IMG/VR virus record: IMGVR_UViG_3300009550_000008
Reading direction: 5' to 3' (one strand)
Length of the DNA stretch: 64,000 bases
Source: a virus
Positions 1 to 64,000 of this stretch are shown piece by piece. The notes under the pieces were generated by a model. It was not told the DNA's origin. It saw nothing but the letters and a program-made list of their open reading frames with translations, and did not search any database. The number at the start of each line of letters is the position of its first letter. The first letter of the stretch is position 1. The translations under genes were made by a program, and so were the position numbers.

Positions 1-202
1 TATCATGGGTGAACAACCCTCAGTAATAAAAATGGGTATAACAAAGTTTGTTGTACTTTATCCAGCAGTAACAGCTGAACGCAATGGTCGAGAATTAAGT
101 GAACAAAACATGAGAAATATTAATAGACTTATGTCTATAGTTATCATGAACAATATGTCAGTCGTTAATAAAGCAAAAAGAAATTGCACAAAAAGGCCTT
201 GA
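1..202 (+). CDS. 3' end of hypothetical protein (partial at window edge)
   Basis: Frame is open from the window start to TGA at 200-202; no recognisable family. Confidence 0.5.
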   Translation, partial: IMGEQPSVIKMGITKFVVLYPAVTAERNGRELSEQNMRNINRLMSIVIMNNMSVVNKAKRNCTKRP

Positions 203-237
203 CATTTTCATATTTGACCCCATATAATATATAAATA
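199..237 (+). promoter_or_regulatory. Composite promoter for hsp20: sigma32-like (TTGACA-N13-CCCCATAT), sigma70-like (TTGACA-N18-TATAAT) and T4 late box TATAAATA
   Basis: TTGACA 199-204, CCCCATAT 218-225, TATAAT 223-228, TATAAATA 230-237. Confidence 0.7.
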
Positions 238-241
238 CTTT

Positions 242-300
242 TGTAATTGCTCAATTGAGGATTACATTTATATTAACTTGCTTATTAAAAGGAGAAAAAT
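242..300 (+). promoter_or_regulatory. ROSE-like RNA thermometer in the hsp20 5' UTR
   Basis: 5' hairpin TGTAAT..CTC AATT GAG..ATTACA, then CTTGCT (277-282) able to pair with SD AGGAG (290-294), the ROSE U(U/C)GCU signature. Confidence 0.55.
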
Positions 301-711
301 ATGACGCATTTAGATATATTTGGTCAATTCAGACCGTTCGCAATTGGATTTGATAGATACTTCGAAGACCTCGATAGACTATCTAATCTTTCACAACCCA
401 ACTACCCACCTTACAATGTTGTAAAGGTTGACGATGAAAATTTCATTGTTGAACTTGCAGTTGCTGGTTTTGGTAAAAAAGATGTTTCTGTTACTAAAGA
501 GAAGAATCTTCTTATCATTGAGGGTAAAGTAGAAGACGCCGAAAAAGAATTCGTTCACAAAGGTTTGGCTTCTAGAGCATTCAAGAGATCATGGACTCTT
601 GCAGACAATGTTGAAATTGATTCTGCAGAGTTGAAAGACGGCATCTTGTCTGTTAGTTTAGTGAAGGTTATTCCCGAAGAGGATAAACCAATCTCTATAA
701 AAATCTCTTAA
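301..711 (+). CDS. hsp20: Small heat shock protein Hsp20 (IbpA-like)
   Basis: IGFD, YPPYNVVK, ELAVAGF, HKGLASRAF, LKDGILSV motifs. Confidence 0.95.
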   Translation: MTHLDIFGQFRPFAIGFDRYFEDLDRLSNLSQPNYPPYNVVKVDDENFIVELAVAGFGKKDVSVTKEKNLLIIEGKVEDAEKEFVHKGLASRAFKRSWTLADNVEIDSAELKDGILSVSLVKVIPEEDKPISIKIS

Positions 712-725
712 AACCCACTATACAA

Positions 726-758
726 AATAGACTCTTGGTGTTATACTGAGAGTCTATT
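726..758 (+). promoter_or_regulatory. 10-bp inverted repeat enclosing a -10 box (terminator/promoter overlap)
   Basis: AATAGACTCT 726-735 / AGAGTCTATT 749-758 around TATACT. Confidence 0.55.
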
Positions 759-777
759 CTTAACTATAGGAGAGATT

Positions 778-1299
778 ATGTTATCAGTAGGAGAACAGTT
801 CCCAAGTTTTACACTTAAGGGAATTAATGAAAACAACGAATTTGTTGATGTAGAAGTTAATGAAGGATATACGCCTTTGAAAAAAGACTGGTCTGTAGTT
901 TACTTTTACCCGAAAGACTTTACATTCATATGTCCAACAGAAATTGCTGGAATGGATATCTTAGTCGATCATGCAAATGTTGTTGGTATCAGTGGTGATA
1001 ACGAGTTCTGTAAATTAGCATGGAAACAAGATAATGAGTTGATAGGTTCTATCAGACATTCACTTGCAGCTGATTGTGGACTTGGACTATCACATCAACT
1101 AGGTATCGTAGATGATGAAAATGGTGTTTGTTATCGTGCAACATTCATTTTCGACAAAGACAGAGTCATTCAACATGCATCAATCAATGCATTAGACACT
1201 GGACGAAATGCACAGGAAGTTCTAAGAACTTTACAAGGATTACAAGCTGGTGGACTCACTGGTTGTGCATGGAACGAAGGTGATGAGTTTGTTGGTTAA
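778..1299 (+). CDS. ahpC: Peroxiredoxin AhpC/TSA
   Basis: FYPKDFTFICPTE peroxidatic Cys motif; GRNAQEVLR. Confidence 0.95.
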   Translation: MLSVGEQFPSFTLKGINENNEFVDVEVNEGYTPLKKDWSVVYFYPKDFTFICPTEIAGMDILVDHANVVGISGDNEFCKLAWKQDNELIGSIRHSLAADCGLGLSHQLGIVDDENGVCYRATFIFDKDRVIQHASINALDTGRNAQEVLRTLQGLQAGGLTGCAWNEGDEFVG

Positions 1300-1349
1300 T
1301 TTCAAAAACCATCTTTACATAGGACTATGGTATATGATATCATAGTTCT

Positions 1350-2603
1350 ATGTACTTTCAATATACTTTAGACGATTTAAAACAAAATTCTTCTCAGAAG
1401 AAATTCTCATATATTACATTCTTTGCAGGCGGTGGTGGTTCATCGTGTGGATATAAACTCGCAGGTGGTGATGTTCGATACATGAATGAGTTCCAACAGA
1501 TTCATGTTGACACTTATCTTAAGAACTTCCCTGATACTGTACACGAATGTAAAGATATCAAACAAGTGACTGGTAAAGGCATTATGGAACTTACTGGTCT
1601 CAAACCATATGAACTTGATCTACTGGATGGGTCACCACCTTGTCCACCTTTCTCTATGGCTGGAACCAAGAGAGAAGGATGGGAACAAGAGAAGGTTGCA
1701 TATGGAATGAAACAACAAAACATCGAAGACCTTACATGGGAACAAATTAGAATTGCTGGTGAACTCAAACCCAAAGTAATTGTATGTGAGAATGTAAAAG
1801 GTCTCTCTATGGATTATGCAAGAGATCATCTTAACAAGATGGTCACAGATTTTGAAGCACTAGGTTATTCAGTTGTATGGAAGATCATGAAAGGACATGA
1901 ACATGGAGTACCTCAAAAGAGAGAAAGAGTATTCATGGTTGGTGTTCGTGATGATGTTCTAGAAGCAATTGGTAGACCTTGGATGACTCTAGGAAGTATC
2001 TTCCCTGAACCATCAGATCAATATGCAACGATCAGTCAAGCAATTGATGATCTTGAAGATGATGAAGAGAATATCGAAGATGCTAAATACTTAGAACAAG
2101 CTATGAAAGATTCATCAAAAGGTCATTGGGTTCATGGATTTGAAAAACATCCTGATGAAAAGTTTGCAAACTGTACACCATGTAAAGGTATTGATGGTGT
2201 TGCAGATAAAGAGAATATGTCCTATGTTTCTATTGGAGATCATATTGTAAAACCTTGGTTCCAAGAGAACATTAGATTAGGACACATACCAGCGGAAGAC
2301 GAGAAACATTCTTATTATATGTCTAGGATAGTTCCAAAACATTTACCAGCTCATTCATTGACTGAACAAGGATGTCAACCTAAATTTATGGGTGGTAATC
2401 ATTTCCATTACAACGGTAAGAGAATTTATACACCAAGGGAAATGGTAAGACTTATGTCACTACCTAACGATTATCAAATGACTGGTGATTACAATGATAA
2501 GGGTGCAAGGATTGGATTAATGGTTGCACCACTATGCTTGTATTATCTAGTTGAAGAAATCAAAAAACAGATATTAGAACCATGGAACACATTGCAAAAG
2601 TAG
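1350..2603 (+). CDS. DNA (cytosine-5)-methyltransferase
   Basis: Motif I FFAGGGG, IV GSPPCPPFS, VI ENVKGL, VIII QKRERVF, IX-X TPREMVRLMSLP..IG. Confidence 0.93.
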   Translation: MYFQYTLDDLKQNSSQKKFSYITFFAGGGGSSCGYKLAGGDVRYMNEFQQIHVDTYLKNFPDTVHECKDIKQVTGKGIMELTGLKPYELDLLDGSPPCPPFSMAGTKREGWEQEKVAYGMKQQNIEDLTWEQIRIAGELKPKVIVCENVKGLSMDYARDHLNKMVTDFEALGYSVVWKIMKGHEHGVPQKRERVFMVGVRDDVLEAIGRPWMTLGSIFPEPSDQYATISQAIDDLEDDEENIEDAKYLEQAMKDSSKGHWVHGFEKHPDEKFANCTPCKGIDGVADKENMSYVSIGDHIVKPWFQENIRLGHIPAEDEKHSYYMSRIVPKHLPAHSLTEQGCQPKFMGGNHFHYNGKRIYTPREMVRLMSLPNDYQMTGDYNDKGARIGLMVAPLCLYYLVEEIKKQILEPWNTLQK

Positions 2604-3580
2604 ATCACGGTTTCAAAGAAACCTACGATAAGTGGAACGGAAAGTTCCTAGACAAATCATCATACGATGAAGTTATATCATCTATAGGAGTAGATGAGAA
2701 AGTAATTAAAGTAAGTAAACCAGTTGCATCTATTACAGGTGATATGGCTCCACTTGCATATATTGTTAAAGGTGAATACACTGGAGACAATTATCAGACT
2801 ATTAAAGATACATTGTTTTCAATTGATGATGTCTCAACTATGAGAGCAAATGCATCAGGCCCAATCGATCATGAGGATATGAAAAAGAAAGGATTGATCG
2901 AAGGTGTACATTACAAACTAAGAACACCTAACTCTTACTATCCACTTAAAAAGAATGGTAAGTTCAATCGTATTGCAGAAGCAAATGCAATTCATTCTGT
3001 ATTGATAGGATATAAGAGAGGAAGATTTACAGGGATGATTAATCCTAGTGGTTGGATGAAGAAGAAATCTAATCAACAAAAGTGGGAAGTATTACAGAAG
3101 ATTGCACCTCTTAACGAAGGTGCATTAAAGATCGCTGCTCCCGATGTGTGGCGTCAGCAAAGATCATTTGCAGACAATTATATTGAAAGTAAGTATCACA
3201 TCGGGGGCGCACCTATCACGGCTTTATCTGCAAACAGATATTCCAGTGAAGGTACTGCAAAAATGTCAGCACATCTAGATGGAAAAGATTTAGAGTTTGG
3301 ATTGACAACAATGTGTGTTTTCAGGATTGGAGACTTCAAGGGTGCATATCTTTGTTTCCCTAGATACGGTCTTGCAATAGAAGCTGATGATGGTGATGTA
3401 TTGATTGCAGATTCAAATGAATTACATGGTGTTACACCTATCGAAGGAAATGGTGTGAGACTTTCATGTGTTGCATATTGTGATGAACATGTTGCAACAA
3501 TGGGTATTGGTGGTAAATCAGAAAACCCGATTGGCCCATCTAACAAAGATAAACATGGAAGTCTAGACGAGTTTTTTTAG
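2582..3580 (+). CDS. TET/JBP-family 2OG-Fe(II) dioxygenase (putative 5mC oxidase)
   Basis: AHLDGKD (HxD), GAYLCFPRYGLAI..GDVLIAD, HGVTPI, RLSCVAY; directly follows the C5-MTase. Confidence 0.85.
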   Translation: MEHIAKVDHGFKETYDKWNGKFLDKSSYDEVISSIGVDEKVIKVSKPVASITGDMAPLAYIVKGEYTGDNYQTIKDTLFSIDDVSTMRANASGPIDHEDMKKKGLIEGVHYKLRTPNSYYPLKKNGKFNRIAEANAIHSVLIGYKRGRFTGMINPSGWMKKKSNQQKWEVLQKIAPLNEGALKIAAPDVWRQQRSFADNYIESKYHIGGAPITALSANRYSSEGTAKMSAHLDGKDLEFGLTTMCVFRIGDFKGAYLCFPRYGLAIEADDGDVLIADSNELHGVTPIEGNGVRLSCVAYCDEHVATMGIGGKSENPIGPSNKDKHGSLDEFF

Positions 3581-4117
3581 ATGATATACTTAATCGGTGG
3601 AGTACCATGTTCAGGTAAATCAACCCTGATGAGAGGTCTTATCTCTCGTTTAGAAGAACCTAAACTTGTAGAACCTATGCCTCTATTCAAATGTCAGGAA
3701 CATGGTGACATTCTAGTATGTGGTCAGTATCCCGAAGGAGAAACATTCGGTGGTACAGATAGATTATCATATGGTGCAATACCACACTTTAGAGAATTTT
3801 GTGATGGTATCAGTATTGGATATAAACATACTATTATAGAAGGTGATCGATTCTTTAGAGCAGAAGATATAGAATGGGTACTAGACAATCATGAATCAGA
3901 AGTTTACATTCTTACAGTTGACTCAGATGAAGAGAAACGAAGACACGAAGAACGACAAGATACTCAAACAGAGAAATGGTTACAGGGTCGTAGAAGTCAG
4001 ATAGATAACATTCAAAAGAATTTCAATCTTATGGGAAGGTTAAATGTGGTCAACAACAGAGACATTCAAACTTCCCTAAGAATAGCTGATGAAATCTACG
4101 GGAAAATTATTTCATGA
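3581..4117 (+). CDS. P-loop nucleotide kinase of the type found in base-modification clusters
   Basis: Walker A GVPCSGKST; GQYPEGETFGGTDRLS; IIEGDR. Confidence 0.75.
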   Translation: MIYLIGGVPCSGKSTLMRGLISRLEEPKLVEPMPLFKCQEHGDILVCGQYPEGETFGGTDRLSYGAIPHFREFCDGISIGYKHTIIEGDRFFRAEDIEWVLDNHESEVYILTVDSDEEKRRHEERQDTQTEKWLQGRRSQIDNIQKNFNLMGRLNVVNNRDIQTSLRIADEIYGKIIS

Positions 4118-4689
4118 TTGTTCTTGTTCTAGGTGCTTCATGCAGTGGTAAGTCAACGATGTTAAATAATCTTTGTGATAGATTACATACTCCAAAAGAA
4201 GATATTTTTGAACCTCTTCCATTTTGGAAATGTAGAGAATACGGAGACATATTAAATGTTGAATCATATCCAATTAAGTATCCACCAAATCAAGTGTTCA
4301 ATGGAACAGAAGTAATAACTGCAGAGAACACTATCTATGATGGTGACTCAGGAGTTTCAGAGATTCCAAAGTATCAAGACTTCTGTAGATGGGCCGATTA
4401 CTCATATGTACATACACTTATAGAATGTGATATGTACTGGAAAAGTCAAGAGATACAATGGGTATTAGATAACCATGATGCACAAGCTTTTCTTTTAACA
4501 GTTGATTCGGATGAAGAACTTAGAAGACATAATGAAAGACATAGTACACAATCTGAGGAAGAAAAACTATTGTGTAAATTGCAGATAAATAATATACAAA
4601 AGAACATTAATGAACTTAATGTGAGAGAAAACAATACCACTGAATCTTCATTAAAAATTGAAGACGAGATTTATGCCAAAGTTATTTAA
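4114..4689 (+). CDS. Diverged paralogous P-loop kinase
   Basis: GASCSGKST; shares WVLDNH, LTVDSDEE.RRH.ER, NIQKN and DEIY.K with the upstream gene. Confidence 0.75.
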   Translation: MIVLVLGASCSGKSTMLNNLCDRLHTPKEDIFEPLPFWKCREYGDILNVESYPIKYPPNQVFNGTEVITAENTIYDGDSGVSEIPKYQDFCRWADYSYVHTLIECDMYWKSQEIQWVLDNHDAQAFLLTVDSDEELRRHNERHSTQSEEEKLLCKLQINNIQKNINELNVRENNTTESSLKIEDEIYAKVI

Positions 4690-4987
4690 AGAAGTTTATA
4701 GGGTTGTAGAAAACCCACATGAAACAGACGCTGGGATAGAGATCATCAGTGGAGAATGGGAGGGTTTAGTTTACCAGTACGGTGATGTACAATTCGAAGA
4801 TGGTAAACCTCATTTGAATTTTAAGAGAACTATAAGAAGGTTACCTCAATCAGGTGACACTGTAGAAGACTTAGAAAAAAACGAGGAACTAAATAACCTT
4901 ATGGGCGACATACTTGTAGAGTTAATACAAGAACAAATAGAGAGGGATAAAGAAATTGAACAAAGAAGTATTGAAGGAACAGATTAA
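4673..4987 (+). CDS. Conserved hypothetical phage protein
   Basis: GEWEGLVYQYGDV..LMGDILVELI; ATG at 4673. Confidence 0.6.
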   Translation: MPKLFKEVYRVVENPHETDAGIEIISGEWEGLVYQYGDVQFEDGKPHLNFKRTIRRLPQSGDTVEDLEKNEELNNLMGDILVELIQEQIERDKEIEQRSIEGTD

Positions 4988-5411
4988 AAGACACGAAGGT
5001 GAGGTCTTAGAAGTCTACGAAGATTCGTTAGGATATCTAACATTAGGCGTGGGTCACTTGATTCAGAAGTCAGACCCCGAATACGGACAACCAGCTGGAA
5101 CTCCAGTTAGTCAAAATGTAGTAGATTTATACTACACAGATGATTTTGATAAGCATGTCGATGAAACGATTCATGTATGTGAAAACAACAATATCGTTTT
5201 TGATGCATTACCTGAAAACATTCAACATGTTCTAGTGAATATGTGTTTCAACTTAGGTGCAAATCGATTAGGTAAATTCAGAAACATGTTAGCTGCAGTT
5301 TCTACATCTGATTGGAAAGAGATGGCAAGTCAGATGGAAGACAGCAGATGGTTCGGTCAAGTTGGTCGAAGATCAGTTGAGTTACAAGAAATGGTATTGG
5401 AGTTATCATGA
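4956..5411 (+). CDS. T4-type lysozyme (GH24)
   Basis: HEG..YEDSLGYLTLGVGH catalytic E/D/T; NMCFNLG; SRWFGQVGRR. Confidence 0.9.
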   Translation: MNKEVLKEQIKRHEGEVLEVYEDSLGYLTLGVGHLIQKSDPEYGQPAGTPVSQNVVDLYYTDDFDKHVDETIHVCENNNIVFDALPENIQHVLVNMCFNLGANRLGKFRNMLAAVSTSDWKEMASQMEDSRWFGQVGRRSVELQEMVLELS

Positions 5412-5650
5412 GCAAAGATATGACAAATGATTTATTGAAAGCTGTTGTTGCACATGCAGACGGTCAGATAGAAAAACACAAAATTAATGTTCTTGTACAA
5501 TGCAAGAACTCAGTTGGTGTTGCAGAGCATGGTGACCATGTAGAAACAATTCAAAAGGAAATGGAACAGATTGCACATTATGAAGACATAAAAGATGTAG
5601 TCCGTAAACATTTTGGAGAATATACAGATAGAACTACATTGACAGAATAG
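5408..5650 (+). CDS. Conserved hypothetical protein
   Basis: VGVAEHGD motif seen in marine T4-like phages. Confidence 0.6.
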   Translation: MSKDMTNDLLKAVVAHADGQIEKHKINVLVQCKNSVGVAEHGDHVETIQKEMEQIAHYEDIKDVVRKHFGEYTDRTTLTE

Positions 5651-5673
5651 AACATCCCTAGTATAATTATATA

Positions 5674-8190
5674 ATGGATTTCTATACAAATGTCTGTCGA
5701 ACCCGTGACAAAATTCTAGTCAAAGGATATCAAGGTAAGAAACAAGTCAAGATGGCTGTTTCTTATCGTCCTAATCACTACATCCCCTCGAAGAAAGGGG
5801 ACACTGCATTCAAGTCATTAGATGGTAGATCACTGGAAGCAGTGAATCTAAACTCTATGGGTGGTGCAAGAAAGTTTCGAGAGAGATACTCAGGTGTCGA
5901 AGGATTCGAAATCCATGGATACGACAAGTATATCTACACTTATATCGCAGAGAAGTTCAAAGGTGATATAGAATACAATCCTAAACTAATCAAAGTTGCA
6001 TCCCTCGATATCGAGTGTGAGTGTGAAGATGGATTCCCTGAACCAATGATTGCTGGAGAGAAGGTTAATGCAATCTCCATCAAACCATTTGGAAAAGAAA
6101 CTGTAGTATTCGGTATCGGCCCATGGAATCATGATCGTACTGATGTGATCTATCACGAATGTACAAACGAAGCAAACCTATTGATGAAGTTCATCAAGTA
6201 TTGGAGAACTGAATCATTCGATATCATTACAGGATGGAATGTGAACTCATTCGATATCACATATCTTTGTAATCGTATCGATAGAATCCTAGGTGAAGAT
6301 GAACATAAAAAGCTATCACCATGGAATCAATCAGATGTTCGTGAGTTTACTGCTCATGGATATCAGAAACAACAGGTTTACAATCTCTATGGTGTGAATG
6401 TTCTTGACTATCTAGAACTATATCGTAAACATACATTTGTAAATCAAGAATCCTACAGACTAGATCACATTGCAAATGTCGAACTTGGTAAAAGTAAATT
6501 AGATTATTCAGAGTATGGAAATCTGCATACACTTTACAAACAAGACTATCCAAAGTTTCTTGAGTATAATGTACAGGATGCTGTACTGGTCGAAGAACTA
6601 GAAGAGAAACTAGGATTGATCGAACTCGTTCAAGCGATGAGTTACAATGCAAAGTGTAATTACAACGATACCTTTGGAATGGTGAAGTATTGGGAAACCA
6701 TTATCTACAACTTCCTTAAAGAACAAAACATTCAAACACCACCACAAAGACTTAGGACTGGTAATGACAAGATGAAACCTATCATAGGTGCCTATGTCAA
6801 AGACCCGTTAGTCGGTGGTCATGATTGGGTGGTGTCGTTTGACTTGAACTCACTGTATCCACATATCATCATGCAGTACAATATCAGTCCTGAGAAGATG
6901 GTAAAAGAATACAAAGAGGATGTATCAATTGATCGATTACTCAACAAAGAATGTAATCTATCATATCTAAAACAACAGAACAACACAGTTTGTCCCAACG
7001 GTGCAAAATTCAAAAGAGATCGTCAAGGTTTCCTACCTGAACTCATGGAGAAATTCTATGATGAAAGGAAGCAATGGAAGAGAAAGATGATCGAATATCA
7101 GATTGAACGAGAATCTTGTAAAGATCGTAAACGACTTAGAGAACTCGATACTCTCATCAAGAGAGCAAACAACAATCAGATGGTTCGTAAGATTGCACTG
7201 AACTCAGCTTACGGTGCATTGGCAAATCAGTATTTTGCATTCTTTTCTATTGACCTTGCAGAGGCAATCACTACATCAGGTCAGTTGATTATCAAATGGT
7301 CTGAGAGAACTATCAATGACTTCATGAACAAAACATTAGGTACTGAGGATGAAGACTTTGTAATTGCAATGGATACTGATTCAGTCTATATCACTATGGA
7401 CAAACTGGTTCAGAAGGTTTTACCCGAAGAGACAGACAAGGGTAAGATCATCGACTTCTTAAACAAATCAGAAGGTATGTTTGAGAAGGTACTTGCAGAT
7501 GGTTTCGATGAACTATCTGAGTACACAAATGCCTTTCAAAACAAGATGGAAATGGGGAGAGAGGTGATCGCTGATCGTGGTATTTGGACTGCAAAGAAAA
7601 GATACATTCTAAATGTCCACGACAACGAGGGAGTTAGACTTGCAGAACCCAAACTGAAAATGATGGGTATCGAAACTGCAAAGTCGTCAACACCACAATG
7701 GGTTAGAACTAAACTCACAGAAGCTTTTAAGGTTGTGATGAATGGTACTGAACAAGACCTATGGGAATTCGTAGAGACCTCACGAAAGGAATTTCGTAAT
7801 CTACCACCTGAACAGGTTGCATTCCCGAGAGGATGCAAAGGTTTAGTCCAATATGCATGTCCAACACATATTTACTCCAAAGGAACTCCGATTCATGTTC
7901 GAGGTTCGCTGTTGTACAATCATCATCTTAAAAAGAAGAACATCGACAGACGATATGAAATGATTAAGAACGGAGAAAAGATTGCATTCAGTTATCTAAC
8001 CGTTCCAAATCCAATCAACGAGAATGTCATTTCATTCATGAATGTTCTACCGAGAGAGTTAGACCTACACCGTTTTATTGATTATGATATGCAATTCAAC
8101 AAAGCTTTTGTTGACCCTCTAAAAGTCGTAATCAGTTTAATCGGGTGGAATGTTGAACCAGTTGCAAGTCTAGACTCCTTTTTTGGATAA
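5674..8190 (+). CDS. 43: DNA polymerase family B (gp43)
   Basis: DIECE exonuclease I; SFDLNSLYPHII; KIALNSAYG; DTDS; KKRY; C-terminal clamp peptide SLDSFFG. Confidence 0.98.
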   Translation: MDFYTNVCRTRDKILVKGYQGKKQVKMAVSYRPNHYIPSKKGDTAFKSLDGRSLEAVNLNSMGGARKFRERYSGVEGFEIHGYDKYIYTYIAEKFKGDIEYNPKLIKVASLDIECECEDGFPEPMIAGEKVNAISIKPFGKETVVFGIGPWNHDRTDVIYHECTNEANLLMKFIKYWRTESFDIITGWNVNSFDITYLCNRIDRILGEDEHKKLSPWNQSDVREFTAHGYQKQQVYNLYGVNVLDYLELYRKHTFVNQESYRLDHIANVELGKSKLDYSEYGNLHTLYKQDYPKFLEYNVQDAVLVEELEEKLGLIELVQAMSYNAKCNYNDTFGMVKYWETIIYNFLKEQNIQTPPQRLRTGNDKMKPIIGAYVKDPLVGGHDWVVSFDLNSLYPHIIMQYNISPEKMVKEYKEDVSIDRLLNKECNLSYLKQQNNTVCPNGAKFKRDRQGFLPELMEKFYDERKQWKRKMIEYQIERESCKDRKRLRELDTLIKRANNNQMVRKIALNSAYGALANQYFAFFSIDLAEAITTSGQLIIKWSERTINDFMNKTLGTEDEDFVIAMDTDSVYITMDKLVQKVLPEETDKGKIIDFLNKSEGMFEKVLADGFDELSEYTNAFQNKMEMGREVIADRGIWTAKKRYILNVHDNEGVRLAEPKLKMMGIETAKSSTPQWVRTKLTEAFKVVMNGTEQDLWEFVETSRKEFRNLPPEQVAFPRGCKGLVQYACPTHIYSKGTPIHVRGSLLYNHHLKKKNIDRRYEMIKNGEKIAFSYLTVPNPINENVISFMNVLPRELDLHRFIDYDMQFNKAFVDPLKVVISLIGWNVEPVASLDSFFG

Positions 8191-8198
8191 ATAGAAGT

Positions 8199-8621
8199 AT
8201 GGCATACAGTAAAAAGGTAGTAGATAGATTTAATAATGTTCTAAATGACCCTCAGAAACATGCAGTTGGGAGGTTTGACCCCAACGACCCGAATGTTGCA
8301 ACAGGAATGGTAGGGGCACCAGCGTGTGGTGATGTCATGAAACTAGATTTAAAACTAGACATAGACGATAGAATCGAAGATGTAAAGTTTAAAACATACG
8401 GATGTGGTTCTGCAATTGCATCATCAAGTTTGTTTGTTGATATGTTGATAGGTAAGACTATCTCAGAAGCAAAACAAATACAGGACAAAGATATTGCAGA
8501 GATATTAGAATTACCACCGATCAAACTCCATTGTAGTGTATTGGCAGAGGAGGCCATATGTAAAGCAATCGAACACTGGGAGAAAAAAACCAGTAATCGA
8601 AAACATAATTACAATAAATAA
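8199..8621 (+). CDS. iscU: Fe-S cluster scaffold IscU
   Basis: GAPACGDVMKL, FKTYGCGSAIASS, LPPIKLHCSVLAE. Confidence 0.95.
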   Translation: MAYSKKVVDRFNNVLNDPQKHAVGRFDPNDPNVATGMVGAPACGDVMKLDLKLDIDDRIEDVKFKTYGCGSAIASSSLFVDMLIGKTISEAKQIQDKDIAEILELPPIKLHCSVLAEEAICKAIEHWEKKTSNRKHNYNK

Positions 8622-8625
8622 CAAT

Positions 8626-9087
8626 ATGTACGAATATAATGTCAAGGTAGTAAAAGTTGTAGACGGCGACACAGTTGATGTCGACATCGATCTAGGATTT
8701 GGAATGACCTATAAAAAACAAAGAGTCCGCTTAATGGGCATCGATACACCTGAATCGCGTACTAGGGACAAAGTAGAGAAATTATTCGGAAAAGCTTCAA
8801 AGAAACATTTGAAGAATTTAATGGAACAAGCAGAACAACTAACTCTAGTATCCCACGATAAAGGAAAGTTTGGAAGAATCCTCGGTGAATTATTCTCATA
8901 TCACAATGTAGGACATCCAGTACACGAAGTACATTTCTCTATCAATCAGCAAATGATTGATGACCATCATGCAGTAGATTACGCTGGTGGTAATAAAGAA
9001 GAGATACAAGAACAACACATGCAACATAGAACATTACTAATTGAGAAAGGAGTCGTTACTCAGGAAGATATCGACAAAGTGAAATGA
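8626..9087 (+). CDS. Thermonuclease (SNase-like)
   Basis: VVDGDTVDV, RVRLMGIDTPESRT, KGKFGRILG. Confidence 0.88.
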   Translation: MYEYNVKVVKVVDGDTVDVDIDLGFGMTYKKQRVRLMGIDTPESRTRDKVEKLFGKASKKHLKNLMEQAEQLTLVSHDKGKFGRILGELFSYHNVGHPVHEVHFSINQQMIDDHHAVDYAGGNKEEIQEQHMQHRTLLIEKGVVTQEDIDKVK

Positions 9088-9248
9088 TTATAGGTTTCCT
9101 TGACATCTTCTACATGACAATCATTCTAGTAATATTCGGTTTCATTATTCATCTTGAAGCCCAAGTAAAGACTATCAAGACTATGATCGAGGGATACCTT
9201 GATACTAGGAATGGTAAAAAGATGAAAGATTTTCCAAAAAAGAAATAA
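9084..9248 (+). CDS. Small membrane protein (54 aa, not in ORF track)
   Basis: MIIGFLDIFYMTIILVIFGFII hydrophobic N-terminus; ATG overlaps the upstream stop. Confidence 0.55.
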   Translation: MIIGFLDIFYMTIILVIFGFIIHLEAQVKTIKTMIEGYLDTRNGKKMKDFPKKK

Positions 9249-9309
9249 AACCCCCTTGTAAAATTACTCACTATATATTATAATGGTTATATCATTATGA
9301 GAGGTGAAT

Positions 9310-10362
9310 ATGTCATTTTTAAAAGACTTAGTTAAAGCAACTGGAAACGAATATGCAAATATCGTATCCGATGGTGTTGCAGCTGGGGATGTAGACTCAT
9401 TCGTTGATACGGGGAGTTATGTCTTCAATGCATTACTTAGTGGTTCACTACACGGTGGACTTCCAAAAAACAAAATCACTGCAATTGCTGGAGAATCTGC
9501 AACAGGTAAAACTTATTTTGCCTTGGGAATGTGTAAACAATTCCTAGAAGATAATCCCGAAGCTGCAGTAATCTATTTCGAATCCGAATCTGCAATCAGT
9601 AAAGATATGATTGAGGACAGAGGAATCGATTCTAAAAGAATTGTTATCGTGCCTGTAGTAACAGTTCAGGAATTCAGGAAACAGGCAATTTCTATATTAG
9701 ACAAATATCTCGAAACTGATGAATCAGAAAGACCACCTATGATGATGTGTCTTGATTCATTAGGAATGTTGTCTACTACTAAAGAGATCGAAGATACTGC
9801 AGAGGGTAAAGAAACCCGAGACATGACTCGAGCTCAAGTAGTTAAAGGTGCATTCAGAGTATTGACTCTAAAACTTGGTAGGGCAGGTGTCCCTATGATA
9901 GTGACTAACCACACTTATGATGTGATTGGTTCCATGTTCCCACAAAAAGAAATGGGTGGTGGTAGTGGATTGAAGTATGCAGCTTCATCTATTATCTACT
10001 TGTCCAAGAAAAAAGAGAAGGAAGGAACCGAAGTTATTGGTAACATCATTCACTGTAAGAATGCAAAGTCAAGACTTACAGTTGAGAACAGAATAGTGGA
10101 TGTTAGATTAAACTATGAAACAGGTTTAGATAGATACTATGGATTACTTGATCTTGCACTTGCAAGTGGTATCTTCAAAAAGTCTTCAACAAGAGTTGAG
10201 CTACCAACAGGTAAAACCGAATTTGCAAAAACAATAAACAACAACCCTGAGAAATTCTTCACTGATGAAGTGATGGAAAGATTAGAAGAAGTTGTAAGAG
10301 ATTATTTTAAATATGGAAACGAGAATAGAACAGACGATACTCAAGAATCTGATTCAGAATGA
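9310..10362 (+). CDS. uvsX: RecA-like recombinase UvsX
   Basis: [35 protein letters not shown]. Confidence 0.96.
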
Positions 10363-11692
10363 AGAGTTTACACGGAAGTGTATTCCTTTTCTAAGGCCTG
10401 AGTATTTCACAGATACATCTGAAAGAACAATCTATGAATTTACATATGATTACTTTCAGAAGTATACTAAACCACCCACAATAGAAGCACTTCTCATAAA
10501 TCTTGAGAACAGCACTTCCCTTAATGAGAAGACTCTCAAGGACACAAAATCTATTGTAAACGGTTTCGGTAGTGAAGAATCCCCACAGGAATGGCTGGTC
10601 GATGAGACAGAGCAGTGGTGCAAAGATAGAGCAATCTATATTGCAGTAATGGATTCAATCGAAGTGATCGATAAGAAGTCACAACGATCTACTGGTGAGA
10701 TACCAGAGCTCTTAAAGGATGCACTCTCCGTGTCCTTTGATACACATATAGGACATGATGTATTAGAAGACGCGGACGATAGATTTGAATTCTATCATAC
10801 GGAAGAAGAGAAGATTCCATTTGATCTAGAATACTTCAACAAAATCACAAAGGGTGGATTACCCAATAAGACACTGAACATTTGTCTTGCAGGCACAGGT
10901 GTTGGTAAGTCATTGTTCATGTGTCATATGGGTTCTGCAGCTTTGATGATGGGTAAGAATGTATTGTATATCACACTAGAAATGAGTGAAGAAAGAATTG
11001 CAGAGAGAATCGATGCAAACACTTTGAACATTCCTATGAAAGAACTTCCTGATATATCTAAGAAGATGTATGATAAGAAGATCGAGAAACTCAAGAACAA
11101 AACAAAAGGTAAACTAATTGTAAAAGAGTATCCAACTGCAGCTGCACATGTCGGACATTTCAGACATCTATTGCAAGAGTTAGATATCAAGAAAGACTTC
11201 AAACCCGATATCATCTTTATCGATTATCTAAACATATGTTCATCACATAGAATCAGGCCTGGTTCAGGTGCAAACTCTTACACTTTGGTCAAGAGTATTG
11301 CAGAAGAACTTAGAGGACTTGCAGTCGAATATGATGTACCTATTATGTCTGCAACTCAGACTACAAGATCAGGATACGGTTCGACAGATATTGGACTTGA
11401 AGATACATCAGAATCCTTTGGATTACCAGCGACAGCTGATATGATGTTTGCATTAATCACATCTGATGAACTCGAAGAACTAGATCAGTTGGTTGTAAAA
11501 CAGTTGAAGAACAGATACAATGACCCAACTATATTCAAGAGATTTGTTATCGGTGTAGATAGATCAAGAATGAAACTATATGATTGTGAACAAGAAGCAC
11601 AAGAAGAACTCTTAGACTCAGGGGATGACTATGATGATAGTGTTCCAGTCGCCGACAGAGGAAGAGACAGATATTCGGACTTTAAGATATGA
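10313..11692 (+). CDS. 41: Replicative DNA helicase gp41
   Basis: [38 protein letters not shown]. Confidence 0.97.
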
Positions 11693-11832
11693 TAAAAAAG
11701 AAAAATATACAAAACAGAAGACAAAGAGCCCTAGATACTTTAATGAAAGTAAAGGAACCTAATGATCGTCAAAAGAAGGAGATTGCAATTCTGCAACAGC
11801 ATCTAAAGCTGCAAAACACTATTGACTCATAA
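11689..11832 (+). CDS. Small basic hypothetical protein (47 aa)
   Basis: Open frame coupled to the gp41 stop. Confidence 0.4.
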   Translation: MIKKKNIQNRRQRALDTLMKVKEPNDRQKKEIAILQQHLKLQNTIDS

Positions 11833-11855
11833 GGTATCATGGGTTATAATGGTAG

Positions 11856-12047
11856 ATGGTACAAAAAATGGTTGGGAAAACATTGAAATCTGATGAAGTA
11901 ATTGAGAGTATTACCTATAAAATACAACTCAAAAAAGACCTTAGACAGGCCAAATCAAAGGGTGATCTAAGAAAGGCTGATCTTATCCAACTAAAAATAA
12001 ATCAAATAGAAGAAAAACTTAAGTCGTCACCACTCTCCAAAACCTAA
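11856..12047 (+). CDS. Hypothetical protein
   Basis: ORF downstream of a TTGACT..TATAAT promoter. Confidence 0.55.
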   Translation: MVQKMVGKTLKSDEVIESITYKIQLKKDLRQAKSKGDLRKADLIQLKINQIEEKLKSSPLSKT

Positions 12048-12083
12048 ATAGTTGGGTATAACTTTTTTTAGGAGAACATTTAC

Positions 12084-12536
12084 ATGGCATGGGCAGACGA
12101 TATAATTTTATTAAATCTTAGAATTGCTAGACAGCAAAGATATGTCGACTACTTAGAGGGTGCTAACTCTAATGTTTTTGGGCCTAGAGGTGCAAATGCA
12201 GACCCAATGAATCCAGCACATACAAACGGATGTGACCCTGATGATTCAACTGCAGCTTCTCATAGATGGACAGGAACAGGTGGTGCAAACGCATACTTTG
12301 CTTGGTGGAGATCACAATTTTCATCCGCGGATGAGAACACAGCTGGTATAGAAGGTGCAGTATATGATGCATGGAAACACTGGAACGACACACTTTCACA
12401 GGACATTGCAAATGAGACAGGATATGCAGACACACTTGCAGGGCATAAGACAACTATTACCAATCTCACAACCAAGAGAGACCTTTTACAAGCAAATATC
12501 GACAACGGTGTTGAGCAGAAAACTGCACCCGAATAA
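12084..12536 (+). CDS. Hypothetical late/virion protein
   Basis: SD AGGAG; CCTAAATA late-like box at 12043-12050. Confidence 0.6.
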   Translation: MAWADDIILLNLRIARQQRYVDYLEGANSNVFGPRGANADPMNPAHTNGCDPDDSTAASHRWTGTGGANAYFAWWRSQFSSADENTAGIEGAVYDAWKHWNDTLSQDIANETGYADTLAGHKTTITNLTTKRDLLQANIDNGVEQKTAPE

Positions 12537-12588
12537 TAAAAAAGCATAAATAGTAGTATTACACAGGATTATGTGATATACTACTATT

Positions 12589-13794
12589 ATGGGTGCAAAG
12601 AACTTACATTTAGAACATTTAGAAGACGAGATCATCAATCAGGGTATTGATGGTGGTCGTGGTGCAATTAACTTTCTTCAAGGTCTAAGAGACATGTTGA
12701 AAGGTAATGCAAAGTCAGGGGTCAAGATGACCGTTAAATGGGACGGAGCTCCAGCGATATGGGCAGGGCCTCATCCCGAGACAGGACAATTCTTTGTTGC
12801 AAAGAAATCCCTCTTTACCAAAGCACAACTTCACTACACCTCAGAACAACAAATCAAAGATGCACCTGAACTCTCAGGTGATCTACAAACCAAATTCCTA
12901 GAAGCATTCAAACACCTTTCAAAGTTAAACTTTAGTAAGATATTACAGGGTGACTTGATGTTTACATCAGGTGATAAGAAGATGTCTACCATTGATGGTG
13001 AGTCATTCATAACATTCGGGCCAAACACAATTACATATGCAGTTCAAACATCGAGTGAACTGGGTAAACAAATAGCTGGTGCAAAATTAGGAATCGTATT
13101 CCATACCACATATACAGGTGCAACAATAGAAGATTTGGGTGCATCATTCGGTGCAGACATATCCAAACTAGGACATAGTTCTGATGTATGGGTAGATGAT
13201 GCAGAGTATAGAGATGTCAGTGGTAAAGGTTCGATGACAGCAAAAGAAACTCTCTCGTTAACTCAGGAGTTATCTAAAGCTGGTAAAGCATTCCACGGTA
13301 TCAAGAAGAAAGACTTAGAGAAGTTCAGAGAATTACAAACTGCAATTGCAAAGAAGGGTGCTGGGGCAACTTACAAGACCTATTGCAATTCACTTATCCG
13401 ACAAGGTAAATTTAAACCCACATATGATGGGTACATGAAACACTTTGAGAACTACTGGAGAGATAAAGTAGTTGGCAAAGTAAAACAAGAAAAGACAAAA
13501 CAAATTAAGAGAGACATTGGTGAACAACTATACAATGAAATGAGATCGATCAAGAAGTTTTTAACAAACCTTACACTATTCATGGGACACTTAGTTGTTG
13601 CAAAACAAATGATTATTGTTGTACTAAATAGAGTAAAGAGTATAGGAACATTTAAGAAGACTGCAAATGGTTTCGAGGCAGTAAACCCCGAAGGATATGT
13701 TGCAATCGATAGAAAAGGTGGTGCAGTCAAACTCGTAGATAGAATGGAGTTTGCATTTAATAACTTTACTGCACAAAAGGCATGGGACAAATGA
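12589..13794 (+). CDS. Conserved T4-like protein (DUF6267-like) with ligase/capping-type nucleotidyltransferase motifs
   Basis: KNLHLEHLED; TVKWDG (motif I KxDG), QGDLMF, PEGYVA (EGxV), VKLVDR. Confidence 0.65.
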   Translation: MGAKNLHLEHLEDEIINQGIDGGRGAINFLQGLRDMLKGNAKSGVKMTVKWDGAPAIWAGPHPETGQFFVAKKSLFTKAQLHYTSEQQIKDAPELSGDLQTKFLEAFKHLSKLNFSKILQGDLMFTSGDKKMSTIDGESFITFGPNTITYAVQTSSELGKQIAGAKLGIVFHTTYTGATIEDLGASFGADISKLGHSSDVWVDDAEYRDVSGKGSMTAKETLSLTQELSKAGKAFHGIKKKDLEKFRELQTAIAKKGAGATYKTYCNSLIRQGKFKPTYDGYMKHFENYWRDKVVGKVKQEKTKQIKRDIGEQLYNEMRSIKKFLTNLTLFMGHLVVAKQMIIVVLNRVKSIGTFKKTANGFEAVNPEGYVAIDRKGGAVKLVDRMEFAFNNFTAQKAWDK

Positions 13795-15071
13795 AGACAT
13801 TTAACAGATTCTTATCAGAGGCAAAAGAGAAAAGTTGTACATTTACTTTCGGTAGATTCAACCCGCCTACTACAGGTCATGAGTTACTCGTTAAGAAACT
13901 TATGAAGGTAGGTTCAGGAACAGATGTATTATTGTTCTCATCACACTCAAATGATAAAAGAAAGAATCCACTAAATCACAGAGATAAAGTTAAGTATCTC
14001 AAAAAGTTCTTTGGTAAAATTGTTGTTAATGCAAATGTTAAAACAGTATTTGAGATTGCAAACTATTTACAAGAACAGAAGTATGTAAATGTAAACATGG
14101 TTGTAGGTTCAGACAGAGTAAAAGAATTTGAAATGTTATTAACCAAATACAACGGAGTTAAAGCAAGACACGGATACTACAAGTTTAAGAATATAAACAT
14201 CATATCAGCTGGAGAAAGAGACCCCGATGCAGATGATGTTTCAGGGATGTCTGCAAGTAAGATGAGACAATTTGCAGAGGATGGAGATTTTGATTCATTC
14301 AAACAAGGTGTACCATCTAAAGGTAGAAGTGTTGCAAAGAAATTATACGATGATATCCGTAAAGGAATGGGTATCAATGAGGGTAATCTTCCTGAATACA
14401 TGATGGAAGATTTAATTACAGAAGGTGTTTATGACCCAGGCGTCTTCAAAGCAGTATTCCTTATGGGTGGGCCTGGTTCAGGTAAATCAACAGTTGTAGA
14501 TCAGTTGGCTTTAAAAGCACTAGGTCTTAAGATGGTGAATACTGATAAGGCATTCGAGGTTGGTCTTAAGAAAGCTGGAATGACTCTAGACCTTAGAGGT
14601 GCAGACTTTGATAAGGTTGACCCGATTCGTGCAAAGGCAAAGAAGATTACTGGTAAGAACATGGATGCATATATCTCAGGTAGACTAGGAATGATCTTTG
14701 ACACCACAGCTGCAAACAAATCTAAGATCGTTAGTTACAAGAAGATGTTAGATAAACTTGGTTACGAGTATAAAATGGTATTCGTTACTACATCCCTTGC
14801 AAATGCACAACATAGAAATAGTATGAGAGCAAGAAAACTACCATTCGATATCGTACAAAAAGACTGGGAAGCTGCAATGAAAAATGCAGATGAATTTAAG
14901 AAATTATTTGGGAAAGACTTCATATCAATCACTAATGATGATGACTTCAATACATTAAAGAAGAAAGCGAGTCAACTATACAAAGCTATGTTAACTTGGA
15001 CATCGAAGTTCCCATCAAACAAGTTTGCTCTTAAGTGGAGAGAACGCATGTTATTAAAGAAACGGGGATAA
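13791..15071 (+). CDS. HIGH-family cytidylyl/adenylyltransferase fused to a P-loop kinase
   Basis: FGRFNPPTTGH, VVGSDR, SASKMR; second domain MGGPGSGKS, IFDTT. Confidence 0.85.
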   Translation: MKTFNRFLSEAKEKSCTFTFGRFNPPTTGHELLVKKLMKVGSGTDVLLFSSHSNDKRKNPLNHRDKVKYLKKFFGKIVVNANVKTVFEIANYLQEQKYVNVNMVVGSDRVKEFEMLLTKYNGVKARHGYYKFKNINIISAGERDPDADDVSGMSASKMRQFAEDGDFDSFKQGVPSKGRSVAKKLYDDIRKGMGINEGNLPEYMMEDLITEGVYDPGVFKAVFLMGGPGSGKSTVVDQLALKALGLKMVNTDKAFEVGLKKAGMTLDLRGADFDKVDPIRAKAKKITGKNMDAYISGRLGMIFDTTAANKSKIVSYKKMLDKLGYEYKMVFVTTSLANAQHRNSMRARKLPFDIVQKDWEAAMKNADEFKKLFGKDFISITNDDDFNTLKKKASQLYKAMLTWTSKFPSNKFALKWRERMLLKKRG

Positions 15072-15079
15072 ATAATACT

Positions 15080-16312
15080 ATGTCAGCAAAGAAATACAGA
15101 GATTTTTTAAAGGAAGCAAACCTCGATAAATTCGATGAGGGTAAACTTGTATCTGATTGGTCATCTATACTCAAACTTATAACAGATAAGATTCAATCTA
15201 AACTAGGTAAAGAATACAAGAAGAATCCTGAAAGGGGTATTGCAATGATTAACACCATAGGTTCTATGGTTGGTGCAAAAGTTACTGATAAGAAACAACA
15301 GAAGGGTAGATTATTCCTTAAGTTTGGTGACCCTATAGAAGAAACAATCGAAGAGAATAAGGCTGCAAAACTTCTAAAGAAAGTTAAAGGTCTATCGAAA
15401 CAACAAGTACAAATGTTGTCTCAGTTACCAACACCAGTGTTAACATCGATGATTAACCAGTTGAGTGTTTTAGTTGCTGGGGACATACAAGAAGACGCTG
15501 CAGTAGACGCAGCTAATCTCAAGGCAAAACAAACCGAAGAGATGGAAAGACTCAAAGAGAAACAAGCTGGTGAGATGGAAGCTCTTAAAGATAGACATAC
15601 AAGACAAATGGATGCAATCAATCTACAGAAAGAGAAAGAAGCACAGAACAAAGCAATCGAGGCAGAAAGGGAATCTGCAAGAAAAGCTGCAACCAACGAA
15701 GAAGTTTTATATGAGAATGAAAAAGGTCTCAAGAACAAAGCAGAGAAATCAGGAATGCCTCTTGGTATATTGAAACAGGTATACAACAGAGGACTCGCTG
15801 CATACAAAACAGGACACAGGCCTGGTGCAACTGCACCTCAGTGGGCAATGGCAAGAGTTAATAGTTTTGTAACCAAGTCAAAAGGAACTTGGGGTGGTGC
15901 AGATAAAGACTTAGCTGCAAAGGTTCGAGGTAAGTCTGAGGGTTATAACGAAGACAAAGAAGAACAAGATAAAGATGTATCGAAGAATAAGGGTACACAA
16001 CCTAAGAAGTATTACAAAGGTTTAGACAAAGAAACTAAACAGAAAAGGGATGCACACTTCAAACAAGGTAAGACAGGGCCTGCTCCTGGCGATGAGGATG
16101 AAGATGGTAAACCTACAAAGACTAAGAAATCCACTCACACCAAAAAATTTCAAAAGATGTACGGTGAGAAACTAGACAAAAACTCAGACGCAGGAGATTA
16201 CATTGATGATTTCAGGAAGTCGGATGCACCACAGTTTAAGGGTAAATCCGATAAGAAAATTAGAAAGATGGCAATCGCAGCATTCTTGGACAAGAAAGAT
16301 GGCAGGAAATAA
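15080..16312 (+). CDS. Modular Lys/Glu-rich putative internal head protein (contains a DUF5824-like module)
   Basis: GILKQVYNRGLAAY..HRPGATAPQWAMARVNSF and DFRKSDAPQFKGKS modules; late box GATAAATA 15067-15074. Confidence 0.6.
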   Translation: MSAKKYRDFLKEANLDKFDEGKLVSDWSSILKLITDKIQSKLGKEYKKNPERGIAMINTIGSMVGAKVTDKKQQKGRLFLKFGDPIEETIEENKAAKLLKKVKGLSKQQVQMLSQLPTPVLTSMINQLSVLVAGDIQEDAAVDAANLKAKQTEEMERLKEKQAGEMEALKDRHTRQMDAINLQKEKEAQNKAIEAERESARKAATNEEVLYENEKGLKNKAEKSGMPLGILKQVYNRGLAAYKTGHRPGATAPQWAMARVNSFVTKSKGTWGGADKDLAAKVRGKSEGYNEDKEEQDKDVSKNKGTQPKKYYKGLDKETKQKRDAHFKQGKTGPAPGDEDEDGKPTKTKKSTHTKKFQKMYGEKLDKNSDAGDYIDDFRKSDAPQFKGKSDKKIRKMAIAAFLDKKDGRK

Positions 16313-16526
16313 ACACGACAACGGAGTCCTCGAACAGGGGACAGATGAGATAAGAATATCTTATCAAGAGGATACGCCTGGTCAATCAGTTGATGAGTAC
16401 ATCAAAGAGAAAGAAAAGTCATTCCACGAAACAAAAGAGACAATCAAGAAAAGATTCAAAGATGTATTCGGTAATCCATTGAAGGACTATCCATACAACG
16501 AGGAGTTCGAAGTTGAAGACCTTTAG
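16299..16526 (+). CDS. Hypothetical protein
   Basis: EQGTDE..YQEDTPGQ motif; operon continuity. Confidence 0.55.
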   Translation: MAGNKHDNGVLEQGTDEIRISYQEDTPGQSVDEYIKEKEKSFHETKETIKKRFKDVFGNPLKDYPYNEEFEVEDL

Positions 16527-17043
16527 AACACTTGCGATAGAAGAAACCGTTGCATCCTTACAAGAGAATCAGATCAATATATTCGATAATCCCTTTAGAT
16601 TAGGGTCAGAAATGTTCTTTGAAACTATCAAAGAAGCACGAAGACTACATTTAGAGGGTAGTTACATACCTACTGCAGTAGATAAGACCCTTTTAGAAAC
16701 AGATTTAGGGGAGTTTGCAGAGTATGAAGGACAACATGTACCATTAGATTGTCCTATGCATGAAGAGAAAGATGTAGAGTTAAACTCACCGAAAGTTGGT
16801 GGGCCAAAAAAGTATTATGTGTATGTTAAAGACCCCGAAACAAAGAAGATAAAGAAGATAACATGGGGTGACACAACAGGTTTAAAAGTCAAACTAGGAA
16901 ACGAGAAAGCAAGGAAATCGTTCGCTGCAAGACACAAATGTGATCAGGCAAATGACAAGATGACTGCTAATTATTGGTCATGTCGTTTACCTCATTATGC
17001 AAAACAACTGGGTCTTAGTGACGGTGGAAACTTCTTTTGGTAA
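16513..17043 (+). CDS. Conserved phage protein, putative internal head protein
   Basis: MKTF N-terminus; KKYYVYVKD..RKSFAARHKC..ANYWSC; SD GAGGAG. Confidence 0.65.
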   Translation: MKTFRTLAIEETVASLQENQINIFDNPFRLGSEMFFETIKEARRLHLEGSYIPTAVDKTLLETDLGEFAEYEGQHVPLDCPMHEEKDVELNSPKVGGPKKYYVYVKDPETKKIKKITWGDTTGLKVKLGNEKARKSFAARHKCDQANDKMTANYWSCRLPHYAKQLGLSDGGNFFW

Positions 17044-17058
17044 ACACTATATACTAAC

Positions 17059-17250
17059 ATGAGGAAAGAATTTCATCAGTTTCAATTGGATGGAAGAAAG
17101 GCAATAGTTTACTTTCACACCGAAATGGGGTGGGAAGTAGATTTATATGAAAACGATGTATTCCTAGAGACAAGAAAGGTTCACGATCACTCAGAGTCAT
17201 ATGCTGAGGATGTTGCAGAAAATTTTGTTCAAGGAATATACGGTGTCTAA
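17059..17250 (+). CDS. Hypothetical protein
   Basis: HSESYAEDVAENFVQG motif of marine T4-like phages. Confidence 0.55.
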   Translation: MRKEFHQFQLDGRKAIVYFHTEMGWEVDLYENDVFLETRKVHDHSESYAEDVAENFVQGIYGV

Positions 17251-17527
17251 ACCATACAGAGAAGAAATTTTAGAGAAACACGGAACTAGAGAGACTTATA
17301 GAATAAGGGAGTTTGAAGAAACCCTCGAAGATCGAGAGTTAATCTGGCACCGAGATGCAGAAACACGAAGGGTGTCTGTATTATCAGGGGATGGTTGGAA
17401 GTTACAGTTAGATGATGAACTTCCACAAACTTTAAAGGTAGGGGAAAGGTATGCTATACCTAAGTTAAAGTACCATCGGGTTATAAAAGGCAAAGGAAAT
17501 CTTGTTATAAAGATTGAGAATATATAA
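17243..17527 (+). CDS. Cupin-like hypothetical protein
   Basis: WHRDAE..GWKLQLDDELP..YHRVIKG; GTG start after AAGGA. Confidence 0.6.
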   Translation: MSKPYREEILEKHGTRETYRIREFEETLEDRELIWHRDAETRRVSVLSGDGWKLQLDDELPQTLKVGERYAIPKLKYHRVIKGKGNLVIKIENI

Positions 17528-17530
17528 ATA
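17523..17530 (+). promoter_or_regulatory. T4 late promoter
   Basis: Exact TATAAATA just upstream of ATG 17539. Confidence 0.75.
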
Positions 17531-17538
17531 ATACTGTT

Positions 17539-18327
17539 ATGAGTTATAAGTCAGAAAACTGGAAAGAGAAACTAGAACAAGTCCGTAATCACATTGCTTT
17601 AAAAGAAGGTAGTGTGGAGAAGACTGCAGATGAGATTCTTGAGTCACAGATCGAAGAAGAACTTAATACTTTTGATGACATTCAAGAAGTCACCGATAAA
17701 GAAATTAACGCCGTTAAGAAACTCTCTAAGCTTATTGAAAAGGCAAAGAAAGATTATTTCAAGATTGCAAAAATGGGTGATAAGACTCTCCAAGACACAA
17801 AGTTTAACGGGAAGTACGAGTCTCTTCTTCAAGCACAACAAGACATTCTTTCATTAATTGGTGAACTTACCAATGAAAAATTGATGCAAGGTGAAGAAGT
17901 TGTTGAAGAAGAAGTAATTCTTGAAGCTTCAATGGGTGATATGATTAAGAAAGTATTCAATACCAAGAGTGAAACAGAAGCAATGGGTATTGCAAAACTT
18001 CTTAACATGACCGATGTTAAAGTTGCACTTGCAATGCAGAAACAAAATCCAAAAGGATTTGTTAAAACTACATTCGCGATGGGTGCAGACAACAAGAACA
18101 AAGATATGATTAAGGATAAAGACCTTATGAAAATGTTCAAGAAAGCTGGTGTCAAACCATTACCCGAAGGTGTCGAAATCGAATCAGAAGAATCAGTTGA
18201 AAAGACTACAGAGAAACTCGTAGAGAGAAACATGTTGGGTCGTCTTGCAAAACAACTACAGCTCAACGAAGAAGGCAAACAAAAAATGTTTGCGTACTTT
18301 GAAAAAGGAGAACTAAACCAATCATGA
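17539..18327 (+). CDS. Charged modular late protein (putative head core/internal protein)
   Basis: Late promoter; Glu-rich linkers (EEVVEEEVILEA). Confidence 0.6.
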   Translation: MSYKSENWKEKLEQVRNHIALKEGSVEKTADEILESQIEEELNTFDDIQEVTDKEINAVKKLSKLIEKAKKDYFKIAKMGDKTLQDTKFNGKYESLLQAQQDILSLIGELTNEKLMQGEEVVEEEVILEASMGDMIKKVFNTKSETEAMGIAKLLNMTDVKVALAMQKQNPKGFVKTTFAMGADNKNKDMIKDKDLMKMFKKAGVKPLPEGVEIESEESVEKTTEKLVERNMLGRLAKQLQLNEEGKQKMFAYFEKGELNQS

Positions 18328-19058
18328 GTATACAAGACTTACCCCAAGGATTACTAGAAGCATCTAGAACAGTCCTACAAAATTCTAAGGACTATGAAGA
18401 GTTCTTTAAATCTGCACTAAAGAAGTTTGGTGTAGAATCACCAGCAGATTTTAAATCAGACGAAGAAAAGAAAAAGTTTTTCGACTATGTAGATAAGAAC
18501 TACAAAGGAGAAAAGTCTGAATCTGTAAAAAAGTATAGTCGAAGTTTTCGTTTAGACGAGGCTTCGTTAAACTATGTCTATTTCGATAAAGCAGAGGCAA
18601 ACAAATTCTCAAAGAAAATTGCATCTTTCGTAGATTCAGTTGATGTCGAGAGATCAGTAGCAGGTCACTTTAATGTTAAAGTTAAAGGAGACAAACAAGG
18701 ACTTAAGAAAGCTACTGATGTTGCAATCAAAATGTCAGAGAGTGTTGAAGTAGTTTCCGAAGCAAAGAAAGGAAAGTACAAATCTAAGAAACAAAATAAC
18801 ATTATCCGTGATATAGAAAAACTCAAAAAACAAGAGAAGAAAGACGGACACGATGTAAAAGACATCGATGCAATAGTCAAGATGATTAAAAAAGGTCTAG
18901 AGACTGAAATGTATGATGACATGGAAATCATGACTGGTAAAACTCTTAAACTATTAGATAAACATATGATGAATATGGATACTATGCCTAGAGAAGATAT
19001 TGCACAGATAATCCAAAAACACGACATAGACATGTATGATATGATATTCGGGTATTAA
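18324..19058 (+). CDS. Modular putative internal head protein
   Basis: YEEFFKSALKKFGV.SPADF..EEKKKFFDYVD module; LEA/DEA/SEA linkers. Confidence 0.6.
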   Translation: MSIQDLPQGLLEASRTVLQNSKDYEEFFKSALKKFGVESPADFKSDEEKKKFFDYVDKNYKGEKSESVKKYSRSFRLDEASLNYVYFDKAEANKFSKKIASFVDSVDVERSVAGHFNVKVKGDKQGLKKATDVAIKMSESVEVVSEAKKGKYKSKKQNNIIRDIEKLKKQEKKDGHDVKDIDAIVKMIKKGLETEMYDDMEIMTGKTLKLLDKHMMNMDTMPREDIAQIIQKHDIDMYDMIFGY

Positions 19059-19061
19059 ACC

Positions 19062-20510
19062 ATGAACTTATTCCAACAGATCAAAGAAAAAAAAATACTA
19101 GACAAAGATGGTAAAGTCGATGCACTAGGGCCTTATGGTAAATCTAAACTTACTGGTCAGGAAGTTGCAAACTATTTCAAGAAAAACAAAGTAAAAGACC
19201 CTGAGATCAAAAAAGCAGTCGAGGTTGCATTAGACCTTAGTGGTGCAATGGATGTCGCTGGAAAAGAAATCCAAAAGTTCTTTGGAAGAAAGATAAGAAA
19301 CTCTAAAGAAGTAAAAAGAGCTCTTAAGTATGCAAACGAATCATTTGAAATGAATCAATTGGTTTGTATGTTGCATGAAGATGTATTGAATCTTACAGAA
19401 AAGAACCTTATGCCTGATATCCAAAAGATAGTTGACACTAAAGGTGCAGCTAAAGTTGGTGGTGTAATGTTAGATATGTTCACTGCATCTATGATTTCAA
19501 AAGTTTACGACAAAGTAAACGATCAGAACAAGAAGAAGATGGAAAAAGCAAAGATCGAAGTTCTTGTTAAACTTGCACATAAAGTTATGGGTATGAAAGA
19601 GGAACAAGTTGCAGAGATCATAGAAGGTAAGACCCTCAAACAATTAAAGAAAATTTATAAGAAAGATGTTAAAAACTATAACAACAATAGAGACATCTCT
19701 CAAGGTGCTGCAATGGCATTTGCATACTGGGCAATCAAAAATGGGGACATAAAAACAGATGACCCTGATGAATTTGACCAGTGGTTAGATGATAATCTAT
19801 CAGAATGGATAGCTGCAGACGGTACTAGAAGAAGAGTACACGAAAAAGACAAGAGAAAATCAAAGGTAACTGTTAAAGAAGGTGGTAAATCTCAAGCACA
19901 ACAAGCTGCAATTGCAATCTCTAAGAAAGAGAAAGCAGGGAAGCCTGGATATGATAAAGAAGGTAAGTCACTTAAGAAAGAATCAGTTATGGATTCCTAC
20001 AGAAAAATGTGGGAAGATGCAGTAGAAGAAGATATTGACGAAGCATTCTCCAAGAAACCCGCAAAAGGTAGAGATATTGCAAAGAAGATGATGAAGAGTA
20101 AGACAATGAAAGGTTTTGCTAACAAAGTTAAGAAAATGAAAACAGTTACCGCTGTTCAGTTAGATAAAATGTTGCCAGATTATGTCTCAGGTGGAGATAT
20201 TGGGGCAATGTTTGAAGATGCAGTAGAAGAAGAAACTATTGTAGAGAAGAAAGAAATGGATTCAAAAGTAATCGAAAAGATTGCAAAGTTAACCGATCAA
20301 AACGATCATAATAAAGCTGTAATGGACTTAGCTCGTTACATGAGAGAGATGAAAGTCGTTAAGATGATGGAACACATGATTGCAATGCATAAAATCAATG
20401 GTTCTATGTCTAGTGATATGATAAACATAAGAAAAGAAATGTTAGACTTATGTTTGAAGAAAGCTAAGAAGTTATATGATAACTTTGATGACATATACAA
20501 GGCATTCTAA
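19062..20510 (+). CDS. Large modular Lys/Glu-rich putative internal head protein
   Basis: Series of short modules (AQQAAIAISKK; LTDQNDHN) separated by acidic linkers. Confidence 0.6.
   Translation: MNLFQQIKEKKILDKDGKVDALGPYGKSKLTGQEVANYFKKNKVKDPEIKKAVEVALDLSGAMDVAGKEIQKFFGRKIRNSKEVKRALKYANESFEMNQLVCMLHEDVLNLTEKNLMPDIQKIVDTKGAAKVGGVMLDMFTASMISKVYDKVNDQNKKKMEKAKIEVLVKLAHKVMGMKEEQVAEIIEGKTLKQLKKIYKKDVKNYNNNRDISQGAAMAFAYWAIKNGDIKTDDPDEFDQWLDDNLSEWIAADGTRRRVHEKDKRKSKVTVKEGGKSQAQQAAIAISKKEKAGKPGYDKEGKSLKKESVMDSYRKMWEDAVEEDIDEAFSKKPAKGRDIAKKMMKSKTMKGFANKVKKMKTVTAVQLDKMLPDYVSGGDIGAMFEDAVEEETIVEKKEMDSKVIEKIAKLTDQNDHNKAVMDLARYMREMKVVKMMEHMIAMHKINGSMSSDMINIRKEMLDLCLKKAKKLYDNFDDIYKAF
20013..20233 (+). 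repeat. 20-nt direct repeat GAAGATGCAGTAGAAGAAGA flanking an in-frame 67-codon module
   Basis: Copies at 20013-20032 and 20214-20233, 201 nt apart. Confidence 0.85.
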
Positions 20511-21082
20511 TGGCTAAACTCACGGCTGCAGAAGTACAGAAGATTCTTACCACAGATGGTAGGACTAAACTTTTTAAGGAGAAACTTAGGAAGTTAGGTT
20601 ATGTGAAAGATGCAAAGGAAGTATCCAAAGTTATGGAGAAAACTGCAGATTTTGCTATGATGTCAGACGGTGGGAATAAGAAGGTTGCTCGTGCAGTTGC
20701 AAAAGCAAAAGACGAGAAAGACCTTAGAAAGAAATTAGAAAAGATTTCAACTATGAGTGGTGGAAAGTATTCTGAAGCTCAGGAAGATGAAGTAATCGAT
20801 AGAGCTATCGATGCATTTAATAGTAAAGCACAGGGAATGCAACTCAGACCCGATGCAAATATGTTGATGCAGTTAAGAAAGTTTGCCGATACAAAGAAGG
20901 ATAGTGAAGTCAGAACAGACGACATGAAGAAGATCAAAGTCAAACATAAGGATGCGATCAAAGTTCATGATGTTTTAATGTCTGTTAAGGCTCCCATTCG
21001 TGATAAATACACTAGACTATTACAAAAAGATAGTAAATCATTTAAGAAGACTTTCAAAGATATTTTGAAAATCGCAAGTTAG
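20510..21082 (+). CDS. Basic hypothetical late protein
   Basis: DGRTKLFKE; NMLMQLRK; operon continuity. Confidence 0.6.
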   Translation: MAKLTAAEVQKILTTDGRTKLFKEKLRKLGYVKDAKEVSKVMEKTADFAMMSDGGNKKVARAVAKAKDEKDLRKKLEKISTMSGGKYSEAQEDEVIDRAIDAFNSKAQGMQLRPDANMLMQLRKFADTKKDSEVRTDDMKKIKVKHKDAIKVHDVLMSVKAPIRDKYTRLLQKDSKSFKKTFKDILKIAS

Positions 21083-21091
21083 GAGATAAAA

Positions 21092-21643
21092 ATGGCATTA
21101 TGGGGAGTATCAGACGCAGACGAAAGTAAACCAAAATACTTATCGGATGCAGATAAAAAGAACACCATCGCTAAATCAGAAGGTTGGGTACTAAAGAAAA
21201 CTGTAGGTTCTAGAAACCTAGAGGAGATTTTAGTCGCAACTGGAGCAGACCTATCAGTTGGTATTGGACAAGCAGATATAACAGAGATTGATTTCGTTAC
21301 AACAGCATTTGATAAATCAGATGGTGGAACATTATCCGTTAAAGTTATATTCAACGAGAATGTGACTGTAAGTGGAACACCACAATTAACTGTTGTTAAC
21401 AGTGTTAATTCAAATCACACATTATCGTATGCAAGTGGTTCAACAACCAACGAACTTATATTCAATCTTGCAATTGCAGCGGGTAACGCAGCAACTGATG
21501 CAGACGATGTATTAAGTATTGGTGCAAACGCAGTTTCACTTAACGGTGGAACAATCGTTGACAGTGTCGGCGGTGGTAATGCAACCATTACTTCAAGTGG
21601 TGCAATAGGAACTGCAGCTGGAACAATTACTGTTGTAGCATAG
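21092..21643 (+). CDS. Virion structural protein with Ig-like beta domain
   Basis: MALWG N-terminus; FNENVTVSGTPQL, YASGSTTNELIF, LNGGTI. Confidence 0.65.
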   Translation: MALWGVSDADESKPKYLSDADKKNTIAKSEGWVLKKTVGSRNLEEILVATGADLSVGIGQADITEIDFVTTAFDKSDGGTLSVKVIFNENVTVSGTPQLTVVNSVNSNHTLSYASGSTTNELIFNLAIAAGNAATDADDVLSIGANAVSLNGGTIVDSVGGGNATITSSGAIGTAAGTITVVA

Positions 21644-21658
21644 GTTTAGGGGAAGATT

Positions 21659-21922
21659 ATGAAGATTAAAGTTTTAGGTTCAGAAGCTGCATGTGGAACA
21701 AGTTCGGGCAATGGCTCGAGTTATAGTGGTGCAACACATGTAAGAGTAGTTAACTCAGGTTCTACAAACAGATTAGTATCTGTAGAGAACTCAAGTAATT
21801 CTCTTATAGGAACATTCACACTAGGTGGTGGAGCATCTGAAATAGTTGTAAAAACTCAGACTGATGAGGTATTCGCTGCACATGCAGAGGTTCTTGCAGT
21901 CGGAATAGCGGTGGAAAATTAA
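21659..21922 (+). CDS. Small beta-rich virion protein
   Basis: Gly/Ser/Thr-rich; in late operon. Confidence 0.55.
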   Translation: MKIKVLGSEAACGTSSGNGSSYSGATHVRVVNSGSTNRLVSVENSSNSLIGTFTLGGGASEIVVKTQTDEVFAAHAEVLAVGIAVEN

Positions 21923-21923
21923 T

Positions 21924-22343
21924 ATGAAAACATTCAATCAATTCATAAACGAAGGAATTGCAAGAGGTTCAACCTTGCAAGGAGCTGGACTAAGTTCAGA
22001 ACAGATACCTCACGACATCGATGATGTTGATGTTAAAAATAAAGTCAATGCAATTTTGGGACATACTGCAGTATCAGAATACTTGTCACCAAAAGCTGCA
22101 GTTGAACAGATGAAAGCAAAACTTTCTCAACTAGGTTTAAATCCTCAGACTGCAGATGAGGAATTAGAGTTCTCCGAAACTGGAGAATTCGACTTAAACT
22201 TCTCAAGATATGGAGAGATCATTGGTAAAACTGGCAACAGTGAGATTGATGAGATCGAAAAGGAAGAGAAGGTTGTTTCACTTAAGGTGAAATACGAACA
22301 ACTATCTAACGGTAGTTACAAGGTATACGGGTCATTAGTATAA
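21924..22343 (+). CDS. Putative internal head protein with capsid-targeting-like N-terminus
   Basis: MKTFNQFINE/G resembles the T4 internal-protein CTS MKTYQEFIAE. Confidence 0.6.
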   Translation: MKTFNQFINEGIARGSTLQGAGLSSEQIPHDIDDVDVKNKVNAILGHTAVSEYLSPKAAVEQMKAKLSQLGLNPQTADEELEFSETGEFDLNFSRYGEIIGKTGNSEIDEIEKEEKVVSLKVKYEQLSNGSYKVYGSLV

Positions 22344-22344
22344 C

Positions 22345-22446
22345 GGGTCGTGCCGATACTAATCCAAGTAATAATAGATTAGTACCCTCGGGTACTATGA
22401 AGTGAATCCAAGTCAAGGACTCGTACACCTCCCTTCGGGGTGACCT
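22345..22446 (+). ncRNA. Candidate structured intergenic RNA (multi-stem, cUUCGg loop)
   Basis: GGTCG/TGACC closing stem, TACTAATC/GATTAGTA, CCGA/TCGG, CTTCGG at 22433-22438. Confidence 0.4.
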
Positions 22447-22461
22447 ACATACTATTACATT

Positions 22462-22833
22462 ATGAGTCTTTTTGATAAAATCACAGCAAAAAACTTTCAA
22501 GCGTTTGCATTAAAGCATTACGATGACCCTCAATGTGAGTCTTTAGAAGACTTCCAAGAGGATTTACGAAGGTTTAGATACCTAAAACGGTTACTACACC
22601 GTTACCACAACAATGGTGAAATGAGGGAACGCCTCATGTTAAACCATCTAATATGTCTATTCAATGTCTTTGGTTTCGAACCATGCATGAGAATGTTAAA
22701 GTTTAAGATCAAAGATGACTCATACTGGACATCCATCAAAACTATGTTACTATATCTTGGTTATGTTGAAAACAACTGGGAACCTGATGTAGAACTCGAT
22801 CTTTCCCTTGCACAACGATTAAGAGAACTTTAG
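22462..22833 (+). CDS. Conserved T4-like hypothetical protein
   Basis: DLRRFRYLKRLL..RERLMLNHLI..NVFG. Confidence 0.7.
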   Translation: MSLFDKITAKNFQAFALKHYDDPQCESLEDFQEDLRRFRYLKRLLHRYHNNGEMRERLMLNHLICLFNVFGFEPCMRMLKFKIKDDSYWTSIKTMLLYLGYVENNWEPDVELDLSLAQRLREL

Positions 22834-22851
22834 ATTGCTATAAATAGTTCT

Positions 22852-23427
22852 ATGAGAATCATAGACACATTAATTGTATTCCGAATCATTAAACTGTTAG
22901 TCACACCGTTTAATAAACAGAAAGCCTTTAAGTTGGGTTTCATCGATTCAAAAGGTAAAAGAATAACTCACAATGAGGATGGAACTAGAAACGACCCATT
23001 CACAAAGATGGAGAAGAGTTCTTATACTCTACTTCATAGATTAGTATTCAACCTTAAAAAGATCATAGAAAAGGTTCCTTTTGGTAAGACACAATTTGCA
23101 TCATACGCTGTTGCACTTGCAATACTAAAGGAACATTGTGAACTATCAGATGACCAAGCAGAAGAACTCTACGAGAAGTTCTATCGTCATTTGAAAGAGA
23201 CAAACCAACTGAATCCTGAACACATTACAGAGTCAGTTGGGTTTCCCGTATTAACTAGAGGAACATATAGACTTCGTCACTATACTAGAGATTTAAACGA
23301 TGAACAACTTGACCCTAAGACTGCAGTCGATATCCAAGGAGAGATTGCAAAGGTATTTGGAATCTCAGTATATGAGGGTTATGTTGGTGAATCTAAAATC
23401 TACTTGAGTGCTGAAGATGTTTATTGA
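22852..23427 (+). CDS. Conserved T4-like hypothetical late protein
   Basis: YTLLHRLVFNLKKI..SYAVAL; TATAAATA at 22839-22846. Confidence 0.7.
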   Translation: MRIIDTLIVFRIIKLLVTPFNKQKAFKLGFIDSKGKRITHNEDGTRNDPFTKMEKSSYTLLHRLVFNLKKIIEKVPFGKTQFASYAVALAILKEHCELSDDQAEELYEKFYRHLKETNQLNPEHITESVGFPVLTRGTYRLRHYTRDLNDEQLDPKTAVDIQGEIAKVFGISVYEGYVGESKIYLSAEDVY

Positions 23428-24148
23428 GTCAGTCCTAGAAATAGTAAACATGGTCTTCAAACCACTGAAAGACCTGAAAGAACCAAAGTATAAGAAGTTA
23501 GAGATTTGGAATCAGGGGTGGGAGACTATCGATATAGGTACACCACCTACAGGAAACGAAGTTGTTAAAGAGATTCATCAGGTACAGGATGAGTACAGAA
23601 CTGCAACAGACGAACAGAAACAACAGTACATTAATTGTGATATGGATGCATCATATTACATTAAACTCTACATGGAAGATCATGATTTAGATTATGATGA
23701 AGATGAGATTGAATTCATCGAACAACAATGTAGACCTATCATAAAACATTATAAGAACTTTTACAATCGACCAAGACCATATCAAGTTGCAGAGGCATTA
23801 GATATAGAGTTTGATCGATTCGTAACTAAAACTGCAAAGACACCATCATTCCCAAGTGGACATACAGTCCAACCTATAGTCGTTGCAGAGTATTATGCAA
23901 AGAAATACCCACAACATAGATCAGGACTTATGAAGGGTGCAAAGATATGTGGTTATGGAAGAGTAATCGCTGGAATGCATTATCCCTCAGATTATGATGC
24001 TGGTGTGAAATTAGGAGAAGAACTAATAGACTTCCTAAACATGGGATTGAAAGAAGATGCTCCAGTTAACTCAACAGGAGGTGGAATATCCATGCCTCCT
24101 ACAATGAAGAAAAAGAAAAAGAAAGATGAAGTCCTAAAACGATTCTAA
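23417..24148 (+). CDS. PAP2-family acid phosphatase/haloperoxidase
   Basis: K..YNRPRP, SFPSGH, RVIAGMHYPSD. Confidence 0.88.
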   Translation: MFIESVLEIVNMVFKPLKDLKEPKYKKLEIWNQGWETIDIGTPPTGNEVVKEIHQVQDEYRTATDEQKQQYINCDMDASYYIKLYMEDHDLDYDEDEIEFIEQQCRPIIKHYKNFYNRPRPYQVAEALDIEFDRFVTKTAKTPSFPSGHTVQPIVVAEYYAKKYPQHRSGLMKGAKICGYGRVIAGMHYPSDYDAGVKLGEELIDFLNMGLKEDAPVNSTGGGISMPPTMKKKKKKDEVLKRF

Positions 24149-24154
24149 TATATT

Positions 24155-25336
24155 ATGAAATTTCTGAACGCGTTGGCATTATTAACAAGTCTAGGTATCG
24201 CAGGTATCGCTGCATACTTTTCTGTATTAGGACTTGCAACTATATTTGCTGGTGCATATCTCGGTGTCATTATCATGGCATCAACCCTAGAGTTTGGTAA
24301 GATAGTTACAGCTGCATATGTACATATCTTTTGGGACAAACTCAATTCAATCAAATACTATCTCTCATTCTCAGTCTTTGTATTGATGTTAATTACATCA
24401 CTAGGTATATTCGGTTACCTTGCAAAGGCATCCAGTGACACATCATACGAGACAGCAGCTGCACAACAAGAGATCGATAACATCGATAGAAAGATCGGTA
24501 GAGAAGAACTACAACTATCTCTAATCAACGACAGAATCGATAGTTTATCAGAGGGTGGAGTAGATGTAACAGACTCAGTGAATGCACAAATAGTAATCAG
24601 AGATGGTGCATGGGACAGAGTACAGGGTGATATAGACTATGCACAGGAACAGATCAATAGTCTAAGAAGTGAATTGACTGCATTAGATACTGCCGTATCA
24701 GAACTCAGAGACAAGGGTGTAGAAGTAATTACACTGGACGAGGGTGGTGTCTTTAGACAAGGTGAAACAGAGAAGATAGATTATGTTGCACAGGCAGATC
24801 AATTGTATGAACAACAGTCAGAACAAAGAGAACAGATTCGTGCAGACATAAAAGCACAACAGGATAACATAGACAAGTATAGAGAACAAGCACAGACAAC
24901 CATCAATGGTGCGAATGCAGAGATCAGTCGATTAAGGAACCTATCAACAGGTGATGCAGAGGAAAAAATCCAAGAGATTGAGAAATACAATGGACAAATC
25001 GATGACATCTATGATATAATACAAGAACTCAGGGAAGAGAAGTTTCCTTTTGAACAGGAGATTCTCGGATTCGAGAGAGAAGTAGGGCCAATTAAGTATA
25101 TTGCAGAGGTTATATACGGACAGGATGAATCTGTCAAGTACCTTGACAACGCTATTAGAGCGGTCATTTTTGCCCTAATATTCGTATTTGACCCGCTGGC
25201 AATACTTCTTCTCATCACATCAGTCGGACTGATTGCTCGGAGAATAGAGGAAGAGAAACCCAAGGTGGTGGAGAACAGATATGTTATCCAAGTCCCTAAG
25301 AAGAAGTTAGAAGAAATACAGAAAAACACCTTGTAA
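24155..25336 (+). CDS. Membrane protein with long coiled coil
   Basis: Three N-terminal TM helices (LEFGKIV), coiled coil, EVGPIKYIAE, C-terminal TM VFDPLAILLL. Confidence 0.7.
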   Translation: MKFLNALALLTSLGIAGIAAYFSVLGLATIFAGAYLGVIIMASTLEFGKIVTAAYVHIFWDKLNSIKYYLSFSVFVLMLITSLGIFGYLAKASSDTSYETAAAQQEIDNIDRKIGREELQLSLINDRIDSLSEGGVDVTDSVNAQIVIRDGAWDRVQGDIDYAQEQINSLRSELTALDTAVSELRDKGVEVITLDEGGVFRQGETEKIDYVAQADQLYEQQSEQREQIRADIKAQQDNIDKYREQAQTTINGANAEISRLRNLSTGDAEEKIQEIEKYNGQIDDIYDIIQELREEKFPFEQEILGFEREVGPIKYIAEVIYGQDESVKYLDNAIRAVIFALIFVFDPLAILLLITSVGLIARRIEEEKPKVVENRYVIQVPKKKLEEIQKNTL

Positions 25337-25366
25337 AAACCACATCCCTACTGTATAATAGTAGAT

Positions 25367-26392
25367 ATGCTATGGTTGGAAAGGAAATACCTTTCACAGG
25401 TTGTGTCACTTCTAGACTCGGCCAAGTGGAAGAATGAGAATACACTAAATCACCGTTGTCCTTATTGTGGAGATTCCCAAAAGAATCAATACAAGGCAAG
25501 GGGATTCCACTTTACCGTGGAACAAAACTTCGTATACAAGTGTCATAATTGTGGTAAATCTACCTCAAGTGTGAACTTCCTCAAAGATCACTTCCCAGTT
25601 ATTCATAAAGAATATATAAAAGAATGGCTAGCAGAACAAGGTAAGAAACCAAGAACAAAAAAACAGAGAAGTAGTAATGATTTTAAGTTTACTCCGCGAA
25701 AAGAACTTCTAAATATGAAAGAAGTCGATTTGACAGCATTATGTTTTCGTGCAAATGAGAAGGCAGTATCGAGGGATTATCTTGAATCAAGACAGGTTCC
25801 CAAAGAACAGATAGAAAAACTATGGTTTGTGTCTCAAGCACAAACACTTGCTGGATTCTCAGAAAAGTACAAGAGTAGGGTTCTTGGTAATGACCCTCGA
25901 ATCGTCATTCCATTCTATGCACAGGATGGAGAATTGATTGGTGTCAGTGGTCGTGCAATAAATGATTCACCATTGAGATATTTAACCATGAGATTCGTAG
26001 ATGATGTTCCACTTATCTACAACATTAATAATGTGGACAAAACAAAAACTATCTTTGTGACAGAAGGCCCACTAGATAGTTTATTCCTTCCAAACAGTAT
26101 TTCAGTCGGTGGAAGTGATTTTAAGAAATTAGATAGAGAATTAAAAGACAAAGCAATACTCGTATATGATAACGAACCAAGAAGTACAGAAATAATTAAA
26201 AAGATCACCGAGGTCATTGATGACGGGTGGTCAGTCTGTATATGGAATGATAGAAGGATATCAGATTATAAAGATATCAATGATATGATTCAAGGTGGGT
26301 TGACTCAGGATGAGATTGTGGAGATCATTACTTCGAATACTTACAGTGGCCTGTCAGCAAAAACAAAACTATCGGAGTATAAAAGAACATGA
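25367..26392 (+). CDS. 61: DNA primase gp61
   Basis: RCPYCGDS..CHNCG zinc finger; TEGPLDSLF TOPRIM; DNEPR; KDINDM. Confidence 0.96.
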   Translation: MLWLERKYLSQVVSLLDSAKWKNENTLNHRCPYCGDSQKNQYKARGFHFTVEQNFVYKCHNCGKSTSSVNFLKDHFPVIHKEYIKEWLAEQGKKPRTKKQRSSNDFKFTPRKELLNMKEVDLTALCFRANEKAVSRDYLESRQVPKEQIEKLWFVSQAQTLAGFSEKYKSRVLGNDPRIVIPFYAQDGELIGVSGRAINDSPLRYLTMRFVDDVPLIYNINNVDKTKTIFVTEGPLDSLFLPNSISVGGSDFKKLDRELKDKAILVYDNEPRSTEIIKKITEVIDDGWSVCIWNDRRISDYKDINDMIQGGLTQDEIVEIITSNTYSGLSAKTKLSEYKRT

Positions 26393-28695
26393 ATCAGAAC
26401 GGTAATGGTGGAATCAAAGTTGTCAAGTCAGACGGAAGTAAAGTATCAATCGATCTAGATAAGATTCACAGAATGGTAGAGAAAGCCTGTAGGAATATTA
26501 CAGGTGTATCAGAATCGATGATTGAAATGAACAGTGGTCTTCAATTCTATGAAGGTATATCTACACGGGAGATTCAATCTATATTGGTTAAATCTGCACA
26601 TGACTTGATTGATGTTACTAATCCTAATTACCAGTTTGTAGCTGCAAGACTATTACTATTTGCAATTCAGAAACAAGTATTCAATACCAAGTGGAAGGAC
26701 AGTGAAATCTATCCACCACTTGATGATATCATCAGAAGGAACATTGACGCTGGTGTATATGACTCTCAGATTCTAGAACAGTATGATGAGGATGAGATCA
26801 ATCGATGTAACAGTTTTATTAAACATTCAAGAGATTTAAACTTTACCTATGCTGGACTACAACAGATTGTAGACAAGTATTTGGTACAAGATAGATCAAG
26901 TGGTGAGGTATTTGAGACACCACAATTTATGTACATGCTTATTGCAATGACATTATTTCAACATTACGACAAAGAGGTCAGACTAGACTATGTCAAACGA
27001 TACTATGATGCCATATCAAATTTCAAAATTAACATACCGACACCTATCATGGCAGGGGTCAGAACTCCACTCAGACAATTTGCAAGCTGTGTTCTCGTTG
27101 ACTCCGATGATTCACTACAGAGTATATTCTCCAGTGACCATGCGATTGGAAAGTATGTTGCACAACGAGCTGGGATTGGAATTAACGCTGGGAGAATTAG
27201 AGGAATTGGCTCTAAAATTAGGGGAGGTGAAGTCCAACATACAGGAGTTATCCCATTCCTTAAGAAGTTTGAAAGCACAGTTAGGTGTTGCACACAAAAT
27301 GGAGTCAGAGGAGGTTCAGCAACCGTCCACTTCCCAATCTGGCACCAAGAAATCGAAGACATCCTTGTCCTCAAAAACAACAAAGGAACCGAAGACAACA
27401 GAGTTCGTAAGTTGGACTACTCAATACAACTTTCCCAAATCTTTTATCAAAGATTTTTGGAAAACGGAGAAATAACTTTATTCTCTCCACATGATGTGCC
27501 TGGCTTGTATGAAGCATTTGGTACAGATGAGTTCGATGAATTGTATACAAAGTATGAGAATGCATATTCAATACCTAAGACAAAGATAGGTGCAAGAGAA
27601 CTCTTTACAGACTTATTGAAAGAACGAGCAGAGACTGGCCGTATCTACATTATGAATATAGATCATAGTAATACTCATAGTTCATTTAAAGACAAAGTGA
27701 ACATGAGTAATCTATGTCAAGAGATAACATTACCTACAGACCCAATCGATCATATCGATGGAGAGGGTGAGATTGCATTGTGTATACTATCTGCAGTCAA
27801 TGTAGGTATTGTTAAGGAAGAAGAAATGGAATCTCTTTGTGACCTAGCAGTGAGAGGACTTGAAGAACTGATAGATTTCCAAGAATATCCAGTAAAAGCT
27901 GCAGAACGATCAACCCTTGCAAGACGAAGTCTTGGTATTGGTTATATCGGACTGGCACATTTCCTTGCAAAAAACAAGGTAAAGTACGATGACCCTAAAG
28001 CTTTAGAACTGGTACACGATCTTACAGAGAGGTTTCAATTCTATCTTCTTAAATCGTCAAACAAAATTGCACAAGAGAAAAGTGCTTGTGCATGGTTTGA
28101 TAGAACAAAGTATGCAGATGGGATACTTCCCATTGACACATACAAAGATTCCGTTGACGAACTTGTTAAACCAAAATACAAGATGGACTGGGAAGGACTT
28201 AGAAAGGATATCCTTGCACATGGACTAAGACATAGTACATTGACTGCACAGATGCCGTCTGAGTCGTCTAGCGTGGTCTCTAATGCAACAAATGGTATTG
28301 AACCACCAAGAGATCATCTAAGTGTTAAGAAGAGTAAGAAAGGAACCCTTAAACAGGTTGTACCACAATACTCTTTATTGAAGAACTCATACACCTTACT
28401 ATGGGATATGCCTGACAATACAGGTTATATTAACATAGTTGCAGTGATGCAGAAGTTTTTCGATCAAGCAATTTCAGGTAATTGGTCATACAATCCTGAA
28501 ATGTATGATAACAATGAAGTACCAGTTTCGGTAATGGCAAAAGACTTATTGACTACATATAAATACGGGTGGAAAACATCTTATTACCACAACACAATGG
28601 ATGGTAAAGTAGAAGATGTTATGGTTGAAGAACAACCCGTGATGGATGACCCTTTCGAGGGTAGTGAGGAAGACTGCGATGCCTGTGCGATTTGA
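26389..28695 (+). CDS. nrdA: Ribonucleotide reductase class Ia alpha subunit
   Basis: ATP cone; RQFASCVL; SNLCQEI; QMPSESSS; C-terminal CDACAI. Confidence 0.98.
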   Translation: MNQNGNGGIKVVKSDGSKVSIDLDKIHRMVEKACRNITGVSESMIEMNSGLQFYEGISTREIQSILVKSAHDLIDVTNPNYQFVAARLLLFAIQKQVFNTKWKDSEIYPPLDDIIRRNIDAGVYDSQILEQYDEDEINRCNSFIKHSRDLNFTYAGLQQIVDKYLVQDRSSGEVFETPQFMYMLIAMTLFQHYDKEVRLDYVKRYYDAISNFKINIPTPIMAGVRTPLRQFASCVLVDSDDSLQSIFSSDHAIGKYVAQRAGIGINAGRIRGIGSKIRGGEVQHTGVIPFLKKFESTVRCCTQNGVRGGSATVHFPIWHQEIEDILVLKNNKGTEDNRVRKLDYSIQLSQIFYQRFLENGEITLFSPHDVPGLYEAFGTDEFDELYTKYENAYSIPKTKIGARELFTDLLKERAETGRIYIMNIDHSNTHSSFKDKVNMSNLCQEITLPTDPIDHIDGEGEIALCILSAVNVGIVKEEEMESLCDLAVRGLEELIDFQEYPVKAAERSTLARRSLGIGYIGLAHFLAKNKVKYDDPKALELVHDLTERFQFYLLKSSNKIAQEKSACAWFDRTKYADGILPIDTYKDSVDELVKPKYKMDWEGLRKDILAHGLRHSTLTAQMPSESSSVVSNATNGIEPPRDHLSVKKSKKGTLKQVVPQYSLLKNSYTLLWDMPDNTGYINIVAVMQKFFDQAISGNWSYNPEMYDNNEVPVSVMAKDLLTTYKYGWKTSYYHNTMDGKVEDVMVEEQPVMDDPFEGSEEDCDACAI

Positions 28696-29737
28696 AGATA
28701 GGACTATAGAATATATCGTAAAAGATGCTCTAGCGAGTGAGAAGAAATCAGATATAAGTGGAAGGACAAATCCTGATACATGGCAACTGATGAAAGAAGG
28801 ATATGTTGTTTTAAGGAACTTCATACCTAAAGAACTGATTCAGATTACCATGGACACATGGCAAACGATGGAATTAAACCCTCAGTCATATCCTGAGTTT
28901 GGACATAAAGAAAAAGATATAATAGAGAACTCACCCGAGGATACTTTATTTAAATCAACTGGAATCTACAATGCACCATTTGGTGTTGCATTACATAGAT
29001 GGATATGGGATGAACTGAAACATCATATTGATCTAGAGTTACATGAGACATACTCTTACTCTAGAAAATATGATAGAGGTGCATACCTTAAAGCTCATGC
29101 AGATAGACCATCGTGTGAGATCAGTGGGACATTATGTTTAGATTATAAATCTGATGATAATACACCATGGTCGATATGGGTAGATAATTCTAGTGATTGG
29201 ATAAACAGACCTAGTGAAATATATACTGAAACCCAAGAGATTCCTATAAGATATAGGAAGACTGCAAGGAGAATTGATTTAGAGGTAGGTGATCTACTAT
29301 TATATCAGGGCCCTAATGTTGCACACTGGAGAGAGAAACTCTTAGGAGAATATAGTTACCATATATTTGTACATTTTTATAATGTAAATGGACATACTCA
29401 TATGCTACCTAATTCTGATTCTGCATATGAATCTGTACCACAGAAGTATCAGTATCGACAAGAAGAGTTTAATCCATTGATGTATGATGGTAGAGTGTCA
29501 AGATATCATCCCATTGAGTATGACTCATGGAGAAGAAAGAGTTTTGATACTTTCATGGGTAATTGTTGGCATAGTCAGGATGCTTGGGTAAACCATAACA
29601 AGTCAGATTTTATTAATAATTATGAACCATTTGTACAGATAAAAGACGGAAAGGAAGTAGAAGGAAATAATAATTTTAAACCTAAGAATGCAGAGAGAAT
29701 AGAAGCATTCAAAGTGAAGAGACAGACAAGAAGATGA
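28679..29737 (+). CDS. 2OG-Fe(II) oxygenase
   Basis: LKAHADRPSCEIS..GDLLLYQG..HWRE. Confidence 0.8.
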   Translation: MPVRFEDRTIEYIVKDALASEKKSDISGRTNPDTWQLMKEGYVVLRNFIPKELIQITMDTWQTMELNPQSYPEFGHKEKDIIENSPEDTLFKSTGIYNAPFGVALHRWIWDELKHHIDLELHETYSYSRKYDRGAYLKAHADRPSCEISGTLCLDYKSDDNTPWSIWVDNSSDWINRPSEIYTETQEIPIRYRKTARRIDLEVGDLLLYQGPNVAHWREKLLGEYSYHIFVHFYNVNGHTHMLPNSDSAYESVPQKYQYRQEEFNPLMYDGRVSRYHPIEYDSWRRKSFDTFMGNCWHSQDAWVNHNKSDFINNYEPFVQIKDGKEVEGNNNFKPKNAERIEAFKVKRQTRR

Positions 29738-30831
29738 CAGTATTTAATAGAAAACAAGTAGACTTCACAAAAGAAAAGTTATTCTTTGGTGAGTCATTAA
29801 ACACTCAGAGATTTGATGATTTCAAATATCCTATATTTGATAAACTAACTCAGAAACAATTAGGATTCTTTTGGAGACCCGAAGAGGTATCTCTACAGAA
29901 AGATCGTGCTGACTATCAACAGTTAAACAAAGCACAGAAACATATTTTTACCTCAAATCTGAGGTATCAAACCTTACTTGACTCGGTTCAGGGAAGAGCA
30001 CCATCCATAGCATTTCTACCCTTTGTGTCTCTACCTGAACTTGAGTCTTGTATCATCACTTGGGACTTCATGGAGACCATACACAGTAGGTCTTATACTC
30101 ACATCATAAAGAATGTGTATGCAGACCCAAGTGACATCTTTAATACTATTTTAGATGAGGATGCAATTGTAAAGAGAGCTGAAATGGTGACAGAAAGATA
30201 CGATCATTTCATAGAATTAGGTAGAAAGAAACTATTAGGACTCAAGGTAGATGATTACGAGTTGTATGAAGCATTATACCTTGCAATAATGTCAGTGAAT
30301 ATACTAGAAGGACTTAGATTCTTTGTATCGTTTGCATGTAGTTTTGCATTTGGTGAGTTGAAACTGATGGAAGGTTCTGCAAAGATACTCTCGCTGATTG
30401 CAAGAGACGAAGCTCAACATCTTGCAATCTCACAGCACATTCTGAAATGTTACAAACAACATGAGAATGATAAGATCATGAACAAGGTAATGAAAAACAA
30501 TGTAGATACTGTATACAAAATGTATGAGGATGCAGTAAACCAAGAGAAAGAATGGGCAGAATTCCTATTCAAAGATGGTTCGATGATTGGTTTATCTGTA
30601 CCACTACTGAGTAACTATATTGAATTCATTGCAAACAAGAGATTACGAATGATTGGGTTTGACCCGATCTATGATATATCGAGTGCCAATAATCCATTAC
30701 CATGGACTAAACATTGGTTTAATTCGAGAGGTCTACAGAATGCACCACAGGAGACCGAGATAGAGTCGTATGTTATTGGTGGAATTAAACAAGATGTCAC
30801 AGATGACACATTTACGGACTTTAAATTATGA
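29734..30831 (+). CDS. nrdB: Ribonucleotide reductase class Ia beta subunit
   Basis: FFWRPEE, ETIHSRSY, LEGLRF, RDEAQH, APQETE. Confidence 0.98.
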   Translation: MTVFNRKQVDFTKEKLFFGESLNTQRFDDFKYPIFDKLTQKQLGFFWRPEEVSLQKDRADYQQLNKAQKHIFTSNLRYQTLLDSVQGRAPSIAFLPFVSLPELESCIITWDFMETIHSRSYTHIIKNVYADPSDIFNTILDEDAIVKRAEMVTERYDHFIELGRKKLLGLKVDDYELYEALYLAIMSVNILEGLRFFVSFACSFAFGELKLMEGSAKILSLIARDEAQHLAISQHILKCYKQHENDKIMNKVMKNNVDTVYKMYEDAVNQEKEWAEFLFKDGSMIGLSVPLLSNYIEFIANKRLRMIGFDPIYDISSANNPLPWTKHWFNSRGLQNAPQETEIESYVIGGIKQDVTDDTFTDFKL

Positions 30832-31097
30832 TGAAAAAATGGTATCACATATTATGGGGAAGCAAAGAGGAAGACGAACTTGTAAAAAGAGTTAAGGATG
30901 TAGAAGCACAACTACATGGGATGGGAGACATCAACGATGAACCATCACAACGACCTGATGCTGACCCTGATGATTTAACAGTAGAAAATGCATACAAAAC
31001 TAGATGGATTTGGTATCACACCATATTAGGAATACTAATGTTGATGGCAAACTTTATCATGTTAGCTATTTTCACACTACTTGCAATCAAACTATGA
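30828..31097 (+). CDS. Small membrane protein
   Basis: C-terminal TM helix. Confidence 0.55.
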   Translation: MMKKWYHILWGSKEEDELVKRVKDVEAQLHGMGDINDEPSQRPDADPDDLTVENAYKTRWIWYHTILGILMLMANFIMLAIFTLLAIKL

Positions 31098-31273
31098 AGG
31101 AAGCAACAGAAAAGAAATTACTACAAGCAGCTAATCTTTCACCAAGTGAAGAGTGGATAGAAAGAATAGTTGAAGTACACCCAATGAAACAGGTTGCAGT
31201 TATGTCAGTTGTACAGATAGTTGTACTGATGGGGATGGGTGTTTGTATGTACATAATAGGGAGGATATTTTGA
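31094..31273 (+). CDS. Small membrane protein
   Basis: C-terminal TM helix. Confidence 0.55.
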   Translation: MKEATEKKLLQAANLSPSEEWIERIVEVHPMKQVAVMSVVQIVVLMGMGVCMYIIGRIF

Positions 31274-31536
31274 TAGAGATATACGGAAAACCACAATGTC
31301 CATTTTGTGATAAAGCAAAAGCATTATGTGAACAAAAAGGATATGAATATACCTATAAACAATTAGGTGTAGATTTTACTAGGGAAGAACTCTTTGAACA
31401 GTTTCCAACTGCACGAACATTTCCACAAATTAGATTATTGGAATCAAGTAATACTTGGACATACATTGGAGGATTCACAGAACTAGATGCATGGAGTAGT
31501 ATCAGTGGGAGACACCTCGTCAATGAAAAGCTTTAA
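31270..31536 (+). CDS. Glutaredoxin (NrdC-like)
   Basis: CPFC, ARTFPQI, YIGGFTEL; TTG start after GGAGG. Confidence 0.92.
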   Translation: MIEIYGKPQCPFCDKAKALCEQKGYEYTYKQLGVDFTREELFEQFPTARTFPQIRLLESSNTWTYIGGFTELDAWSSISGRHLVNEKL

Positions 31537-31765
31537 ATTATACCTACCAAAGAAGAGATATCAAGAGGTTGACAGTATGAGACTGCAACATATCTTCAAT
31601 AGTATTGATAATACAGAGAACGAAGTCCGTGTCTATATAGAAGGTCAAGACTTTTTCGAGTCGGATGCACCTCATCCATTACCATATGCAACTTTAGATG
31701 GTAAAAAGAAGTCTTATGAGAACCTTTATACAGAAGCCATAGGAGAAAAGATTCATCATGACTGA
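31523..31765 (+). CDS. Hypothetical protein
   Basis: ORF in operon. Confidence 0.5.
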   Translation: MKSFKLYLPKKRYQEVDSMRLQHIFNSIDNTENEVRVYIEGQDFFESDAPHPLPYATLDGKKKSYENLYTEAIGEKIHHD

Positions 31766-31937
31766 GAATCAAACCAAGATATTTAAGTGTTATTGTCAAG
31801 AATGTAAATCCGAATGTGAAGTCGAGCATGAAATGGATGCACACCACTATCCAGTGTGTCATTGTCCGTTTTGTGGATGTGAGGTCGATGAAGATCAGAT
31901 TGAAGAACTAGAATATGAAGATGGAGATATACTGTAA
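31758..31937 (+). CDS. Small zinc-ribbon protein (59 aa, not in ORF track)
   Basis: CQEC..CPFCG followed by an acidic tail. Confidence 0.65.
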   Translation: MTENQTKIFKCYCQECKSECEVEHEMDAHHYPVCHCPFCGCEVDEDQIEELEYEDGDIL

Positions 31938-32223
31938 ACAAAAGAACTTATTAGACCTTGCAATTAGTCATGCTAAGGCACTTAGCGTCGATTCTAAGGA
32001 CGCTATAGTAACTATTAAACGATTACCACCACAATTCTCTCAGAAGGGTCTTATAGAGTACCCTAGAACCCTCGGAAAAAGAACTTATATCGATATATTC
32101 ATCAAAATGGATGAAGAAAAAGAGATCACACTTGCACATGAAATGATGCATGTCAAACAGGTGTTAATTGACGGCGTAATCGATGAAAATGAGGCATATT
32201 TGTACGAAAAAACGGCCATTTAG
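31915..32223 (+). CDS. Putative zincin-like metallopeptidase
   Basis: TLAHEMMH..ENEA. Confidence 0.65.
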   Translation: MKMEIYCKQKNLLDLAISHAKALSVDSKDAIVTIKRLPPQFSQKGLIEYPRTLGKRTYIDIFIKMDEEKEITLAHEMMHVKQVLIDGVIDENEAYLYEKTAI

Positions 32224-32256
32224 GCCTTGACAATGGGCCGGGCTTTGTACTATAAT
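32224..32256 (+). promoter_or_regulatory. Early sigma70-type promoter (GGCCTTGACAATG class)
   Basis: TTGACA 32227-32232, 18 nt, TATAAT 32251-32256. Confidence 0.8.
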
Positions 32257-32262
32257 GTATAC

Positions 32263-32775
32263 ATGATTGAGAAAAAGCAAACGGTAAAAAGAATCTTCGT
32301 TGATATGGACGGAGTTGTTGCAGACTTCCTGACTGGGTGTTCTGCAATGATGGGTAAACCCCTTACTTCTGATGATGCTGGTCATACTGAGTATGATAAC
32401 AGAAAAGAAGAATTAACTAACAAAAGATTATTTGGTATGTTACCACCTATGGTTGACTATGCAGACTTGATTGGATATATCAAGCACACTGGTCTTCCTT
32501 GGGAAATACTAACAGCTGCTGGTACTATCAACAGAGAGTTAGTAGTTTATGATAAAAACAAGTGGGTTAGAAAGTATATTGACCCTAGTGTGGTTATCAC
32601 TTGTACTTTCAGTGGAACTCAGAAAGCTGCATTTGCAAAGAAAGGTAGTGTTCTGATCGATGATAGACCAAAGAACATAAAAGCATGGGAAGATGCTGGT
32701 GGTATTGGTATCGTCCACGAAAGTGCTGAAAAAACAATTTTAAAGTTAAAGGAGTTAAGAAATGGTGGAAGTTAA
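32263..32775 (+). CDS. HAD 5'(3')-deoxyribonucleotidase
   Basis: DMDGVVADF, LIDDRPKNI..W..AGGIGI. Confidence 0.88.
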   Translation: MIEKKQTVKRIFVDMDGVVADFLTGCSAMMGKPLTSDDAGHTEYDNRKEELTNKRLFGMLPPMVDYADLIGYIKHTGLPWEILTAAGTINRELVVYDKNKWVRKYIDPSVVITCTFSGTQKAAFAKKGSVLIDDRPKNIKAWEDAGGIGIVHESAEKTILKLKELRNGGS

Positions 32776-32968
32776 AAGAGTAAGTCCTCTTTCAGGTCAA
32801 ACCAACAGTATGTATCTTGATATATCTGCAGAGCAGATCGAAGAGTGGAACAAACCACCTTCACAACGAAGATATATCCAAGAGATATTTCCTAATTTAA
32901 CTCAAGATGAGCGTGAGTTCATCATGACAGGTTACACAGTTGCCGATTGGAAGGCAATGCTAGTTTAA
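32762..32968 (+). CDS. Conserved hypothetical protein
   Basis: IQEIFPNLTQDEREFIMTG. Confidence 0.65.
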   Translation: MVEVKRVSPLSGQTNSMYLDISAEQIEEWNKPPSQRRYIQEIFPNLTQDEREFIMTGYTVADWKAMLV

Positions 32969-32985
32969 GTCAAGAGTAAATGGTC

Positions 32986-33170
32986 TATGTGGTTCCCGAG
33001 ACGAGTATAAGAGTGGGGATTCGGAAACCCACCCCCATAGATTCCCCAAGGTTCACTACCTTGCTTGAAAGATAGAGAGAAAAACCTATTAGTGATAGGT
33101 GACTTAGGGACTCAAGACTAGAAACCCCTCGACACTGCTGAAGAGTATTGAATGAAGAGGGGTTTTGTTT
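32986..33170 (+). ncRNA. Candidate structured intergenic RNA ending in a terminator-like stem
   Basis: GTGGG/CCCAC, CAAGGT/ACCTTG, ACCTAT/ATAGGT, CTTGA/TCAAG, AAACCCCTC/GAGGGGTTT. Confidence 0.45.
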
Positions 33171-33185
33171 CACCTATATATTACT

Positions 33186-33479
33186 ATGTTAAATAAACTC
33201 AAGAATATCCTTATCTCCATATTCTTATGGAGTGTAAAAGTAACCAAGGCAATCGGTCTTGAGATACAATCATGGTTTATTACACGGTATAAGGTCACTG
33301 TATCATTCAATAAAGAATGGGGCGATGCAGATGATCGATCATACATAACAAAAAAGATCATTACTCAGAAAGAAAGGCACTTGAAATTTCGGGATGAGAA
33401 TGGTAAAATAGTAGAGTATCGAAGTGCAGCTGGACTGAACTATATAATCGAAGACTACGAGTACGGAGAAGAAGAATAA
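33186..33479 (+). CDS. Hypothetical protein
   Basis: ORF upstream of the spanin pair. Confidence 0.55.
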   Translation: MLNKLKNILISIFLWSVKVTKAIGLEIQSWFITRYKVTVSFNKEWGDADDRSYITKKIITQKERHLKFRDENGKIVEYRSAAGLNYIIEDYEYGEEE

Positions 33480-33862
33480 TGCAACAGATGTTAATCACAT
33501 TAATACTTGTTCTTGGTGTAGGTTCTTATTACCTATACAATCAGAATGTTACTCTCAAAGAGAATAACACCAAATTAGAATATGCAATTGCTGAACAACA
33601 GTCAGCGATGGAAGCACTAAGAGAATCATATGAATTACAAGGTAAATCTTTGTTGAATATGAGTAGAAGGAATGCAGAGATAGAACAGGAGAAAGCTGAA
33701 TATCTTGCAATCTTTAGTAGACACAATTTAGATTTACTTGCATTGAAGAAGCCTGGCATGATAGAACTCAGGTTTAACAATGGAAGTGAAGATGTAATGG
33801 AGACAATGGAAGATGAAACAGAAGACCTTTATAAGCTTACTGTCCCTGACACTACTGATTAG
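33479..33862 (+). CDS. Putative inner-membrane spanin (Rz-like)
   Basis: N-terminal TM, coiled coil, LALKKPGMIE; overlaps a lipoprotein gene. Confidence 0.7.
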   Translation: MQQMLITLILVLGVGSYYLYNQNVTLKENNTKLEYAIAEQQSAMEALRESYELQGKSLLNMSRRNAEIEQEKAEYLAIFSRHNLDLLALKKPGMIELRFNNGSEDVMETMEDETEDLYKLTVPDTTD

Positions 33863-34361
33863 TGGTTGTTCTCTTCTCCCTGAGAAGAAGATACAGATAA
33901 ACTCTACTCCAATAGAGATAGAGATTTTGCAACCTGATTTACCACGACCAGTACAATTGACAGCACCTAAATGGTTTGTAGTATCAGAGGCAAAGATTGT
34001 TAATCCATGTAAGAGAAGTATTCCATTCGACCCACCTAAGTTTAATGATGAGGGTGTGGAAGAACTTAAAAGACCTAAGACATGTGAACTATCAGAAAGG
34101 GACAATCCTGATTGGCCTGTGGGTTACACATATCTAGATCGATTCCTAGACGAAATGAAGCGTCAGAATAACGGTGAAGTGTTATTCGTTGCAACCACTA
34201 TCGGTGACTACAAAGTCATGGCAGAGGATATGCAAGAACTAAGACGATACATCAATCAACTTGGAGAAGTTATTATATATTATAGAAATGTTACAATCAA
34301 GGGTGAACCCGCGGTTGGAGCTGCAGTGACGAAGAATGAGACCTCCAAAGATAAAGAATAA
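33813..34361 (+). CDS. Putative outer-membrane spanin lipoprotein (Rz1-like)
   Basis: Lipobox LISGC; Pro-rich; ELRRYI..IIYY. Confidence 0.7.
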   Translation: MKQKTFISLLSLTLLISGCSLLPEKKIQINSTPIEIEILQPDLPRPVQLTAPKWFVVSEAKIVNPCKRSIPFDPPKFNDEGVEELKRPKTCELSERDNPDWPVGYTYLDRFLDEMKRQNNGEVLFVATTIGDYKVMAEDMQELRRYINQLGEVIIYYRNVTIKGEPAVGAAVTKNETSKDKE

Positions 34362-35082
34362 TCAATTAGAATTTGCACCATACAATAATACTGTATATCA
34401 AATCTTCCCAACACCTTTTCTAAGAGGTGAATTAAGACTACCTCATCAACAGGTAGCAAAAGATTGTGAGTTCCTTATAGGTGAGATCAAGAAGTTTGAT
34501 GATGACCCTAAAAGATATTACACCACATATTTCCATGAAAATGTAAGAGAAATGATGCGTAATACAGAGTGGTACACATCGTTTGCAAATCAGATCAAGG
34601 ACACCTACATCGATTTCATAAGACAGAGTTTTGATATGAGAGTCGATCATCTATCTCGTAATGATATACATCTATTTGCATGGGTAAGTGTTTGGGAAGA
34701 AGGTATTACACATACCTATCACAATCATCAAGACTGCTTAATCAGTGGTACATACTATCCAGTAAACGAAGGTGGTCAATCAATCAAATTCTTAAGTCCT
34801 AATGTACATGCACAACATCCTTATGGTGGTCAGAGAATACAGGACTACAAATTAGATATGCCTAATACCAAAGGGATTGGTTCAGGACATAGTCACATTG
34901 AAATGGAGATCAACCCGACATGTGGAGAATCCATGATGTGGCCATCAACACTATTACATACAGTATCAGAACAACAAGGTGAATATAGACGAGTTGCAAT
35001 ATCATTTAACTTAAAACATAACGACCCTCTAACACATACAGAGGACGGAGAGGATTTATCATATGAATTTCTACAGTATTGA
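34336..35082 (+). CDS. 2OG-Fe(II) oxygenase-like protein
   Basis: HNHQDCLISGTYY..WPSTLLHTV..RVAISFN. Confidence 0.8.
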   Translation: MRPPKIKNNQLEFAPYNNTVYQIFPTPFLRGELRLPHQQVAKDCEFLIGEIKKFDDDPKRYYTTYFHENVREMMRNTEWYTSFANQIKDTYIDFIRQSFDMRVDHLSRNDIHLFAWVSVWEEGITHTYHNHQDCLISGTYYPVNEGGQSIKFLSPNVHAQHPYGGQRIQDYKLDMPNTKGIGSGHSHIEMEINPTCGESMMWPSTLLHTVSEQQGEYRRVAISFNLKHNDPLTHTEDGEDLSYEFLQY

Positions 35083-35746
35083 TACGCTATTCAAGCAATC
35101 AGCTGAATGGGATGTTACTTGGGATGATGATCTACAATGTTTCATGATAGATAATTACTACGAAGACCCCGAGGGTGTTTTCAATCATCTTGAGAAGAGA
35201 GATATACCATTATGGAAGTATAACGAAGAACGAGAAACCCCTAATGGACGCGATTACATTGATGCAAGGGTAGTAGATAAGGTAGGCCACCCTACTAGAA
35301 TATGGTGGAACTCTATGGAAAGAGTATTAGATATATGTAGAATCAAATGGCATAAGGGTGATTACACTTGGAGAGACGATATCGAAGTGAACTGTTTTAA
35401 GACTAAGACAATCTTTGATAACAAATTACAACACTACCCACATATCGATGGGAACTTTGATGACCCTGATAACGAAGCAGTTATCAATATGCTGGTCTAT
35501 CTAGATAAACAAGAGGATGGTGGAACTGCAGTATACGAACAATGCTGGACTCCTAACATGGAACACGAAGGTCTGATTCAACCAGTAGAAGAAATGATGG
35601 ACTTAAAACATGTTATACCAGCTAAATATAATAGATGTGTATTGTTCCTAGGAAACAAAATGCATGGTGCATATATAAAAGACTATAAACAATATGAACA
35701 CAGCTGGAGATACTCTCAAGTAATGTTCTTTCACCCTAAAAGATAA
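35063..35746 (+). CDS. 2OG-Fe(II) oxygenase-like protein
   Basis: IDNYYEDP; PHID; GGTAVY; YNRCVLF..HGA; WRYSQVMF. Confidence 0.75.
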   Translation: MNFYSIDTLFKQSAEWDVTWDDDLQCFMIDNYYEDPEGVFNHLEKRDIPLWKYNEERETPNGRDYIDARVVDKVGHPTRIWWNSMERVLDICRIKWHKGDYTWRDDIEVNCFKTKTIFDNKLQHYPHIDGNFDDPDNEAVINMLVYLDKQEDGGTAVYEQCWTPNMEHEGLIQPVEEMMDLKHVIPAKYNRCVLFLGNKMHGAYIKDYKQYEHSWRYSQVMFFHPKR

Positions 35747-36351
35747 TGCCAAAGCAAAGAGTACAAGTAATACACAATGATACTGATGCACCAAAGAAAG
35801 CTGGTGATGGTAACTTTTTGATTGTTCATGATGAGGCAGTCAATCCAGCCATGTGTGCAGAGATCATAGAAAGGTTTGAAGAGATACCACTTGTCGAAGT
35901 AGAAGCTCACGGTGGTAATAAGTTCTTACCAGTAGATGAGTCATATCATGGTGTAACACATAGATATGAATCTCAAGGTAGAATACACGGTAACATATTT
36001 CCAGGCCATCTCTTTAATGACATATTTGATATGGTAGGATTTGCATTACCAAAGGGTATGGAGTTTGGTGAAGTTAATTATGTACAGATTATAAAGTATC
36101 CCGAAGGTTCATTCTTTCCATGGCATAAAGATGTCGCAGATGATCGTGATACGGGAACAGCAATATTAATGTTAAATGACAACTTTGTAGGTGGTCAATT
36201 AAATGTAGCTGGTCATAGGTTCTTGACCAAGCAGGGAACTATCATAGGATTTAACAATCCTACTAAAGTTTTCCATAATGTAGAACCAATATATAAGGGG
36301 AGTCGATACTGTTTAGCAATATGGTTCGGTCTCGCATTAGAAGAAGAATAA
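35746..36351 (+). CDS. Prolyl-4-hydroxylase-like 2OG-Fe(II) oxygenase
   Basis: WHKD, LNDNFVGG, HNVEPI..GSRYCL. Confidence 0.85.
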   Translation: MPKQRVQVIHNDTDAPKKAGDGNFLIVHDEAVNPAMCAEIIERFEEIPLVEVEAHGGNKFLPVDESYHGVTHRYESQGRIHGNIFPGHLFNDIFDMVGFALPKGMEFGEVNYVQIIKYPEGSFFPWHKDVADDRDTGTAILMLNDNFVGGQLNVAGHRFLTKQGTIIGFNNPTKVFHNVEPIYKGSRYCLAIWFGLALEEE

Positions 36352-36363
36352 CCAAGAGGAAAA

Positions 36364-36588
36364 GTGCCAGTAAAATTCGGAAAAACATCAACTAACTACA
36401 ATCGTGCAACAGGGAAAACAACTTTGGTGCATGACTATATGAAGTGTAAATCGAATTCGGAACTGATAGAGGCATATAATAAAGATGGTATCAAACCAAA
36501 ACTCAAACAGAAAGTCAAGAATGAAATTGTTCGAAGAAATAAGTTGGGAATTGCAAGGGTAGTCTTTAATGCTATTCCATCAGAGTAA
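36364..36588 (+). CDS. Small basic hypothetical protein
   Basis: GTG start after GAGGA. Confidence 0.55.
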   Translation: MPVKFGKTSTNYNRATGKTTLVHDYMKCKSNSELIEAYNKDGIKPKLKQKVKNEIVRRNKLGIARVVFNAIPSE

Positions 36589-37189
36589 AATCGGATTTGT
36601 ACATGTACCACGAACAGGTGGTACGAGTGTAGAACACGCCCTCATGAAAAAGTATCCTCAAGTGGTACAACTTCATGCAAATAAGTTCTATGATAGACCA
36701 ATTATAAAAGTTATATCAGTACATACACTGAAACTGCCAGGCGGTGAGTTGGAATATCAAAAGAAACATGCAACACACGATGAGTTATGGGAAGTAGCAA
36801 AGAACTATAAGTTCTATGCAACTGTAAGACATCCCTTGAGACGATTAGAGTCGATGTATAGACTACTGACATTTTCTCAAACAGATGGAGTCCCTTGGAC
36901 AACATTAGAGTTTAATGAATGGGTATATAATCTAGTAGAGAATTATACCATGATGGAAGAACAGGACATATTAGATAGTTCTATGTTCCATCTAACACAA
37001 TCTGCAATGATAGGTAATGCAGAATGGCATAAGACAGAGGAAGGTACTATATGGGAAGCACTCGATATAGAACCAAGACATGATTATAAATTGTCTGACC
37101 AACCTATCGATTGCAATTGGAGTAGTGAATCACTGCAAATGATAAGGAATTATTATGCAGAAGATTTTGAAAGATTTAGTTATAGATAA
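36569..37189 (+). CDS. Sulfotransferase family protein
   Basis: FVHVPRTGGTS 5'-PAPS motif; VRHPLRRLES; YAEDFERFSY. Confidence 0.8.
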   Translation: MLFHQSKIGFVHVPRTGGTSVEHALMKKYPQVVQLHANKFYDRPIIKVISVHTLKLPGGELEYQKKHATHDELWEVAKNYKFYATVRHPLRRLESMYRLLTFSQTDGVPWTTLEFNEWVYNLVENYTMMEEQDILDSSMFHLTQSAMIGNAEWHKTEEGTIWEALDIEPRHDYKLSDQPIDCNWSSESLQMIRNYYAEDFERFSYR

Positions 37190-37190
37190 T

Positions 37191-37266
37191 GGGGCGGTAG
37201 CTCAGTAGGGAGAGCGACTGGTTTGCATCCAGTAGGTCGTAGGTTCGATTCCTATTCGCTCCACCA
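37191..37266 (+). tRNA. tRNA-Ala(UGC)
   Basis: Cloverleaf: GGGGCGG/TCGCTCC acceptor with G3-U70, ACTGG/CCAGT anticodon stem with loop TT-TGC-AT, TTCGATT T-loop, encoded CCA. Confidence 0.97.
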
Positions 37267-37279
37267 TCATCGAGAACAT

Positions 37280-37885
37280 ATGGAAAAGAGAACAGTTAAA
37301 CAGGAAGATACAAGAGAAGTACATGATCTAGGAGAACATATTATCTTATTTGATAATTACTTCTCAAATGAATTTTGTGAGGACTGTATTACGATCTTTG
37401 AAGAAGCAGAAGCATCAGGATTAGTAGTAGGTAGACAGAATAGTGGTCTATCGATCAAAGATCAAGCTCTTATTCATACTCAAATACCAGCGAGTTCATT
37501 ACCACTTGCAAAACATCTAGTCGATATAATCAACTACGATATAATACCTGAGTTTCTCAAGAAATATGATATTGCATCACAATATGATTGCATCAATGTA
37601 GGTGGTGCAAAGATACAAAAGACATTACCAACAGAGGGATATCATGTCTGGCATATGGAACATTCCAATCAGATGGATAGTTATAGATCAATATGTGCAT
37701 GGGCATTGTTTTTAAATGATGTAGAAGAAGGTGGTGAACTAGAATTCCTATATCAATCTAAGAGAATAAAACCAAAGAAAGGAGATTTTGTATTGTGGCC
37801 TGCTGGATATACCCATCACCATAGAGGTAATCCACCACTAAAAGGAGTCAAATACATATACACAGGATGGCTAGATACTTTATAA
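37280..37885 (+). CDS. 2OG-Fe(II) oxygenase
   Basis: GYHVWHME, LNDVEEGGE.EF, WPAGYTHHHRGNPP; start placed after the tRNA. Confidence 0.88.
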   Translation: MEKRTVKQEDTREVHDLGEHIILFDNYFSNEFCEDCITIFEEAEASGLVVGRQNSGLSIKDQALIHTQIPASSLPLAKHLVDIINYDIIPEFLKKYDIASQYDCINVGGAKIQKTLPTEGYHVWHMEHSNQMDSYRSICAWALFLNDVEEGGELEFLYQSKRIKPKKGDFVLWPAGYTHHHRGNPPLKGVKYIYTGWLDTL

Positions 37886-38403
37886 GAAAAATATTAGATA
37901 GAGATATCGACACTCTCATTCGATACGAACAGAGAGAGGCAAGAGGTACAGATATCACACTATCTGCAAAGAACAGAGAACAATGGCAACATTGTATAGA
38001 CACATATGAATATCCTATTGCATTGATCGACAGTGAGTCTGATCTATTGTGGGGATGGTTACTTGCATGTCAGGTAGAAAATAACATATGGATAAGACAA
38101 ATATTCATACTCAAAGAATATCGTGCATCACTGGCTGCAGATAATCCTGAAAGAATGGAATATGCAGAAGGATTTGGTGCTGAATATGATACTGATGAGT
38201 CAAAGACAAAAAGACCAATACCATATATCATGGCAGAAGCAGAGAGACTCGGTGGTTATGCAATATCACCTATTGCAGCTGATAACCATGTAGCAATACA
38301 ACACCTTACATATAGAAAATGGTCTACAGAAGGTAAACAATGGTTATACCCTGAATGGTATAATGGTGAGACCATGAGAATAATACTTTGGAATGATGTA
38401 TAG
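37867..38403 (+). CDS. Hypothetical protein, possibly GNAT-fold
   Basis: IWIRQIFILKEYR resembles GNAT motif A; weak. Confidence 0.45.
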   Translation: MARYFIRKILDRDIDTLIRYEQREARGTDITLSAKNREQWQHCIDTYEYPIALIDSESDLLWGWLLACQVENNIWIRQIFILKEYRASLAADNPERMEYAEGFGAEYDTDESKTKRPIPYIMAEAERLGGYAISPIAADNHVAIQHLTYRKWSTEGKQWLYPEWYNGETMRIILWNDV

Positions 38404-38620
38404 TTTTGAAGAAGTAAAAAAACTCTTGTTGAGACAAGAGAAATATATAACATATAAGTCGCTGACCAGCGACAAAGAACACACTAGATTAGTAACAATA
38501 CCGAAGGACTTTCAAAAAGACTCGGACAAGATAGTAGTATGGGATATGAATTTATCATCATGGCACGATGTGCAGATAAACACCATAGTATCTATTGTAG
38601 AGCCAGTTTCTGATGTATAA
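38393..38620 (+). CDS. Small WYL/SH3-like protein
   Basis: VVWDMNLSSWHDVQINTI. Confidence 0.5.
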   Translation: MMYSFEEVKKLLLRQEKYITYKSLTSDKEHTRLVTIPKDFQKDSDKIVVWDMNLSSWHDVQINTIVSIVEPVSDV

Positions 38621-38705
38621 ATACTAATGTGACAATTATGTGACAAGAACGAGTAGGGAAACCGAAGGTCAGTCACGGATAGTTACAACACATAATGGAG
38701 GAGAT
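38616..38705 (+). promoter_or_regulatory. Late promoter followed by a structured leader with an E-loop/GNRA hairpin
   Basis: TATAAATA 38616-38623; GTGAC/GTCAC stem enclosing AGTA-GG-GAAA-CC-GAA; TTATGTG/CACATAA. Confidence 0.5.
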
Positions 38706-38709
38706 AACA

Positions 38710-38820
38710 ATGCGTAACTTTGCATCATTGTCTGCCTCGTATCTTAGGAAACAGGGTAGACAATTTCATAAACTAATGAAATCGGGTAGACTGAATAAAG
38801 TAATCAACGCTTCGTTCTAA
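38710..38820 (+). CDS. 36-aa basic peptide (not in ORF track)
   Basis: MRNFASLSASYLRKQGRQFHKLMKSGRLNKVINASF; SD GGAGGAG. Confidence 0.6.
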   Translation: MRNFASLSASYLRKQGRQFHKLMKSGRLNKVINASF

Positions 38821-38918
38821 AACCCTATTGAGGATATACGACTCTAGTGTTATAATTATAGTATTAGAGTCGTGTACTAAATAAGTGAGTACATAATTTA
38901 AGGAGTGAAAAATATATT

Positions 38919-39821
38919 ATGGCAGTTGCAAATATCTATGTTTATTGTGGTGAAGGTGGGTTATCCATATCTGATGTCAATCGACTATCAGAATCACTAT
39001 CCACAAATCGTCAATGGGAATCCCACGAAGGGATTAGTCTTACAAGCTTAACCGTTATAACTAACGAGGACAGCGATCAATTCTACAATCAAGGTGGAAG
39101 AGTTATATTCCAACCATACACATATGACTATGGTGGATTTTGGAATCATATAACATGTTACAAACAAGGATATCTAGATCAACATGATGATGATAAAGTT
39201 ATAGTTATTACTACACCTATGATATGTCATGATCTAGTCGGAATCCCTATGTTAGAACATGCACCAGTACAAGGTAAGACTGAGAACGCATCACAGAATA
39301 TCGATGATGAAGATAAGAAACTCATCATAGATCAACAACTATATCCAGTGCAACAATTCAATAACTGGTACAACGATGAAACAGACTTTTCACCATTCTT
39401 TATGGGTTGTGCAGCGGGTACTGCAAGAATGATATACAATGCATTGAATGATAATATCGAAGAATTAAAAGCTGATTATGACCCAACTCCATATGGTCTA
39501 CAGCAATATCTAGAATGTGAACTCGAAGAGAAGTTCTTTTGGATGAATCAACCTAAAGGTATCATTGCACCTTATACTATAGGTAATAAGGATGCACAAC
39601 TAGAACGAAATGAACTATGGGAATCAAATGTAAGACCATGGTTTGTTGATAATCCTCCTGATGGATATGGATGGAGAGGACTAGGTGGTGAAGCTGAATC
39701 TCTTCTATGGGAATTCACTCATGAATGGCGTACCATATCAAGACAAGTAAGTTTTATACATTTCGAGGGAGACACAGATACTATTCTAGAGGATGAGTTT
39801 GCTCGATGGTGGATATTGTAA
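38919..39821 (+). CDS. Hypothetical protein, possibly degenerate glycosyltransferase-like
   Basis: SD AAGGAG; LTVITN..GFWNHI..FIHFEG pattern; weak. Confidence 0.5.
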   Translation: MAVANIYVYCGEGGLSISDVNRLSESLSTNRQWESHEGISLTSLTVITNEDSDQFYNQGGRVIFQPYTYDYGGFWNHITCYKQGYLDQHDDDKVIVITTPMICHDLVGIPMLEHAPVQGKTENASQNIDDEDKKLIIDQQLYPVQQFNNWYNDETDFSPFFMGCAAGTARMIYNALNDNIEELKADYDPTPYGLQQYLECELEEKFFWMNQPKGIIAPYTIGNKDAQLERNELWESNVRPWFVDNPPDGYGWRGLGGEAESLLWEFTHEWRTISRQVSFIHFEGDTDTILEDEFARWWIL

Positions 39822-40720
39822 AAAAATACCATAGTAAACATACTTCTTTCTTTACACCCGAAGAATGTCAACACATAATATCCGTCTTTGAGAAATACAA
39901 GGATGATATTCCACATGGAACAGAAGATGAGACTGGTTACACAGGTCTCACATCGACCTTCATGCATTATAATTGGCTATATAATGAGGAACTACAAGAC
40001 CTCAATATAGAACAACGATTATTTAATCTACCTGAATTCAGTAAATGGCAATACATGACACTCCAGTGTTGGGGTAATGCATTACATGTAGGAGAAGACC
40101 TAAAACAACATAGTCATGGTCATGATTTAAATAGTATGGGTCAGAAAGAAGAATTCAGACGGTTTATGTTCTATAATGCCAATATATTCCTTGGTGGTGA
40201 ATACGATGAAACATGGTACGAAGATCAAGGATATGTAAACAACGAGATCGGTGATATACACATATTTACATGTGATCTAGAGCATCGAGTCGATAAGAAT
40301 ACAGGGAATGATACAAGATATTCTATGGCAATCGACATATACCCTGAATTTAATAAACACCTAGACAACACCGAAAGATATAAATTATGCAAGAATGAGT
40401 ATACTAATTTCCGTGATACCATTGCAATGAGATTTTATATTGCACGGGCGTTGTTTGCAATAGATTTTCACAACACGAAGATACTCGAAGAAAGTCAGCT
40501 AGAAAATAAAAAAGCTGTCAGATTCCATACTGAACAAAGAGAACGCTTAATTGAATGGTCAAACCACTACAAAGATTGGGTACATGAACTAGAAGAAGAG
40601 AATAGACAATACGGATTTGAACCTGATGTACCACCACTGCATTTTGATGTAGATAGAGCATCCTCTAGACACACTATATTTAAGAAAGTCATCGACCCCT
40701 TTACAGATAAACCTAAGTAG
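39806..40720 (+). CDS. 2OG-Fe(II) oxygenase-like protein
   Basis: WGN..HSH..LEHRV..RYSMAID. Confidence 0.7.
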   Translation: MVDIVKKYHSKHTSFFTPEECQHIISVFEKYKDDIPHGTEDETGYTGLTSTFMHYNWLYNEELQDLNIEQRLFNLPEFSKWQYMTLQCWGNALHVGEDLKQHSHGHDLNSMGQKEEFRRFMFYNANIFLGGEYDETWYEDQGYVNNEIGDIHIFTCDLEHRVDKNTGNDTRYSMAIDIYPEFNKHLDNTERYKLCKNEYTNFRDTIAMRFYIARALFAIDFHNTKILEESQLENKKAVRFHTEQRERLIEWSNHYKDWVHELEEENRQYGFEPDVPPLHFDVDRASSRHTIFKKVIDPFTDKPK

Positions 40721-41408
40721 GTTTAGTCTTAGTCACATAGTCAGGAGCCGACTTATATCCAGTATCCTTATTGTGTTCGATATTAGTATTTAATCTATTC
40801 TCATCGAATATATTAAAGTTATACACCCATCGATCACTGTTTCTATCCCCACTATACCAATGATATGAGTATTGACTACTACAGAATAGATATGCATGAT
40901 TTACCTTCCATGGAATAAACATATCACTCTCTTCACCGTTTAATCCACAAAACATCGTAGGTACAGACTTCACAGGACGCAGCGGGAATATACAGGTCAA
41001 CATCTTACCAGCATCCGTATGAGGTGGATAATCTCTCATATTACGAGGAGAACCCTGAACCCTATCCGTAAGAAACATACGAGACTCGCGGGATACAGAC
41101 TTCTGAATATCAAAACGATAAGAAGCGTCTATATGATTGTCCCTAAACCATTCAAAGACATTATACCAGTTCTCCATGATGATTTCAGTCTTACGGGGAG
41201 TGGGTATATTAAAGATAACGGTATTAGGATAGGTATCAGAGGGGATACCATGTGTCCACATATTAGTTCCATGGTCATAGTGATCGTTACATGCATGCTC
41301 TATTGCCTCTAATTCCTTCTGAGTACAATACTCAGGAATCTCTAATACTATGCCATATTTGTCCTTGGGAAAGGGTGCAGAATATATTTTGAAGGGCAGA
41401 AAGTCCAT
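40713..41408 (-). CDS. 2OG-Fe(II) oxygenase-like protein (isolated minus-strand gene)
   Basis: YPPHTD..SYHWY..RWVYNFNI. Confidence 0.7.
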   Translation of the reverse strand: MDFLPFKIYSAPFPKDKYGIVLEIPEYCTQKELEAIEHACNDHYDHGTNMWTHGIPSDTYPNTVIFNIPTPRKTEIIMENWYNVFEWFRDNHIDASYRFDIQKSVSRESRMFLTDRVQGSPRNMRDYPPHTDAGKMLTCIFPLRPVKSVPTMFCGLNGEESDMFIPWKVNHAYLFCSSQYSYHWYSGDRNSDRWVYNFNIFDENRLNTNIEHNKDTGYKSAPDYVTKTKPT

Positions 41409-41611
41409 TTCTATTATTTATTCTGTATATAATAGGAGATATTGAGAAAAATAATGCAGAATAGGGTTAGAAAAGATTATGTGCGAAAAGTGCCTTTTGG
41501 TGCTTGTGTTCGGGGAGGCAAATCACATATTTATTTTGGAGTCAAGAGCCCCGAGAGGGTCTCGGAGGCATGCTGAGTACGGCTCAGAGAGCGGGGCAGT
41601 CCTTCGGCCAG

Positions 41612-41645
41612 GGCCTTGACAATGCCTCAGCACTTATAGTATAAT
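41612..41645 (+). promoter_or_regulatory. Early promoter (GGCCTTGACAATG class)
   Basis: TTGACA 41616-41621; TATAAT 41640-41645. Confidence 0.8.
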
Positions 41646-41883
41646 GGTTACATAATGGAGATTGAGGAGAAAAACAGTGAACTGATGGTATAGTAACGGT
41701 AAAATGGGGCGCTCGTTATGGCAGAGTGACAACCGAAAACCCCTACTGATAGAGTCCCTAGTATAAGAAGGCTTCCAAGCACATTCATTTACTGACAGCA
41801 AGAGAAGATAGCACTACTAGGGATTATCAACATATAGGAGATACTAAGGAGATACAAGCCGTCTTATTCATATAGGGAAAACC

Positions 41884-41913
41884 TTGACAATGAGTACGGC
41901 TTTTTAGTATAAT
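41884..41913 (+). promoter_or_regulatory. Early promoter
   Basis: TTGACA 41884-41889; TATAAT 41908-41913. Confidence 0.8.
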
Positions 41914-41919
41914 AATAGT

Positions 41920-42144
41920 ATGGGAAATTGTTTAAAAGGCCGTATGGTTCGATCTAATATGAGGGTTGTTATACCTCTAAGTGATGCACAGGTTGTTCTA
42001 GCGTGTGATAAAGACCCTAATAGTATGAATGATTCGTGGGATAGGATGTGTAAAAGCCTTATAGCAGGGGGCTTTCCTGACCCGCGGGGGAACATGCACA
42101 TAGACTTTATATGCATAAATGGGGTAGACAGATCATTCCATTAG
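41920..42144 (+). CDS. Hypothetical early protein (possibly leaderless)
   Basis: ATG 6 nt after the -10 box. Confidence 0.5.
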   Translation: MGNCLKGRMVRSNMRVVIPLSDAQVVLACDKDPNSMNDSWDRMCKSLIAGGFPDPRGNMHIDFICINGVDRSFH

Positions 42145-42291
42145 TGTTATAATAGGATATAAGAAACGGAATTGACTATACTATATGTCCGTGGATTGCA
42201 TATAATAGTGAAGAGTATAGTGTTGGTAAACAGAGATTCCCATGGGAGAATGAGATAGGCTCCCAAACCCTTATAGCTCGGGCCTCTCGAA

Positions 42292-42324
42292 GGCCTTGAC
42301 ATTGGCGGAGCATTATGTTATAAT
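42292..42324 (+). promoter_or_regulatory. Early promoter
   Basis: GGCC-TTGACA 42296-42301; TATAAT 42319-42324. Confidence 0.75.
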
Positions 42325-42694
42325 GGAGTGTTATGATACTCATGTCTACTCAATAGACACCAAGATAATCAATATCAATAAGTCATATCGGCTTGAGAAG
42401 AGGACGGAAGCGCCTCTGAGAATCTCTGACGCCGTCTCTCTGGCGACCGAATTAGAGTCCAAGGGACATGTCATCATGTTAGAGAAGGTCTCTCAGCAGC
42501 CTTAAAAACAGTCATATGGGACTCCTACCGAGAATGTGTTCCGCCTCAACGCCCCATACTCAAGCCTTCAACGAGTAAATAAGAGTGATAACTAATTTTT
42601 TTTTTTGGGTAAAATTTAAGGAGCTAAGGTCATCAGATCAATAACTATATCTGGCCCCCGTGGCGGATACCTCAGAGACGAAGACAAGATATAC

Positions 42695-43003
42695 ATGTTC
42701 TACTTACACTGTTCTGATATATTAGGACTAGATCAGTATCATTATCACCTAGATATAATCGTACACCCTACTTACATACATACTCATCCTGATGCATTGG
42801 GGTTGTGTTATGAGAATGATGGGGATAGTATTGAGATACATCTAGCCCGTAAGTATGTGGAGGGTCTACGGAATGATATATACCGTACTCTTGCACATGA
42901 GTTATTACATGCACGACAGACCGCTAAGGGTGAGTATATGTACGAGAGACCAGTTAGGAAGTATGAAGATTTAATTTACGAACTTGCAAAGGAGAGAATG
43001 TAA
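42695..43003 (+). CDS. Putative zincin-like metallopeptidase
   Basis: ALGLC..TLAHELLHARQ. Confidence 0.65.
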   Translation: MFYLHCSDILGLDQYHYHLDIIVHPTYIHTHPDALGLCYENDGDSIEIHLARKYVEGLRNDIYRTLAHELLHARQTAKGEYMYERPVRKYEDLIYELAKERM

Positions 43004-43243
43004 ATGAAGTATTGTGGATATGATTTTGATGTGGATAAGGGTGTGATCACCTTTGATGAGGAGTTGAATGCTGAGCGTTTTCTTTCTTTGAATGGATTCC
43101 GCGATGGTCAGGTGTGTATGTTTCGTGTATCTAATGATGGGCGTCTTGTCCTCGTATGTACCGACATACAATTAAACTGTTCTAAGGGGTATGCATGTGA
43201 TTATAATCCAGCACAAACTGTATTGCCCTTTGATGAGTTATAG
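43004..43243 (+). CDS. Hypothetical protein
   Basis: SD AAGGAG. Confidence 0.55.
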   Translation: MKYCGYDFDVDKGVITFDEELNAERFLSLNGFRDGQVCMFRVSNDGRLVLVCTDIQLNCSKGYACDYNPAQTVLPFDEL

Positions 43244-43258
43244 TGTATAATAGATAGT

Positions 43259-43567
43259 ATGAGTCCAAAGAACAGAGATTTTGATTATCAAGAAGTAAAG
43301 AATTCTAAACGAATCTTTAAGTCTGCAACTCCGAAGTATACCTTAGACTGGTATATTAAATGGGTTGCATCCGTCTTTGTCCTTGCAGCGATCTCTATGA
43401 GAGGTATCGATGGGTTTCAAATCTATGACCTAGGTCTATCCGTAGTTGGTGTAGCATTATGGTTATGGGTATCGATACTCTGGCAAGATCGTGCATTGAT
43501 TCTATTGAACGGTGTCGGTCTATTATTTTTATTACGAAACCTATTTGAGATATGGAGTATATTTTAA
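43259..43567 (+). CDS. Membrane protein (3 TM)
   Basis: DWYIKWVAS..WQDRALILLNG. Confidence 0.65.
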   Translation: MSPKNRDFDYQEVKNSKRIFKSATPKYTLDWYIKWVASVFVLAAISMRGIDGFQIYDLGLSVVGVALWLWVSILWQDRALILLNGVGLLFLLRNLFEIWSIF

Positions 43568-43842
43568 TGTATGATATAACTGAGAAAGGTCAACGACAAT
43601 ATAAAAGAGTCGTGAGATTGATATGGGGATTATATATTCTCATACCCGCTTTGTTTTTAATAACGGGATGTTCTACTGTAGAAGTATTGGATGGACTTTG
43701 TTATAACGATAAAGATGGGACATACATATGTCCTACAGAAGAAGTACCGATTGAACATCAACAACAAGATCAATGGGAACAGTGTGAACCCTTTTTAAAT
43801 CATGACGCAGAAGCATGGTCTAACTGTATGATGATAGCATAG
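43567..43842 (+). CDS. Putative lipoprotein
   Basis: Lipobox-like LITGC. Confidence 0.5.
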   Translation: MYDITEKGQRQYKRVVRLIWGLYILIPALFLITGCSTVEVLDGLCYNDKDGTYICPTEEVPIEHQQQDQWEQCEPFLNHDAEAWSNCMMIA

Positions 43843-43916
43843 ATGGATATAATCTTTTATCTATTAACCATTGTGTTTCTATATACATTATATCGAATCT
43901 ACAATGATAATAATAA

Positions 43917-44114
43917 TTGGCCATCATGAGAGTATTGCTAGATAACTACGGTGACACTCGAATCTTTTATGATCGACCTTATGGATATAAGCGTTATCAT
44001 ATTGAATGGGACGATGGGAACTGCTCGATGTTCTCAGGGTTATGGTACTCAGAAGAGAGAGTCAGGGAGATAGTAAAGAATGGGAGACAGAGTTTAATTA
44101 GAACGACTAAATAA
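43917..44114 (+). CDS. Hypothetical protein
   Basis: ORF in early cluster. Confidence 0.5.
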   Translation: MAIMRVLLDNYGDTRIFYDRPYGYKRYHIEWDDGNCSMFSGLWYSEERVREIVKNGRQSLIRTTK

Positions 44115-44118
44115 CTGT

Positions 44119-44325
44119 ATGGACTTCTTGATGGATATTTTATTATTACCTTACACATTGTTAGTGTGGGGATTGAAATACATTGTTGCAATTGGTTTGT
44201 GGTATTTGTTTTTCAATTGGTTGGTGCAAGCTGTAGATACATTTGATTGGGAAGAATATCTTCCAAGACGCAAGAAGAAATATAAACACGATTATGGAGA
44301 AGACCCCGAGGATTACATTCTATGA
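44119..44325 (+). CDS. Small membrane protein
   Basis: Hydrophobic N-terminus. Confidence 0.55.
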   Translation: MDFLMDILLLPYTLLVWGLKYIVAIGLWYLFFNWLVQAVDTFDWEEYLPRRKKKYKHDYGEDPEDYIL

Positions 44326-44498
44326 GTGATGAATTAATATTAATCCACATTGGATTTATCGTTGCATTGGTATACACCGTGTTTCGATCAGGAGAAAAAT
44401 CAGGACGAGTACAAATGGTTGAGGATATGCTTGACCGTGGTCTTATAACCGAAACAGACTTGGTTAATAAATACAATATTAAAGACAAGCATACTTAA
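44322..44498 (+). CDS. Small membrane protein (58 aa, not in ORF track)
   Basis: MSDELILIHIGFIVALVYTVF; coupled to the upstream stop. Confidence 0.5.
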   Translation: MSDELILIHIGFIVALVYTVFRSGEKSGRVQMVEDMLDRGLITETDLVNKYNIKDKHT

Positions 44499-44513
44499 AC
44501 ACATTATTATATT

Positions 44514-45707
44514 ATGAAAATTATTGGATACAACTCATCCCACGAAACATCCCTATGTCAGTTTGATTCTGATACATGGGACTTAGACTTTCTTTTCGAA
44601 GAAGAAAGGTTTAGACGAGTCAAGCAATGGACACCCGAACCACCACAACATCAGTTGTTGTGTATCGATAGAGAAGTCATACAGACACCCGATCATTTTA
44701 TTGGATGCTCTTTTGATCGAAGAGAATTCGTTCATGACTTGGGTGGTCTTGAATGGAACAGAGATTATCTTAAGTACAATAAGAAACTCAATCGTCAACT
44801 ATTAGACTTCATTGAACAGGAACAAATGACTGAGGATAGATTGATTGAGATGAATTCTACATTCCCGAATGTTTTCACTGAGTTTAATCTAGATAAACTT
44901 AAGAAGGATGACGGACAAGCGAGGGATGACTTTCTTCATTCTACTGTCGCTGAACAGCTGTTCCTCGAAGAGTTTGTTTACGAAATTCAACATCATCTTT
45001 ACCATGCAGAGTGTGGTTATTGGTTCAGTCCTTGGAGAGAGAAAGAGTCTGCAATTGCTATCGTATGTGATGGTGGTGGTGCAAAGTTATATCATGAGAA
45101 AGGATTCCCGAACTATCAAGAAGTCGAAACCGTTTACCTATGTCAACCCGATACCGTTCCTGAGAAACAATGGCAGAGAATGTCTAACTATCGTTACTTG
45201 GATATGTGGGCAGGTGATATCTTTTATGAAGAGTCTAGAGAACGAGTACAGATGGCACCTGATCTTATTAAAGACATGAACGGAGTCGAAACAGTATTCA
45301 ATAGTAAACCATCGATGGGACAAATCTTTAGTGCATTGAGTATGTTCTTTGGGTTTGATCGTCTTGGTCGTGCAGCGGGTAAAGTTATGGGTGCAGCTTC
45401 TTATCAACATTGGTACGAAGATGAGTCTTACTTTGACATGACCACATACAGTTTAGGTAATCAGTTACAACAAAAAGCTTTCGATCATACATGTAAGATC
45501 ATACAAAGAGCAGTGGATAAGAATCCTGATGTCAAGAATATAATCTTGTCAGGTGGTTATGCATTGAACTGTACTAACAATGCAAAGTATCTCGATGCAT
45601 TCCCTAATCATCAAATCTTTGTTGACCCAGTTGCACACGATGGTGGAACTGCAGTGGGTGGTGCAATCAGATTAGCTCGTGCATTAAAACATGGAGAAGA
45701 AGTATGA
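44514..45707 (+). CDS. Carbamoyltransferase N-terminal (Kae1-like) subunit, NodU/CmcH family
   Basis: EEERFRRVK, HHLYHA, DGGG, GKVMG, SGGYALNC, DGGTAVG. Confidence 0.9.
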   Translation: MKIIGYNSSHETSLCQFDSDTWDLDFLFEEERFRRVKQWTPEPPQHQLLCIDREVIQTPDHFIGCSFDRREFVHDLGGLEWNRDYLKYNKKLNRQLLDFIEQEQMTEDRLIEMNSTFPNVFTEFNLDKLKKDDGQARDDFLHSTVAEQLFLEEFVYEIQHHLYHAECGYWFSPWREKESAIAIVCDGGGAKLYHEKGFPNYQEVETVYLCQPDTVPEKQWQRMSNYRYLDMWAGDIFYEESRERVQMAPDLIKDMNGVETVFNSKPSMGQIFSALSMFFGFDRLGRAAGKVMGAASYQHWYEDESYFDMTTYSLGNQLQQKAFDHTCKIIQRAVDKNPDVKNIILSGGYALNCTNNAKYLDAFPNHQIFVDPVAHDGGTAVGGAIRLARALKHGEEV

Positions 45708-46339
45708 TCGTTACCGAGATTCACAGAGAACAATCAGTTGTCGTAGATCATTTATTAAAGAGACAACAGATCGTTGCAATCTATCAGAATCATTCCGAGT
45801 GGGGCCCAAGAGCATTGGGTAATCGTTCAATACTTTTTGACCCTACCAATCCCGAAGCAAAAGACATAGTCAACTCAGTAAAGAAGAGAGAACACTATCG
45901 TCCTTTTGCATGTACCATCCTAGAAGAATATGCACATGAGTATGTGGACATGAAACAATTGAAGTCAAGTCCATACATGTCGTTTGCATTTCAGTGTACG
46001 GAGAAAGCACTAGATGAAATCCCTGCTCTTATACATTGTGATAACACTTGCAGAATACAAACAGTTAATGAAGAACAAAATAAAAACTACTACAATCTTA
46101 TCAAAGCTATGTACGAAGAGAACGGTGTACCTATTGTTTTTAATACTAGCTTTAACCTACACGGTGAATCTATGGTAGAGACGATCTATGATGCAGTGCA
46201 TACTTGTAATCATTCAGAGATCAATCATCTGTATGTACCCGAAGATCAGGATGTACATATCCCTACAGACTTTATTAAAGTTAAAGGTGACAAAGATTAT
46301 AGCAACTTTGAGACCTCTCACAACAGGAACACTGTATAA
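45704..46339 (+). CDS. Carbamoyltransferase C-terminal (YrdC-like) subunit
   Basis: EWGPRALGNRSIL, KKREHYRPFA, HCDNTCRIQTV, NTSFN. Confidence 0.92.
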   Translation: MIVTEIHREQSVVVDHLLKRQQIVAIYQNHSEWGPRALGNRSILFDPTNPEAKDIVNSVKKREHYRPFACTILEEYAHEYVDMKQLKSSPYMSFAFQCTEKALDEIPALIHCDNTCRIQTVNEEQNKNYYNLIKAMYEENGVPIVFNTSFNLHGESMVETIYDAVHTCNHSEINHLYVPEDQDVHIPTDFIKVKGDKDYSNFETSHNRNTV

Positions 46340-46347
46340 ATAATTGA

Positions 46348-46659
46348 GTGAACATAGATATTACAGACGAAGCAATAAACCAGTTAATCTTTAAAGGAGT
46401 CGACAATGTCAGACTAGGTGTGACTGGTGGTGGATGTGCTGGAATGGAATATGTGTTTAAAGAGGATACTCCACAATCAGACGATCTAGTAATAGACTAC
46501 GGAAAGTTTTCATTTATAGTTGACCCAGTAAGTCAGCCATATCTCGAAGGTATGAGGTTAGACTTTGTTACCGAAGGTTTGAACCAGTTCTTTAAATTTA
46601 TAAACCCACACGAAGTTAGTTCATGTGGATGTGGAGTGAGTGTACAGTTTGATATATGA
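46348..46659 (+). CDS. iscA: Fe-S assembly A-type carrier (IscA/HesB)
   Basis: GGGCAGMEY, CGCGVS; TATAAATA at 46335-46342. Confidence 0.92.
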   Translation: MNIDITDEAINQLIFKGVDNVRLGVTGGGCAGMEYVFKEDTPQSDDLVIDYGKFSFIVDPVSQPYLEGMRLDFVTEGLNQFFKFINPHEVSSCGCGVSVQFDI

Positions 46660-46677
46660 AACAAACTAAATTAGATT

Positions 46678-47010
46678 ATGAAAACATCATCAGCAAAAGC
46701 AAAAGGTCGTAAGCTACAACAGTGGTTTGCAAACTTACTCGTTGAGAAATTAAATCTTGACGAAGAAGACTTGGAGTCTAGACCAATGGGTTCCCAAGGT
46801 GAAGATATCATCTTAGGAAAACAATCTAGACAAATCTTCCCTTATAGTGTAGAATGTAAGAATCAAGAGAAAGTAAATGTATGGGAAGCATATGCACAGG
46901 CAGAACAGAACTGCAAAGGATACGAACCAGTGGTAGTCATCAAAAGGAATCGACAGAAACCATTAGTCCTAGTGGACGCAGAACATTTCGTTTCTTTAAG
47001 CAAAAAATGA
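46678..47010 (+). CDS. Putative PD-(D/E)XK endonuclease/resolvase
   Basis: KAKGRKLQ..GEDI..VECKNQE. Confidence 0.65.
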   Translation: MKTSSAKAKGRKLQQWFANLLVEKLNLDEEDLESRPMGSQGEDIILGKQSRQIFPYSVECKNQEKVNVWEAYAQAEQNCKGYEPVVVIKRNRQKPLVLVDAEHFVSLSKK

Positions 47011-47050
47011 TAAATACATTCTATACAGCAATTATATGAGGATTAAGAAC

Positions 47051-48463
47051 ATGCGTTCGTTTTCAGAAGTTATCCGTGAGGAAACTGATAACAAGAAACC
47101 CTACCGCCTAGTGGTGATAGCAGAAAGACGCATGGTGAAAAAGTCTAAGAAGAACTCAGATAAACCAGTTGTAAAAAAACCAAGTTCAACATCAAGTAAA
47201 CTCTACGGTCTTGCAAAGGAAGCGGGTTGTGATGTTTACAGTGTCAGAGTTAATGGTGCATACATCGAGAGAGCAGACGATGGTGTAATCACAATTCACA
47301 ACTCAGATGATGAGAAAGGATTTCATTTAGATGGTGACACAATCATAATGATTCGTGGAGCTGTTACTGCAAAAGATTCTTATCTAGATTTAATCAGTCA
47401 AATAGAACGATACGGTTTCCCAGTGGTAAACTCTAGGGAGTGTATCGAAGTATGTGCAGATAAGTTTAGAACTTATCTAAGACTTCAAGAGATTGGTATG
47501 AACCAACCTCGAACAGTATTGATTCCAAACGAAGAACCCGAGACAGTCGACATGGCTGCAAAGAGATTAGACGATGAGTTCCCTATGGTGCTTAAAACTC
47601 TACAGGGTGCAAAGGGTGTTGGAGTTCTATTGGTGGAGACTGAGAGATCACTACAATCAACGGTGAGTCTTGTATACAAGATTGACCCAACTTGTGATAT
47701 CCTATTACAAGAATACATCGACATGGAATATGATGTTCGTGTCATGATAAACAACAGAAGAGTTATCGGTGCAATGAAGAGGAAAAAAATCATTGATGAC
47801 TTTCGATCAAATATATCTCAAGGTGCAGAAGCCGAAGAGATAGAACTTACAGAACTAGAGAAAGAAACATGTTTGATAGCTGCAAAGGCTGTCAATGGTC
47901 AGTGGGTAGGTGTAGACTTTATTCCAGCAGAGGATAGAGAGAAGGAAGCACCTTACATTCTAGAGGTAAATCATTCGCCAGGAACTCAAGGTATCAGTGA
48001 TGCATTGGGTGAAGAGGTATGTGAAACAATTATAGACGATTACTTTGACAGAGATATATGGAGAAAGAAGGCAACTGAATGTGGCGTTCTAGAGACCATA
48101 GAGGTCGATGGTGAGACGATGACAGCGAAGTTGGACACTGGGAACAGTGCAAAGGCTTGTGCCTTACACGCCGACTCCTACGAGGTCAAAGGAAAGGTTG
48201 TTCACTTTGAAAGGAATGGTAAAAAATATAAGAAACCTTTACTTAGAATGTTGACTTTAATTAAACCCGCAGAAGAAAGACCAGTAGTCAAGTGTGAATT
48301 AAACTTCTTAAATACTATATATGAACAAGAAGTTAGTTTAGATCAGAGAGGGAATATCCCGTTTCTGGCGAATAGAGATTTTATGAATAGAGCTAACCTG
48401 ATGATAAATCCATCAAGGAAGTTCTTATTGACTAATAAACATGATGACACAGAAGACAACTAA
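47051..48463 (+). CDS. RimK-family ATP-grasp ligase fused to a retropepsin-like (RimB-type) protease domain
   Basis: DKFRTY, GAKGVGV, LLQEYI, DFRSNISQG, GVD, LEVNHSPG; C-terminal AKLDTGN. Confidence 0.85.
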   Translation: MRSFSEVIREETDNKKPYRLVVIAERRMVKKSKKNSDKPVVKKPSSTSSKLYGLAKEAGCDVYSVRVNGAYIERADDGVITIHNSDDEKGFHLDGDTIIMIRGAVTAKDSYLDLISQIERYGFPVVNSRECIEVCADKFRTYLRLQEIGMNQPRTVLIPNEEPETVDMAAKRLDDEFPMVLKTLQGAKGVGVLLVETERSLQSTVSLVYKIDPTCDILLQEYIDMEYDVRVMINNRRVIGAMKRKKIIDDFRSNISQGAEAEEIELTELEKETCLIAAKAVNGQWVGVDFIPAEDREKEAPYILEVNHSPGTQGISDALGEEVCETIIDDYFDRDIWRKKATECGVLETIEVDGETMTAKLDTGNSAKACALHADSYEVKGKVVHFERNGKKYKKPLLRMLTLIKPAEERPVVKCELNFLNTIYEQEVSLDQRGNIPFLANRDFMNRANLMINPSRKFLLTNKHDDTEDN

Positions 48464-49166
48464 ACCCGTATCGATACAAGAGAGAATGCAGAACAAAGCA
48501 TTTGTTGCTCTAGGTGAAGTAGAGCATCAGATAGATCGTCTCCTTGAAACAACCAAGTCAAACTTTTCTATGTACAAGTATGTTAAACAACTTGGTTACA
48601 GTGGTAAGGTTGTGCATTACATGAAAGGATTTGCAGAAAACTATTTGTTCGAATTAAAGAATGAAGAGAAGTGTGATCAGCTAGAAGAGGCATACAGCTT
48701 TCTTAAACCAACTGCAAAGAAACGAGTCATCAAAAAACTAGAGACATGGGAAAGTGAAGTCGAACAGTATTGTGAAGAATACAAACCGATTCGTAAGGTT
48801 CGAATCAAAACACCAGCACAATTAGTTAAGAAGTTACCCTACCTGAATGTTTATGCTCAGGAGGATTACAACTTCCAATCTATTAATCCCGAAGAGATCA
48901 TTCGTGCAAGATTACTATACACATATAATACATCAAGTAAAAAACTAACAAGGTTCGAAGGACATTTACAAGTTAAAGGTTCTAGGATTACAGGATTTGA
49001 TTCATGTAAAGAAAAGACCTTGACAGATTTGGGTTTGCTTGATAGACTATATAAAGGTGGTAATATAATTGCTTCGAAGTTCTTAGATGAAATACCAAGA
49101 TCAAAAGAAAAGGACGGAAACGATTTAATTACTAAGAATACATTATTAGTTAAAGTGGTTAAATGA
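48441..49166 (+). CDS. Conserved T4-like hypothetical protein
   Basis: SIQERM; LEEAYSFL; SINPEEII..YNT; typical position upstream of rnh. Confidence 0.65.
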   Translation: MMTQKTTKPVSIQERMQNKAFVALGEVEHQIDRLLETTKSNFSMYKYVKQLGYSGKVVHYMKGFAENYLFELKNEEKCDQLEEAYSFLKPTAKKRVIKKLETWESEVEQYCEEYKPIRKVRIKTPAQLVKKLPYLNVYAQEDYNFQSINPEEIIRARLLYTYNTSSKKLTRFEGHLQVKGSRITGFDSCKEKTLTDLGLLDRLYKGGNIIASKFLDEIPRSKEKDGNDLITKNTLLVKVVK

Positions 49167-50017
49167 TATTAATAGATTTTAGTCAGACCATCATTGCTGG
49201 TCTGATGGCACAATTAAAAGTGACCAATGGTGAATTGTCAGAAGATATGTTAAGACATATGATTCTGAATTCAATAAGAAACTATCAGAAGAGATACACC
49301 GAAGAGTATGGGGAGATCGTACTTTGTACAGATGCAGCCCATCCTTGGAGACGAGATTACTTCCCATTGTATAAAGCAAACAGGAAGAAGTCTAGAGATA
49401 AGGACGATAAAGATTGGGGTATGATCTTTGATACTTTACATAAAGTAAAACAAGAGATCAAAGAAAACTTCCCGTATCGTTTCATGTTTGTTGAGAATTG
49501 TGAAGCAGATGATATCATTGCAGTCTTAGTACAACATGCTTACATCCTTGCACCGAATGAAAAGGTATTGATTGTGAGTGGAGATAAAGACTTCCAACAG
49601 CTACAGAGATACGATAACATATCTCAATACTCACCGAATGTAAATAAGTTTATAGAACCCGAAGGTGGTGCAGAGACATTCTTAAAAGAACATATCCTTA
49701 AGGGAGATAAGTCAGATGGTATACCAAACATTCTATCTAACGACAATTGTTTAGATGAAGGTATAAGACAGACACCATTAAGGAAACCAATACTAGAGAA
49801 GTACATGAGAATTACTATTTCTAGCGATGATAAATACTATAGGAACTATCTGAGAAATCAAACTTTAATCGACTTTGATTTCATTCCACAGGATGTTGGA
49901 GATAGAATATTAAATGAGTATTCAAATACTAAACCAGTAAGAGGAAAAGTATTTGACTACTTAAGAACTCATCGATTAAATGAGTTACTAAATCATGTAG
50001 AGGATTTTGCATTATGA
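49163..50017 (+). CDS. rnh: T4 RNase H / 5'-3' flap exonuclease
   Basis: LIDFSQ, WRRDYFPLYKANR, EADDII, SGDKDFQQL, GDKSDGIPN. Confidence 0.95.
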   Translation: MILIDFSQTIIAGLMAQLKVTNGELSEDMLRHMILNSIRNYQKRYTEEYGEIVLCTDAAHPWRRDYFPLYKANRKKSRDKDDKDWGMIFDTLHKVKQEIKENFPYRFMFVENCEADDIIAVLVQHAYILAPNEKVLIVSGDKDFQQLQRYDNISQYSPNVNKFIEPEGGAETFLKEHILKGDKSDGIPNILSNDNCLDEGIRQTPLRKPILEKYMRITISSDDKYYRNYLRNQTLIDFDFIPQDVGDRILNEYSNTKPVRGKVFDYLRTHRLNELLNHVEDFAL

Positions 50018-50532
50018 GCGAAAAGAAAAAAGGAAGAGGTAGACCTAAAGGTTCACCCAATAAACCGTTAATGGATTTGATTACAGAGAGAGTCAATCTA
50101 ACTAAGAACGCAGATGTGTTCGAGGTTCTTTGTCAAGCAGATATTGTTGCACAGGAAGATGCAGACAAAGCTGCACATGGCATTAGAGTGTTTAACGAAT
50201 CAAACGCTGCAGTACAGAAAGTATTACAGTGGAACTTTGATTCGACAATCAACAGTACATTACCTGATGGCCCGACACCATTCAATAAGAATGATGCACC
50301 AGCAAGTGATCTATCTGAAACACAATTGAGATTTGAACATAAGAAGTTCAGATACTTTGTGACAGAAGAAGTACCACAAACTCGTAGAGAGACAATGTGG
50401 ATTGAGTTACTAGAAGGCATCCCTTCAAACGAAGCACAGATGATCGACCTTGTAAAAGATGGTAAATGGCCATTCAAAAATGTCACTTTAGACATAGTGA
50501 AAAAGGCATTTCCAGAGCTAACAATTAACTAA
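50014..50532 (+). CDS. Conserved T4-like hypothetical protein
   Basis: LPDGPTPF; RRETMWIELLEG; N-terminal AT-hook-like GRGRPKG. Confidence 0.7.
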   Translation: MSEKKKGRGRPKGSPNKPLMDLITERVNLTKNADVFEVLCQADIVAQEDADKAAHGIRVFNESNAAVQKVLQWNFDSTINSTLPDGPTPFNKNDAPASDLSETQLRFEHKKFRYFVTEEVPQTRRETMWIELLEGIPSNEAQMIDLVKDGKWPFKNVTLDIVKKAFPELTIN

Positions 50533-50540
50533 ATATTAAT

Positions 50541-50627
50541 GTCCTCCGAGACTATACATACAAATGTACACAGTATATTTCTAAAGTGTGTAAAGAATAT
50601 AATAGTCGTGTAGGACTCCATGGAGTA
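50541..50627 (+). promoter_or_regulatory. Structured 5' leader with SD-sequestering hairpin
   Basis: GTCCT/AGGAC, GACTAT/ATAGTC, TACAC/GTGTA stems; alternative ACTCC/GGAGT pairing covers the SD. Confidence 0.45.
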
Positions 50628-50633
50628 TAAATT

Positions 50634-51998
50634 ATGGCAGAAGATAATAAAGTGAACAATGTAGACACTACTACATTTGCTCAACCCGTACCTGAGAAAA
50701 CAGAACTGGAGAAGTTGCAAGAGCGTATTGCAAATTTCAAAGTTCAGATATCACCTACAGTTGCTCAACTGGCACAGGTGTTAATGAATCAGTCTCTACA
50801 AAATCCAACTAAACCCGAAGACCTTGATGGTTATGTTCAGGTGAGAAATGAATTGGTAGAAGGTTTAAGTTCTTATCAAGAACAACTAACCAGCGCACAG
50901 AGACGAATGGCTCAGTTGACTGAGGAACACAACATCCTCAAAGCACAGGAACTTGCAAGGAAAGAAGAAGACTTGAAAGCTGCAAGAGACGGAGAGAGAA
51001 AAAGAAGGAAGGATGCCGAAGAGAAAGCGAGACAACTAGAAGCTGTACTTGCATCCCATGGAATTCATATCGATCTAGATGGTGATGGTAAAGTTGGTCT
51101 TAATGTTGGTGAAGAGAAAGAGAACTTAACTGCAGAACAACAAGTAACACTTAAGAAGTTACTCGATGAATCTAAAGCTGCAGTGGGTGGAACAAGTCCA
51201 GCATTTGCAAAAGCAAGATCACTAAACCCAGTACCACAATCTGAAACAACAGGTGTGATAACTCATGACCCTGAGTTACAAGCAAAGATCGATGCAACCA
51301 AAGAAGCATTCGAAAGTGCAGGGCCTGATGTACCTACAATAGAACTTCCCGTTCCTGATACAGCAAAAGGAACTACAGAGTTCGAACAAGAAGTTGAGGA
51401 AGTTGCAAAGACTTCACCTGATGATTTCGAAGAAGTAGGATTCGATGCAAACGGTAGTCCAACAACAGAGACACCTAAACCATCTTGGGAAGATTCTAAA
51501 CCAGTAGTATCTGATACTAACTCTCCTTCAATCATTGAAGAAGAACTTGAGAAAGCTGAAGAGAAGAGAATGGACATCATCGGTCAGAATGGAAACGATG
51601 GTTTACATTACGATCAAGTAGAACAAACACCTAATGTTCGAATCGTTGCAGAGGAAGACATTGCAGAGTTCGAAGAGAAAGTAAATGGTGTGAGTGAAGA
51701 TGATTTCTCAGTACCACCTCCAGCGGACGAAGATGAAGTTGTAGAAGTTTCTATTCCTACAGAGTCAGAACTTAAAGGAATGACTAAGTCTAAAATCCAA
51801 CAAGAAGCTATTTCATTAGGGTTTACCAATGTCACAACTAAGTCGTCTAAGAGTAAAATGATCTCAGACTTCATTGAATCAACAGAACAGTTTATCGCTG
51901 ATCTTCAAGACAGTGGTGAGTTCGTAAGTGCGAGGGATGAAGATGACGATGAGGCCACGGATAGTTCCGATGACCGAGACGGTGGATACTTCAAGTAA
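50634..51998 (+). CDS. Acidic coiled-coil protein with possible C-terminal HeH/Rho-N-like domain
   Basis: Coiled coil, DLDGDGKVG EF-hand-like loop, ELKGMTKSKIQQEA..KSKMI. Confidence 0.6.
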   Translation: MAEDNKVNNVDTTTFAQPVPEKTELEKLQERIANFKVQISPTVAQLAQVLMNQSLQNPTKPEDLDGYVQVRNELVEGLSSYQEQLTSAQRRMAQLTEEHNILKAQELARKEEDLKAARDGERKRRKDAEEKARQLEAVLASHGIHIDLDGDGKVGLNVGEEKENLTAEQQVTLKKLLDESKAAVGGTSPAFAKARSLNPVPQSETTGVITHDPELQAKIDATKEAFESAGPDVPTIELPVPDTAKGTTEFEQEVEEVAKTSPDDFEEVGFDANGSPTTETPKPSWEDSKPVVSDTNSPSIIEEELEKAEEKRMDIIGQNGNDGLHYDQVEQTPNVRIVAEEDIAEFEEKVNGVSEDDFSVPPPADEDEVVEVSIPTESELKGMTKSKIQQEAISLGFTNVTTKSSKSKMISDFIESTEQFIADLQDSGEFVSARDEDDDEATDSSDDRDGGYFK

Positions 51999-52368
51999 GT
52001 CCGTTATTCGAGAACACAATCAAGACACATTAAGAATTGATCTACCATGGGACATGGTAAACAAAGTAGGATTCCGTTGGTACGATGAACTACGAGTCAT
52101 TCGAGACGATTATAAAATTCTTTTATCAGTCTTACCTTTACATAGGCCAGAGTTATACGAACATATAACACCAGTTAGATTCGTTAAGAAAGGTGGATGG
52201 GAAAACTCTAAGAACATATTCAGAGAAGTTGACAATGCTTACACTCTAATAGAAAAGGATTTTATCCCACAATTCTCAGAGGGTGATGAAGTAGAGTTTA
52301 CCTACATTCAAGAAACGGAGTCAGAGGAAAGACATGTCGAAGTCAAACATCCCAATTGTAGCAGTTGA
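51970..52368 (+). CDS. Hypothetical protein
   Basis: ORF in operon. Confidence 0.55.
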   Translation: MTETVDTSSKSVIREHNQDTLRIDLPWDMVNKVGFRWYDELRVIRDDYKILLSVLPLHRPELYEHITPVRFVKKGGWENSKNIFREVDNAYTLIEKDFIPQFSEGDEVEFTYIQETESEERHVEVKHPNCSS

Positions 52369-53263
52369 CCAATACGACTTCCTAGATCACCGTAGGCAAC
52401 AAGAGAAGAAGCATTGGAATAAGAAAGGTAATGATTTAAATGAACTTGATTCAATCCTCACCGTTGAAATTAATACTACTGAGTTGTGTAATCGTACATG
52501 CGTCTTTTGTCCGAGGCATGACCCAAGAGTATTTCCCAATAGGCAATTGCACCTTACAGTTAAAGGTGCATCGACCATCGCAGAAGAACTAGCTGACAAT
52601 CAATATCAGGGAAAGATTTCTTTCTCAGGTTTCGGAGAGAACTTACTCAACCCAAACTTTGTAGACATCGTAAAGGAATTCAGATTCAATCTACCACAAG
52701 CAACAATAGAATGTAACACTAACGGTGATAAGTTAGATGCAGTCTATGTAACAAAACTATTCAGAGCGGGGTTAGACTTACTCTATATAAACTTATATGA
52801 TGGAGTCAAACAGATAGATCATTTCGATCACATCATGCAGAGTGCAATGATACCACAAGCACAATACAAGTATCGTATGCATTGGGGAGACTTTGAGAAA
52901 CACGGATTAATATTAAACAATCGATCAGGTGTGATTGATTGGGTAGGGGTAGAGGAGAGTGATGTGGAATCGCTACAAGGGAAACCATGTCACTATCCGT
53001 TCTACAAAATGTTCGTTGACTGGAATGGTGATGTACTATTCTGTTCAAACGATTGGGGGAGAGAACATGTTGTCGGTAACTTATTGCAACAGTCGTTGCA
53101 TGAGGTATGGTTCTCTAAACCTATGAATAAGATACGGCGACGATTAATGAGGGGTGACCGTTCTAAGTCACCATGTAATAAATGTAGTGTCGATGGTTCA
53201 CTATTCGGTAAACCATCATTTGAATTAATTAAGGATTACTATGAGAGCCCTAATAACAGGTAA
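52334..53263 (+). CDS. Radical SAM protein with SPASM/twitch domain
   Basis: CNRTCVFC; GFGENLL; TNGD; CHYPF..DWNGDVLFCSND..PCNKC. Confidence 0.92.
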   Translation: MSKSNIPIVAVDQYDFLDHRRQQEKKHWNKKGNDLNELDSILTVEINTTELCNRTCVFCPRHDPRVFPNRQLHLTVKGASTIAEELADNQYQGKISFSGFGENLLNPNFVDIVKEFRFNLPQATIECNTNGDKLDAVYVTKLFRAGLDLLYINLYDGVKQIDHFDHIMQSAMIPQAQYKYRMHWGDFEKHGLILNNRSGVIDWVGVEESDVESLQGKPCHYPFYKMFVDWNGDVLFCSNDWGREHVVGNLLQQSLHEVWFSKPMNKIRRRLMRGDRSKSPCNKCSVDGSLFGKPSFELIKDYYESPNNR

Positions 53264-53822
53264 GACGAAGTTAGCTGGTGCAATCATGTCAGAACTAAAT
53301 GGCAAGATCGTATACCAAAAGATCGAAATGGAATCAACAAGAGTTGATGCAAACATACCATGGAAGTATTTTGATGTCTTTATCAATTGTGCCCATGTCA
53401 GTTTCAAACAAACAGAACTCTTGAATGATTGTTTTGCTGAGTGGAAGAATGATTCGACTAAACTTATTATCAATATATCCAGTCGAGCTGCAAAATCAAA
53501 TATCTCAAAAGGGTATTTGTATTCTGCACAGAAAGCTGCACTTAACCATCTCGCTGACAATCTCGTTTATAACTCAGATCGAAGATGTGGAATCATAACA
53601 TTGAATCTTGGATTGATGGAACATGAAGAAGTTGCATCATTATCATACGATCAAGTTATCGATACAATCAAAGAGATCATCTTTAACTGGTATACAAGTC
53701 GACCAACCATGACAGAGATCACCTTACAACATCGAGAGAACTATCGAGAGAACCAAAAACACAAACAAGAACTGAAAGATTTGGAAGAAGATTTTAAAAG
53801 ATTCAGCGGTACGGAGACCTAA
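53241..53822 (+). CDS. Short-chain dehydrogenase/reductase-like protein
   Basis: LITG, FINCA, INISS, YSAQK (YxxxK). Confidence 0.75.
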   Translation: MRALITGKTKLAGAIMSELNGKIVYQKIEMESTRVDANIPWKYFDVFINCAHVSFKQTELLNDCFAEWKNDSTKLIINISSRAAKSNISKGYLYSAQKAALNHLADNLVYNSDRRCGIITLNLGLMEHEEVASLSYDQVIDTIKEIIFNWYTSRPTMTEITLQHRENYRENQKHKQELKDLEEDFKRFSGTET

Positions 53823-53830
53823 ATAATATT

Positions 53831-54082
53831 ATGTCAGATATAGAATACAACGATTTTGGATTTACCGCGTTAGACGCAGATGAACTATCTGCAGTCGATA
53901 CGAAGATATCCTCTAGCACAAACGAAGCAAACGCTGTCATTGATAAGCTTGACAACTTTATCAGACCTTTACTTGAGAACCTTGCAAAGGATTCTGATAA
54001 GGACTACATCTATTGGCCTAATCGGGTTGATATCATCAATAAGAAAATCCTAGAATTAGATAAGATTCAAGCAGGATTATAA
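53831..54082 (+). CDS. Conserved hypothetical protein
   Basis: DFGFTA..PLLENL..KDYIYWPNR. Confidence 0.65.
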   Translation: MSDIEYNDFGFTALDADELSAVDTKISSSTNEANAVIDKLDNFIRPLLENLAKDSDKDYIYWPNRVDIINKKILELDKIQAGL

Positions 54083-54151
54083 AAACCCACTTTACACTGC
54101 CTCAAGCTTTTTAGTATAATAACTTCATTACAAACATAATTGGAGTAAGTA

Positions 54152-54424
54152 ATGGAAGCAATATACGAAAACTTTGTTAATGACAACGAAGAAAAGATTG
54201 TCCGTATGGGACGGAACCTAATCACATTATGTGAGAAGAATAACATGTACCCAAAGGATGATGAGATGTGGAACGCAGCTGTAACCGCTGGAAACAAATT
54301 AGTAACGATCAATACCACATATGGTATGAAGTCGTTGAGTGAATTGAGTACGAAGGAGGCACAAGCAGTTTCTTATTATTTGGACAAATATGGCCTTGAC
54401 CATAAGGCAGAGTCCATGGTATAA
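54152..54424 (+). CDS. Hypothetical early protein
   Basis: Upstream TTTACA..TATAAT promoter; SD GGAG. Confidence 0.6.
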   Translation: MEAIYENFVNDNEEKIVRMGRNLITLCEKNNMYPKDDEMWNAAVTAGNKLVTINTTYGMKSLSELSTKEAQAVSYYLDKYGLDHKAESMV

Positions 54425-54425
54425 T
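54392..54425 (+). promoter_or_regulatory. Early promoter
   Basis: GGCC-TTGACC 54396-54401; TATAAT 54420-54425. Confidence 0.65.
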
Positions 54426-54532
54426 AGATATTACGGTGTAAAAACTGGGGATAGGGACAGGGTTCTAAAACATCACCAAGTCCACAACTATTTTACGACA
54501 TGCGTGAAAACTTGAACCCACCCCTTCTTTTT

Positions 54533-54565
54533 GCCTTGACAATGGCTTAAGCTTTTTAGTATAAT
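54533..54565 (+). promoter_or_regulatory. Early promoter
   Basis: GCC-TTGACA 54536-54541; TATAAT 54560-54565. Confidence 0.8.
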
Positions 54566-54595
54566 ATGCTTATAGATTGAAAAAGGAGACTGTAA

Positions 54596-54946
54596 ATGGA
54601 TAAAGAATTAATACAATTAGTCGAGAAACTTTGTGAGGATTTGACTAATGCTATGAATACACGATGGAAACATAGTCGTGGTGTTACTACTCACAACTAT
54701 TCTGTAGGTCAAAAATACATTCGTATTTACTCAGAAGAGAATGGTTCCATGAAATCTGCATGGGGTTTTATTAACAAGAAAGAATTTCAGAAAGGACTTG
54801 CGGGTATCACCTTTAAAGCTGGTGATGTTCTTAAGTGTGCTGGATGGAAAACTCCAGCGTTGAATGCACCAAGGGGCAATCTCTTCAAGGGGTATCAAAT
54901 TGACCCTAACTCTATGAGAATCTACGGCCCTGATTATTTAAGATAA
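54596..54946 (+). CDS. Conserved early hypothetical protein
   Basis: GQKYIRI..GDVLKCAGWKTPALNAPRGN. Confidence 0.7.
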   Translation: MDKELIQLVEKLCEDLTNAMNTRWKHSRGVTTHNYSVGQKYIRIYSEENGSMKSAWGFINKKEFQKGLAGITFKAGDVLKCAGWKTPALNAPRGNLFKGYQIDPNSMRIYGPDYLR

Positions 54947-55071
54947 TGGATATAATATTTGGAATAGCAATCACTCTCTTTATGGGAGTGTTTGCTCTAT
55001 ACTCTTCTGTAATTGTACACGAAAAGAAAACAGGTAAACGAGTTTATCTACCATGGGAGAAGAGGCCTTGA
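54946..55071 (+). CDS. Small membrane protein (41 aa, not in ORF track)
   Basis: MDIIFGIAITLFMGVFALYSSVIV. Confidence 0.5.
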   Translation: MDIIFGIAITLFMGVFALYSSVIVHEKKTGKRVYLPWEKRP

Positions 55072-55097
55072 CAATGCCTCTGGCTTTTTGATATACT
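55064..55097 (+). promoter_or_regulatory. Early promoter
   Basis: GGCC-TTGACA 55068-55073; TATACT 55092-55097. Confidence 0.75.
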
Positions 55098-55121
55098 GTA
55101 TATAGAAATGGAGAAGAATAT

Positions 55122-55298
55122 ATGAAAGATTGGTTAAAAGATGCAATTGCAAATTATGACAACCTGAGTGATAATGACAAAGCTCATGTTGATGCGACAC
55201 TGGATAATCTCAGTGACAATGACAATTTCAACGATGTATGTATTTGTGGGACTAAGGATTGTCATGATGCATATTCACATGTTACTGGAGGCTGGTAA
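55122..55298 (+). CDS. Small hypothetical protein (58 aa, not in ORF track)
   Basis: SD GGAG; CICG..C..H C-terminus. Confidence 0.55.
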   Translation: MKDWLKDAIANYDNLSDNDKAHVDATLDNLSDNDNFNDVCICGTKDCHDAYSHVTGGW

Positions 55299-55642
55299 TG
55301 GCTAATGCAAAATTAGATAAACTGTATGATGAAAAGTGGGAACTTGAAGCTGCAGTTCGTAAAGTAAATGATGAGACTAAAGTTATCAAGTATGATAACA
55401 TCCCATCTGAAATTTATATCAAGGTCATGGGTATTGCAGACGATAATGGTATCGATGCAAGTGACTCATCTGATCTTGAATGGAAAATTAAAGAAGTCCG
55501 TGAGGCTGTCAACAAACTGGAATCTGCAATCTATGATTTAGTAGAACCCTTTGAAGAAGCTCTCAGGGATAAAGGTAATGAGATCGATGAGATCGAATGG
55601 GAAATCGAAGATGCTAAGTGGGAAGCACAGAAGGCATCATGA
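55298..55642 (+). CDS. Acidic coiled-coil hypothetical protein
   Basis: SD GGAGG. Confidence 0.6.
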   Translation: MANAKLDKLYDEKWELEAAVRKVNDETKVIKYDNIPSEIYIKVMGIADDNGIDASDSSDLEWKIKEVREAVNKLESAIYDLVEPFEEALRDKGNEIDEIEWEIEDAKWEAQKAS

Positions 55643-55836
55643 GTTATACTTATCTTAAAGAGATAACCGATTGGAGTGATTGTGGAGTCAATGTGAAGAA
55701 CCACACTTACATCTTCAATGAGAAGAATCAGAATGTTGGTTATATCAAAACAGGCACTAAGGAAGAAATCTTTTATAAGAAACCTTCCAAACTTTTTTCG
55801 AAGGCTCGAAGGAAGTTCATAAAACTAAAGAGGTAA
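55639..55836 (+). CDS. Hypothetical protein
   Basis: LKEITDW..NHTY..FSKARRKF. Confidence 0.6.
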   Translation: MSYTYLKEITDWSDCGVNVKNHTYIFNEKNQNVGYIKTGTKEEIFYKKPSKLFSKARRKFIKLKR

Positions 55837-55840
55837 TATT

Positions 55841-56044
55841 ATGTTTGTTGCAAACTTTCTAGGTGGGCCAGATCGCGGTGACCACTATAAAAAACCGATC
55901 AATGTTAAAGCTACATTGTATGACTTTATTGTATATAAGGTCTTTGGAGCTAATAAGTTCCTACACCATTTCAATAGTAAATGGAATCAGGACTTCAACC
56001 AAGATTACTTTGGAGGAGTAGTATGGATTTCAAAAACGAAATAA
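55841..56044 (+). CDS. Hypothetical protein
   Basis: SD GAGG. Confidence 0.5.
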   Translation: MFVANFLGGPDRGDHYKKPINVKATLYDFIVYKVFGANKFLHHFNSKWNQDFNQDYFGGVVWISKTK

Positions 56045-56538
56045 GATATAGATATCTTGCATTATTTGTCCTAGGGTTTTGCCTAGGTATTTACAGTGGT
56101 AAGGCAATGGCATTCGATGAGAATGGTGAAGCATTTTGTCTTGCAAAGAACATCTACTTCGAAGCTGGTAACCAACCACTCGCTGGAAAAGTTGCAGTCG
56201 CTCAAGTAGTCAAGAATCGTGTTGAGTCGCCAAACTTTCCCGATACTTATTGTGGAGTAATCTACGATGCCAAAGAATGGAGAACATCTTGGACAGGGAA
56301 TCTAATTCCTGTTCGTGGGATGTGTCAGTTCTCATGGTTCTGTGATGGGAAGTCAGACGACCCAAAAGATTCTAAGACTTGGATTGCATCAGTTCAAGTT
56401 GCAAACAATTTTATGATGGCACCTACATGGGATTTAACCGAGGGTGCATTGTGGTATCATGCAGATTACATCTACCCGTATTGGGCACAACATCTGAATG
56501 AAACTGTTACTATAAACAATCACATATTCTATAGGTAA
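56023..56538 (+). CDS. Cell wall hydrolase, SleB family
   Basis: CLAKNIYFEA, NRV..FPDT.CGV, CQFSWFCDGK, HIFYR. Confidence 0.92.
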   Translation: MDFKNEIRYRYLALFVLGFCLGIYSGKAMAFDENGEAFCLAKNIYFEAGNQPLAGKVAVAQVVKNRVESPNFPDTYCGVIYDAKEWRTSWTGNLIPVRGMCQFSWFCDGKSDDPKDSKTWIASVQVANNFMMAPTWDLTEGALWYHADYIYPYWAQHLNETVTINNHIFYR

Positions 56539-56541
56539 AAA

Positions 56542-56856
56542 ATGGGAATGATTAATATGAGTGGGTCGATGAAGTTCGGCCCAAGTGGTAAAAGACGAAA
56601 GACTAATGCTTGGAAACAAAAGAAGCGTCATCAAATTAAACTGGAAGAGTTGAGAATGACTCCAACCAGTCAGAAGAAACCTGAGAAAGTTATACCTTCT
56701 CTTACATCTAATGTGGGTTCAGGTCAGGGAACTAAGAACCTTGCATGGGAACTAGAGAAACAAAAGATATCTTCTCAGTATACGATTGCACCAGCGTACA
56801 ACAAGGGTGCATATCAAGTTATAGGAAAGGATTCAGTTAAGGACATAGGCAAATGA
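56542..56856 (+). CDS. Conserved hypothetical protein
   Basis: YTIAPAYNKGAYQVI. Confidence 0.65.
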   Translation: MGMINMSGSMKFGPSGKRRKTNAWKQKKRHQIKLEELRMTPTSQKKPEKVIPSLTSNVGSGQGTKNLAWELEKQKISSQYTIAPAYNKGAYQVIGKDSVKDIGK

Positions 56857-57089
56857 GTATAGAGCTTGCAAAACTACAGAATGGTGAATTAGTATATGGA
56901 CTTTATGAAGAAGTCGAAGCGTATGCAGAAGAGAAAGAAACATGTGTAGATCGTTATCTAGATCATGTTGCACCTTTTGTAGTTCAGAAGAATTTTACTT
57001 ATGTTGGTAATCAAATGGGTGACCCTTATTCAGTTTCCGTTCCATGGAATTATGAAAAAGGGGTTGCGGATGTTACAGATAAGTGGTAG
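56853..57089 (+). CDS. Hypothetical protein
   Basis: ORF in operon. Confidence 0.5.
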   Translation: MSIELAKLQNGELVYGLYEEVEAYAEEKETCVDRYLDHVAPFVVQKNFTYVGNQMGDPYSVSVPWNYEKGVADVTDKW

Positions 57090-57098
57090 AATGGTAAC

Positions 57099-57644
57099 AT
57101 GAATTTATTTTATTTACATGAAGACCCCGAAGTATCCTCAACACTGCATTGTGATAAACATGTAGTAAAGATGATTATCGAGTATGCTCAAATGTTATCT
57201 ACTGCACATAGGATGTTAGATGGAACACAATACACCGATGCATCCAGTGGTCGTAGAATTCAAAGGTGGAAACTAGAAGATTATACTATGGAAGATATGT
57301 TATACAAAGCTTCTCATATCAATCATCCATCTACTCGTTGGGTTCGTGAGAATGCAATTCAATATCAGTATGCATACGATATGTTTACTAACTTATGTGA
57401 TGAGTACACATATAGATATGGTAAGACACACTTGACTGATTCTAAACTTAGATACTCATTAGATATATTACCTAAGAATATTAAACTAGGTGAATGGTCA
57501 GAACCACCTCAGTGTATGCCTGAGGATGTTAAGGTTCCGAATGACAGTCTAAAAGCATACCATAAATACTATGCAGTCTACAAGAAAGATTTTGCAAAAT
57601 GGACAGAGAGACCTGTCCCAACTTTTATGGACACATATGCCTAG
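57099..57644 (+). CDS. Pyrimidine-dimer DNA glycosylase-like protein
   Basis: MNLFYL..HCDKHVVKMIIEYAQMLSTAH..HINHPS. Confidence 0.75.
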   Translation: MNLFYLHEDPEVSSTLHCDKHVVKMIIEYAQMLSTAHRMLDGTQYTDASSGRRIQRWKLEDYTMEDMLYKASHINHPSTRWVRENAIQYQYAYDMFTNLCDEYTYRYGKTHLTDSKLRYSLDILPKNIKLGEWSEPPQCMPEDVKVPNDSLKAYHKYYAVYKKDFAKWTERPVPTFMDTYA

Positions 57645-57951
57645 ATACGATTTTTATAATGAAGAAACTGGTGAGTTGATTGAATACACAATGTCATGGA
57701 GAGACCTTGACGATTTCAAACTAAACAATCCCCATCTTAAACAACAAGTTTCTGCACCACAAATAGTGGGTGGTACTGGTGATCGAGTTAAAACTGATGA
57801 TGGTTTTAAGGAAGTATTATCTAAAGTAGGTGATGCACATCCAGGCTCGGTTGTTCATGAACGACATGGTAGTAAAGATATTAAGAGAGAGAAGTCTGTA
57901 CAAACCATTAAGAAACATATGGACATCCAGTCCAAAGGAAAGAAACTATGA
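57637..57951 (+). CDS. FmdB-like small protein
   Basis: MPRYDF..GFKEVLSKV..HPGS. Confidence 0.6.
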   Translation: MPRYDFYNEETGELIEYTMSWRDLDDFKLNNPHLKQQVSAPQIVGGTGDRVKTDDGFKEVLSKVGDAHPGSVVHERHGSKDIKREKSVQTIKKHMDIQSKGKKL

Positions 57952-58628
57952 CAGAAGTGAGAACGACATTACTAGAGATAACTGATCTAGAACAATTAGA
58001 TTTAAAGACCGAACAGCGAGACGGCAAGAGATATTACATAGATCAGAAAGGTGAAGCATATCCAAGTGTCACCACTGTAGTTGGTCTAAGGAGTAAAGAA
58101 CAAATTAAGTTGTGGCGTGAACGAGTAGGTGAAGAAACTGCAAATAAGATTTCTTCCTCAGCTGCAAAACGAGGAACACAATTCCATCAACATGTTGAAG
58201 ACTATCTCAGGAAAGAGAAACCTTTCATTGAGTTTGAGAACCTCTTACAAGAACAAATGTTCAGTGCAGTAAGACCAGTATTAGATGAGGTCGTACCACT
58301 TGCCTTAGAGGCACCGTTGTATTCAACTAATCTTAAGATGGCTGGTCGTGTGGATTGTGTAGGAATGTTCGATGGTAAACTTTGTATCATAGACTTTAAG
58401 TCTAGTTCAAAACCCAAAGAAGATTATATGGCAGAGTCTTGGTATATACAAATGACTGCATACTCAATCATGGTCGAGGAATTAACTGGTCATGCAATCG
58501 AAGAGTGTGTAGCGATTGTTGCAGTCGAAGGTTCTAATTCATTTCAATTGTTCGTATGTGAACCACAAGATTATGTGGATGATCTAGTTCAGTTGAGAAA
58601 ACAATACACAAACTTATACGGAATATGA
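57948..58628 (+). CDS. PD-(D/E)XK (Cas4-like) exonuclease
   Basis: YPSVTTV, RGTQFH, AGRVDC, IIDFKSS, QMTAY. Confidence 0.88.
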   Translation: MTEVRTTLLEITDLEQLDLKTEQRDGKRYYIDQKGEAYPSVTTVVGLRSKEQIKLWRERVGEETANKISSSAAKRGTQFHQHVEDYLRKEKPFIEFENLLQEQMFSAVRPVLDEVVPLALEAPLYSTNLKMAGRVDCVGMFDGKLCIIDFKSSSKPKEDYMAESWYIQMTAYSIMVEELTGHAIEECVAIVAVEGSNSFQLFVCEPQDYVDDLVQLRKQYTNLYGI

Positions 58629-58876
58629 TGATAACAAGAAAGGAATTCAGTGAACAAGTCGAGAGGTTACTTTCAAAAGGTAAAGGTACACCCGATGTAA
58701 TGTCAGCAATAATAAAGGTATGTGAGGTCAATAAGGTTGAACCCGAAAGTGCAAAGAGATTAATCTCTACACCACTTAAGGAAAAGCTGCAAGCTGAAGC
58801 AGAACAACTCAACATGATTAATAGACATACACGAAGTCAGTCAACCTTGACTGGTTTCTTTACGGAGAAAAAATAA
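58625..58876 (+). CDS. 33: Late promoter transcription coactivator gp33
   Basis: FSEQVE..LISTPLKEKLQAEA..LN; TLTGFF clamp-like peptide; upstream of gp59. Confidence 0.8.
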   Translation: MMITRKEFSEQVERLLSKGKGTPDVMSAIIKVCEVNKVEPESAKRLISTPLKEKLQAEAEQLNMINRHTRSQSTLTGFFTEKK

Positions 58877-59148
58877 TGGAAAAAGGTGATGTCGTAACAG
58901 TAGTTACAATCAGCGGTGAGTATGTTGGTATACTCGATTCGTTTGAAGATGCAACTGTGGTTCTTAATAAACCACGAATGGTTGTTCAATCAGAGAAAGG
59001 TATGGGATTTGCACATGGTGTTGCAGTAACAGGTGAAGAGAATCCTGAGTCAGTAACATTCCTCAATGTGGTTTATGTTATCCCAACGAATAAAGCTGTA
59101 GCAAAAGCACATACAGAAGCAACAACTAGCATTCAGTTAGTTAAGTAA
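58876..59148 (+). CDS. Sm-like hypothetical protein
   Basis: VVTISGEYVG..LNKPR. Confidence 0.55.
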   Translation: MEKGDVVTVVTISGEYVGILDSFEDATVVLNKPRMVVQSEKGMGFAHGVAVTGEENPESVTFLNVVYVIPTNKAVAKAHTEATTSIQLVK

Positions 59149-59741
59149 TGACGAGTCGTGAAGGATATGATGCATACACTTTATATCTTGGTATAAAGTT
59201 ACACTTCTATTCTACCGACTACAATTTCATTAAGTATAACGGTAAAGTCAAAGCAGATATAAACTCATTCGTTAAACGAAAAGATAAGTATCACTTTGGT
59301 AAGTTATACAAAAAGTATAAACAGAACCTACAGGATTTCTACATTGCAAATCTATCTGTTTATGATCTATGGGCTGGTGATCTTCTAGAGAATGAATGTG
59401 AGAAGAGATACATGGAGTGGAAGAAAAGACAACAGAAACTTTCCTACATGTTTGAGACAGAAGTATCAGACCAAATTAGAAAATACAAGATTAATACTTT
59501 ACTTAAGGTAAACAAGGGACAACACCCTAGACTATTAAAAGCATACTTAGGTAAAGAGATAAGTTTGGAAACACTTTGTATTATGGATGAGATAATCGGA
59601 TTCAGTTCAGACTGGGAAAAACTGATACAGGAAAAGATCGTTTATCCCGAAGTCCATAACAAGATAAACAAATACAAAGCTTTCTTATCTTACCCACAAC
59701 AGGAATACAAAACCAAATTAATTGATCTATGCTCCACATAG
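59148..59741 (+). CDS. 59: Helicase loader gp59
   Basis: YLGIKLHF..YNFIKYNGK..KRKDKYHF; ISLETL. Confidence 0.9.
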   Translation: MTSREGYDAYTLYLGIKLHFYSTDYNFIKYNGKVKADINSFVKRKDKYHFGKLYKKYKQNLQDFYIANLSVYDLWAGDLLENECEKRYMEWKKRQQKLSYMFETEVSDQIRKYKINTLLKVNKGQHPRLLKAYLGKEISLETLCIMDEIIGFSSDWEKLIQEKIVYPEVHNKINKYKAFLSYPQQEYKTKLIDLCST

Positions 59742-60457
59742 TAGGTAACGGCCCAAGTCGTAAACAATATGATCTAAACTCTTTCGAAGAGTGGTGGGGA
59801 TGTAATGGTGTATACAGAGATCATACTCCTGATATACTATTCGTCCACGACATTCCCGTTCAACACCAAGCTGTTGTAGATGGATGTTTAGAGAGAGGAA
59901 AGGTTGCGGTCGGAGACTGGAATCATATGGAGATAGATTTGTGGGATGGATTGAAGATGGGATATCCGAATGCAATACACAATCGAACCGAGGATGATAC
60001 TCATTTTGTGGTTCAAGGGGAAGGACACGAAGTATATTTCACTAGCTATAATATACCTCTGGGCTGCAACATTATTATGTATAATTATGAGAAGCTCAAG
60101 AACACCTTTTGTGGTATCAGTGCATTAGGATATGCAGCTTACAATGGATACAAAGAGATTACTTTAGTAGGGTTTGATGCATTAGACCCTGAGTTAGATT
60201 CAGTTGATAATGTTTATCAAGGAACTGAGTTCTATCGCACTAAATACAATGCAAATGATACAGTTAACTACATTCAAAAGATGCAGTTCGTATCGTTGCT
60301 TGAAGACCCCTTGTTTAATGATATAAAGGTTTATTTCAAAAACCCTATTGACGATAACAAGGAAGTCATATATAATGAATTATGTTACTATGAAAATAGT
60401 AAATATAAGTGGTCGTTAGGTGTTAGTTCACTTCATGACTTTAATAAGATGCTATAA
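59729..60457 (+). CDS. Hypothetical protein (GT29/Maf-like Rossmann fold)
   Basis: IVGNGPSR..GCN..PD; ITLVGFD. Confidence 0.6.
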   Translation: MLHIVGNGPSRKQYDLNSFEEWWGCNGVYRDHTPDILFVHDIPVQHQAVVDGCLERGKVAVGDWNHMEIDLWDGLKMGYPNAIHNRTEDDTHFVVQGEGHEVYFTSYNIPLGCNIIMYNYEKLKNTFCGISALGYAAYNGYKEITLVGFDALDPELDSVDNVYQGTEFYRTKYNANDTVNYIQKMQFVSLLEDPLFNDIKVYFKNPIDDNKEVIYNELCYYENSKYKWSLGVSSLHDFNKML

Positions 60458-60490
60458 AATGCAATACGATGTTTAATACAAGGAGATACT

Positions 60491-61390
60491 ATGTCAACAT
60501 CATTAGATAAACTACGCGCAGCAATGGAATCTGCGTCTCCAACTCAAGGAGAAAAAAAGTCCTATTCCGATGACAGATTTTGGAAACCCGAACTCGATAA
60601 GAGTGGTAATGGGTTTGCAATAATCCGTTTCCTACCAACCCCCGAAGGTGAAGAAATGCCATGGGTCTCATATTGGGATCACGGCTTCCAAGGGCCAGGC
60701 GGATGGTATATTGAGAAGTCTTTAACGACTCTTAATAAACAAGACCCTGTGTCCGAGTACAATACTCAGTTATGGAACACTGGAATCGAAGCAAACAAAG
60801 AGATTGCAAGGAAACAGAAGCGTAGACTTCATTATGTTTCTAATGTCTATGTTGTTTCAGACCCTAAGAATCCTGATAACGAAGGTAAAGTATTCCTTTA
60901 TAAGTACGGTAAAAAAATCTTCGAACAGTTGAAAGAAGCAATTAGTCCAGCATTTGAGGACGAAGCTGCAATCAATCCTTTTGACTTAAGAGGAGAAGGT
61001 GCAAACTTCAAAATCAAAATCAGAAAAGTTGATGGTTACTGGAACTACGACAAGTCTGAGTTTGATAAAGCTGCACCACTTTTTGATGACGAAAATCAGT
61101 TGAATGATATATATACTTCTGTTCATTCGCTATCAGAAATTATATCACCTGATGAGTTCAAGTCTTATGACGAACTCAAAACTAAACTCGATAGAGTATT
61201 AGGACTATCAGGTGGAGTGAGTAATTCTACAGCAGAGTCAGTTGCAGAAGACCAAGAAGAAGTGCCTTGGGCAAATGTAAACACTGCCTCCGTTGCAGAT
61301 GAACCCGTAATTGCATCTGCTGATGCATCAGTTGGTGAAACTGGTGACGATGCGATGGATTACTTCAAGAAATTAGCTTCGGACAGTTAA
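60491..61390 (+). CDS. 32: Single-stranded DNA binding protein gp32
   Basis: DDRFWK, GNGFAIIRFLP, HGFQGPGGWYIE, YGKKIF, GANFKIK, NYDKSEF. Confidence 0.97.
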   Translation: MSTSLDKLRAAMESASPTQGEKKSYSDDRFWKPELDKSGNGFAIIRFLPTPEGEEMPWVSYWDHGFQGPGGWYIEKSLTTLNKQDPVSEYNTQLWNTGIEANKEIARKQKRRLHYVSNVYVVSDPKNPDNEGKVFLYKYGKKIFEQLKEAISPAFEDEAAINPFDLRGEGANFKIKIRKVDGYWNYDKSEFDKAAPLFDDENQLNDIYTSVHSLSEIISPDEFKSYDELKTKLDRVLGLSGGVSNSTAESVAEDQEEVPWANVNTASVADEPVIASADASVGETGDDAMDYFKKLASDS

Positions 61391-61400
61391 TTTCGAACTG

Positions 61401-61568
61401 GGGTTGTCGTGTTATATAATGCACCTTTGGTGATAAAGTCGACAACTCACTTGGGCCGTGGAATGCAAATGGGGGCACCAAGTAAGGGTAAGGGAGACAG
61501 CAAAACAAAGCGGGTCTCTCGGTTAAGAACGGGATGCTGTAAGGCGCGGGGTGACTTAACACTTTTTT
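61401..61568 (+). ncRNA. Candidate four-stem structured RNA between gp32 and bS21
   Basis: GGGTTGTCG/CGACAACTC, ACTTGG/CCAAGT, GGGAGAC/GTCTCTC, GTTAAG/CTTAAC followed by T6. Confidence 0.55.
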
Positions 61569-61582
61569 AATTAAGGAATATT

Positions 61583-61831
61583 ATGCCAAGTGTAAAACCA
61601 AGAAAACATCCGAAGAGTAAACATGTCGAACCATTCGACAGGATGTTACGCAGATTTAAGAAACAAGTAGAAAGAGCTGGTATAATTCAGGAATGTAGAG
61701 ATCGTGAATATTATGTCAAACCTAATCAAAAGAGACATAAGAAGAATCAAGAAATAACAAGACGAAGAAAGATTCAAGCAAAAAGAGACGAACAAGCGTC
61801 AATGAGAAAACGATGGGGAGTGCTTAATTGA
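61583..61831 (+). CDS. rpsU: Ribosomal protein bS21
   Basis: [27 protein letters not shown]. Confidence 0.9.
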
Positions 61832-61910
61832 TATTGTGCATTTGTAACAATGTCAGAAGTTCTGAAACCCATAGATACCATCTAATAGGAACCCAGTGTG
61901 GGAATTGTAT

Positions 61911-62099
61911 ATGTCAAAGGGAAGTAAAAGAAGACCTGAAACGGGAACTCAGTACCAAGATAATTGGGAACGAATCTTTGGCAAACCTGAGCCTAAGATA
62001 AAAGAACATAAGAAGACACCTTCACACGGACTTACTCAAGTCCATAAAGACCGAACCAAATATAATCGTAAGAAATTAAGAATCGACTTAGAATCCTAA
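61911..62099 (+). CDS. Small basic hypothetical protein
   Basis: KGSKRRP..YQDNWERIFG; VHKDRTKYNRK. Confidence 0.6.
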   Translation: MSKGSKRRPETGTQYQDNWERIFGKPEPKIKEHKKTPSHGLTQVHKDRTKYNRKKLRIDLES

Positions 62100-64000
62100 G
62101 TCATCGTAGTCATTACCAGCAGATGCAGCTGCTTTTCTATTGATTGCTTGTGGGTCTTCCATTCTAGAATACCCTGAGACATTAGTTTGTGAAACATTTT
62201 GGAAGACATTATTCTTAGGGTCTGTATTTCCATACATCTTGTATTCTTCCACTTGGGCTTCTTGTCTTTGTTTTTGTAATTCAAATCTACCCTTTTCAAG
62301 TTCCGATGCAGCCATGTCTTGACCTGCTGTGGTCGTGTCTTGCATTCCACTTAACTCAGTTCTGGCAACATCCTCACTACGGTAGATATCCTCGTCTGCA
62401 TAAGCACCACGATCAGAGAATTGAGTAAGACCTCTTTCTTTTGCAAGTTCAAGAGTATCGAGTAGACCCATTTTTGCAAACTCACCACCCTCAGCCATGA
62501 GAGATTTTGCAGCTTCAATTTCTGTAGAATTGAATCCCATTGTGATTGCAACTTCTTCATCAGAGATTTCTTTTGCAGGCACATAGTCTTCTCTTCCTTT
62601 AAGACTACCTTGCATTGCACCAACTTCATCTGAGAGTTCATTAGCTTCACCTTGGAGTCTTTCTGTAGAAGTATATGCATATGCATCACCACCAACCATG
62701 TTACCTTCTTTATCACGAAGGATACCAAGGTCAGCTTGTTCTTGCATGGTTTCATACTTTTCTTCGTTTGCAAAGGCCTGTGCCTTCATTTGTGCTTCTC
62801 TTTCGACTAATGCATCTCTTTCAGAAGCCTGCATGTCCATGAGGAATTGTCGTTTTGCATCACCTTCTAGAATAACACCATTATGTCTAATCGTAGAGTT
62901 CTCCATGTCTCTTTCGATTTGTGCATCTAGATTTTCTCTCTTCTTCTCAATCCTTTTTTGTTCAGCATCAGCAGCTTCTGAATCTGCTTGCTTCTCAAGG
63001 AAAATGTATTCATTACGAGCATCGAGTGCATCTTGTTTACCTTTCAGTTCTTCTTGTTTTGCTTTCCTCTCGTCAAGAAGTGCCTGAGTATCCATCTCAT
63101 CAAATTGTGCTTGTTGATCTAGTTTCTCAAAGTGTAGCTTTTGTCTCTTTTGAATCATCCTCATTTTTTGCATCTGAGATGCGTTTTGGAATTCTTCATC
63201 TTGTGCTAGTTCTTGCATTGCCATTTGAGTTGCTTTTTCTTCATTCTCTTTCTTCTTAGCTTTTCTTTTCTTAATACCTTCGAGTTCTTTTTCTTCCTCA
63301 TCAGAAGTAAGACCTAAGAATGATTTAATCTTTAATATCTTTTCTCGAATGAAGTCAGATATGTTTTGCCAGATTTTACTAAAGAACCCAGTAATGTTAC
63401 CAACTATATCTGATACCTTCTGTTTCATTGCAGTAAATTTTGCAAAGATGTAGTCTTTGTTCTCTTGGAATTTCCTATAGATAAACATCCCTGCCATAAC
63501 TATGGCTGCAACACCTAAACCTATTAAGAGTGCAATACCAATTATTGGGGCTGCAGCTGCAATCATACCCGCTGCAGCAACTGCCATTGATATACCTGAT
63601 GCAATCAGTCCACCAATAAACAATAGTGCTTGGAATGCCATTCCTATAGATGCAACAACAAGTTGTGCAGTTATTCTAAGGAATGTAACTGATATGTTTA
63701 AAAGTCCTCTAAGAATAAATGCAGTTGATGATGCAAGGATTTGTAATGCCCATTTACCTAAGAAGATACCTTGTTGTAATAGATAACCACTTAGTTTTTT
63801 AAGACCACCACCTAAGGCAGTCATACCTTTCATAAAGAGTTCTTTACCTTTACCTAGTAGATCGATCTCTTTACCAAAGAATCCTGATACCTTCTTAACT
63901 GCATCATTCAATAAAGTGAAAGGTGCAGTTGCAATTGTCCAGCCAGCTTTAATCTTATCGGTTGCATCTTTAACAACCTTGTTTAGATCAAACTCAGTTA
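62088..64000 (-). CDS. Tape-measure/baseplate-hub-like protein, 3' part (start lies beyond the window)
   Basis: Frame open to the window edge; Ala/Gly-rich hydrophobic helices, coiled coil, NNVFQNVSQTNVS tail. Confidence 0.6.
   Translation of the reverse strand, partial: TEFDLNKVVKDATDKIKAGWTIATAPFTLLNDAVKKVSGFFGKEIDLLGKGKELFMKGMTALGGGLKKLSGYLLQQGIFLGKWALQILASSTAFILRGLLNISVTFLRITAQLVVASIGMAFQALLFIGGLIASGISMAVAAAGMIAAAAPIIGIALLIGLGVAAIVMAGMFIYRKFQENKDYIFAKFTAMKQKVSDIVGNITGFFSKIWQNISDFIREKILKIKSFLGLTSDEEEKELEGIKKRKAKKKENEEKATQMAMQELAQDEEFQNASQMQKMRMIQKRQKLHFEKLDQQAQFDEMDTQALLDERKAKQEELKGKQDALDARNEYIFLEKQADSEAADAEQKRIEKKRENLDAQIERDMENSTIRHNGVILEGDAKRQFLMDMQASERDALVEREAQMKAQAFANEEKYETMQEQADLGILRDKEGNMVGGDAYAYTSTERLQGEANELSDEVGAMQGSLKGREDYVPAKEISDEEVAITMGFNSTEIEAAKSLMAEGGEFAKMGLLDTLELAKERGLTQFSDRGAYADEDIYRSEDVARTELSGMQDTTTAGQDMAASELEKGRFELQKQRQEAQVEEYKMYGNTDPKNNVFQNVSQTNVSGYSRMEDPQAINRKAAASAGNDYDDLGF

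Follow-up and report, generated by a model that had tools for sequence, protein, structure and literature searches.

The 64,000-nucleotide stretch of DNA analyzed here (the window), which belongs to a marine T4-like myophage whose nearest isolate is Methylophilales phage Melnitz, harbors a cassette that, judging from gene content, motifs and genomic context, probably turns cytosine into phosphorylated 5-hydroxymethylcytosine (5hmC). The cassette consists of four plus-strand genes that overlap or abut: a C5-cytosine DNA methyltransferase (MT), a TET/JBP-type dioxygenase (TET) and two P-loop kinases, K1 and K2 (Table 1). An initial annotation had described these as a full C5-MTase, a TET/JBP oxygenase with an HxD..H..R motif and two paralogous Walker-A kinases; ORFs, Pfam matches, motifs and BLASTP bear this out, and the ORF coordinates match exactly. 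The genes of MT and TET have 22 nt in common, K1 directly follows TET, and the overlap of K1 and K2 is ATGA. The proposal as a whole, a post-replicative cytosine modification cassette that ends with phosphorylation of 5hmC by K1, appears reasonably likely to us. A cassette of this type was already described in 2021 and occurs widely among marine T4-like phages; set against the main description of that cluster (Burke et al. 2021, PNAS, PMC8256090), the unusual element here is the second, fast-evolving copy of the kinase.

Table 1. Genes of the modification cassette and its flanks, in window coordinates
Feature	Position	Strand	Matches and remarks
Hsp20 small heat-shock protein	301..711	+	PF00011 1.5e-17; phrog_432 1.3e-42; usual upstream gene in clusters of clade I/A
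AhpC/TSA-type redoxin (peroxiredoxin)	778..1299	+	PF00578 6.8e-22
C5-cytosine DNA methyltransferase (MT), complete, 417 aa	1350..2603	+	PF00145 8.7e-51; TIGR00675 1.9e-43
TET/JBP (5mYOX) Fe(II)/2OG dioxygenase, 332 aa	2582..3580	+	PF12851 3.7e-13
K1, P-loop kinase of Ploopntkinase3 / phrog_800 type, candidate 5hmC DNA kinase, 178 aa	3581..4117	+	phrog_800 1.1e-11
K2, tandem paralogue of K1, 191 aa	4114..4689	+	43% identity to K1
o109, small acidic protein	4673..4987	+	phrog_3998 1e-8; alternative start TTG at 4658
T4-lysozyme-like protein	4956..5411	+	PF00959 9e-9; phrog_7 1.7e-17

Among the flanking genes, Hsp20 precedes MT in the majority of related loci, and the AhpC-type redoxin was detected in the nearer relatives only. 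On the other side, o109 overlaps the 3′ end of the kinase gene in all clade I/A relatives, an arrangement of translational coupling, and its matches in the protein atlas are viral hypothetical proteins only. Both o109 and the lysozyme-like gene were considered as members of the pathway and rejected, since both also occur in loci of the glycosyltransferase (GT) type and so are not specific to the kinase; the lysozyme-like gene is a conserved neighbour that probably stands outside the pathway.

MT contains motifs I (FFAGGGG, residue 24), IV (PPC, Cys98), VI (ENV, 147) and VIII (QKRER, 189), is acidic (pI 5.7) and has a dN/dS of 0.07 against the related locus L005. It would carry out the first step, methylation of cytosines in the phage DNA. 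The sequence context is likely GpC, because the tested clade A/B enzymes use it and the palindrome statistics of the window fit. The palindromes ACGT (0 against 128±11 expected) and CCGG (1 against 40±6) are nearly or wholly missing, while those containing GpC are not depleted (GGCC 2.1, AGCT 1.6 and TGCA 1.2 times expectation), a pattern that fits protective modification at GpC. TET scores 49.5 bits against PF12851 (cut-off 34.9), and its residues H231, D233, H282 and R293 (HxD..H..R) are invariant among 30 distinct orthologues of 49-99.7% identity. A phmmer search of TET against PDB sequences gave nothing meaningful, and NCBIfam has no match for TET, K1, K2 or o109. Its family, an undamaged active site and the MTase next to it suggest that TET would oxidise 5mC to 5hmC. 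Its C-terminal peptide GSLDEFF is of a polymerase-like clamp type, with GSLDxFF conserved and similar to the polymerase C-terminus ASLDSFFG, and probably tethers the enzyme to the sliding clamp.

K1 is by profile, PHROG and fold comparison a remote homologue of M6 gp54, a validated 5-hmdU DNA kinase. The phrog_800 family matched by K1 also includes M6 gp54 (2e-39). In pairwise BLAST the similarity of the two proteins is confined to Walker A; in hhalign, the K1 family profile aligns with M6 gp54 beyond Walker A (93.9% probability, E 1.6e-7, 124 columns), and the two have a YP..G.T.G.DR block in common. Furthermore, among the BFVD fold matches of the K1 AF2 model (pLDDT 88) are two 5-hmdU DNA kinases, from PhiW-14 (8e-7) and SP10 (7e-5). 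Assignment to Pfam families holds for TET and less well for the kinases: K1 matches Ploopntkinase3 (PF18751) weakly, at 21.9 bits and thus below the cut-off of 27, and K2 has Pfam matches at Walker-A level only. Many K1 orthologues have a precomputed PF18751 match and K2 has none. Neither kinase matches PF18748 (HMUDK_HMUD1), to which M6 gp54 gets 65 bits. The sub-threshold PF18751 score, the missing PF18748 match and the absence, among the scanned ORFs, of an amino-acid:DNA transferase (AADT) or helical-domain partner count against K1 as a 5hmC DNA kinase. The nearest K1 homologue outside the group is Cr30 gp114; the kinase family need not be 5hmC-specific, because the TET of that genome has no adjacent MTase. 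A Sulfotransfer_2 match somewhere in the 32-62 kb region raised the idea of APS-kinase and sulfotransferase chemistry, which was rejected as no APS kinase is among the K1 fold matches. In the favored scheme, K1 (dN/dS 0.15) would move the gamma-phosphate of ATP onto the hydroxymethyl group, giving 5-phosphomethylcytosine in DNA.

K2 is a paralogue of K1 (BLASTP E 5e-56) that is restricted, in the sequences compared, to a narrow lineage and is fast-evolving. It would have arisen by tandem duplication of K1, with the ATP-binding and catalytic residues kept and the acceptor side rebuilt. Across its homologues, which form 7 clusters of 95-51% identity, the Walker A Lys, the IExD Asp and the Arg/Glu of the EE.RR..ER lid are invariant, and the frame is open in 8 of 8 sequences, down to 51% identity. 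The acceptor-side motifs FGGTD and W..GRRSQ are absent, and with them the motifs in common with 5-HMUDK, and there is an insertion of ~15 aa. Most likely, K2 is still active as a kinase but takes a different acceptor, so that it could add a second phosphate to 5-phosphomethyl-C or serve other sequence contexts; phage ViI, with gp67 and gp243, is a precedent for a pair of paralogous base kinases that are both active (PMC8989533). Nearly as likely, K2 is a dispensable recent duplicate without a distinct function that drifts under relaxed constraint, so that the two-kinase feature would be noise in a variable slot. Its dN/dS of 0.69, against 0.07-0.25 for all neighbours, the few homologue clusters and the lost motifs agree with drift, as do the deletion of the acceptor loop in one homologue and the low model confidence of residues 55-84 (pLDDT <50). 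Likewise, most relatives have no K2, and one of these, L006, has a K1 of 90% identity. Against drift stand the uninterrupted frames and the invariant catalytic residues, and the dN/dS, being lower than 1, points to some remaining constraint.

The association of K1 with the other genes is more regular. TET is present in all 47 of the IMG/VR loci that were seeded with K1 and have at least ~1.9 kb of upstream sequence, and MT as well where the sequence reaches, although a single phage lineage supplies much of this synteny, part of which shared ancestry could explain. The synteny of kinase and TET in relatives, which the initial annotation had named as a check, is thus found for K1 in every locus of adequate length; K2 is missing from most relatives. 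In Melnitz and L052, too, MT, TET and K1 form one block, there in a different genomic setting, downstream of DNA polymerase. The genes that variably separate TET and K1 in relatives have no Pfam match; for a profile of the commonest one, the only match is the ParB-family protein Noc, at a non-significant E of 0.76. In sister loci, whose TET orthologues are 71-72% identical, the K1 slot is occupied by other enzymes: an epimerase, a TAGT and a spermine-synthase-like gene in L092-L095, and a TAGT, a T4-type alpha-glucosyltransferase (PF11440, 6e-74) and a cytidylyltransferase in L091. The comparison shows that kinase and 5hmC glycosyltransferases can take each other's place at a single site; of the arguments at hand for an action of the kinase on the product of TET, this is the strongest.

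This exchange also bears on the nature of the kinases. K1 and K2 might instead be nucleotide-level enzymes that feed or salvage pools and do not act on DNA: kinases of dNMPs or nucleosides, comparable to T4 gp1 or to the thymidylate-kinase-like genes found in other modification clusters. The best PDB fold matches of K1 are indeed generic NMP and nucleoside kinases (guanylate, nicotinamide-riboside and adenylate-type), both kinases have an acidic pI (K1 5.2, K2 4.7) whereas M6 gp54 is basic (8.7), no downstream transferase is seen, and kinases of this kind are known within pre-replicative modification clusters, e.g., in DLP3 and RB69 (PMC13326640). The PDB matches are weak, though (TM ~0.5, rmsd mostly 5-10 Å), while the viral fold and profile matches favor 5-hmdU DNA kinases; families of NMP and dNMP kinases (T4 gp1, guanylate, thymidylate) gave only Walker-A-length matches, to phrog_1815 and phrog_761. 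Furthermore, the pathway relies on MTase and TET and is post-replicative, the scanned ORFs of the window include no thymidylate-synthase-like hydroxymethylase, and the enzymes that swap into the K1 slot are DNA glycosyltransferases. A nucleotide-level role is therefore unlikely, and salvage of modified nucleotides, which the initial annotation had offered as an option, is made less likely by the kinase affinities and the positional exchange.

It is more doubtful still that TET oxidises thymine and not 5mC, in which case the kinases would be ordinary 5hmU DNA kinases and MT a separate protective methylase. Most phage 5mYOX enzymes are predicted T-dioxygenases (PMC13229309), the known base kinases act on 5hmU, and the Cr30 homologue of K1 co-occurs with a TET lacking an adjacent MTase. 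According to the clade descriptions of PMC8256090 and PMC13229309, T-dioxygenase clades have no C5-MT next to them; in contrast, oxidation of 5mC was demonstrated for enzymes of clades A/B, where a C5-MT gene overlaps. The overlap of MT and TET in the window, the constant pairing of the two genes and the presence of TET-associated GTs and a T4-type 5hmC alpha-glucosyltransferase in sister loci all argue for 5mC as the substrate.

As neither an amino-acid:DNA transferase nor a glycosyltransferase turned up in the window, the base phosphorylated by K1 may itself be the end product, or a transferase of an unrecognized family may act on it. The scan covered 51 ORFs at E<=1e-5, most of them of at least 170 aa, with ORFs outside the cassette included from ~120 aa upward. 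Glycosyltransferase families were absent from these 51 ORFs and homologues of the sister-locus glycosyltransferases from the entire 64 kb, which confirms that, as first noted, no glycosyltransferase adjoins the cassette; AADT (PF18724) and the kinase helical-domain protein (PF18723) were found neither in the cassette nor among the 51 ORFs. The more specific idea that the finished virion base is 5hmC bearing a phosphate or pyrophosphate ester, put there by the two kinases acting one after the other or side by side and with no transferase following, is improbable as formulated. We give even less credence to 5hmC or its phosphate ester as an intermediate for a distant enzyme such as the split Nol-like O-carbamoyltransferase at 44.5-46.3 kb (Carbam_trans_N and Carbam_trans_C domains), which would yield 5-carbamoyloxymethylcytosine: a NodU/TobZ-family enzyme carbamoylating 5hmC in DNA is known (PMC8670742), but this gene lies 40 kb away and has its relatives in cyanophages, Melnitz yielded no copy of it, none of the loci examined links it to the cassette, and carbamoylation would not need the kinase.

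Phosphorylation or other activation of 5hmC outside the sugar-adding route, as the initial annotation had it, is the best-supported reading of the genes and their context. To our knowledge, no enzyme has been shown to phosphorylate 5hmC in DNA. If real, a 5hmC DNA kinase would be a new step in phage cytosine hypermodification and a useful reagent for 5hmC labelling or sequencing. A phosphate or pyrophosphate ester on 5hmC, if real, would give DNA a base modification with negative charge, of which no natural example has been described, and the acceptor of K2 would then be the phosphorylated base. The window offers a compact K1 together with a natural variant, K2, for comparison, and the orthologous module of Melnitz, a cultured phage (OM43 host), makes the chemistry directly testable.

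The idea itself is not new. The account of clade I/A C5-MT/TET clusters in PMC8256090 gives an HSP, a redoxin, a C5-MT and a TET, followed by a P-loop kinase or a GT, and proposes that the P-loop kinase phosphorylates 5hmC, by analogy with 5-hmdU DNA kinases; we found no experimental test of this proposal in the literature. The cassette of the window is like those clusters in gene set and order (Hsp20, AhpC/TSA, MT overlapping TET, kinase), and differs from the main description of that cluster in having the kinase twice in tandem, with the second copy divergent. The sister GT loci (PF20691 TET-associated GT, PF11440) share the MT-TET pair and the flanks (o109, the lysozyme-like gene and the polymerase), and have sugar-adding enzymes after TET where the window has kinases. 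Melnitz genes 5-8 (MZ577097), annotated only as a methylase and hypothetical proteins, include orthologues of MT (54%), TET (55%) and K1 (55%). In contrast to the window, the Melnitz module follows the DNA polymerase, an arrangement of the clade II/B type, has a single kinase and carries a 427-aa gene without assigned function between TET and the kinase.

The 5-hmdU DNA kinases M6 gp54, PhiW-14 gp37, SP10 gp186 and ViI gp67/gp243 (PMC5889632, PMC8989533) are remotely homologous to K1 and, like it, are found in base-modification clusters. The commercial enzyme 5-HMUDK is inactive on 5hmC (PMC6457204). The presumed substrate of K1 is 5hmC made by MTase and TET after replication, whereas in thymidine hypermodification 5hmU is incorporated during replication. 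Furthermore, unlike in the thymidine pathways, no AADT, PLP or radical-SAM partner adjoins K1.

The window comes from a marine T4-like myophage whose family-B DNA polymerase shares ~48% identity with cyanomyophage polymerases; the Methylophilales phage Melnitz (Kyanoviridae) is the sole close cultured relative of the cassette. The cassette comprises a C5-cytosine methyltransferase (MT), a TET/JBP dioxygenase (TET) and two tandem P-loop kinases, K1 and K2. The initial annotation of these four genes was correct in every particular. The methylase has motifs I, IV (with Cys98), VI and VIII; the TET residues H231-x-D233, H282 and R293 are invariant among 30 distinct orthologues; and the two kinases share 43% identity (E 5e-56). 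All junctions from MT to the 80-aa ORF preceding the polymerase are overlapping or abutting. A perfect sigma70-type consensus (TTGACA, 17-18 nt spacer, TATAAT) occurs only at 199-228, 5′ of hsp20, and at 5639-5667, 5′ of the polymerase; the block from MT to the 80-aa ORF has none, and the + strand between the two sites contains no convincing terminator. The four-gene set is genuine and complete, and purifying selection acts on it; dN/dS between the window and the related IMG/VR locus L005 is 0.07 for MT, 0.10 for TET and 0.15 for K1.

Features of the cassette, its surroundings and other regions of the window
Feature	Position	Strand	Remark
Hsp20	301-711	+	
AhpC/TSA redoxin	778-1299	+	
C5-cytosine methyltransferase (MT)	1350-2603	+	
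TET/JBP dioxygenase	2582-3580	+	
K1, P-loop kinase	3581-4117	+	
K2, P-loop kinase	4114-4689	+	
o109, small acidic ORF	3′ of K2	+	
Lysozyme-like gene, then 80-aa ORF, then DNA polymerase	3′ of o109	+	
NifU-like Fe-S scaffold	8199-8621		directly 3′ of polymerase
PAP2 phosphatase	23408-24148		
O-carbamoyltransferase, N-domain ORF	44514-45707		Nol/NodU type
O-carbamoyltransferase, C-domain ORF	45704-46339		Nol/NodU type
RimK-type ATP-grasp enzyme	47036-48463		
Radical-SAM/SPASM enzyme	52334-53263		
607-aa ORF	62088-63911	-	no Pfam match

Searches of IMG/VR with two seeds, K1 and TET, bore out the expected synteny with TET in relatives for K1: all 47 K1-seeded loci with at least ~1.9 kb upstream carry TET, and MT too where the sequence reaches. 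In Melnitz and L052 the MT-TET-K1 block follows the polymerase, and it therefore travels as a unit. K1 is missing from six TET-seeded loci. There, the space between TET and o109 is filled by an epimerase and a TET-associated glycosyltransferase (PF20691) together with a spermine-synthase-like gene (L092-L095), by PF20691, a T4-type DNA alpha-glucosyltransferase (PF11440, 6e-74) and a cytidylyltransferase (L091), or by three ORFs without Pfam match (L098). The spermine/spermidine-synthase-like gene (PF01564, 1e-9; e.g., L094:8421-9212) comes after the epimerase and the glycosyltransferase, and such a gene is unusual in a DNA modification cluster. No homologues of the genes at the glycosyltransferase loci were found in the window. 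Behind orthologous TETs, the kinase thus alternates in one slot with enzymes known to modify 5hmC in DNA. Of the comparative evidence, this exchange speaks most strongly for an action of K1 on the TET product.

Pairwise BLAST aligns K1 with M6 gp54, a validated 5-hmdU DNA kinase, at the Walker A only. More sensitive comparisons of PHROG, profile and fold agree in suggesting that K1 resembles the 5-hmdU DNA kinases. K1 and its Melnitz orthologue match phrog_800 at ~1e-11, and M6 gp54 matches it at 2e-39; the label of this family, "terminase small subunit", is wrong, as it is in RefSeq for M6 gp54 and Cr30 gp114. A K1-family profile (28 sequences) aligns with M6 gp54 over 124 columns (93.9% probability, E 1.6e-7), including a block after strand 2 that reads YPEGETFGGTDR in K1 and YTPAAAGATTAGLDR in M6. 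Named viral models matched by the AF2 model of K1 (pLDDT 88) include the 5-hmdU DNA kinases of PhiW-14 (E 8e-7, TM 0.65) and SP10; among solved structures it matches generic NMP/nucleoside kinases only (TM ~0.5). K1 scores 21.9 bits against PF18751 (threshold 27) and has no match to PF18748. It is therefore regarded as working like the DNA-base kinases, not as belonging to the 5-hmdU DNA kinase family. The cultured Caulobacter phage Cr30 (NC_025422) has a K1-family kinase (51788-52333, 30% identical, annotated "terminase small subunit") 7 kb from a TET/JBP homologue (59353-60681) annotated as "SNF2 DNA repair protein". Since no C5-methylase adjoining this homologue is annotated, the Cr30 system may be a thymine-directed version.

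The sequence preference of the modification may be reflected in palindrome counts, set against dinucleotide shuffles of the whole 64 kb. ACGT is absent (128±11 expected), CCGG occurs once (40±6 expected), and AGATCT, ACTAGT, AGTACT and CGATCG are each absent (11-27 expected), whereas the GpC-containing GGCC, AGCT and TGCA reach 2.1, 1.6 and 1.2 times expectation. The phage thus removes CpG-type and other restriction sites by avoidance and need not remove GpC-containing ones. The pattern is consistent with a modification that protects at GpC and speaks against a CpG methylase, in a small sample of 5 vs 10 four-base palindromes (p = 0.04). The TET C-terminus, GSLD(E/S/G)FF, is conserved among orthologues (window 3557-3580; loci L001-L099), with the variant forms GNLEEFF and SLESFLS in distant ones. 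It resembles the polymerase C-terminus ASLDSFFG (near 8170-8190), a sliding-clamp peptide of the T4 gp43 type, a likeness that points to TET riding on the clamp.

K2 is confined to the nearest relatives (L002-L005, L045); in L006, whose K1 is 90% identical, K1 is followed directly by o109. The 3′ end of K2 aligns with that of K1 through the o109 start that it overlaps, the pattern that a tandem duplication would leave. In a large protein database, only 7 K2-type clusters (95-51% identity) were found, against 277 for K1. The K2-type clusters keep Walker A GK(S/T)T, E33-P34, H100, I-E-x-D106 and the lid E134-E135..R138..E141-R142 invariant. On the acceptor side, the FGGTD block of K1 and 5-hmdU DNA kinases is FNGTE or deleted, W..GRRSQ is gone and an insertion adds ~15 residues. 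The fold is retained in the AF2 model, with pLDDT < 50 at residues 55-84. Between the window and L005, where flanks are ~94% identical in DNA, K2 has dN 0.275 and dN/dS 0.69. Compared with the low values of K1, MT and TET, this indicates either that K2 is an active kinase undergoing remodelling of its acceptor side or that constraint on a spare copy has relaxed; a function of its own and dispensability are about equally probable. If active, K2 is a candidate for adding a second phosphate or for acting on other sequence contexts or another base. A precedent is ViI, in which two paralogous base kinases both make the monophosphate (PMC8989533).

The phosphate ester may already be the end product, or an unrecognised enzyme may make a substitution; substitution through the methylase's own Cys-C6 chemistry is a speculative possibility. 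Neither the cassette nor the 51 larger ORFs scanned matched an amino-acid:DNA transferase, a kinase helical domain or a glycosyltransferase, so the initially reported lack of an adjacent glycosyltransferase holds. Many relatives carry a variable gene between TET and K1; the window has none of these genes, and a Pfam search matched none of them. In two loci (L023:3426-3995, L047:7435-8004) its product, of 189 aa, shows a D..ExK pattern, which is typical of restriction-type nucleases. Melnitz has a 427-aa protein in this interval, and further relatives have other genes. A family of 330-414 aa (L015, L020, L034, L035, L041, L044, L046, L055) shows a faint N-terminal likeness to the ParB/Noc box (LxSGFxRLxA, E 0.76). 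A 2026 paper (PMC13229309) describes ParB-like proteins as partners of TET/JBP enzymes in phages.

Elsewhere in the window, a Nol/NodU-type O-carbamoyltransferase is split into two ORFs with an ATGA overlap; its relatives occur in cyanomyophages, and no counterpart was detected in Melnitz. Carbamoylation of 5hmC in DNA is known for a member of this family (PMC8670742). Other matches are to Sulfotransfer_2 (within 32-62 kb) and to an AAA_33/Zeta-type kinase, a cytidylyltransferase and SNase (within 8-31 kb). The 607-aa ORF coincides with a sign change in GC and AT skew at 62-64 kb, the mark of a switch in transcription direction.

Metaviromes were screened for C5-MT/TET pairs by Burke et al. 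(2021), who proposed that a kinase could phosphorylate TET-made 5hmC, with downstream hypothetical proteins modifying it further (PMC8256090). Methylases, TETs and glycosyltransferases were assayed there, whereas kinases were not; the TETs were GpC-specific and oxidation stopped at 5hmC. The later literature searched reports no 5hmC DNA kinase, and 5hmC is not a substrate of the commercial 5-hmdU DNA kinase (PMC6457204). The Melnitz paper discusses a "type II methylase" as the sole element, TET and kinase being unmentioned. The cassette is a member of a published but biochemically unfinished class, and the second, fast-evolving kinase is its specific feature.

Follow-up and report, generated by a model that had tools for sequence, protein, structure and literature searches.

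The predicted modification operon and its known counterparts

The window, that is, the whole 64-kb stretch of viral DNA analysed here, carries a series of plus-strand genes for an HSP20 protein (301-711; Pfam PF00011 at 1.5e-17), an AhpC/TSA peroxiredoxin (778-1299; PF00578 at 6.8e-22), a 417-aa C5-cytosine DNA methyltransferase (1350..2603; PF00145 at 8.7e-51), a 332-aa TET/JBP-type 2OG/Fe(II) dioxygenase (2582..3580; PF12851 at 3.7e-13), and two P-loop nucleotide kinases, K1 (178 aa; 3581..4117) and its paralogue K2 (191 aa; 4114..4689). The start of the TET gene overlaps the end of the C5-MTase gene, and the Pfam matches locate at 1350-3580 the MTase/TET pair named in the initial annotation. 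K1 matches PF18751 (Ploopntkinase3) at 1.4e-4, which falls under the curated cut-off, and K2 gives only weak P-loop Pfam matches. K1 is kept beside TET in relatives and in phage Melnitz (55% identity) and is a candidate 5hmC-DNA kinase. Homologues of K2 are found in the related records L002 (96%) and L003 (50%), while other relatives have K1 alone, so K2 in this form is limited to the closest relatives.

This layout is that of clade I/A of the phage C5-MTase/TET (5mYOX) clusters (Burke et al., 2021, PMC8256090), with HSP20 and AhpC as the left-hand neighbours that define the clade I/A neighbourhood. The window and clade I/A share the gene order HSP20, AhpC-type redoxin, C5-MTase, TET/JBP, and P-loop kinase, and clade I/A members co-occur with an HSP, a redoxin, and either a P-loop kinase or a glycosyltransferase (Burke et al., 2021). 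The window departs from clade I/A in having a second kinase paralogue and in lacking both a glycosyltransferase and any downstream gene recognisable as a tailoring enzyme. The enzymes in that study were characterised in E. coli, phage genome composition lying outside the work, and the clade I/A enzymes tested methylate GC[C/T/G] but not GCA (PMC8256090).

Among solved structures, the closest homologue of the C5-MTase is the C5-carboxymethyltransferase CmoX from Synechococcus phage S-B43 (PDB 8YF3; E = 8e-70, 41% identity), whose GC specificity was demonstrated with nanopore and in vitro assays (PMC12783734). The two enzymes share the SPPC catalytic motif, conserved in the alignment as S95-P96-P97-C98. 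However, GLMV lies opposite GRMV of CmoX, placing Leu at the position of Arg350, the carboxymethyl-binding residue, and the partner is TET rather than CmoA/CmoY; for these reasons, the window enzyme is predicted to act as a normal SAM methyltransferase. Over its first 50 kb, S-B43 neither avoids CCWGG nor biases the flanks of the sites (9 of 69 flanked).

Melnitz EXVC044M (MZ577097), a cultured Methylophilales OM43 phage, encodes an MTase, a TET (gene 6, 55% identity to the window TET), and a P-loop kinase at 54-55% identity. Like the window phage, it is a T4-like marine myophage bearing curli, FecR, and cyclase genes, but its cassette lies at a different genomic position, downstream of the DNA polymerase, in a clade II/B layout with an extra 427-aa gene, and the two DNA polymerases share only 45% identity. 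Melnitz is an independent lineage with a similar cassette and, as described below, a similar footprint. The Melnitz paper annotates a 'modification methylase' only and mentions neither TET nor site avoidance (PMC9004378).

Motif counts and codon choice in the window

An exhaustive regex count finds 15 CCWGG sites in the window, and all 15 are GCCWGG and/or CCWGGC, with a 5' G in 11, a 3' C in 8, and both in 4; for comparison, CC has a G before it in 9.2% of cases. A 5' G alone occurs in G-CCTGG-T at 11258..11262 (codons AGG CCT GGT, Arg-Pro-Gly), 14472..14476 (GGG CCT GGT), 15821..15825 (AGG CCT GGT), and 16377..16381, in G-CCTGG-A at 19944..19948 (AAG CCT GGA), in G-CCAGG-G at 41608..41612, and in G-CCAGG-A at 47978..47982 (TCG CCA GGA). 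Both flanks occur in G-CCTGG-C at 27499..27503 (GTG CCT GGC) and 33752..33756 and in G-CCAGG-C at 36737..36741 (CTG CCA GGC) and 60695..60699 (GGG CCA GGC), and a 3' C alone in C-CCAGG-C at 14436..14440 (CCA GGC, Pro-Gly), T-CCTGG-C at 16085..16089 (CCT GGC), and T-CCAGG-C at 36001..36005 (CCA GGC) and 57841..57845. In 400 replicates of a codon-preserving synonymous shuffle of the 64-kb window, which gives the expectations below for CCWGG, CCAGA, CTGAAG, CCGG, GATCC, and the unshieldable motifs, CCWGG occurs 33.4 +/- 4.4 times (lowest replicate 21). GC-flanked sites number 15 against 9.4 expected, and unflanked sites 0 against ~24. The coordinates are the same 15 reported in the initial annotation, and the flank observation is stronger than reported there.

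Codon choice follows the same pattern. A Pro-Gly dipeptide makes CCNGG unavoidable, and in the window wobble bases create a GpC overlap at 12/12 Pro-Gly pairs; GGC makes up 5% of Gly codons, yet it is found in 7 of these 12, and the codons ahead of Pro-Gly sites are rare G-ending ones. Before Glu or Asp, Pro is encoded by CCC (33) or CCT (59) and only three times by CCA, which makes up 44% of all Pro codons. Before Pro, Gly is encoded by GGC (10) or GGG (10) and never by GGT or GGA, which together make up 86% of Gly codons. Both preferences had been noted in the initial annotation, and the counts bear them out.

Other motifs are also kept beside G. CCAGA/TCTGG occurs 16 times against 101 expected, as 13 GCCAGA (plus strand: 20175, 52147, 55868, 63369; minus strand: 62361, 55079, 48364, 43479, 42650, 42439, 37647, 27338, 17343), 2 CCAGAGC, and 1 GCCCAGA. 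GCCAGA itself is near expectation (13 vs 14.9), whereas other forms are nearly eliminated (3 vs ~86). CCAGT/ACTGG is common (117) and G-preceded in only 7; a G precedes 81% of CCAGA, 6% of CCAGT, and 2% of CCAGC sites, compared with 9% overall, in agreement with the contrast between CCAGA and CCAGT drawn earlier. CTGAAG (20772, 23411, 33138, 51556, 58794) occurs 5 times against 37 expected, with a G flank on at least one strand at 5/5 sites; GCTGAAG accounts for 4 (7 expected) and other forms for 1 (~30 expected). CCTGCA is G-preceded in 4/6 cases.

Motifs whose cytosines can never follow G are almost entirely missing. The eight such unshieldable motifs (GGWCC, ACGT, GGATC, AGATCT, TGATCA, ACTAGT, AGTACT, GGTACC) leave 4 survivors against ~320 expected. 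The exhaustive count of GGWCC is 0 against 36 expected, as the initial annotation had it, ACGT is 0 against 119, and GATCC is 1 against 84; AGATCT, CGATCG, GTGCAC, ACTAGT, AGTACT, and GGTACC are likewise absent from the window. All C-initial 4-6-mers were scanned in 172 kb of sequence from operon-bearing phages. Words with a preceding G in at least 60% of cases derive almost entirely from CCWGG, CCAGA, and CCTGCA, plus CCGG, CGAACG, and CCCCCG, while the identical scan of 124 kb of methyltransferase-less relatives yields nothing comparable.

Protection by GpC overlap is not universal across motifs. CCGG occurs once against a total expectation of 33 (32238..32241, as G-CCGG), so even its G-flanked form is nearly absent. 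GCAGCA/TGCTGC is depleted (6 vs 55) although GCT is present, and AGCC/GGCT is depleted (0.49) although GCC or GCT is present.

Not every GpC context appears protective. In the pooled operon-bearing relatives, GTGCAC is absent (0 vs 63.6 expected), GAGCAC is depleted (7 vs 24.5) while GAGCTC is not (70 vs 30.3), and 19/22 surviving CCTGCA sites are G-preceded. Because of these three features, namely the absence of GTGCAC, the depletion of GAGCAC, and the dependence of CCTGCA on a preceding G, the protective context is GCC and GCT, with GCG probable and GCA excluded. This deduced specificity equals the one measured for the clade I enzymes C5-MT43 and C5-MT88, from a clade with the same HSP-redoxin-kinase surroundings. 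TGCA is 1.7 times its expectation in the window (602 vs 351, z = +21), but AGCT, also described as abundant in the initial annotation, is not enriched on a codon-aware basis (154 vs 179) and is over-represented only against a Markov model and relatives. Of the GpC contexts, only TGCA should remain unmodified on both strands, and therefore its abundance is no evidence of protection; the enrichment is real, but protection does not account for it.

Relatives with and without the cassette

The Melnitz footprint resembles that of the window: 54/54 CCWGG sites are GC-flanked, 19/21 CCTGCA sites are G-preceded, GGWCC and GTGCAC are absent, and TGCA is high. Unlike the window, Melnitz does not avoid CCAGA (374 occurrences). 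The initial annotation had named relatives without MTase/TET as a comparison that could overturn its reading. The same CCWGG/CCAGA/GGWCC bias is indeed found there (CCWGG 78/78 and CCAGA 8/8 flanked, GGWCC 0), but these relatives carry in the same genomic slot a PF01555 methyltransferase of 463-506 aa with a TSPPY motif; a 151-kb record of this group has no PF00145 match. Relatives with no methyltransferase in the slot show neither motif avoidance nor flank bias. Pelagiphage HTVC008M (11/55 CCWGG sites flanked) and nine cassette-less relatives lie at 20-21%, equal to background. GpC overlap at Pro-Gly divides the groups in the same way (Melnitz 55/55 and SPPY-methyltransferase relatives 45/45 vs HTVC008M 8/47 and methyltransferase-less relatives 11/50). 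Homologous sites can differ at the flank only, as in caatt-A-CCTGG-T-tttga of methyltransferase-less phages and caatt-G-CCTGG-C-tttga of footprint phages. Three relatives (L063, L071, and L078) show the pattern (10/11), and the part of their DNA that was analysed contains no recognised methyltransferase.

Because the SPPY-methyltransferase relatives share the footprint and the methyltransferase-less relatives do not, the CCWGG/CCAGA footprint indicates GpC cytosine modification, not TET chemistry specifically. The CCWGG/CCAGA/GGWCC part of the pattern could be partly inherited. The methyltransferase-less relatives show no avoidance of these motifs and probably infect other hosts; among the relatives, we found none that faces equal restriction pressure yet lacks every cytosine methyltransferase.

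A model of GpC shielding and its alternatives

Since G-flanked forms are near expectation and unflanked forms are gone, host sites have been purged unless a site cytosine lies in GpC, which suggests that the GpC-directed operon shields the rest. This part of the initial annotation is supported; the GpC context is narrowed by leaving out GCA, and the link to TET specifically is weakened. Gene content, motif counts with their null models, and the comparison among phages are direct results, whereas we infer the chemistry, the block to cleavage, and the identity of the host enzymes as follows. After replication, GpC cytosines in GCC, in GCT, and probably in GCG would be modified, those in GCA being spared: the C5-methyltransferase (1350-2603) would form 5mC, the adjoining TET would oxidise it to 5hmC, and the two P-loop kinases would probably phosphorylate the hydroxyl of 5hmC. 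Modification would reach only a fraction of the cytosines, and the genome would be adapted to this in two ways. The unshieldable host-enzyme sites would be lost by synonymous change, and C-initial sites (CCWGG, CCAGA, CTGAAG, CCTGCA, CCGG, CGACG) would be kept only after G, so that the first cytosine of the site falls, on one strand or both, within the modified context. At Pro-Gly CCNGG, the wobble base of the prior codon (xxG) or the Gly codon (GGC) would supply the GpC. We put the probability of this whole model at roughly 0.7. The genome shows a combined solution, in which motifs that cannot overlap are purged and the wobble bases next to the unavoidable ones are recoded.

A different GpC-directed cytosine methyltransferase, either the SPPY N4C-type of the relatives or one unseen in the genome, could have produced an inherited or shared footprint, and the C5-MTase/TET/kinase cassette would then have arrived later as a replacement and would serve some other function, for example in packaging or in controlling transcription; we consider both the origin and the replacement unlikely. 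They draw on the full footprint of the TSPPY relatives, on the lack of PF00145 in the 151-kb record of that group, on the operon-bearing record G005, which has an additional PF01555 methyltransferase elsewhere, and on the window being part of a genome that may hold another methyltransferase. In addition, the authors of bioRxiv 2023.12.21.572611 judge a broad anti-restriction role of GpC-limited modification unlikely. However, the window has no [DNS]PP[YFW] ORF of at least 100 aa, and the extra G005 enzyme is absent at the syntenic place (61393-61580). The CCTGCA rule is confined to the MTase/TET lineages (19/22 and 19/21 vs 5/48 in the SPPY group), the CTGAAG flanks and GAGCAC depletion also argue against another enzyme, and the 15/15 rule needs ongoing selection and therefore a shield active now.

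More improbable still is that a solitary host methyltransferase modifies GpC on phage DNA or that host enzymes intrinsically spare G-flanked sites, even though the pattern follows the avoided-motif set, which stands in for the host, no less closely than it follows the cassette type, and the Melnitz paper notes a type II DNA methylase in the host of that phage as well (PMC9004378). One single-base rule governs five or more unrelated motifs (CCWGG, CCAGA, CTGAAG, CCTGCA, CGACG), and therefore intrinsic sparing would require the same peculiarity in five enzymes. All footprint-positive phages for which enough sequence is available have a cytosine-modification cassette, the cassette-less phages are at background, and the inferred specificity matches the measured phage enzymes of the clade. 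It is very improbable that the pattern arises as a side effect of codon usage or dinucleotide bias, or that GCCWGG is a functional phage signal; the flank fractions, the shuffle, the homologous sites, and the word scan largely refute this. The surviving coding CCWGG sites do all lie in one frame, as Pro-Gly, and their GC-flanked number is slightly over the shuffle, but both the codon-preserving shuffle and the Markov model reject chance, the flanks use rare codons, the outer flanks are diverse, and asymmetric motifs in other frames obey the rule too.

The shielding model resembles classical phage restriction-site avoidance and the orphan or multispecific phage methyltransferases, in which Type II-like palindromes are strongly under-represented and sites covered by the phage methyltransferase are tolerated. 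Unlike the classical case, the methyltransferase target would be a 2-3 base context and not the whole restriction site, with protection by overlap at the site edge, often on one strand only.

Restriction-site counts in the window

A regular-expression count of the window returned exactly the 15 CCWGG sites listed in the initial annotation. All 15 carry a 5' G and/or a 3' C, where the 3' C counts as a flank because it equals a G before the site on the opposite strand. GGWCC, which had been reported as not found, has a count of 0, and the single CCGG reads GCCGG. CCAGA/TCTGG is present at 16 sites, of which 13 read GCCAGA, two CCAGAGC and one GCCCAGA. The background is low, as only 9.2% of CC in the window is preceded by G, and the G-preceded fraction is 81% for CCAGA compared to 6% for CCAGT and 2% for CCAGC. 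Under a maximal-order Markov model with both strands summed, the window genome shows heavy restriction avoidance: ACGT (0 vs 185 expected), GATCC (1 vs 61), GGACC (0 vs 42), CCAGA (16 vs 83), TGATCA (6 vs 66) and CTGAAG (5 vs 31) are all strongly depleted, and AGATCT, CGATCG, GTGCAC, ACTAGT, AGTACT and GGTACC are each at 0. At least 12 motifs, short words of palindromic or Type IIS-like form, show observed/expected ratios of 0.15 or less in the synonymous shuffle and the Markov model, which marks restriction-site avoidance. The palindromic GATC hexamers are all avoided window-wide (AGATCT 0, CGATCG 0, GGATCC 0 and TGATCA 3 sites); GATC alone, with 207 sites, is only mildly depleted, and AGATCA is in excess (105 vs 60).

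The codon-aware expectation was obtained by permuting synonymous codons 400 times across the 93 called ORFs (88% coding). CCWGG is observed 15 times against 33.4 expected (minimum 21), while its GC-flanked form is observed 15 times against 9.4 expected and its unflanked form 0 times against about 24. CCAGA is reduced to 16 of 101 expected with GCCAGA at 13 vs 14.9, and CTGAAG is reduced to 5 of 37 with GCTGAAG at 4 vs 7. The one CTGAAG site left over reads CTGAAGC and is G-preceded on the opposite strand, so that 5/5 sites are G-flanked on at least one strand. The G-flanked forms thus stay at neutral frequency and the others are eliminated, as shielding of G-preceded cytosines would predict. 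Motifs whose cytosines never follow G (GGWCC, ACGT, GATCC/GGATC, AGATCT, TGATCA, ACTAGT, AGTACT and GGTACC) leave 4 survivors in total against about 320 expected in the shuffle. Chance or codon bias as the cause is ruled out by the Markov model, sibling-word Fisher tests and the 400 codon-preserving shuffles.

The C5-MTase/TET operon and its swap slot

The C5-MTase (1350-2603) has a complete catalytic core: its PF00145 match (8.7e-51) covers profile positions 2-324, and it retains the motifs FAGGGG (motif I), SPPC and ENV. The 3' end of its gene is overlapped by that of a TET/JBP 2OG-Fe(II) dioxygenase (2582-3580; PF12851 at 3.7e-13, exceeding the curated cut-off). HSP20 (301-711), an AhpC-type redoxin (778-1299) and two P-loop kinases (3581-4117 and 4114-4689) surround the pair in window 301-4689, and lysozyme and a T4-type DNA polymerase are encoded downstream. 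Clade I/A clusters are neighboured by HSP, redoxin, and P-loop kinase or glycosyltransferase (Burke et al., 2021; PMC8256090). The window has exactly this neighbourhood, and its operon is a member of this known family of phage C5-MT/TET hypermodification clusters. The second kinase (4114-4689) is found only in the nearest relatives, L002 (96%) and L003 (50%); most operon-bearing relatives have a single kinase, and L010, L014, L015 and L064 have none.

The solved structure nearest to the window MTase is CmoX of phage S-B43 (8YF3; E = 8e-70), the GC specificity of which comes from nanopore sequencing and in vitro assays (PMC12783734). SPPC (S95-P96-P97-C98 in CmoX) is invariant in the alignment, whereas the GRMV of CmoX, where R is residue 350, is replaced by GLMV in the window enzyme and its relatives. 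Because Arg350 of CmoX binds the carboxymethyl group (PMC12783734), we read the enzyme with Leu at this position as an ordinary methyltransferase that would supply TET, not as a CmoX. The genome of S-B43 is uninformative as a third GpC-modifying test case, since its first 50 kb is without CCWGG pressure.

A DNA polymerase search yielded 80 related viral contigs, in which different cassettes occupy one slot. It is bounded on one side by AhpC/HSP20 and on the other by a conserved 109 aa gene that precedes lysozyme and DNA polymerase (window 1299-4658; 7281-8729 in L028, 7087-8535 in L066, 1192-6383 in L071 and 3228-4355 in L072). This slot is a hypervariable DNA-modification island. Group (a) carries MTase and TET with a kinase behind them (a pair in the closest relative, L003) or none; an unknown gene of 189, 331 or 414 aa may accompany them, and 49/49 of its CCWGG sites are GC-flanked. 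Group (b) carries a single 463-506 aa PF01555 methyltransferase with a TSPPY motif, and an additional PLP enzyme in L055. Since an SPPY motif is typical of N4-cytosine enzymes, we take this methyltransferase to be a putative member of that type; a structure search found no solved relative of it. CCWGG is GC-flanked at 78/78 sites in this group, CCAGA is G-preceded at 8/8 and GGWCC is at 0. The mixed cassettes of group (c), which combine DruA-like, cytidylyltransferase-like and unknown 446 aa proteins and a TET-associated glycosyltransferase, show 10/11 flanked sites. In group (d), where the slot holds a DruA-like protein alone or is empty, flanking falls to the background level (11/53, 21%), and CCAGA and GGWCC are not avoided. 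Homologous sites vary in the flank only, for example A-CCTGG-T in group (d) and G-CCTGG-C in groups (a) and (b).

The same bias is therefore present in relatives without MTase/TET, an outcome that, by the initial annotation, would refute its reading, and no C5-MTase was found in a 151 kb group (b) record. Because group (b) carries another cytosine-type methyltransferase in the slot, its footprint argues for modification of G-preceded cytosines in general and not against modification. The operon-less relatives do not serve as a clean negative control: they have either another cytosine-type methyltransferase in the slot or no motif avoidance. A part of the footprint is specific to MTase/TET phages, in which CCTGCA survivors are G-preceded at 19/22 sites vs 5/48 in group (b), and the depletion of GAGCAC is likewise confined to them; in the window, the flanking of all 5 CTGAAG sites belongs to this part too.

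Several records show further variation. The SPPY group (L020, L028, L066 and others) has CAGCT, CAGCC and CAGCG G-preceded in 63-89% (GCAGCB) and AGCT depleted overall, which hints at a second, distinct shielding context. L063, L071 and L078 follow the flank rule at 10/11 sites with very low AGCT and GGCC, and have no recognisable methyltransferase in the DNA examined; L063 and L078 encode the unknown protein of 444-446 aa, which may be a new modification enzyme, and L071 and L078 the TET-associated glycosyltransferase. The operon-bearing relative G005 (L082) carries an extra 293 aa PF01555 methyltransferase (963-1844) amid homologues of window genes. A 56% identical copy is present in L045, and the gene is missing from the syntenic gap at window 61393-61580.

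The best sequenced-phage match to the window methyltransferase (54% identity) is in the Methylophilales phage Melnitz, where the cassette of MTase, TET, 427 aa gene and kinase lies downstream of DNA polymerase. The paper on this phage names only a "type II DNA methylase" (PMC9004378). In its 114 kb, CCWGG is GC-flanked at 54/54 sites, CCTGCA is G-preceded at 19/21, GGWCC and GTGCAC do not occur, and 55/55 Pro-Gly dipeptides overlap GpC. Melnitz, whose host is OM43 strain H5P1, is an independent, cultured case of the footprint. No cassette of this kind was found in the 50 kb examined of the pelagiphage HTVC008M, where CCWGG is flanked at 11/55 sites and GGWCC occurs 28 times.

Proposed shielding contexts and the reading of the footprint

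Motifs starting with CC or CT probe the GCC and GCT contexts, and shielding is seen for both. A preceding G is found at both surviving CGACG sites and at 7/11 CGAACG sites in the pooled relatives, an indication that GCG shields too. GCA gives no shielding. Across the 172 kb from phages with the operon, GTGCAC, with GCA on both strands, is observed 0 times vs 63.6 expected, GAGCAC/GTGCTC, with GCA on one strand and GCT on the other, 7 times vs 24.5, and GAGCTC, with GCT on both strands, 70 times vs 30.3. CCTGCA persists in these phages only behind a G (19/22), and in the other xCTGC words the next base is A in 68-84% of cases. By the genome counts, survivors would be shielded where GCC, GCT or GCG is present, sites that contain GCA are purged, and the MTase specificity predicted from these counts is GC[C/T/G], not GCA. 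This sequence-only prediction agrees with published measurements on C5-MT43 and C5-MT88, two enzymes of clade I that methylate GC[C/T/G] and not GCA (PMC8256090). Oxidation to 5hmC also belongs to this type of cluster and is a predicted step for the adjacent TET.

The GpC target proposed initially is therefore narrowed to GCC, GCT and GCG. Protection by any GpC is rejected by the purging of GTGCAC and H-CCTGCA and by the distinct behaviour of TGCA among the contexts. A GCY-only model with "hemi / both / neither" classes fits worse than GC[C/T/G], and the depletion of AGCC/GGCT fits neither. Protection is also incomplete: G-flanked CCGG is almost missing from the window, and GCAGCA/TGCTGC is depleted though GCT lies inside it. 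Relaxation of AGCT/GGCC, at 2.4/kb vs 0.7/kb in the window's clade, was considered as an operon signature but is not relied on because it is missing in Melnitz (0.87/kb).

Overall, the observation that restriction-like sites persist at GpC overlaps is confirmed and extended, and its core reading, that the marks serve as shields, is supported in two independent lineages including Melnitz; we infer the modification chemistry throughout. With the refinement to GC[C/T/G], TGCA is excluded, and the exclusive link to TET is weakened. Phage C5-MTase/TET pathways place their marks on GpC cytosines only. Their discoverers argued that marks this sparse would be unlikely to protect broadly from restriction, and a preprint from the field considers it unlikely that GpC-limited modification protects broadly (bioRxiv 2023.12.21.572611). 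The footprint also indicates how a sparse mark can be sufficient, with the genome removing whatever the mark cannot cover. The avoided motifs CCWGG, GGWCC, CCGG, ACGT, GGATC, NGATCN palindromes, GTGCAC, CTGAAG, CCAGA and CCTGCA form a candidate host restriction repertoire. A literature search found no paper reporting such a footprint. Three features appear to be new: the footprint itself, the anchoring of Pro-Gly through wobble bases, and the swap of cassettes, in which C5-MTase/TET/kinase and putative N4C-type methyltransferase cassettes substitute in one slot. Melnitz and its host offer a tractable system.

Codon pairs and the TGCA excess

Every CCWGG inside called plus-strand genes of the window lies in frame as Pro-Gly. 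Because Pro-Gly is CCN-GGN, CCWGG or CCGG is always formed, and no synonymous codon choice can remove it. In each of the window's 12 Pro-Gly dipeptides the proline codon is CCA or CCT, and 12/12 have either a preceding codon ending in G or the rare Gly codon GGC, which encodes 7/12 of these glycines yet makes up 5% of Gly codons. The claimed codon choices around proline also hold in the window: CCC or CCT is used in 92/95 Pro codons before Glu/Asp, and Pro follows no Gly codon other than GGC and GGG. Compared to the amino-acid frequency expectation, with homology uncontrolled, Pro-Gly is reduced in the window (12 vs 38), and by the same measure it stands at 55 vs 93 in Melnitz, 45 vs 91 in the SPPY group and 47 vs 32, not reduced, in HTVC008M. 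The deficit in footprint phages suggests restriction pressure acting on protein sequence; in DNA polymerase, Pro-Gly dipeptides are too few per group to judge loss at homologous positions.

In the window, TGCA exceeds its codon-aware expectation 1.7-fold (602 vs 351, z = +21), almost wholly at xxT|GCA junctions, where Ala GCA after T is observed 448 times vs 221 expected. A reading of this abundance as protection is rejected: the excess is mirrored by loss of AGCA/TGCT (observed/expected 0.58), CGCA/TGCG (0.32) and GGCA/TGCC (0.77), and is also present in SPPY relatives. Under GC[C/T/G], AGCA, CGCA and GGCA are modifiable on one strand only and TGCA, as the sole such context, on neither, which suggests selection against hemi-modifiable sites. 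Avoidance of GpC sites modifiable on one strand only is thus a possible reading of the TGCA excess; AGCC/GGCT (0.49) misfits it, and the same shift in the SPPY group stands against it.

We tentatively propose, with a probability of about 0.3, that GpC-limited hypermodification and coding have co-evolved as a two-part anti-restriction strategy. Non-overlapping targets would be purged, unavoidable ones (every Pro-Gly) would be wobble-anchored to GpC, with Pro-Gly depleted about threefold, and one-strand sites (VGCA/TGCB) would be selected against. The last of these would drive the approximately twofold TGCA excess and imply a cost of hemi-modification or a nuclease sensing hemi-sites. Were this strategy borne out, uncultured phage sequence alone might suffice to infer the target motif of such methyltransferases and the restriction repertoire of the host. 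A TGCA-type shift is also seen in Melnitz and SPPY relatives, and not in methyltransferase-free relatives or HTVC008M. In the window, xAG|CAx junctions occur 24 times vs 107 expected.
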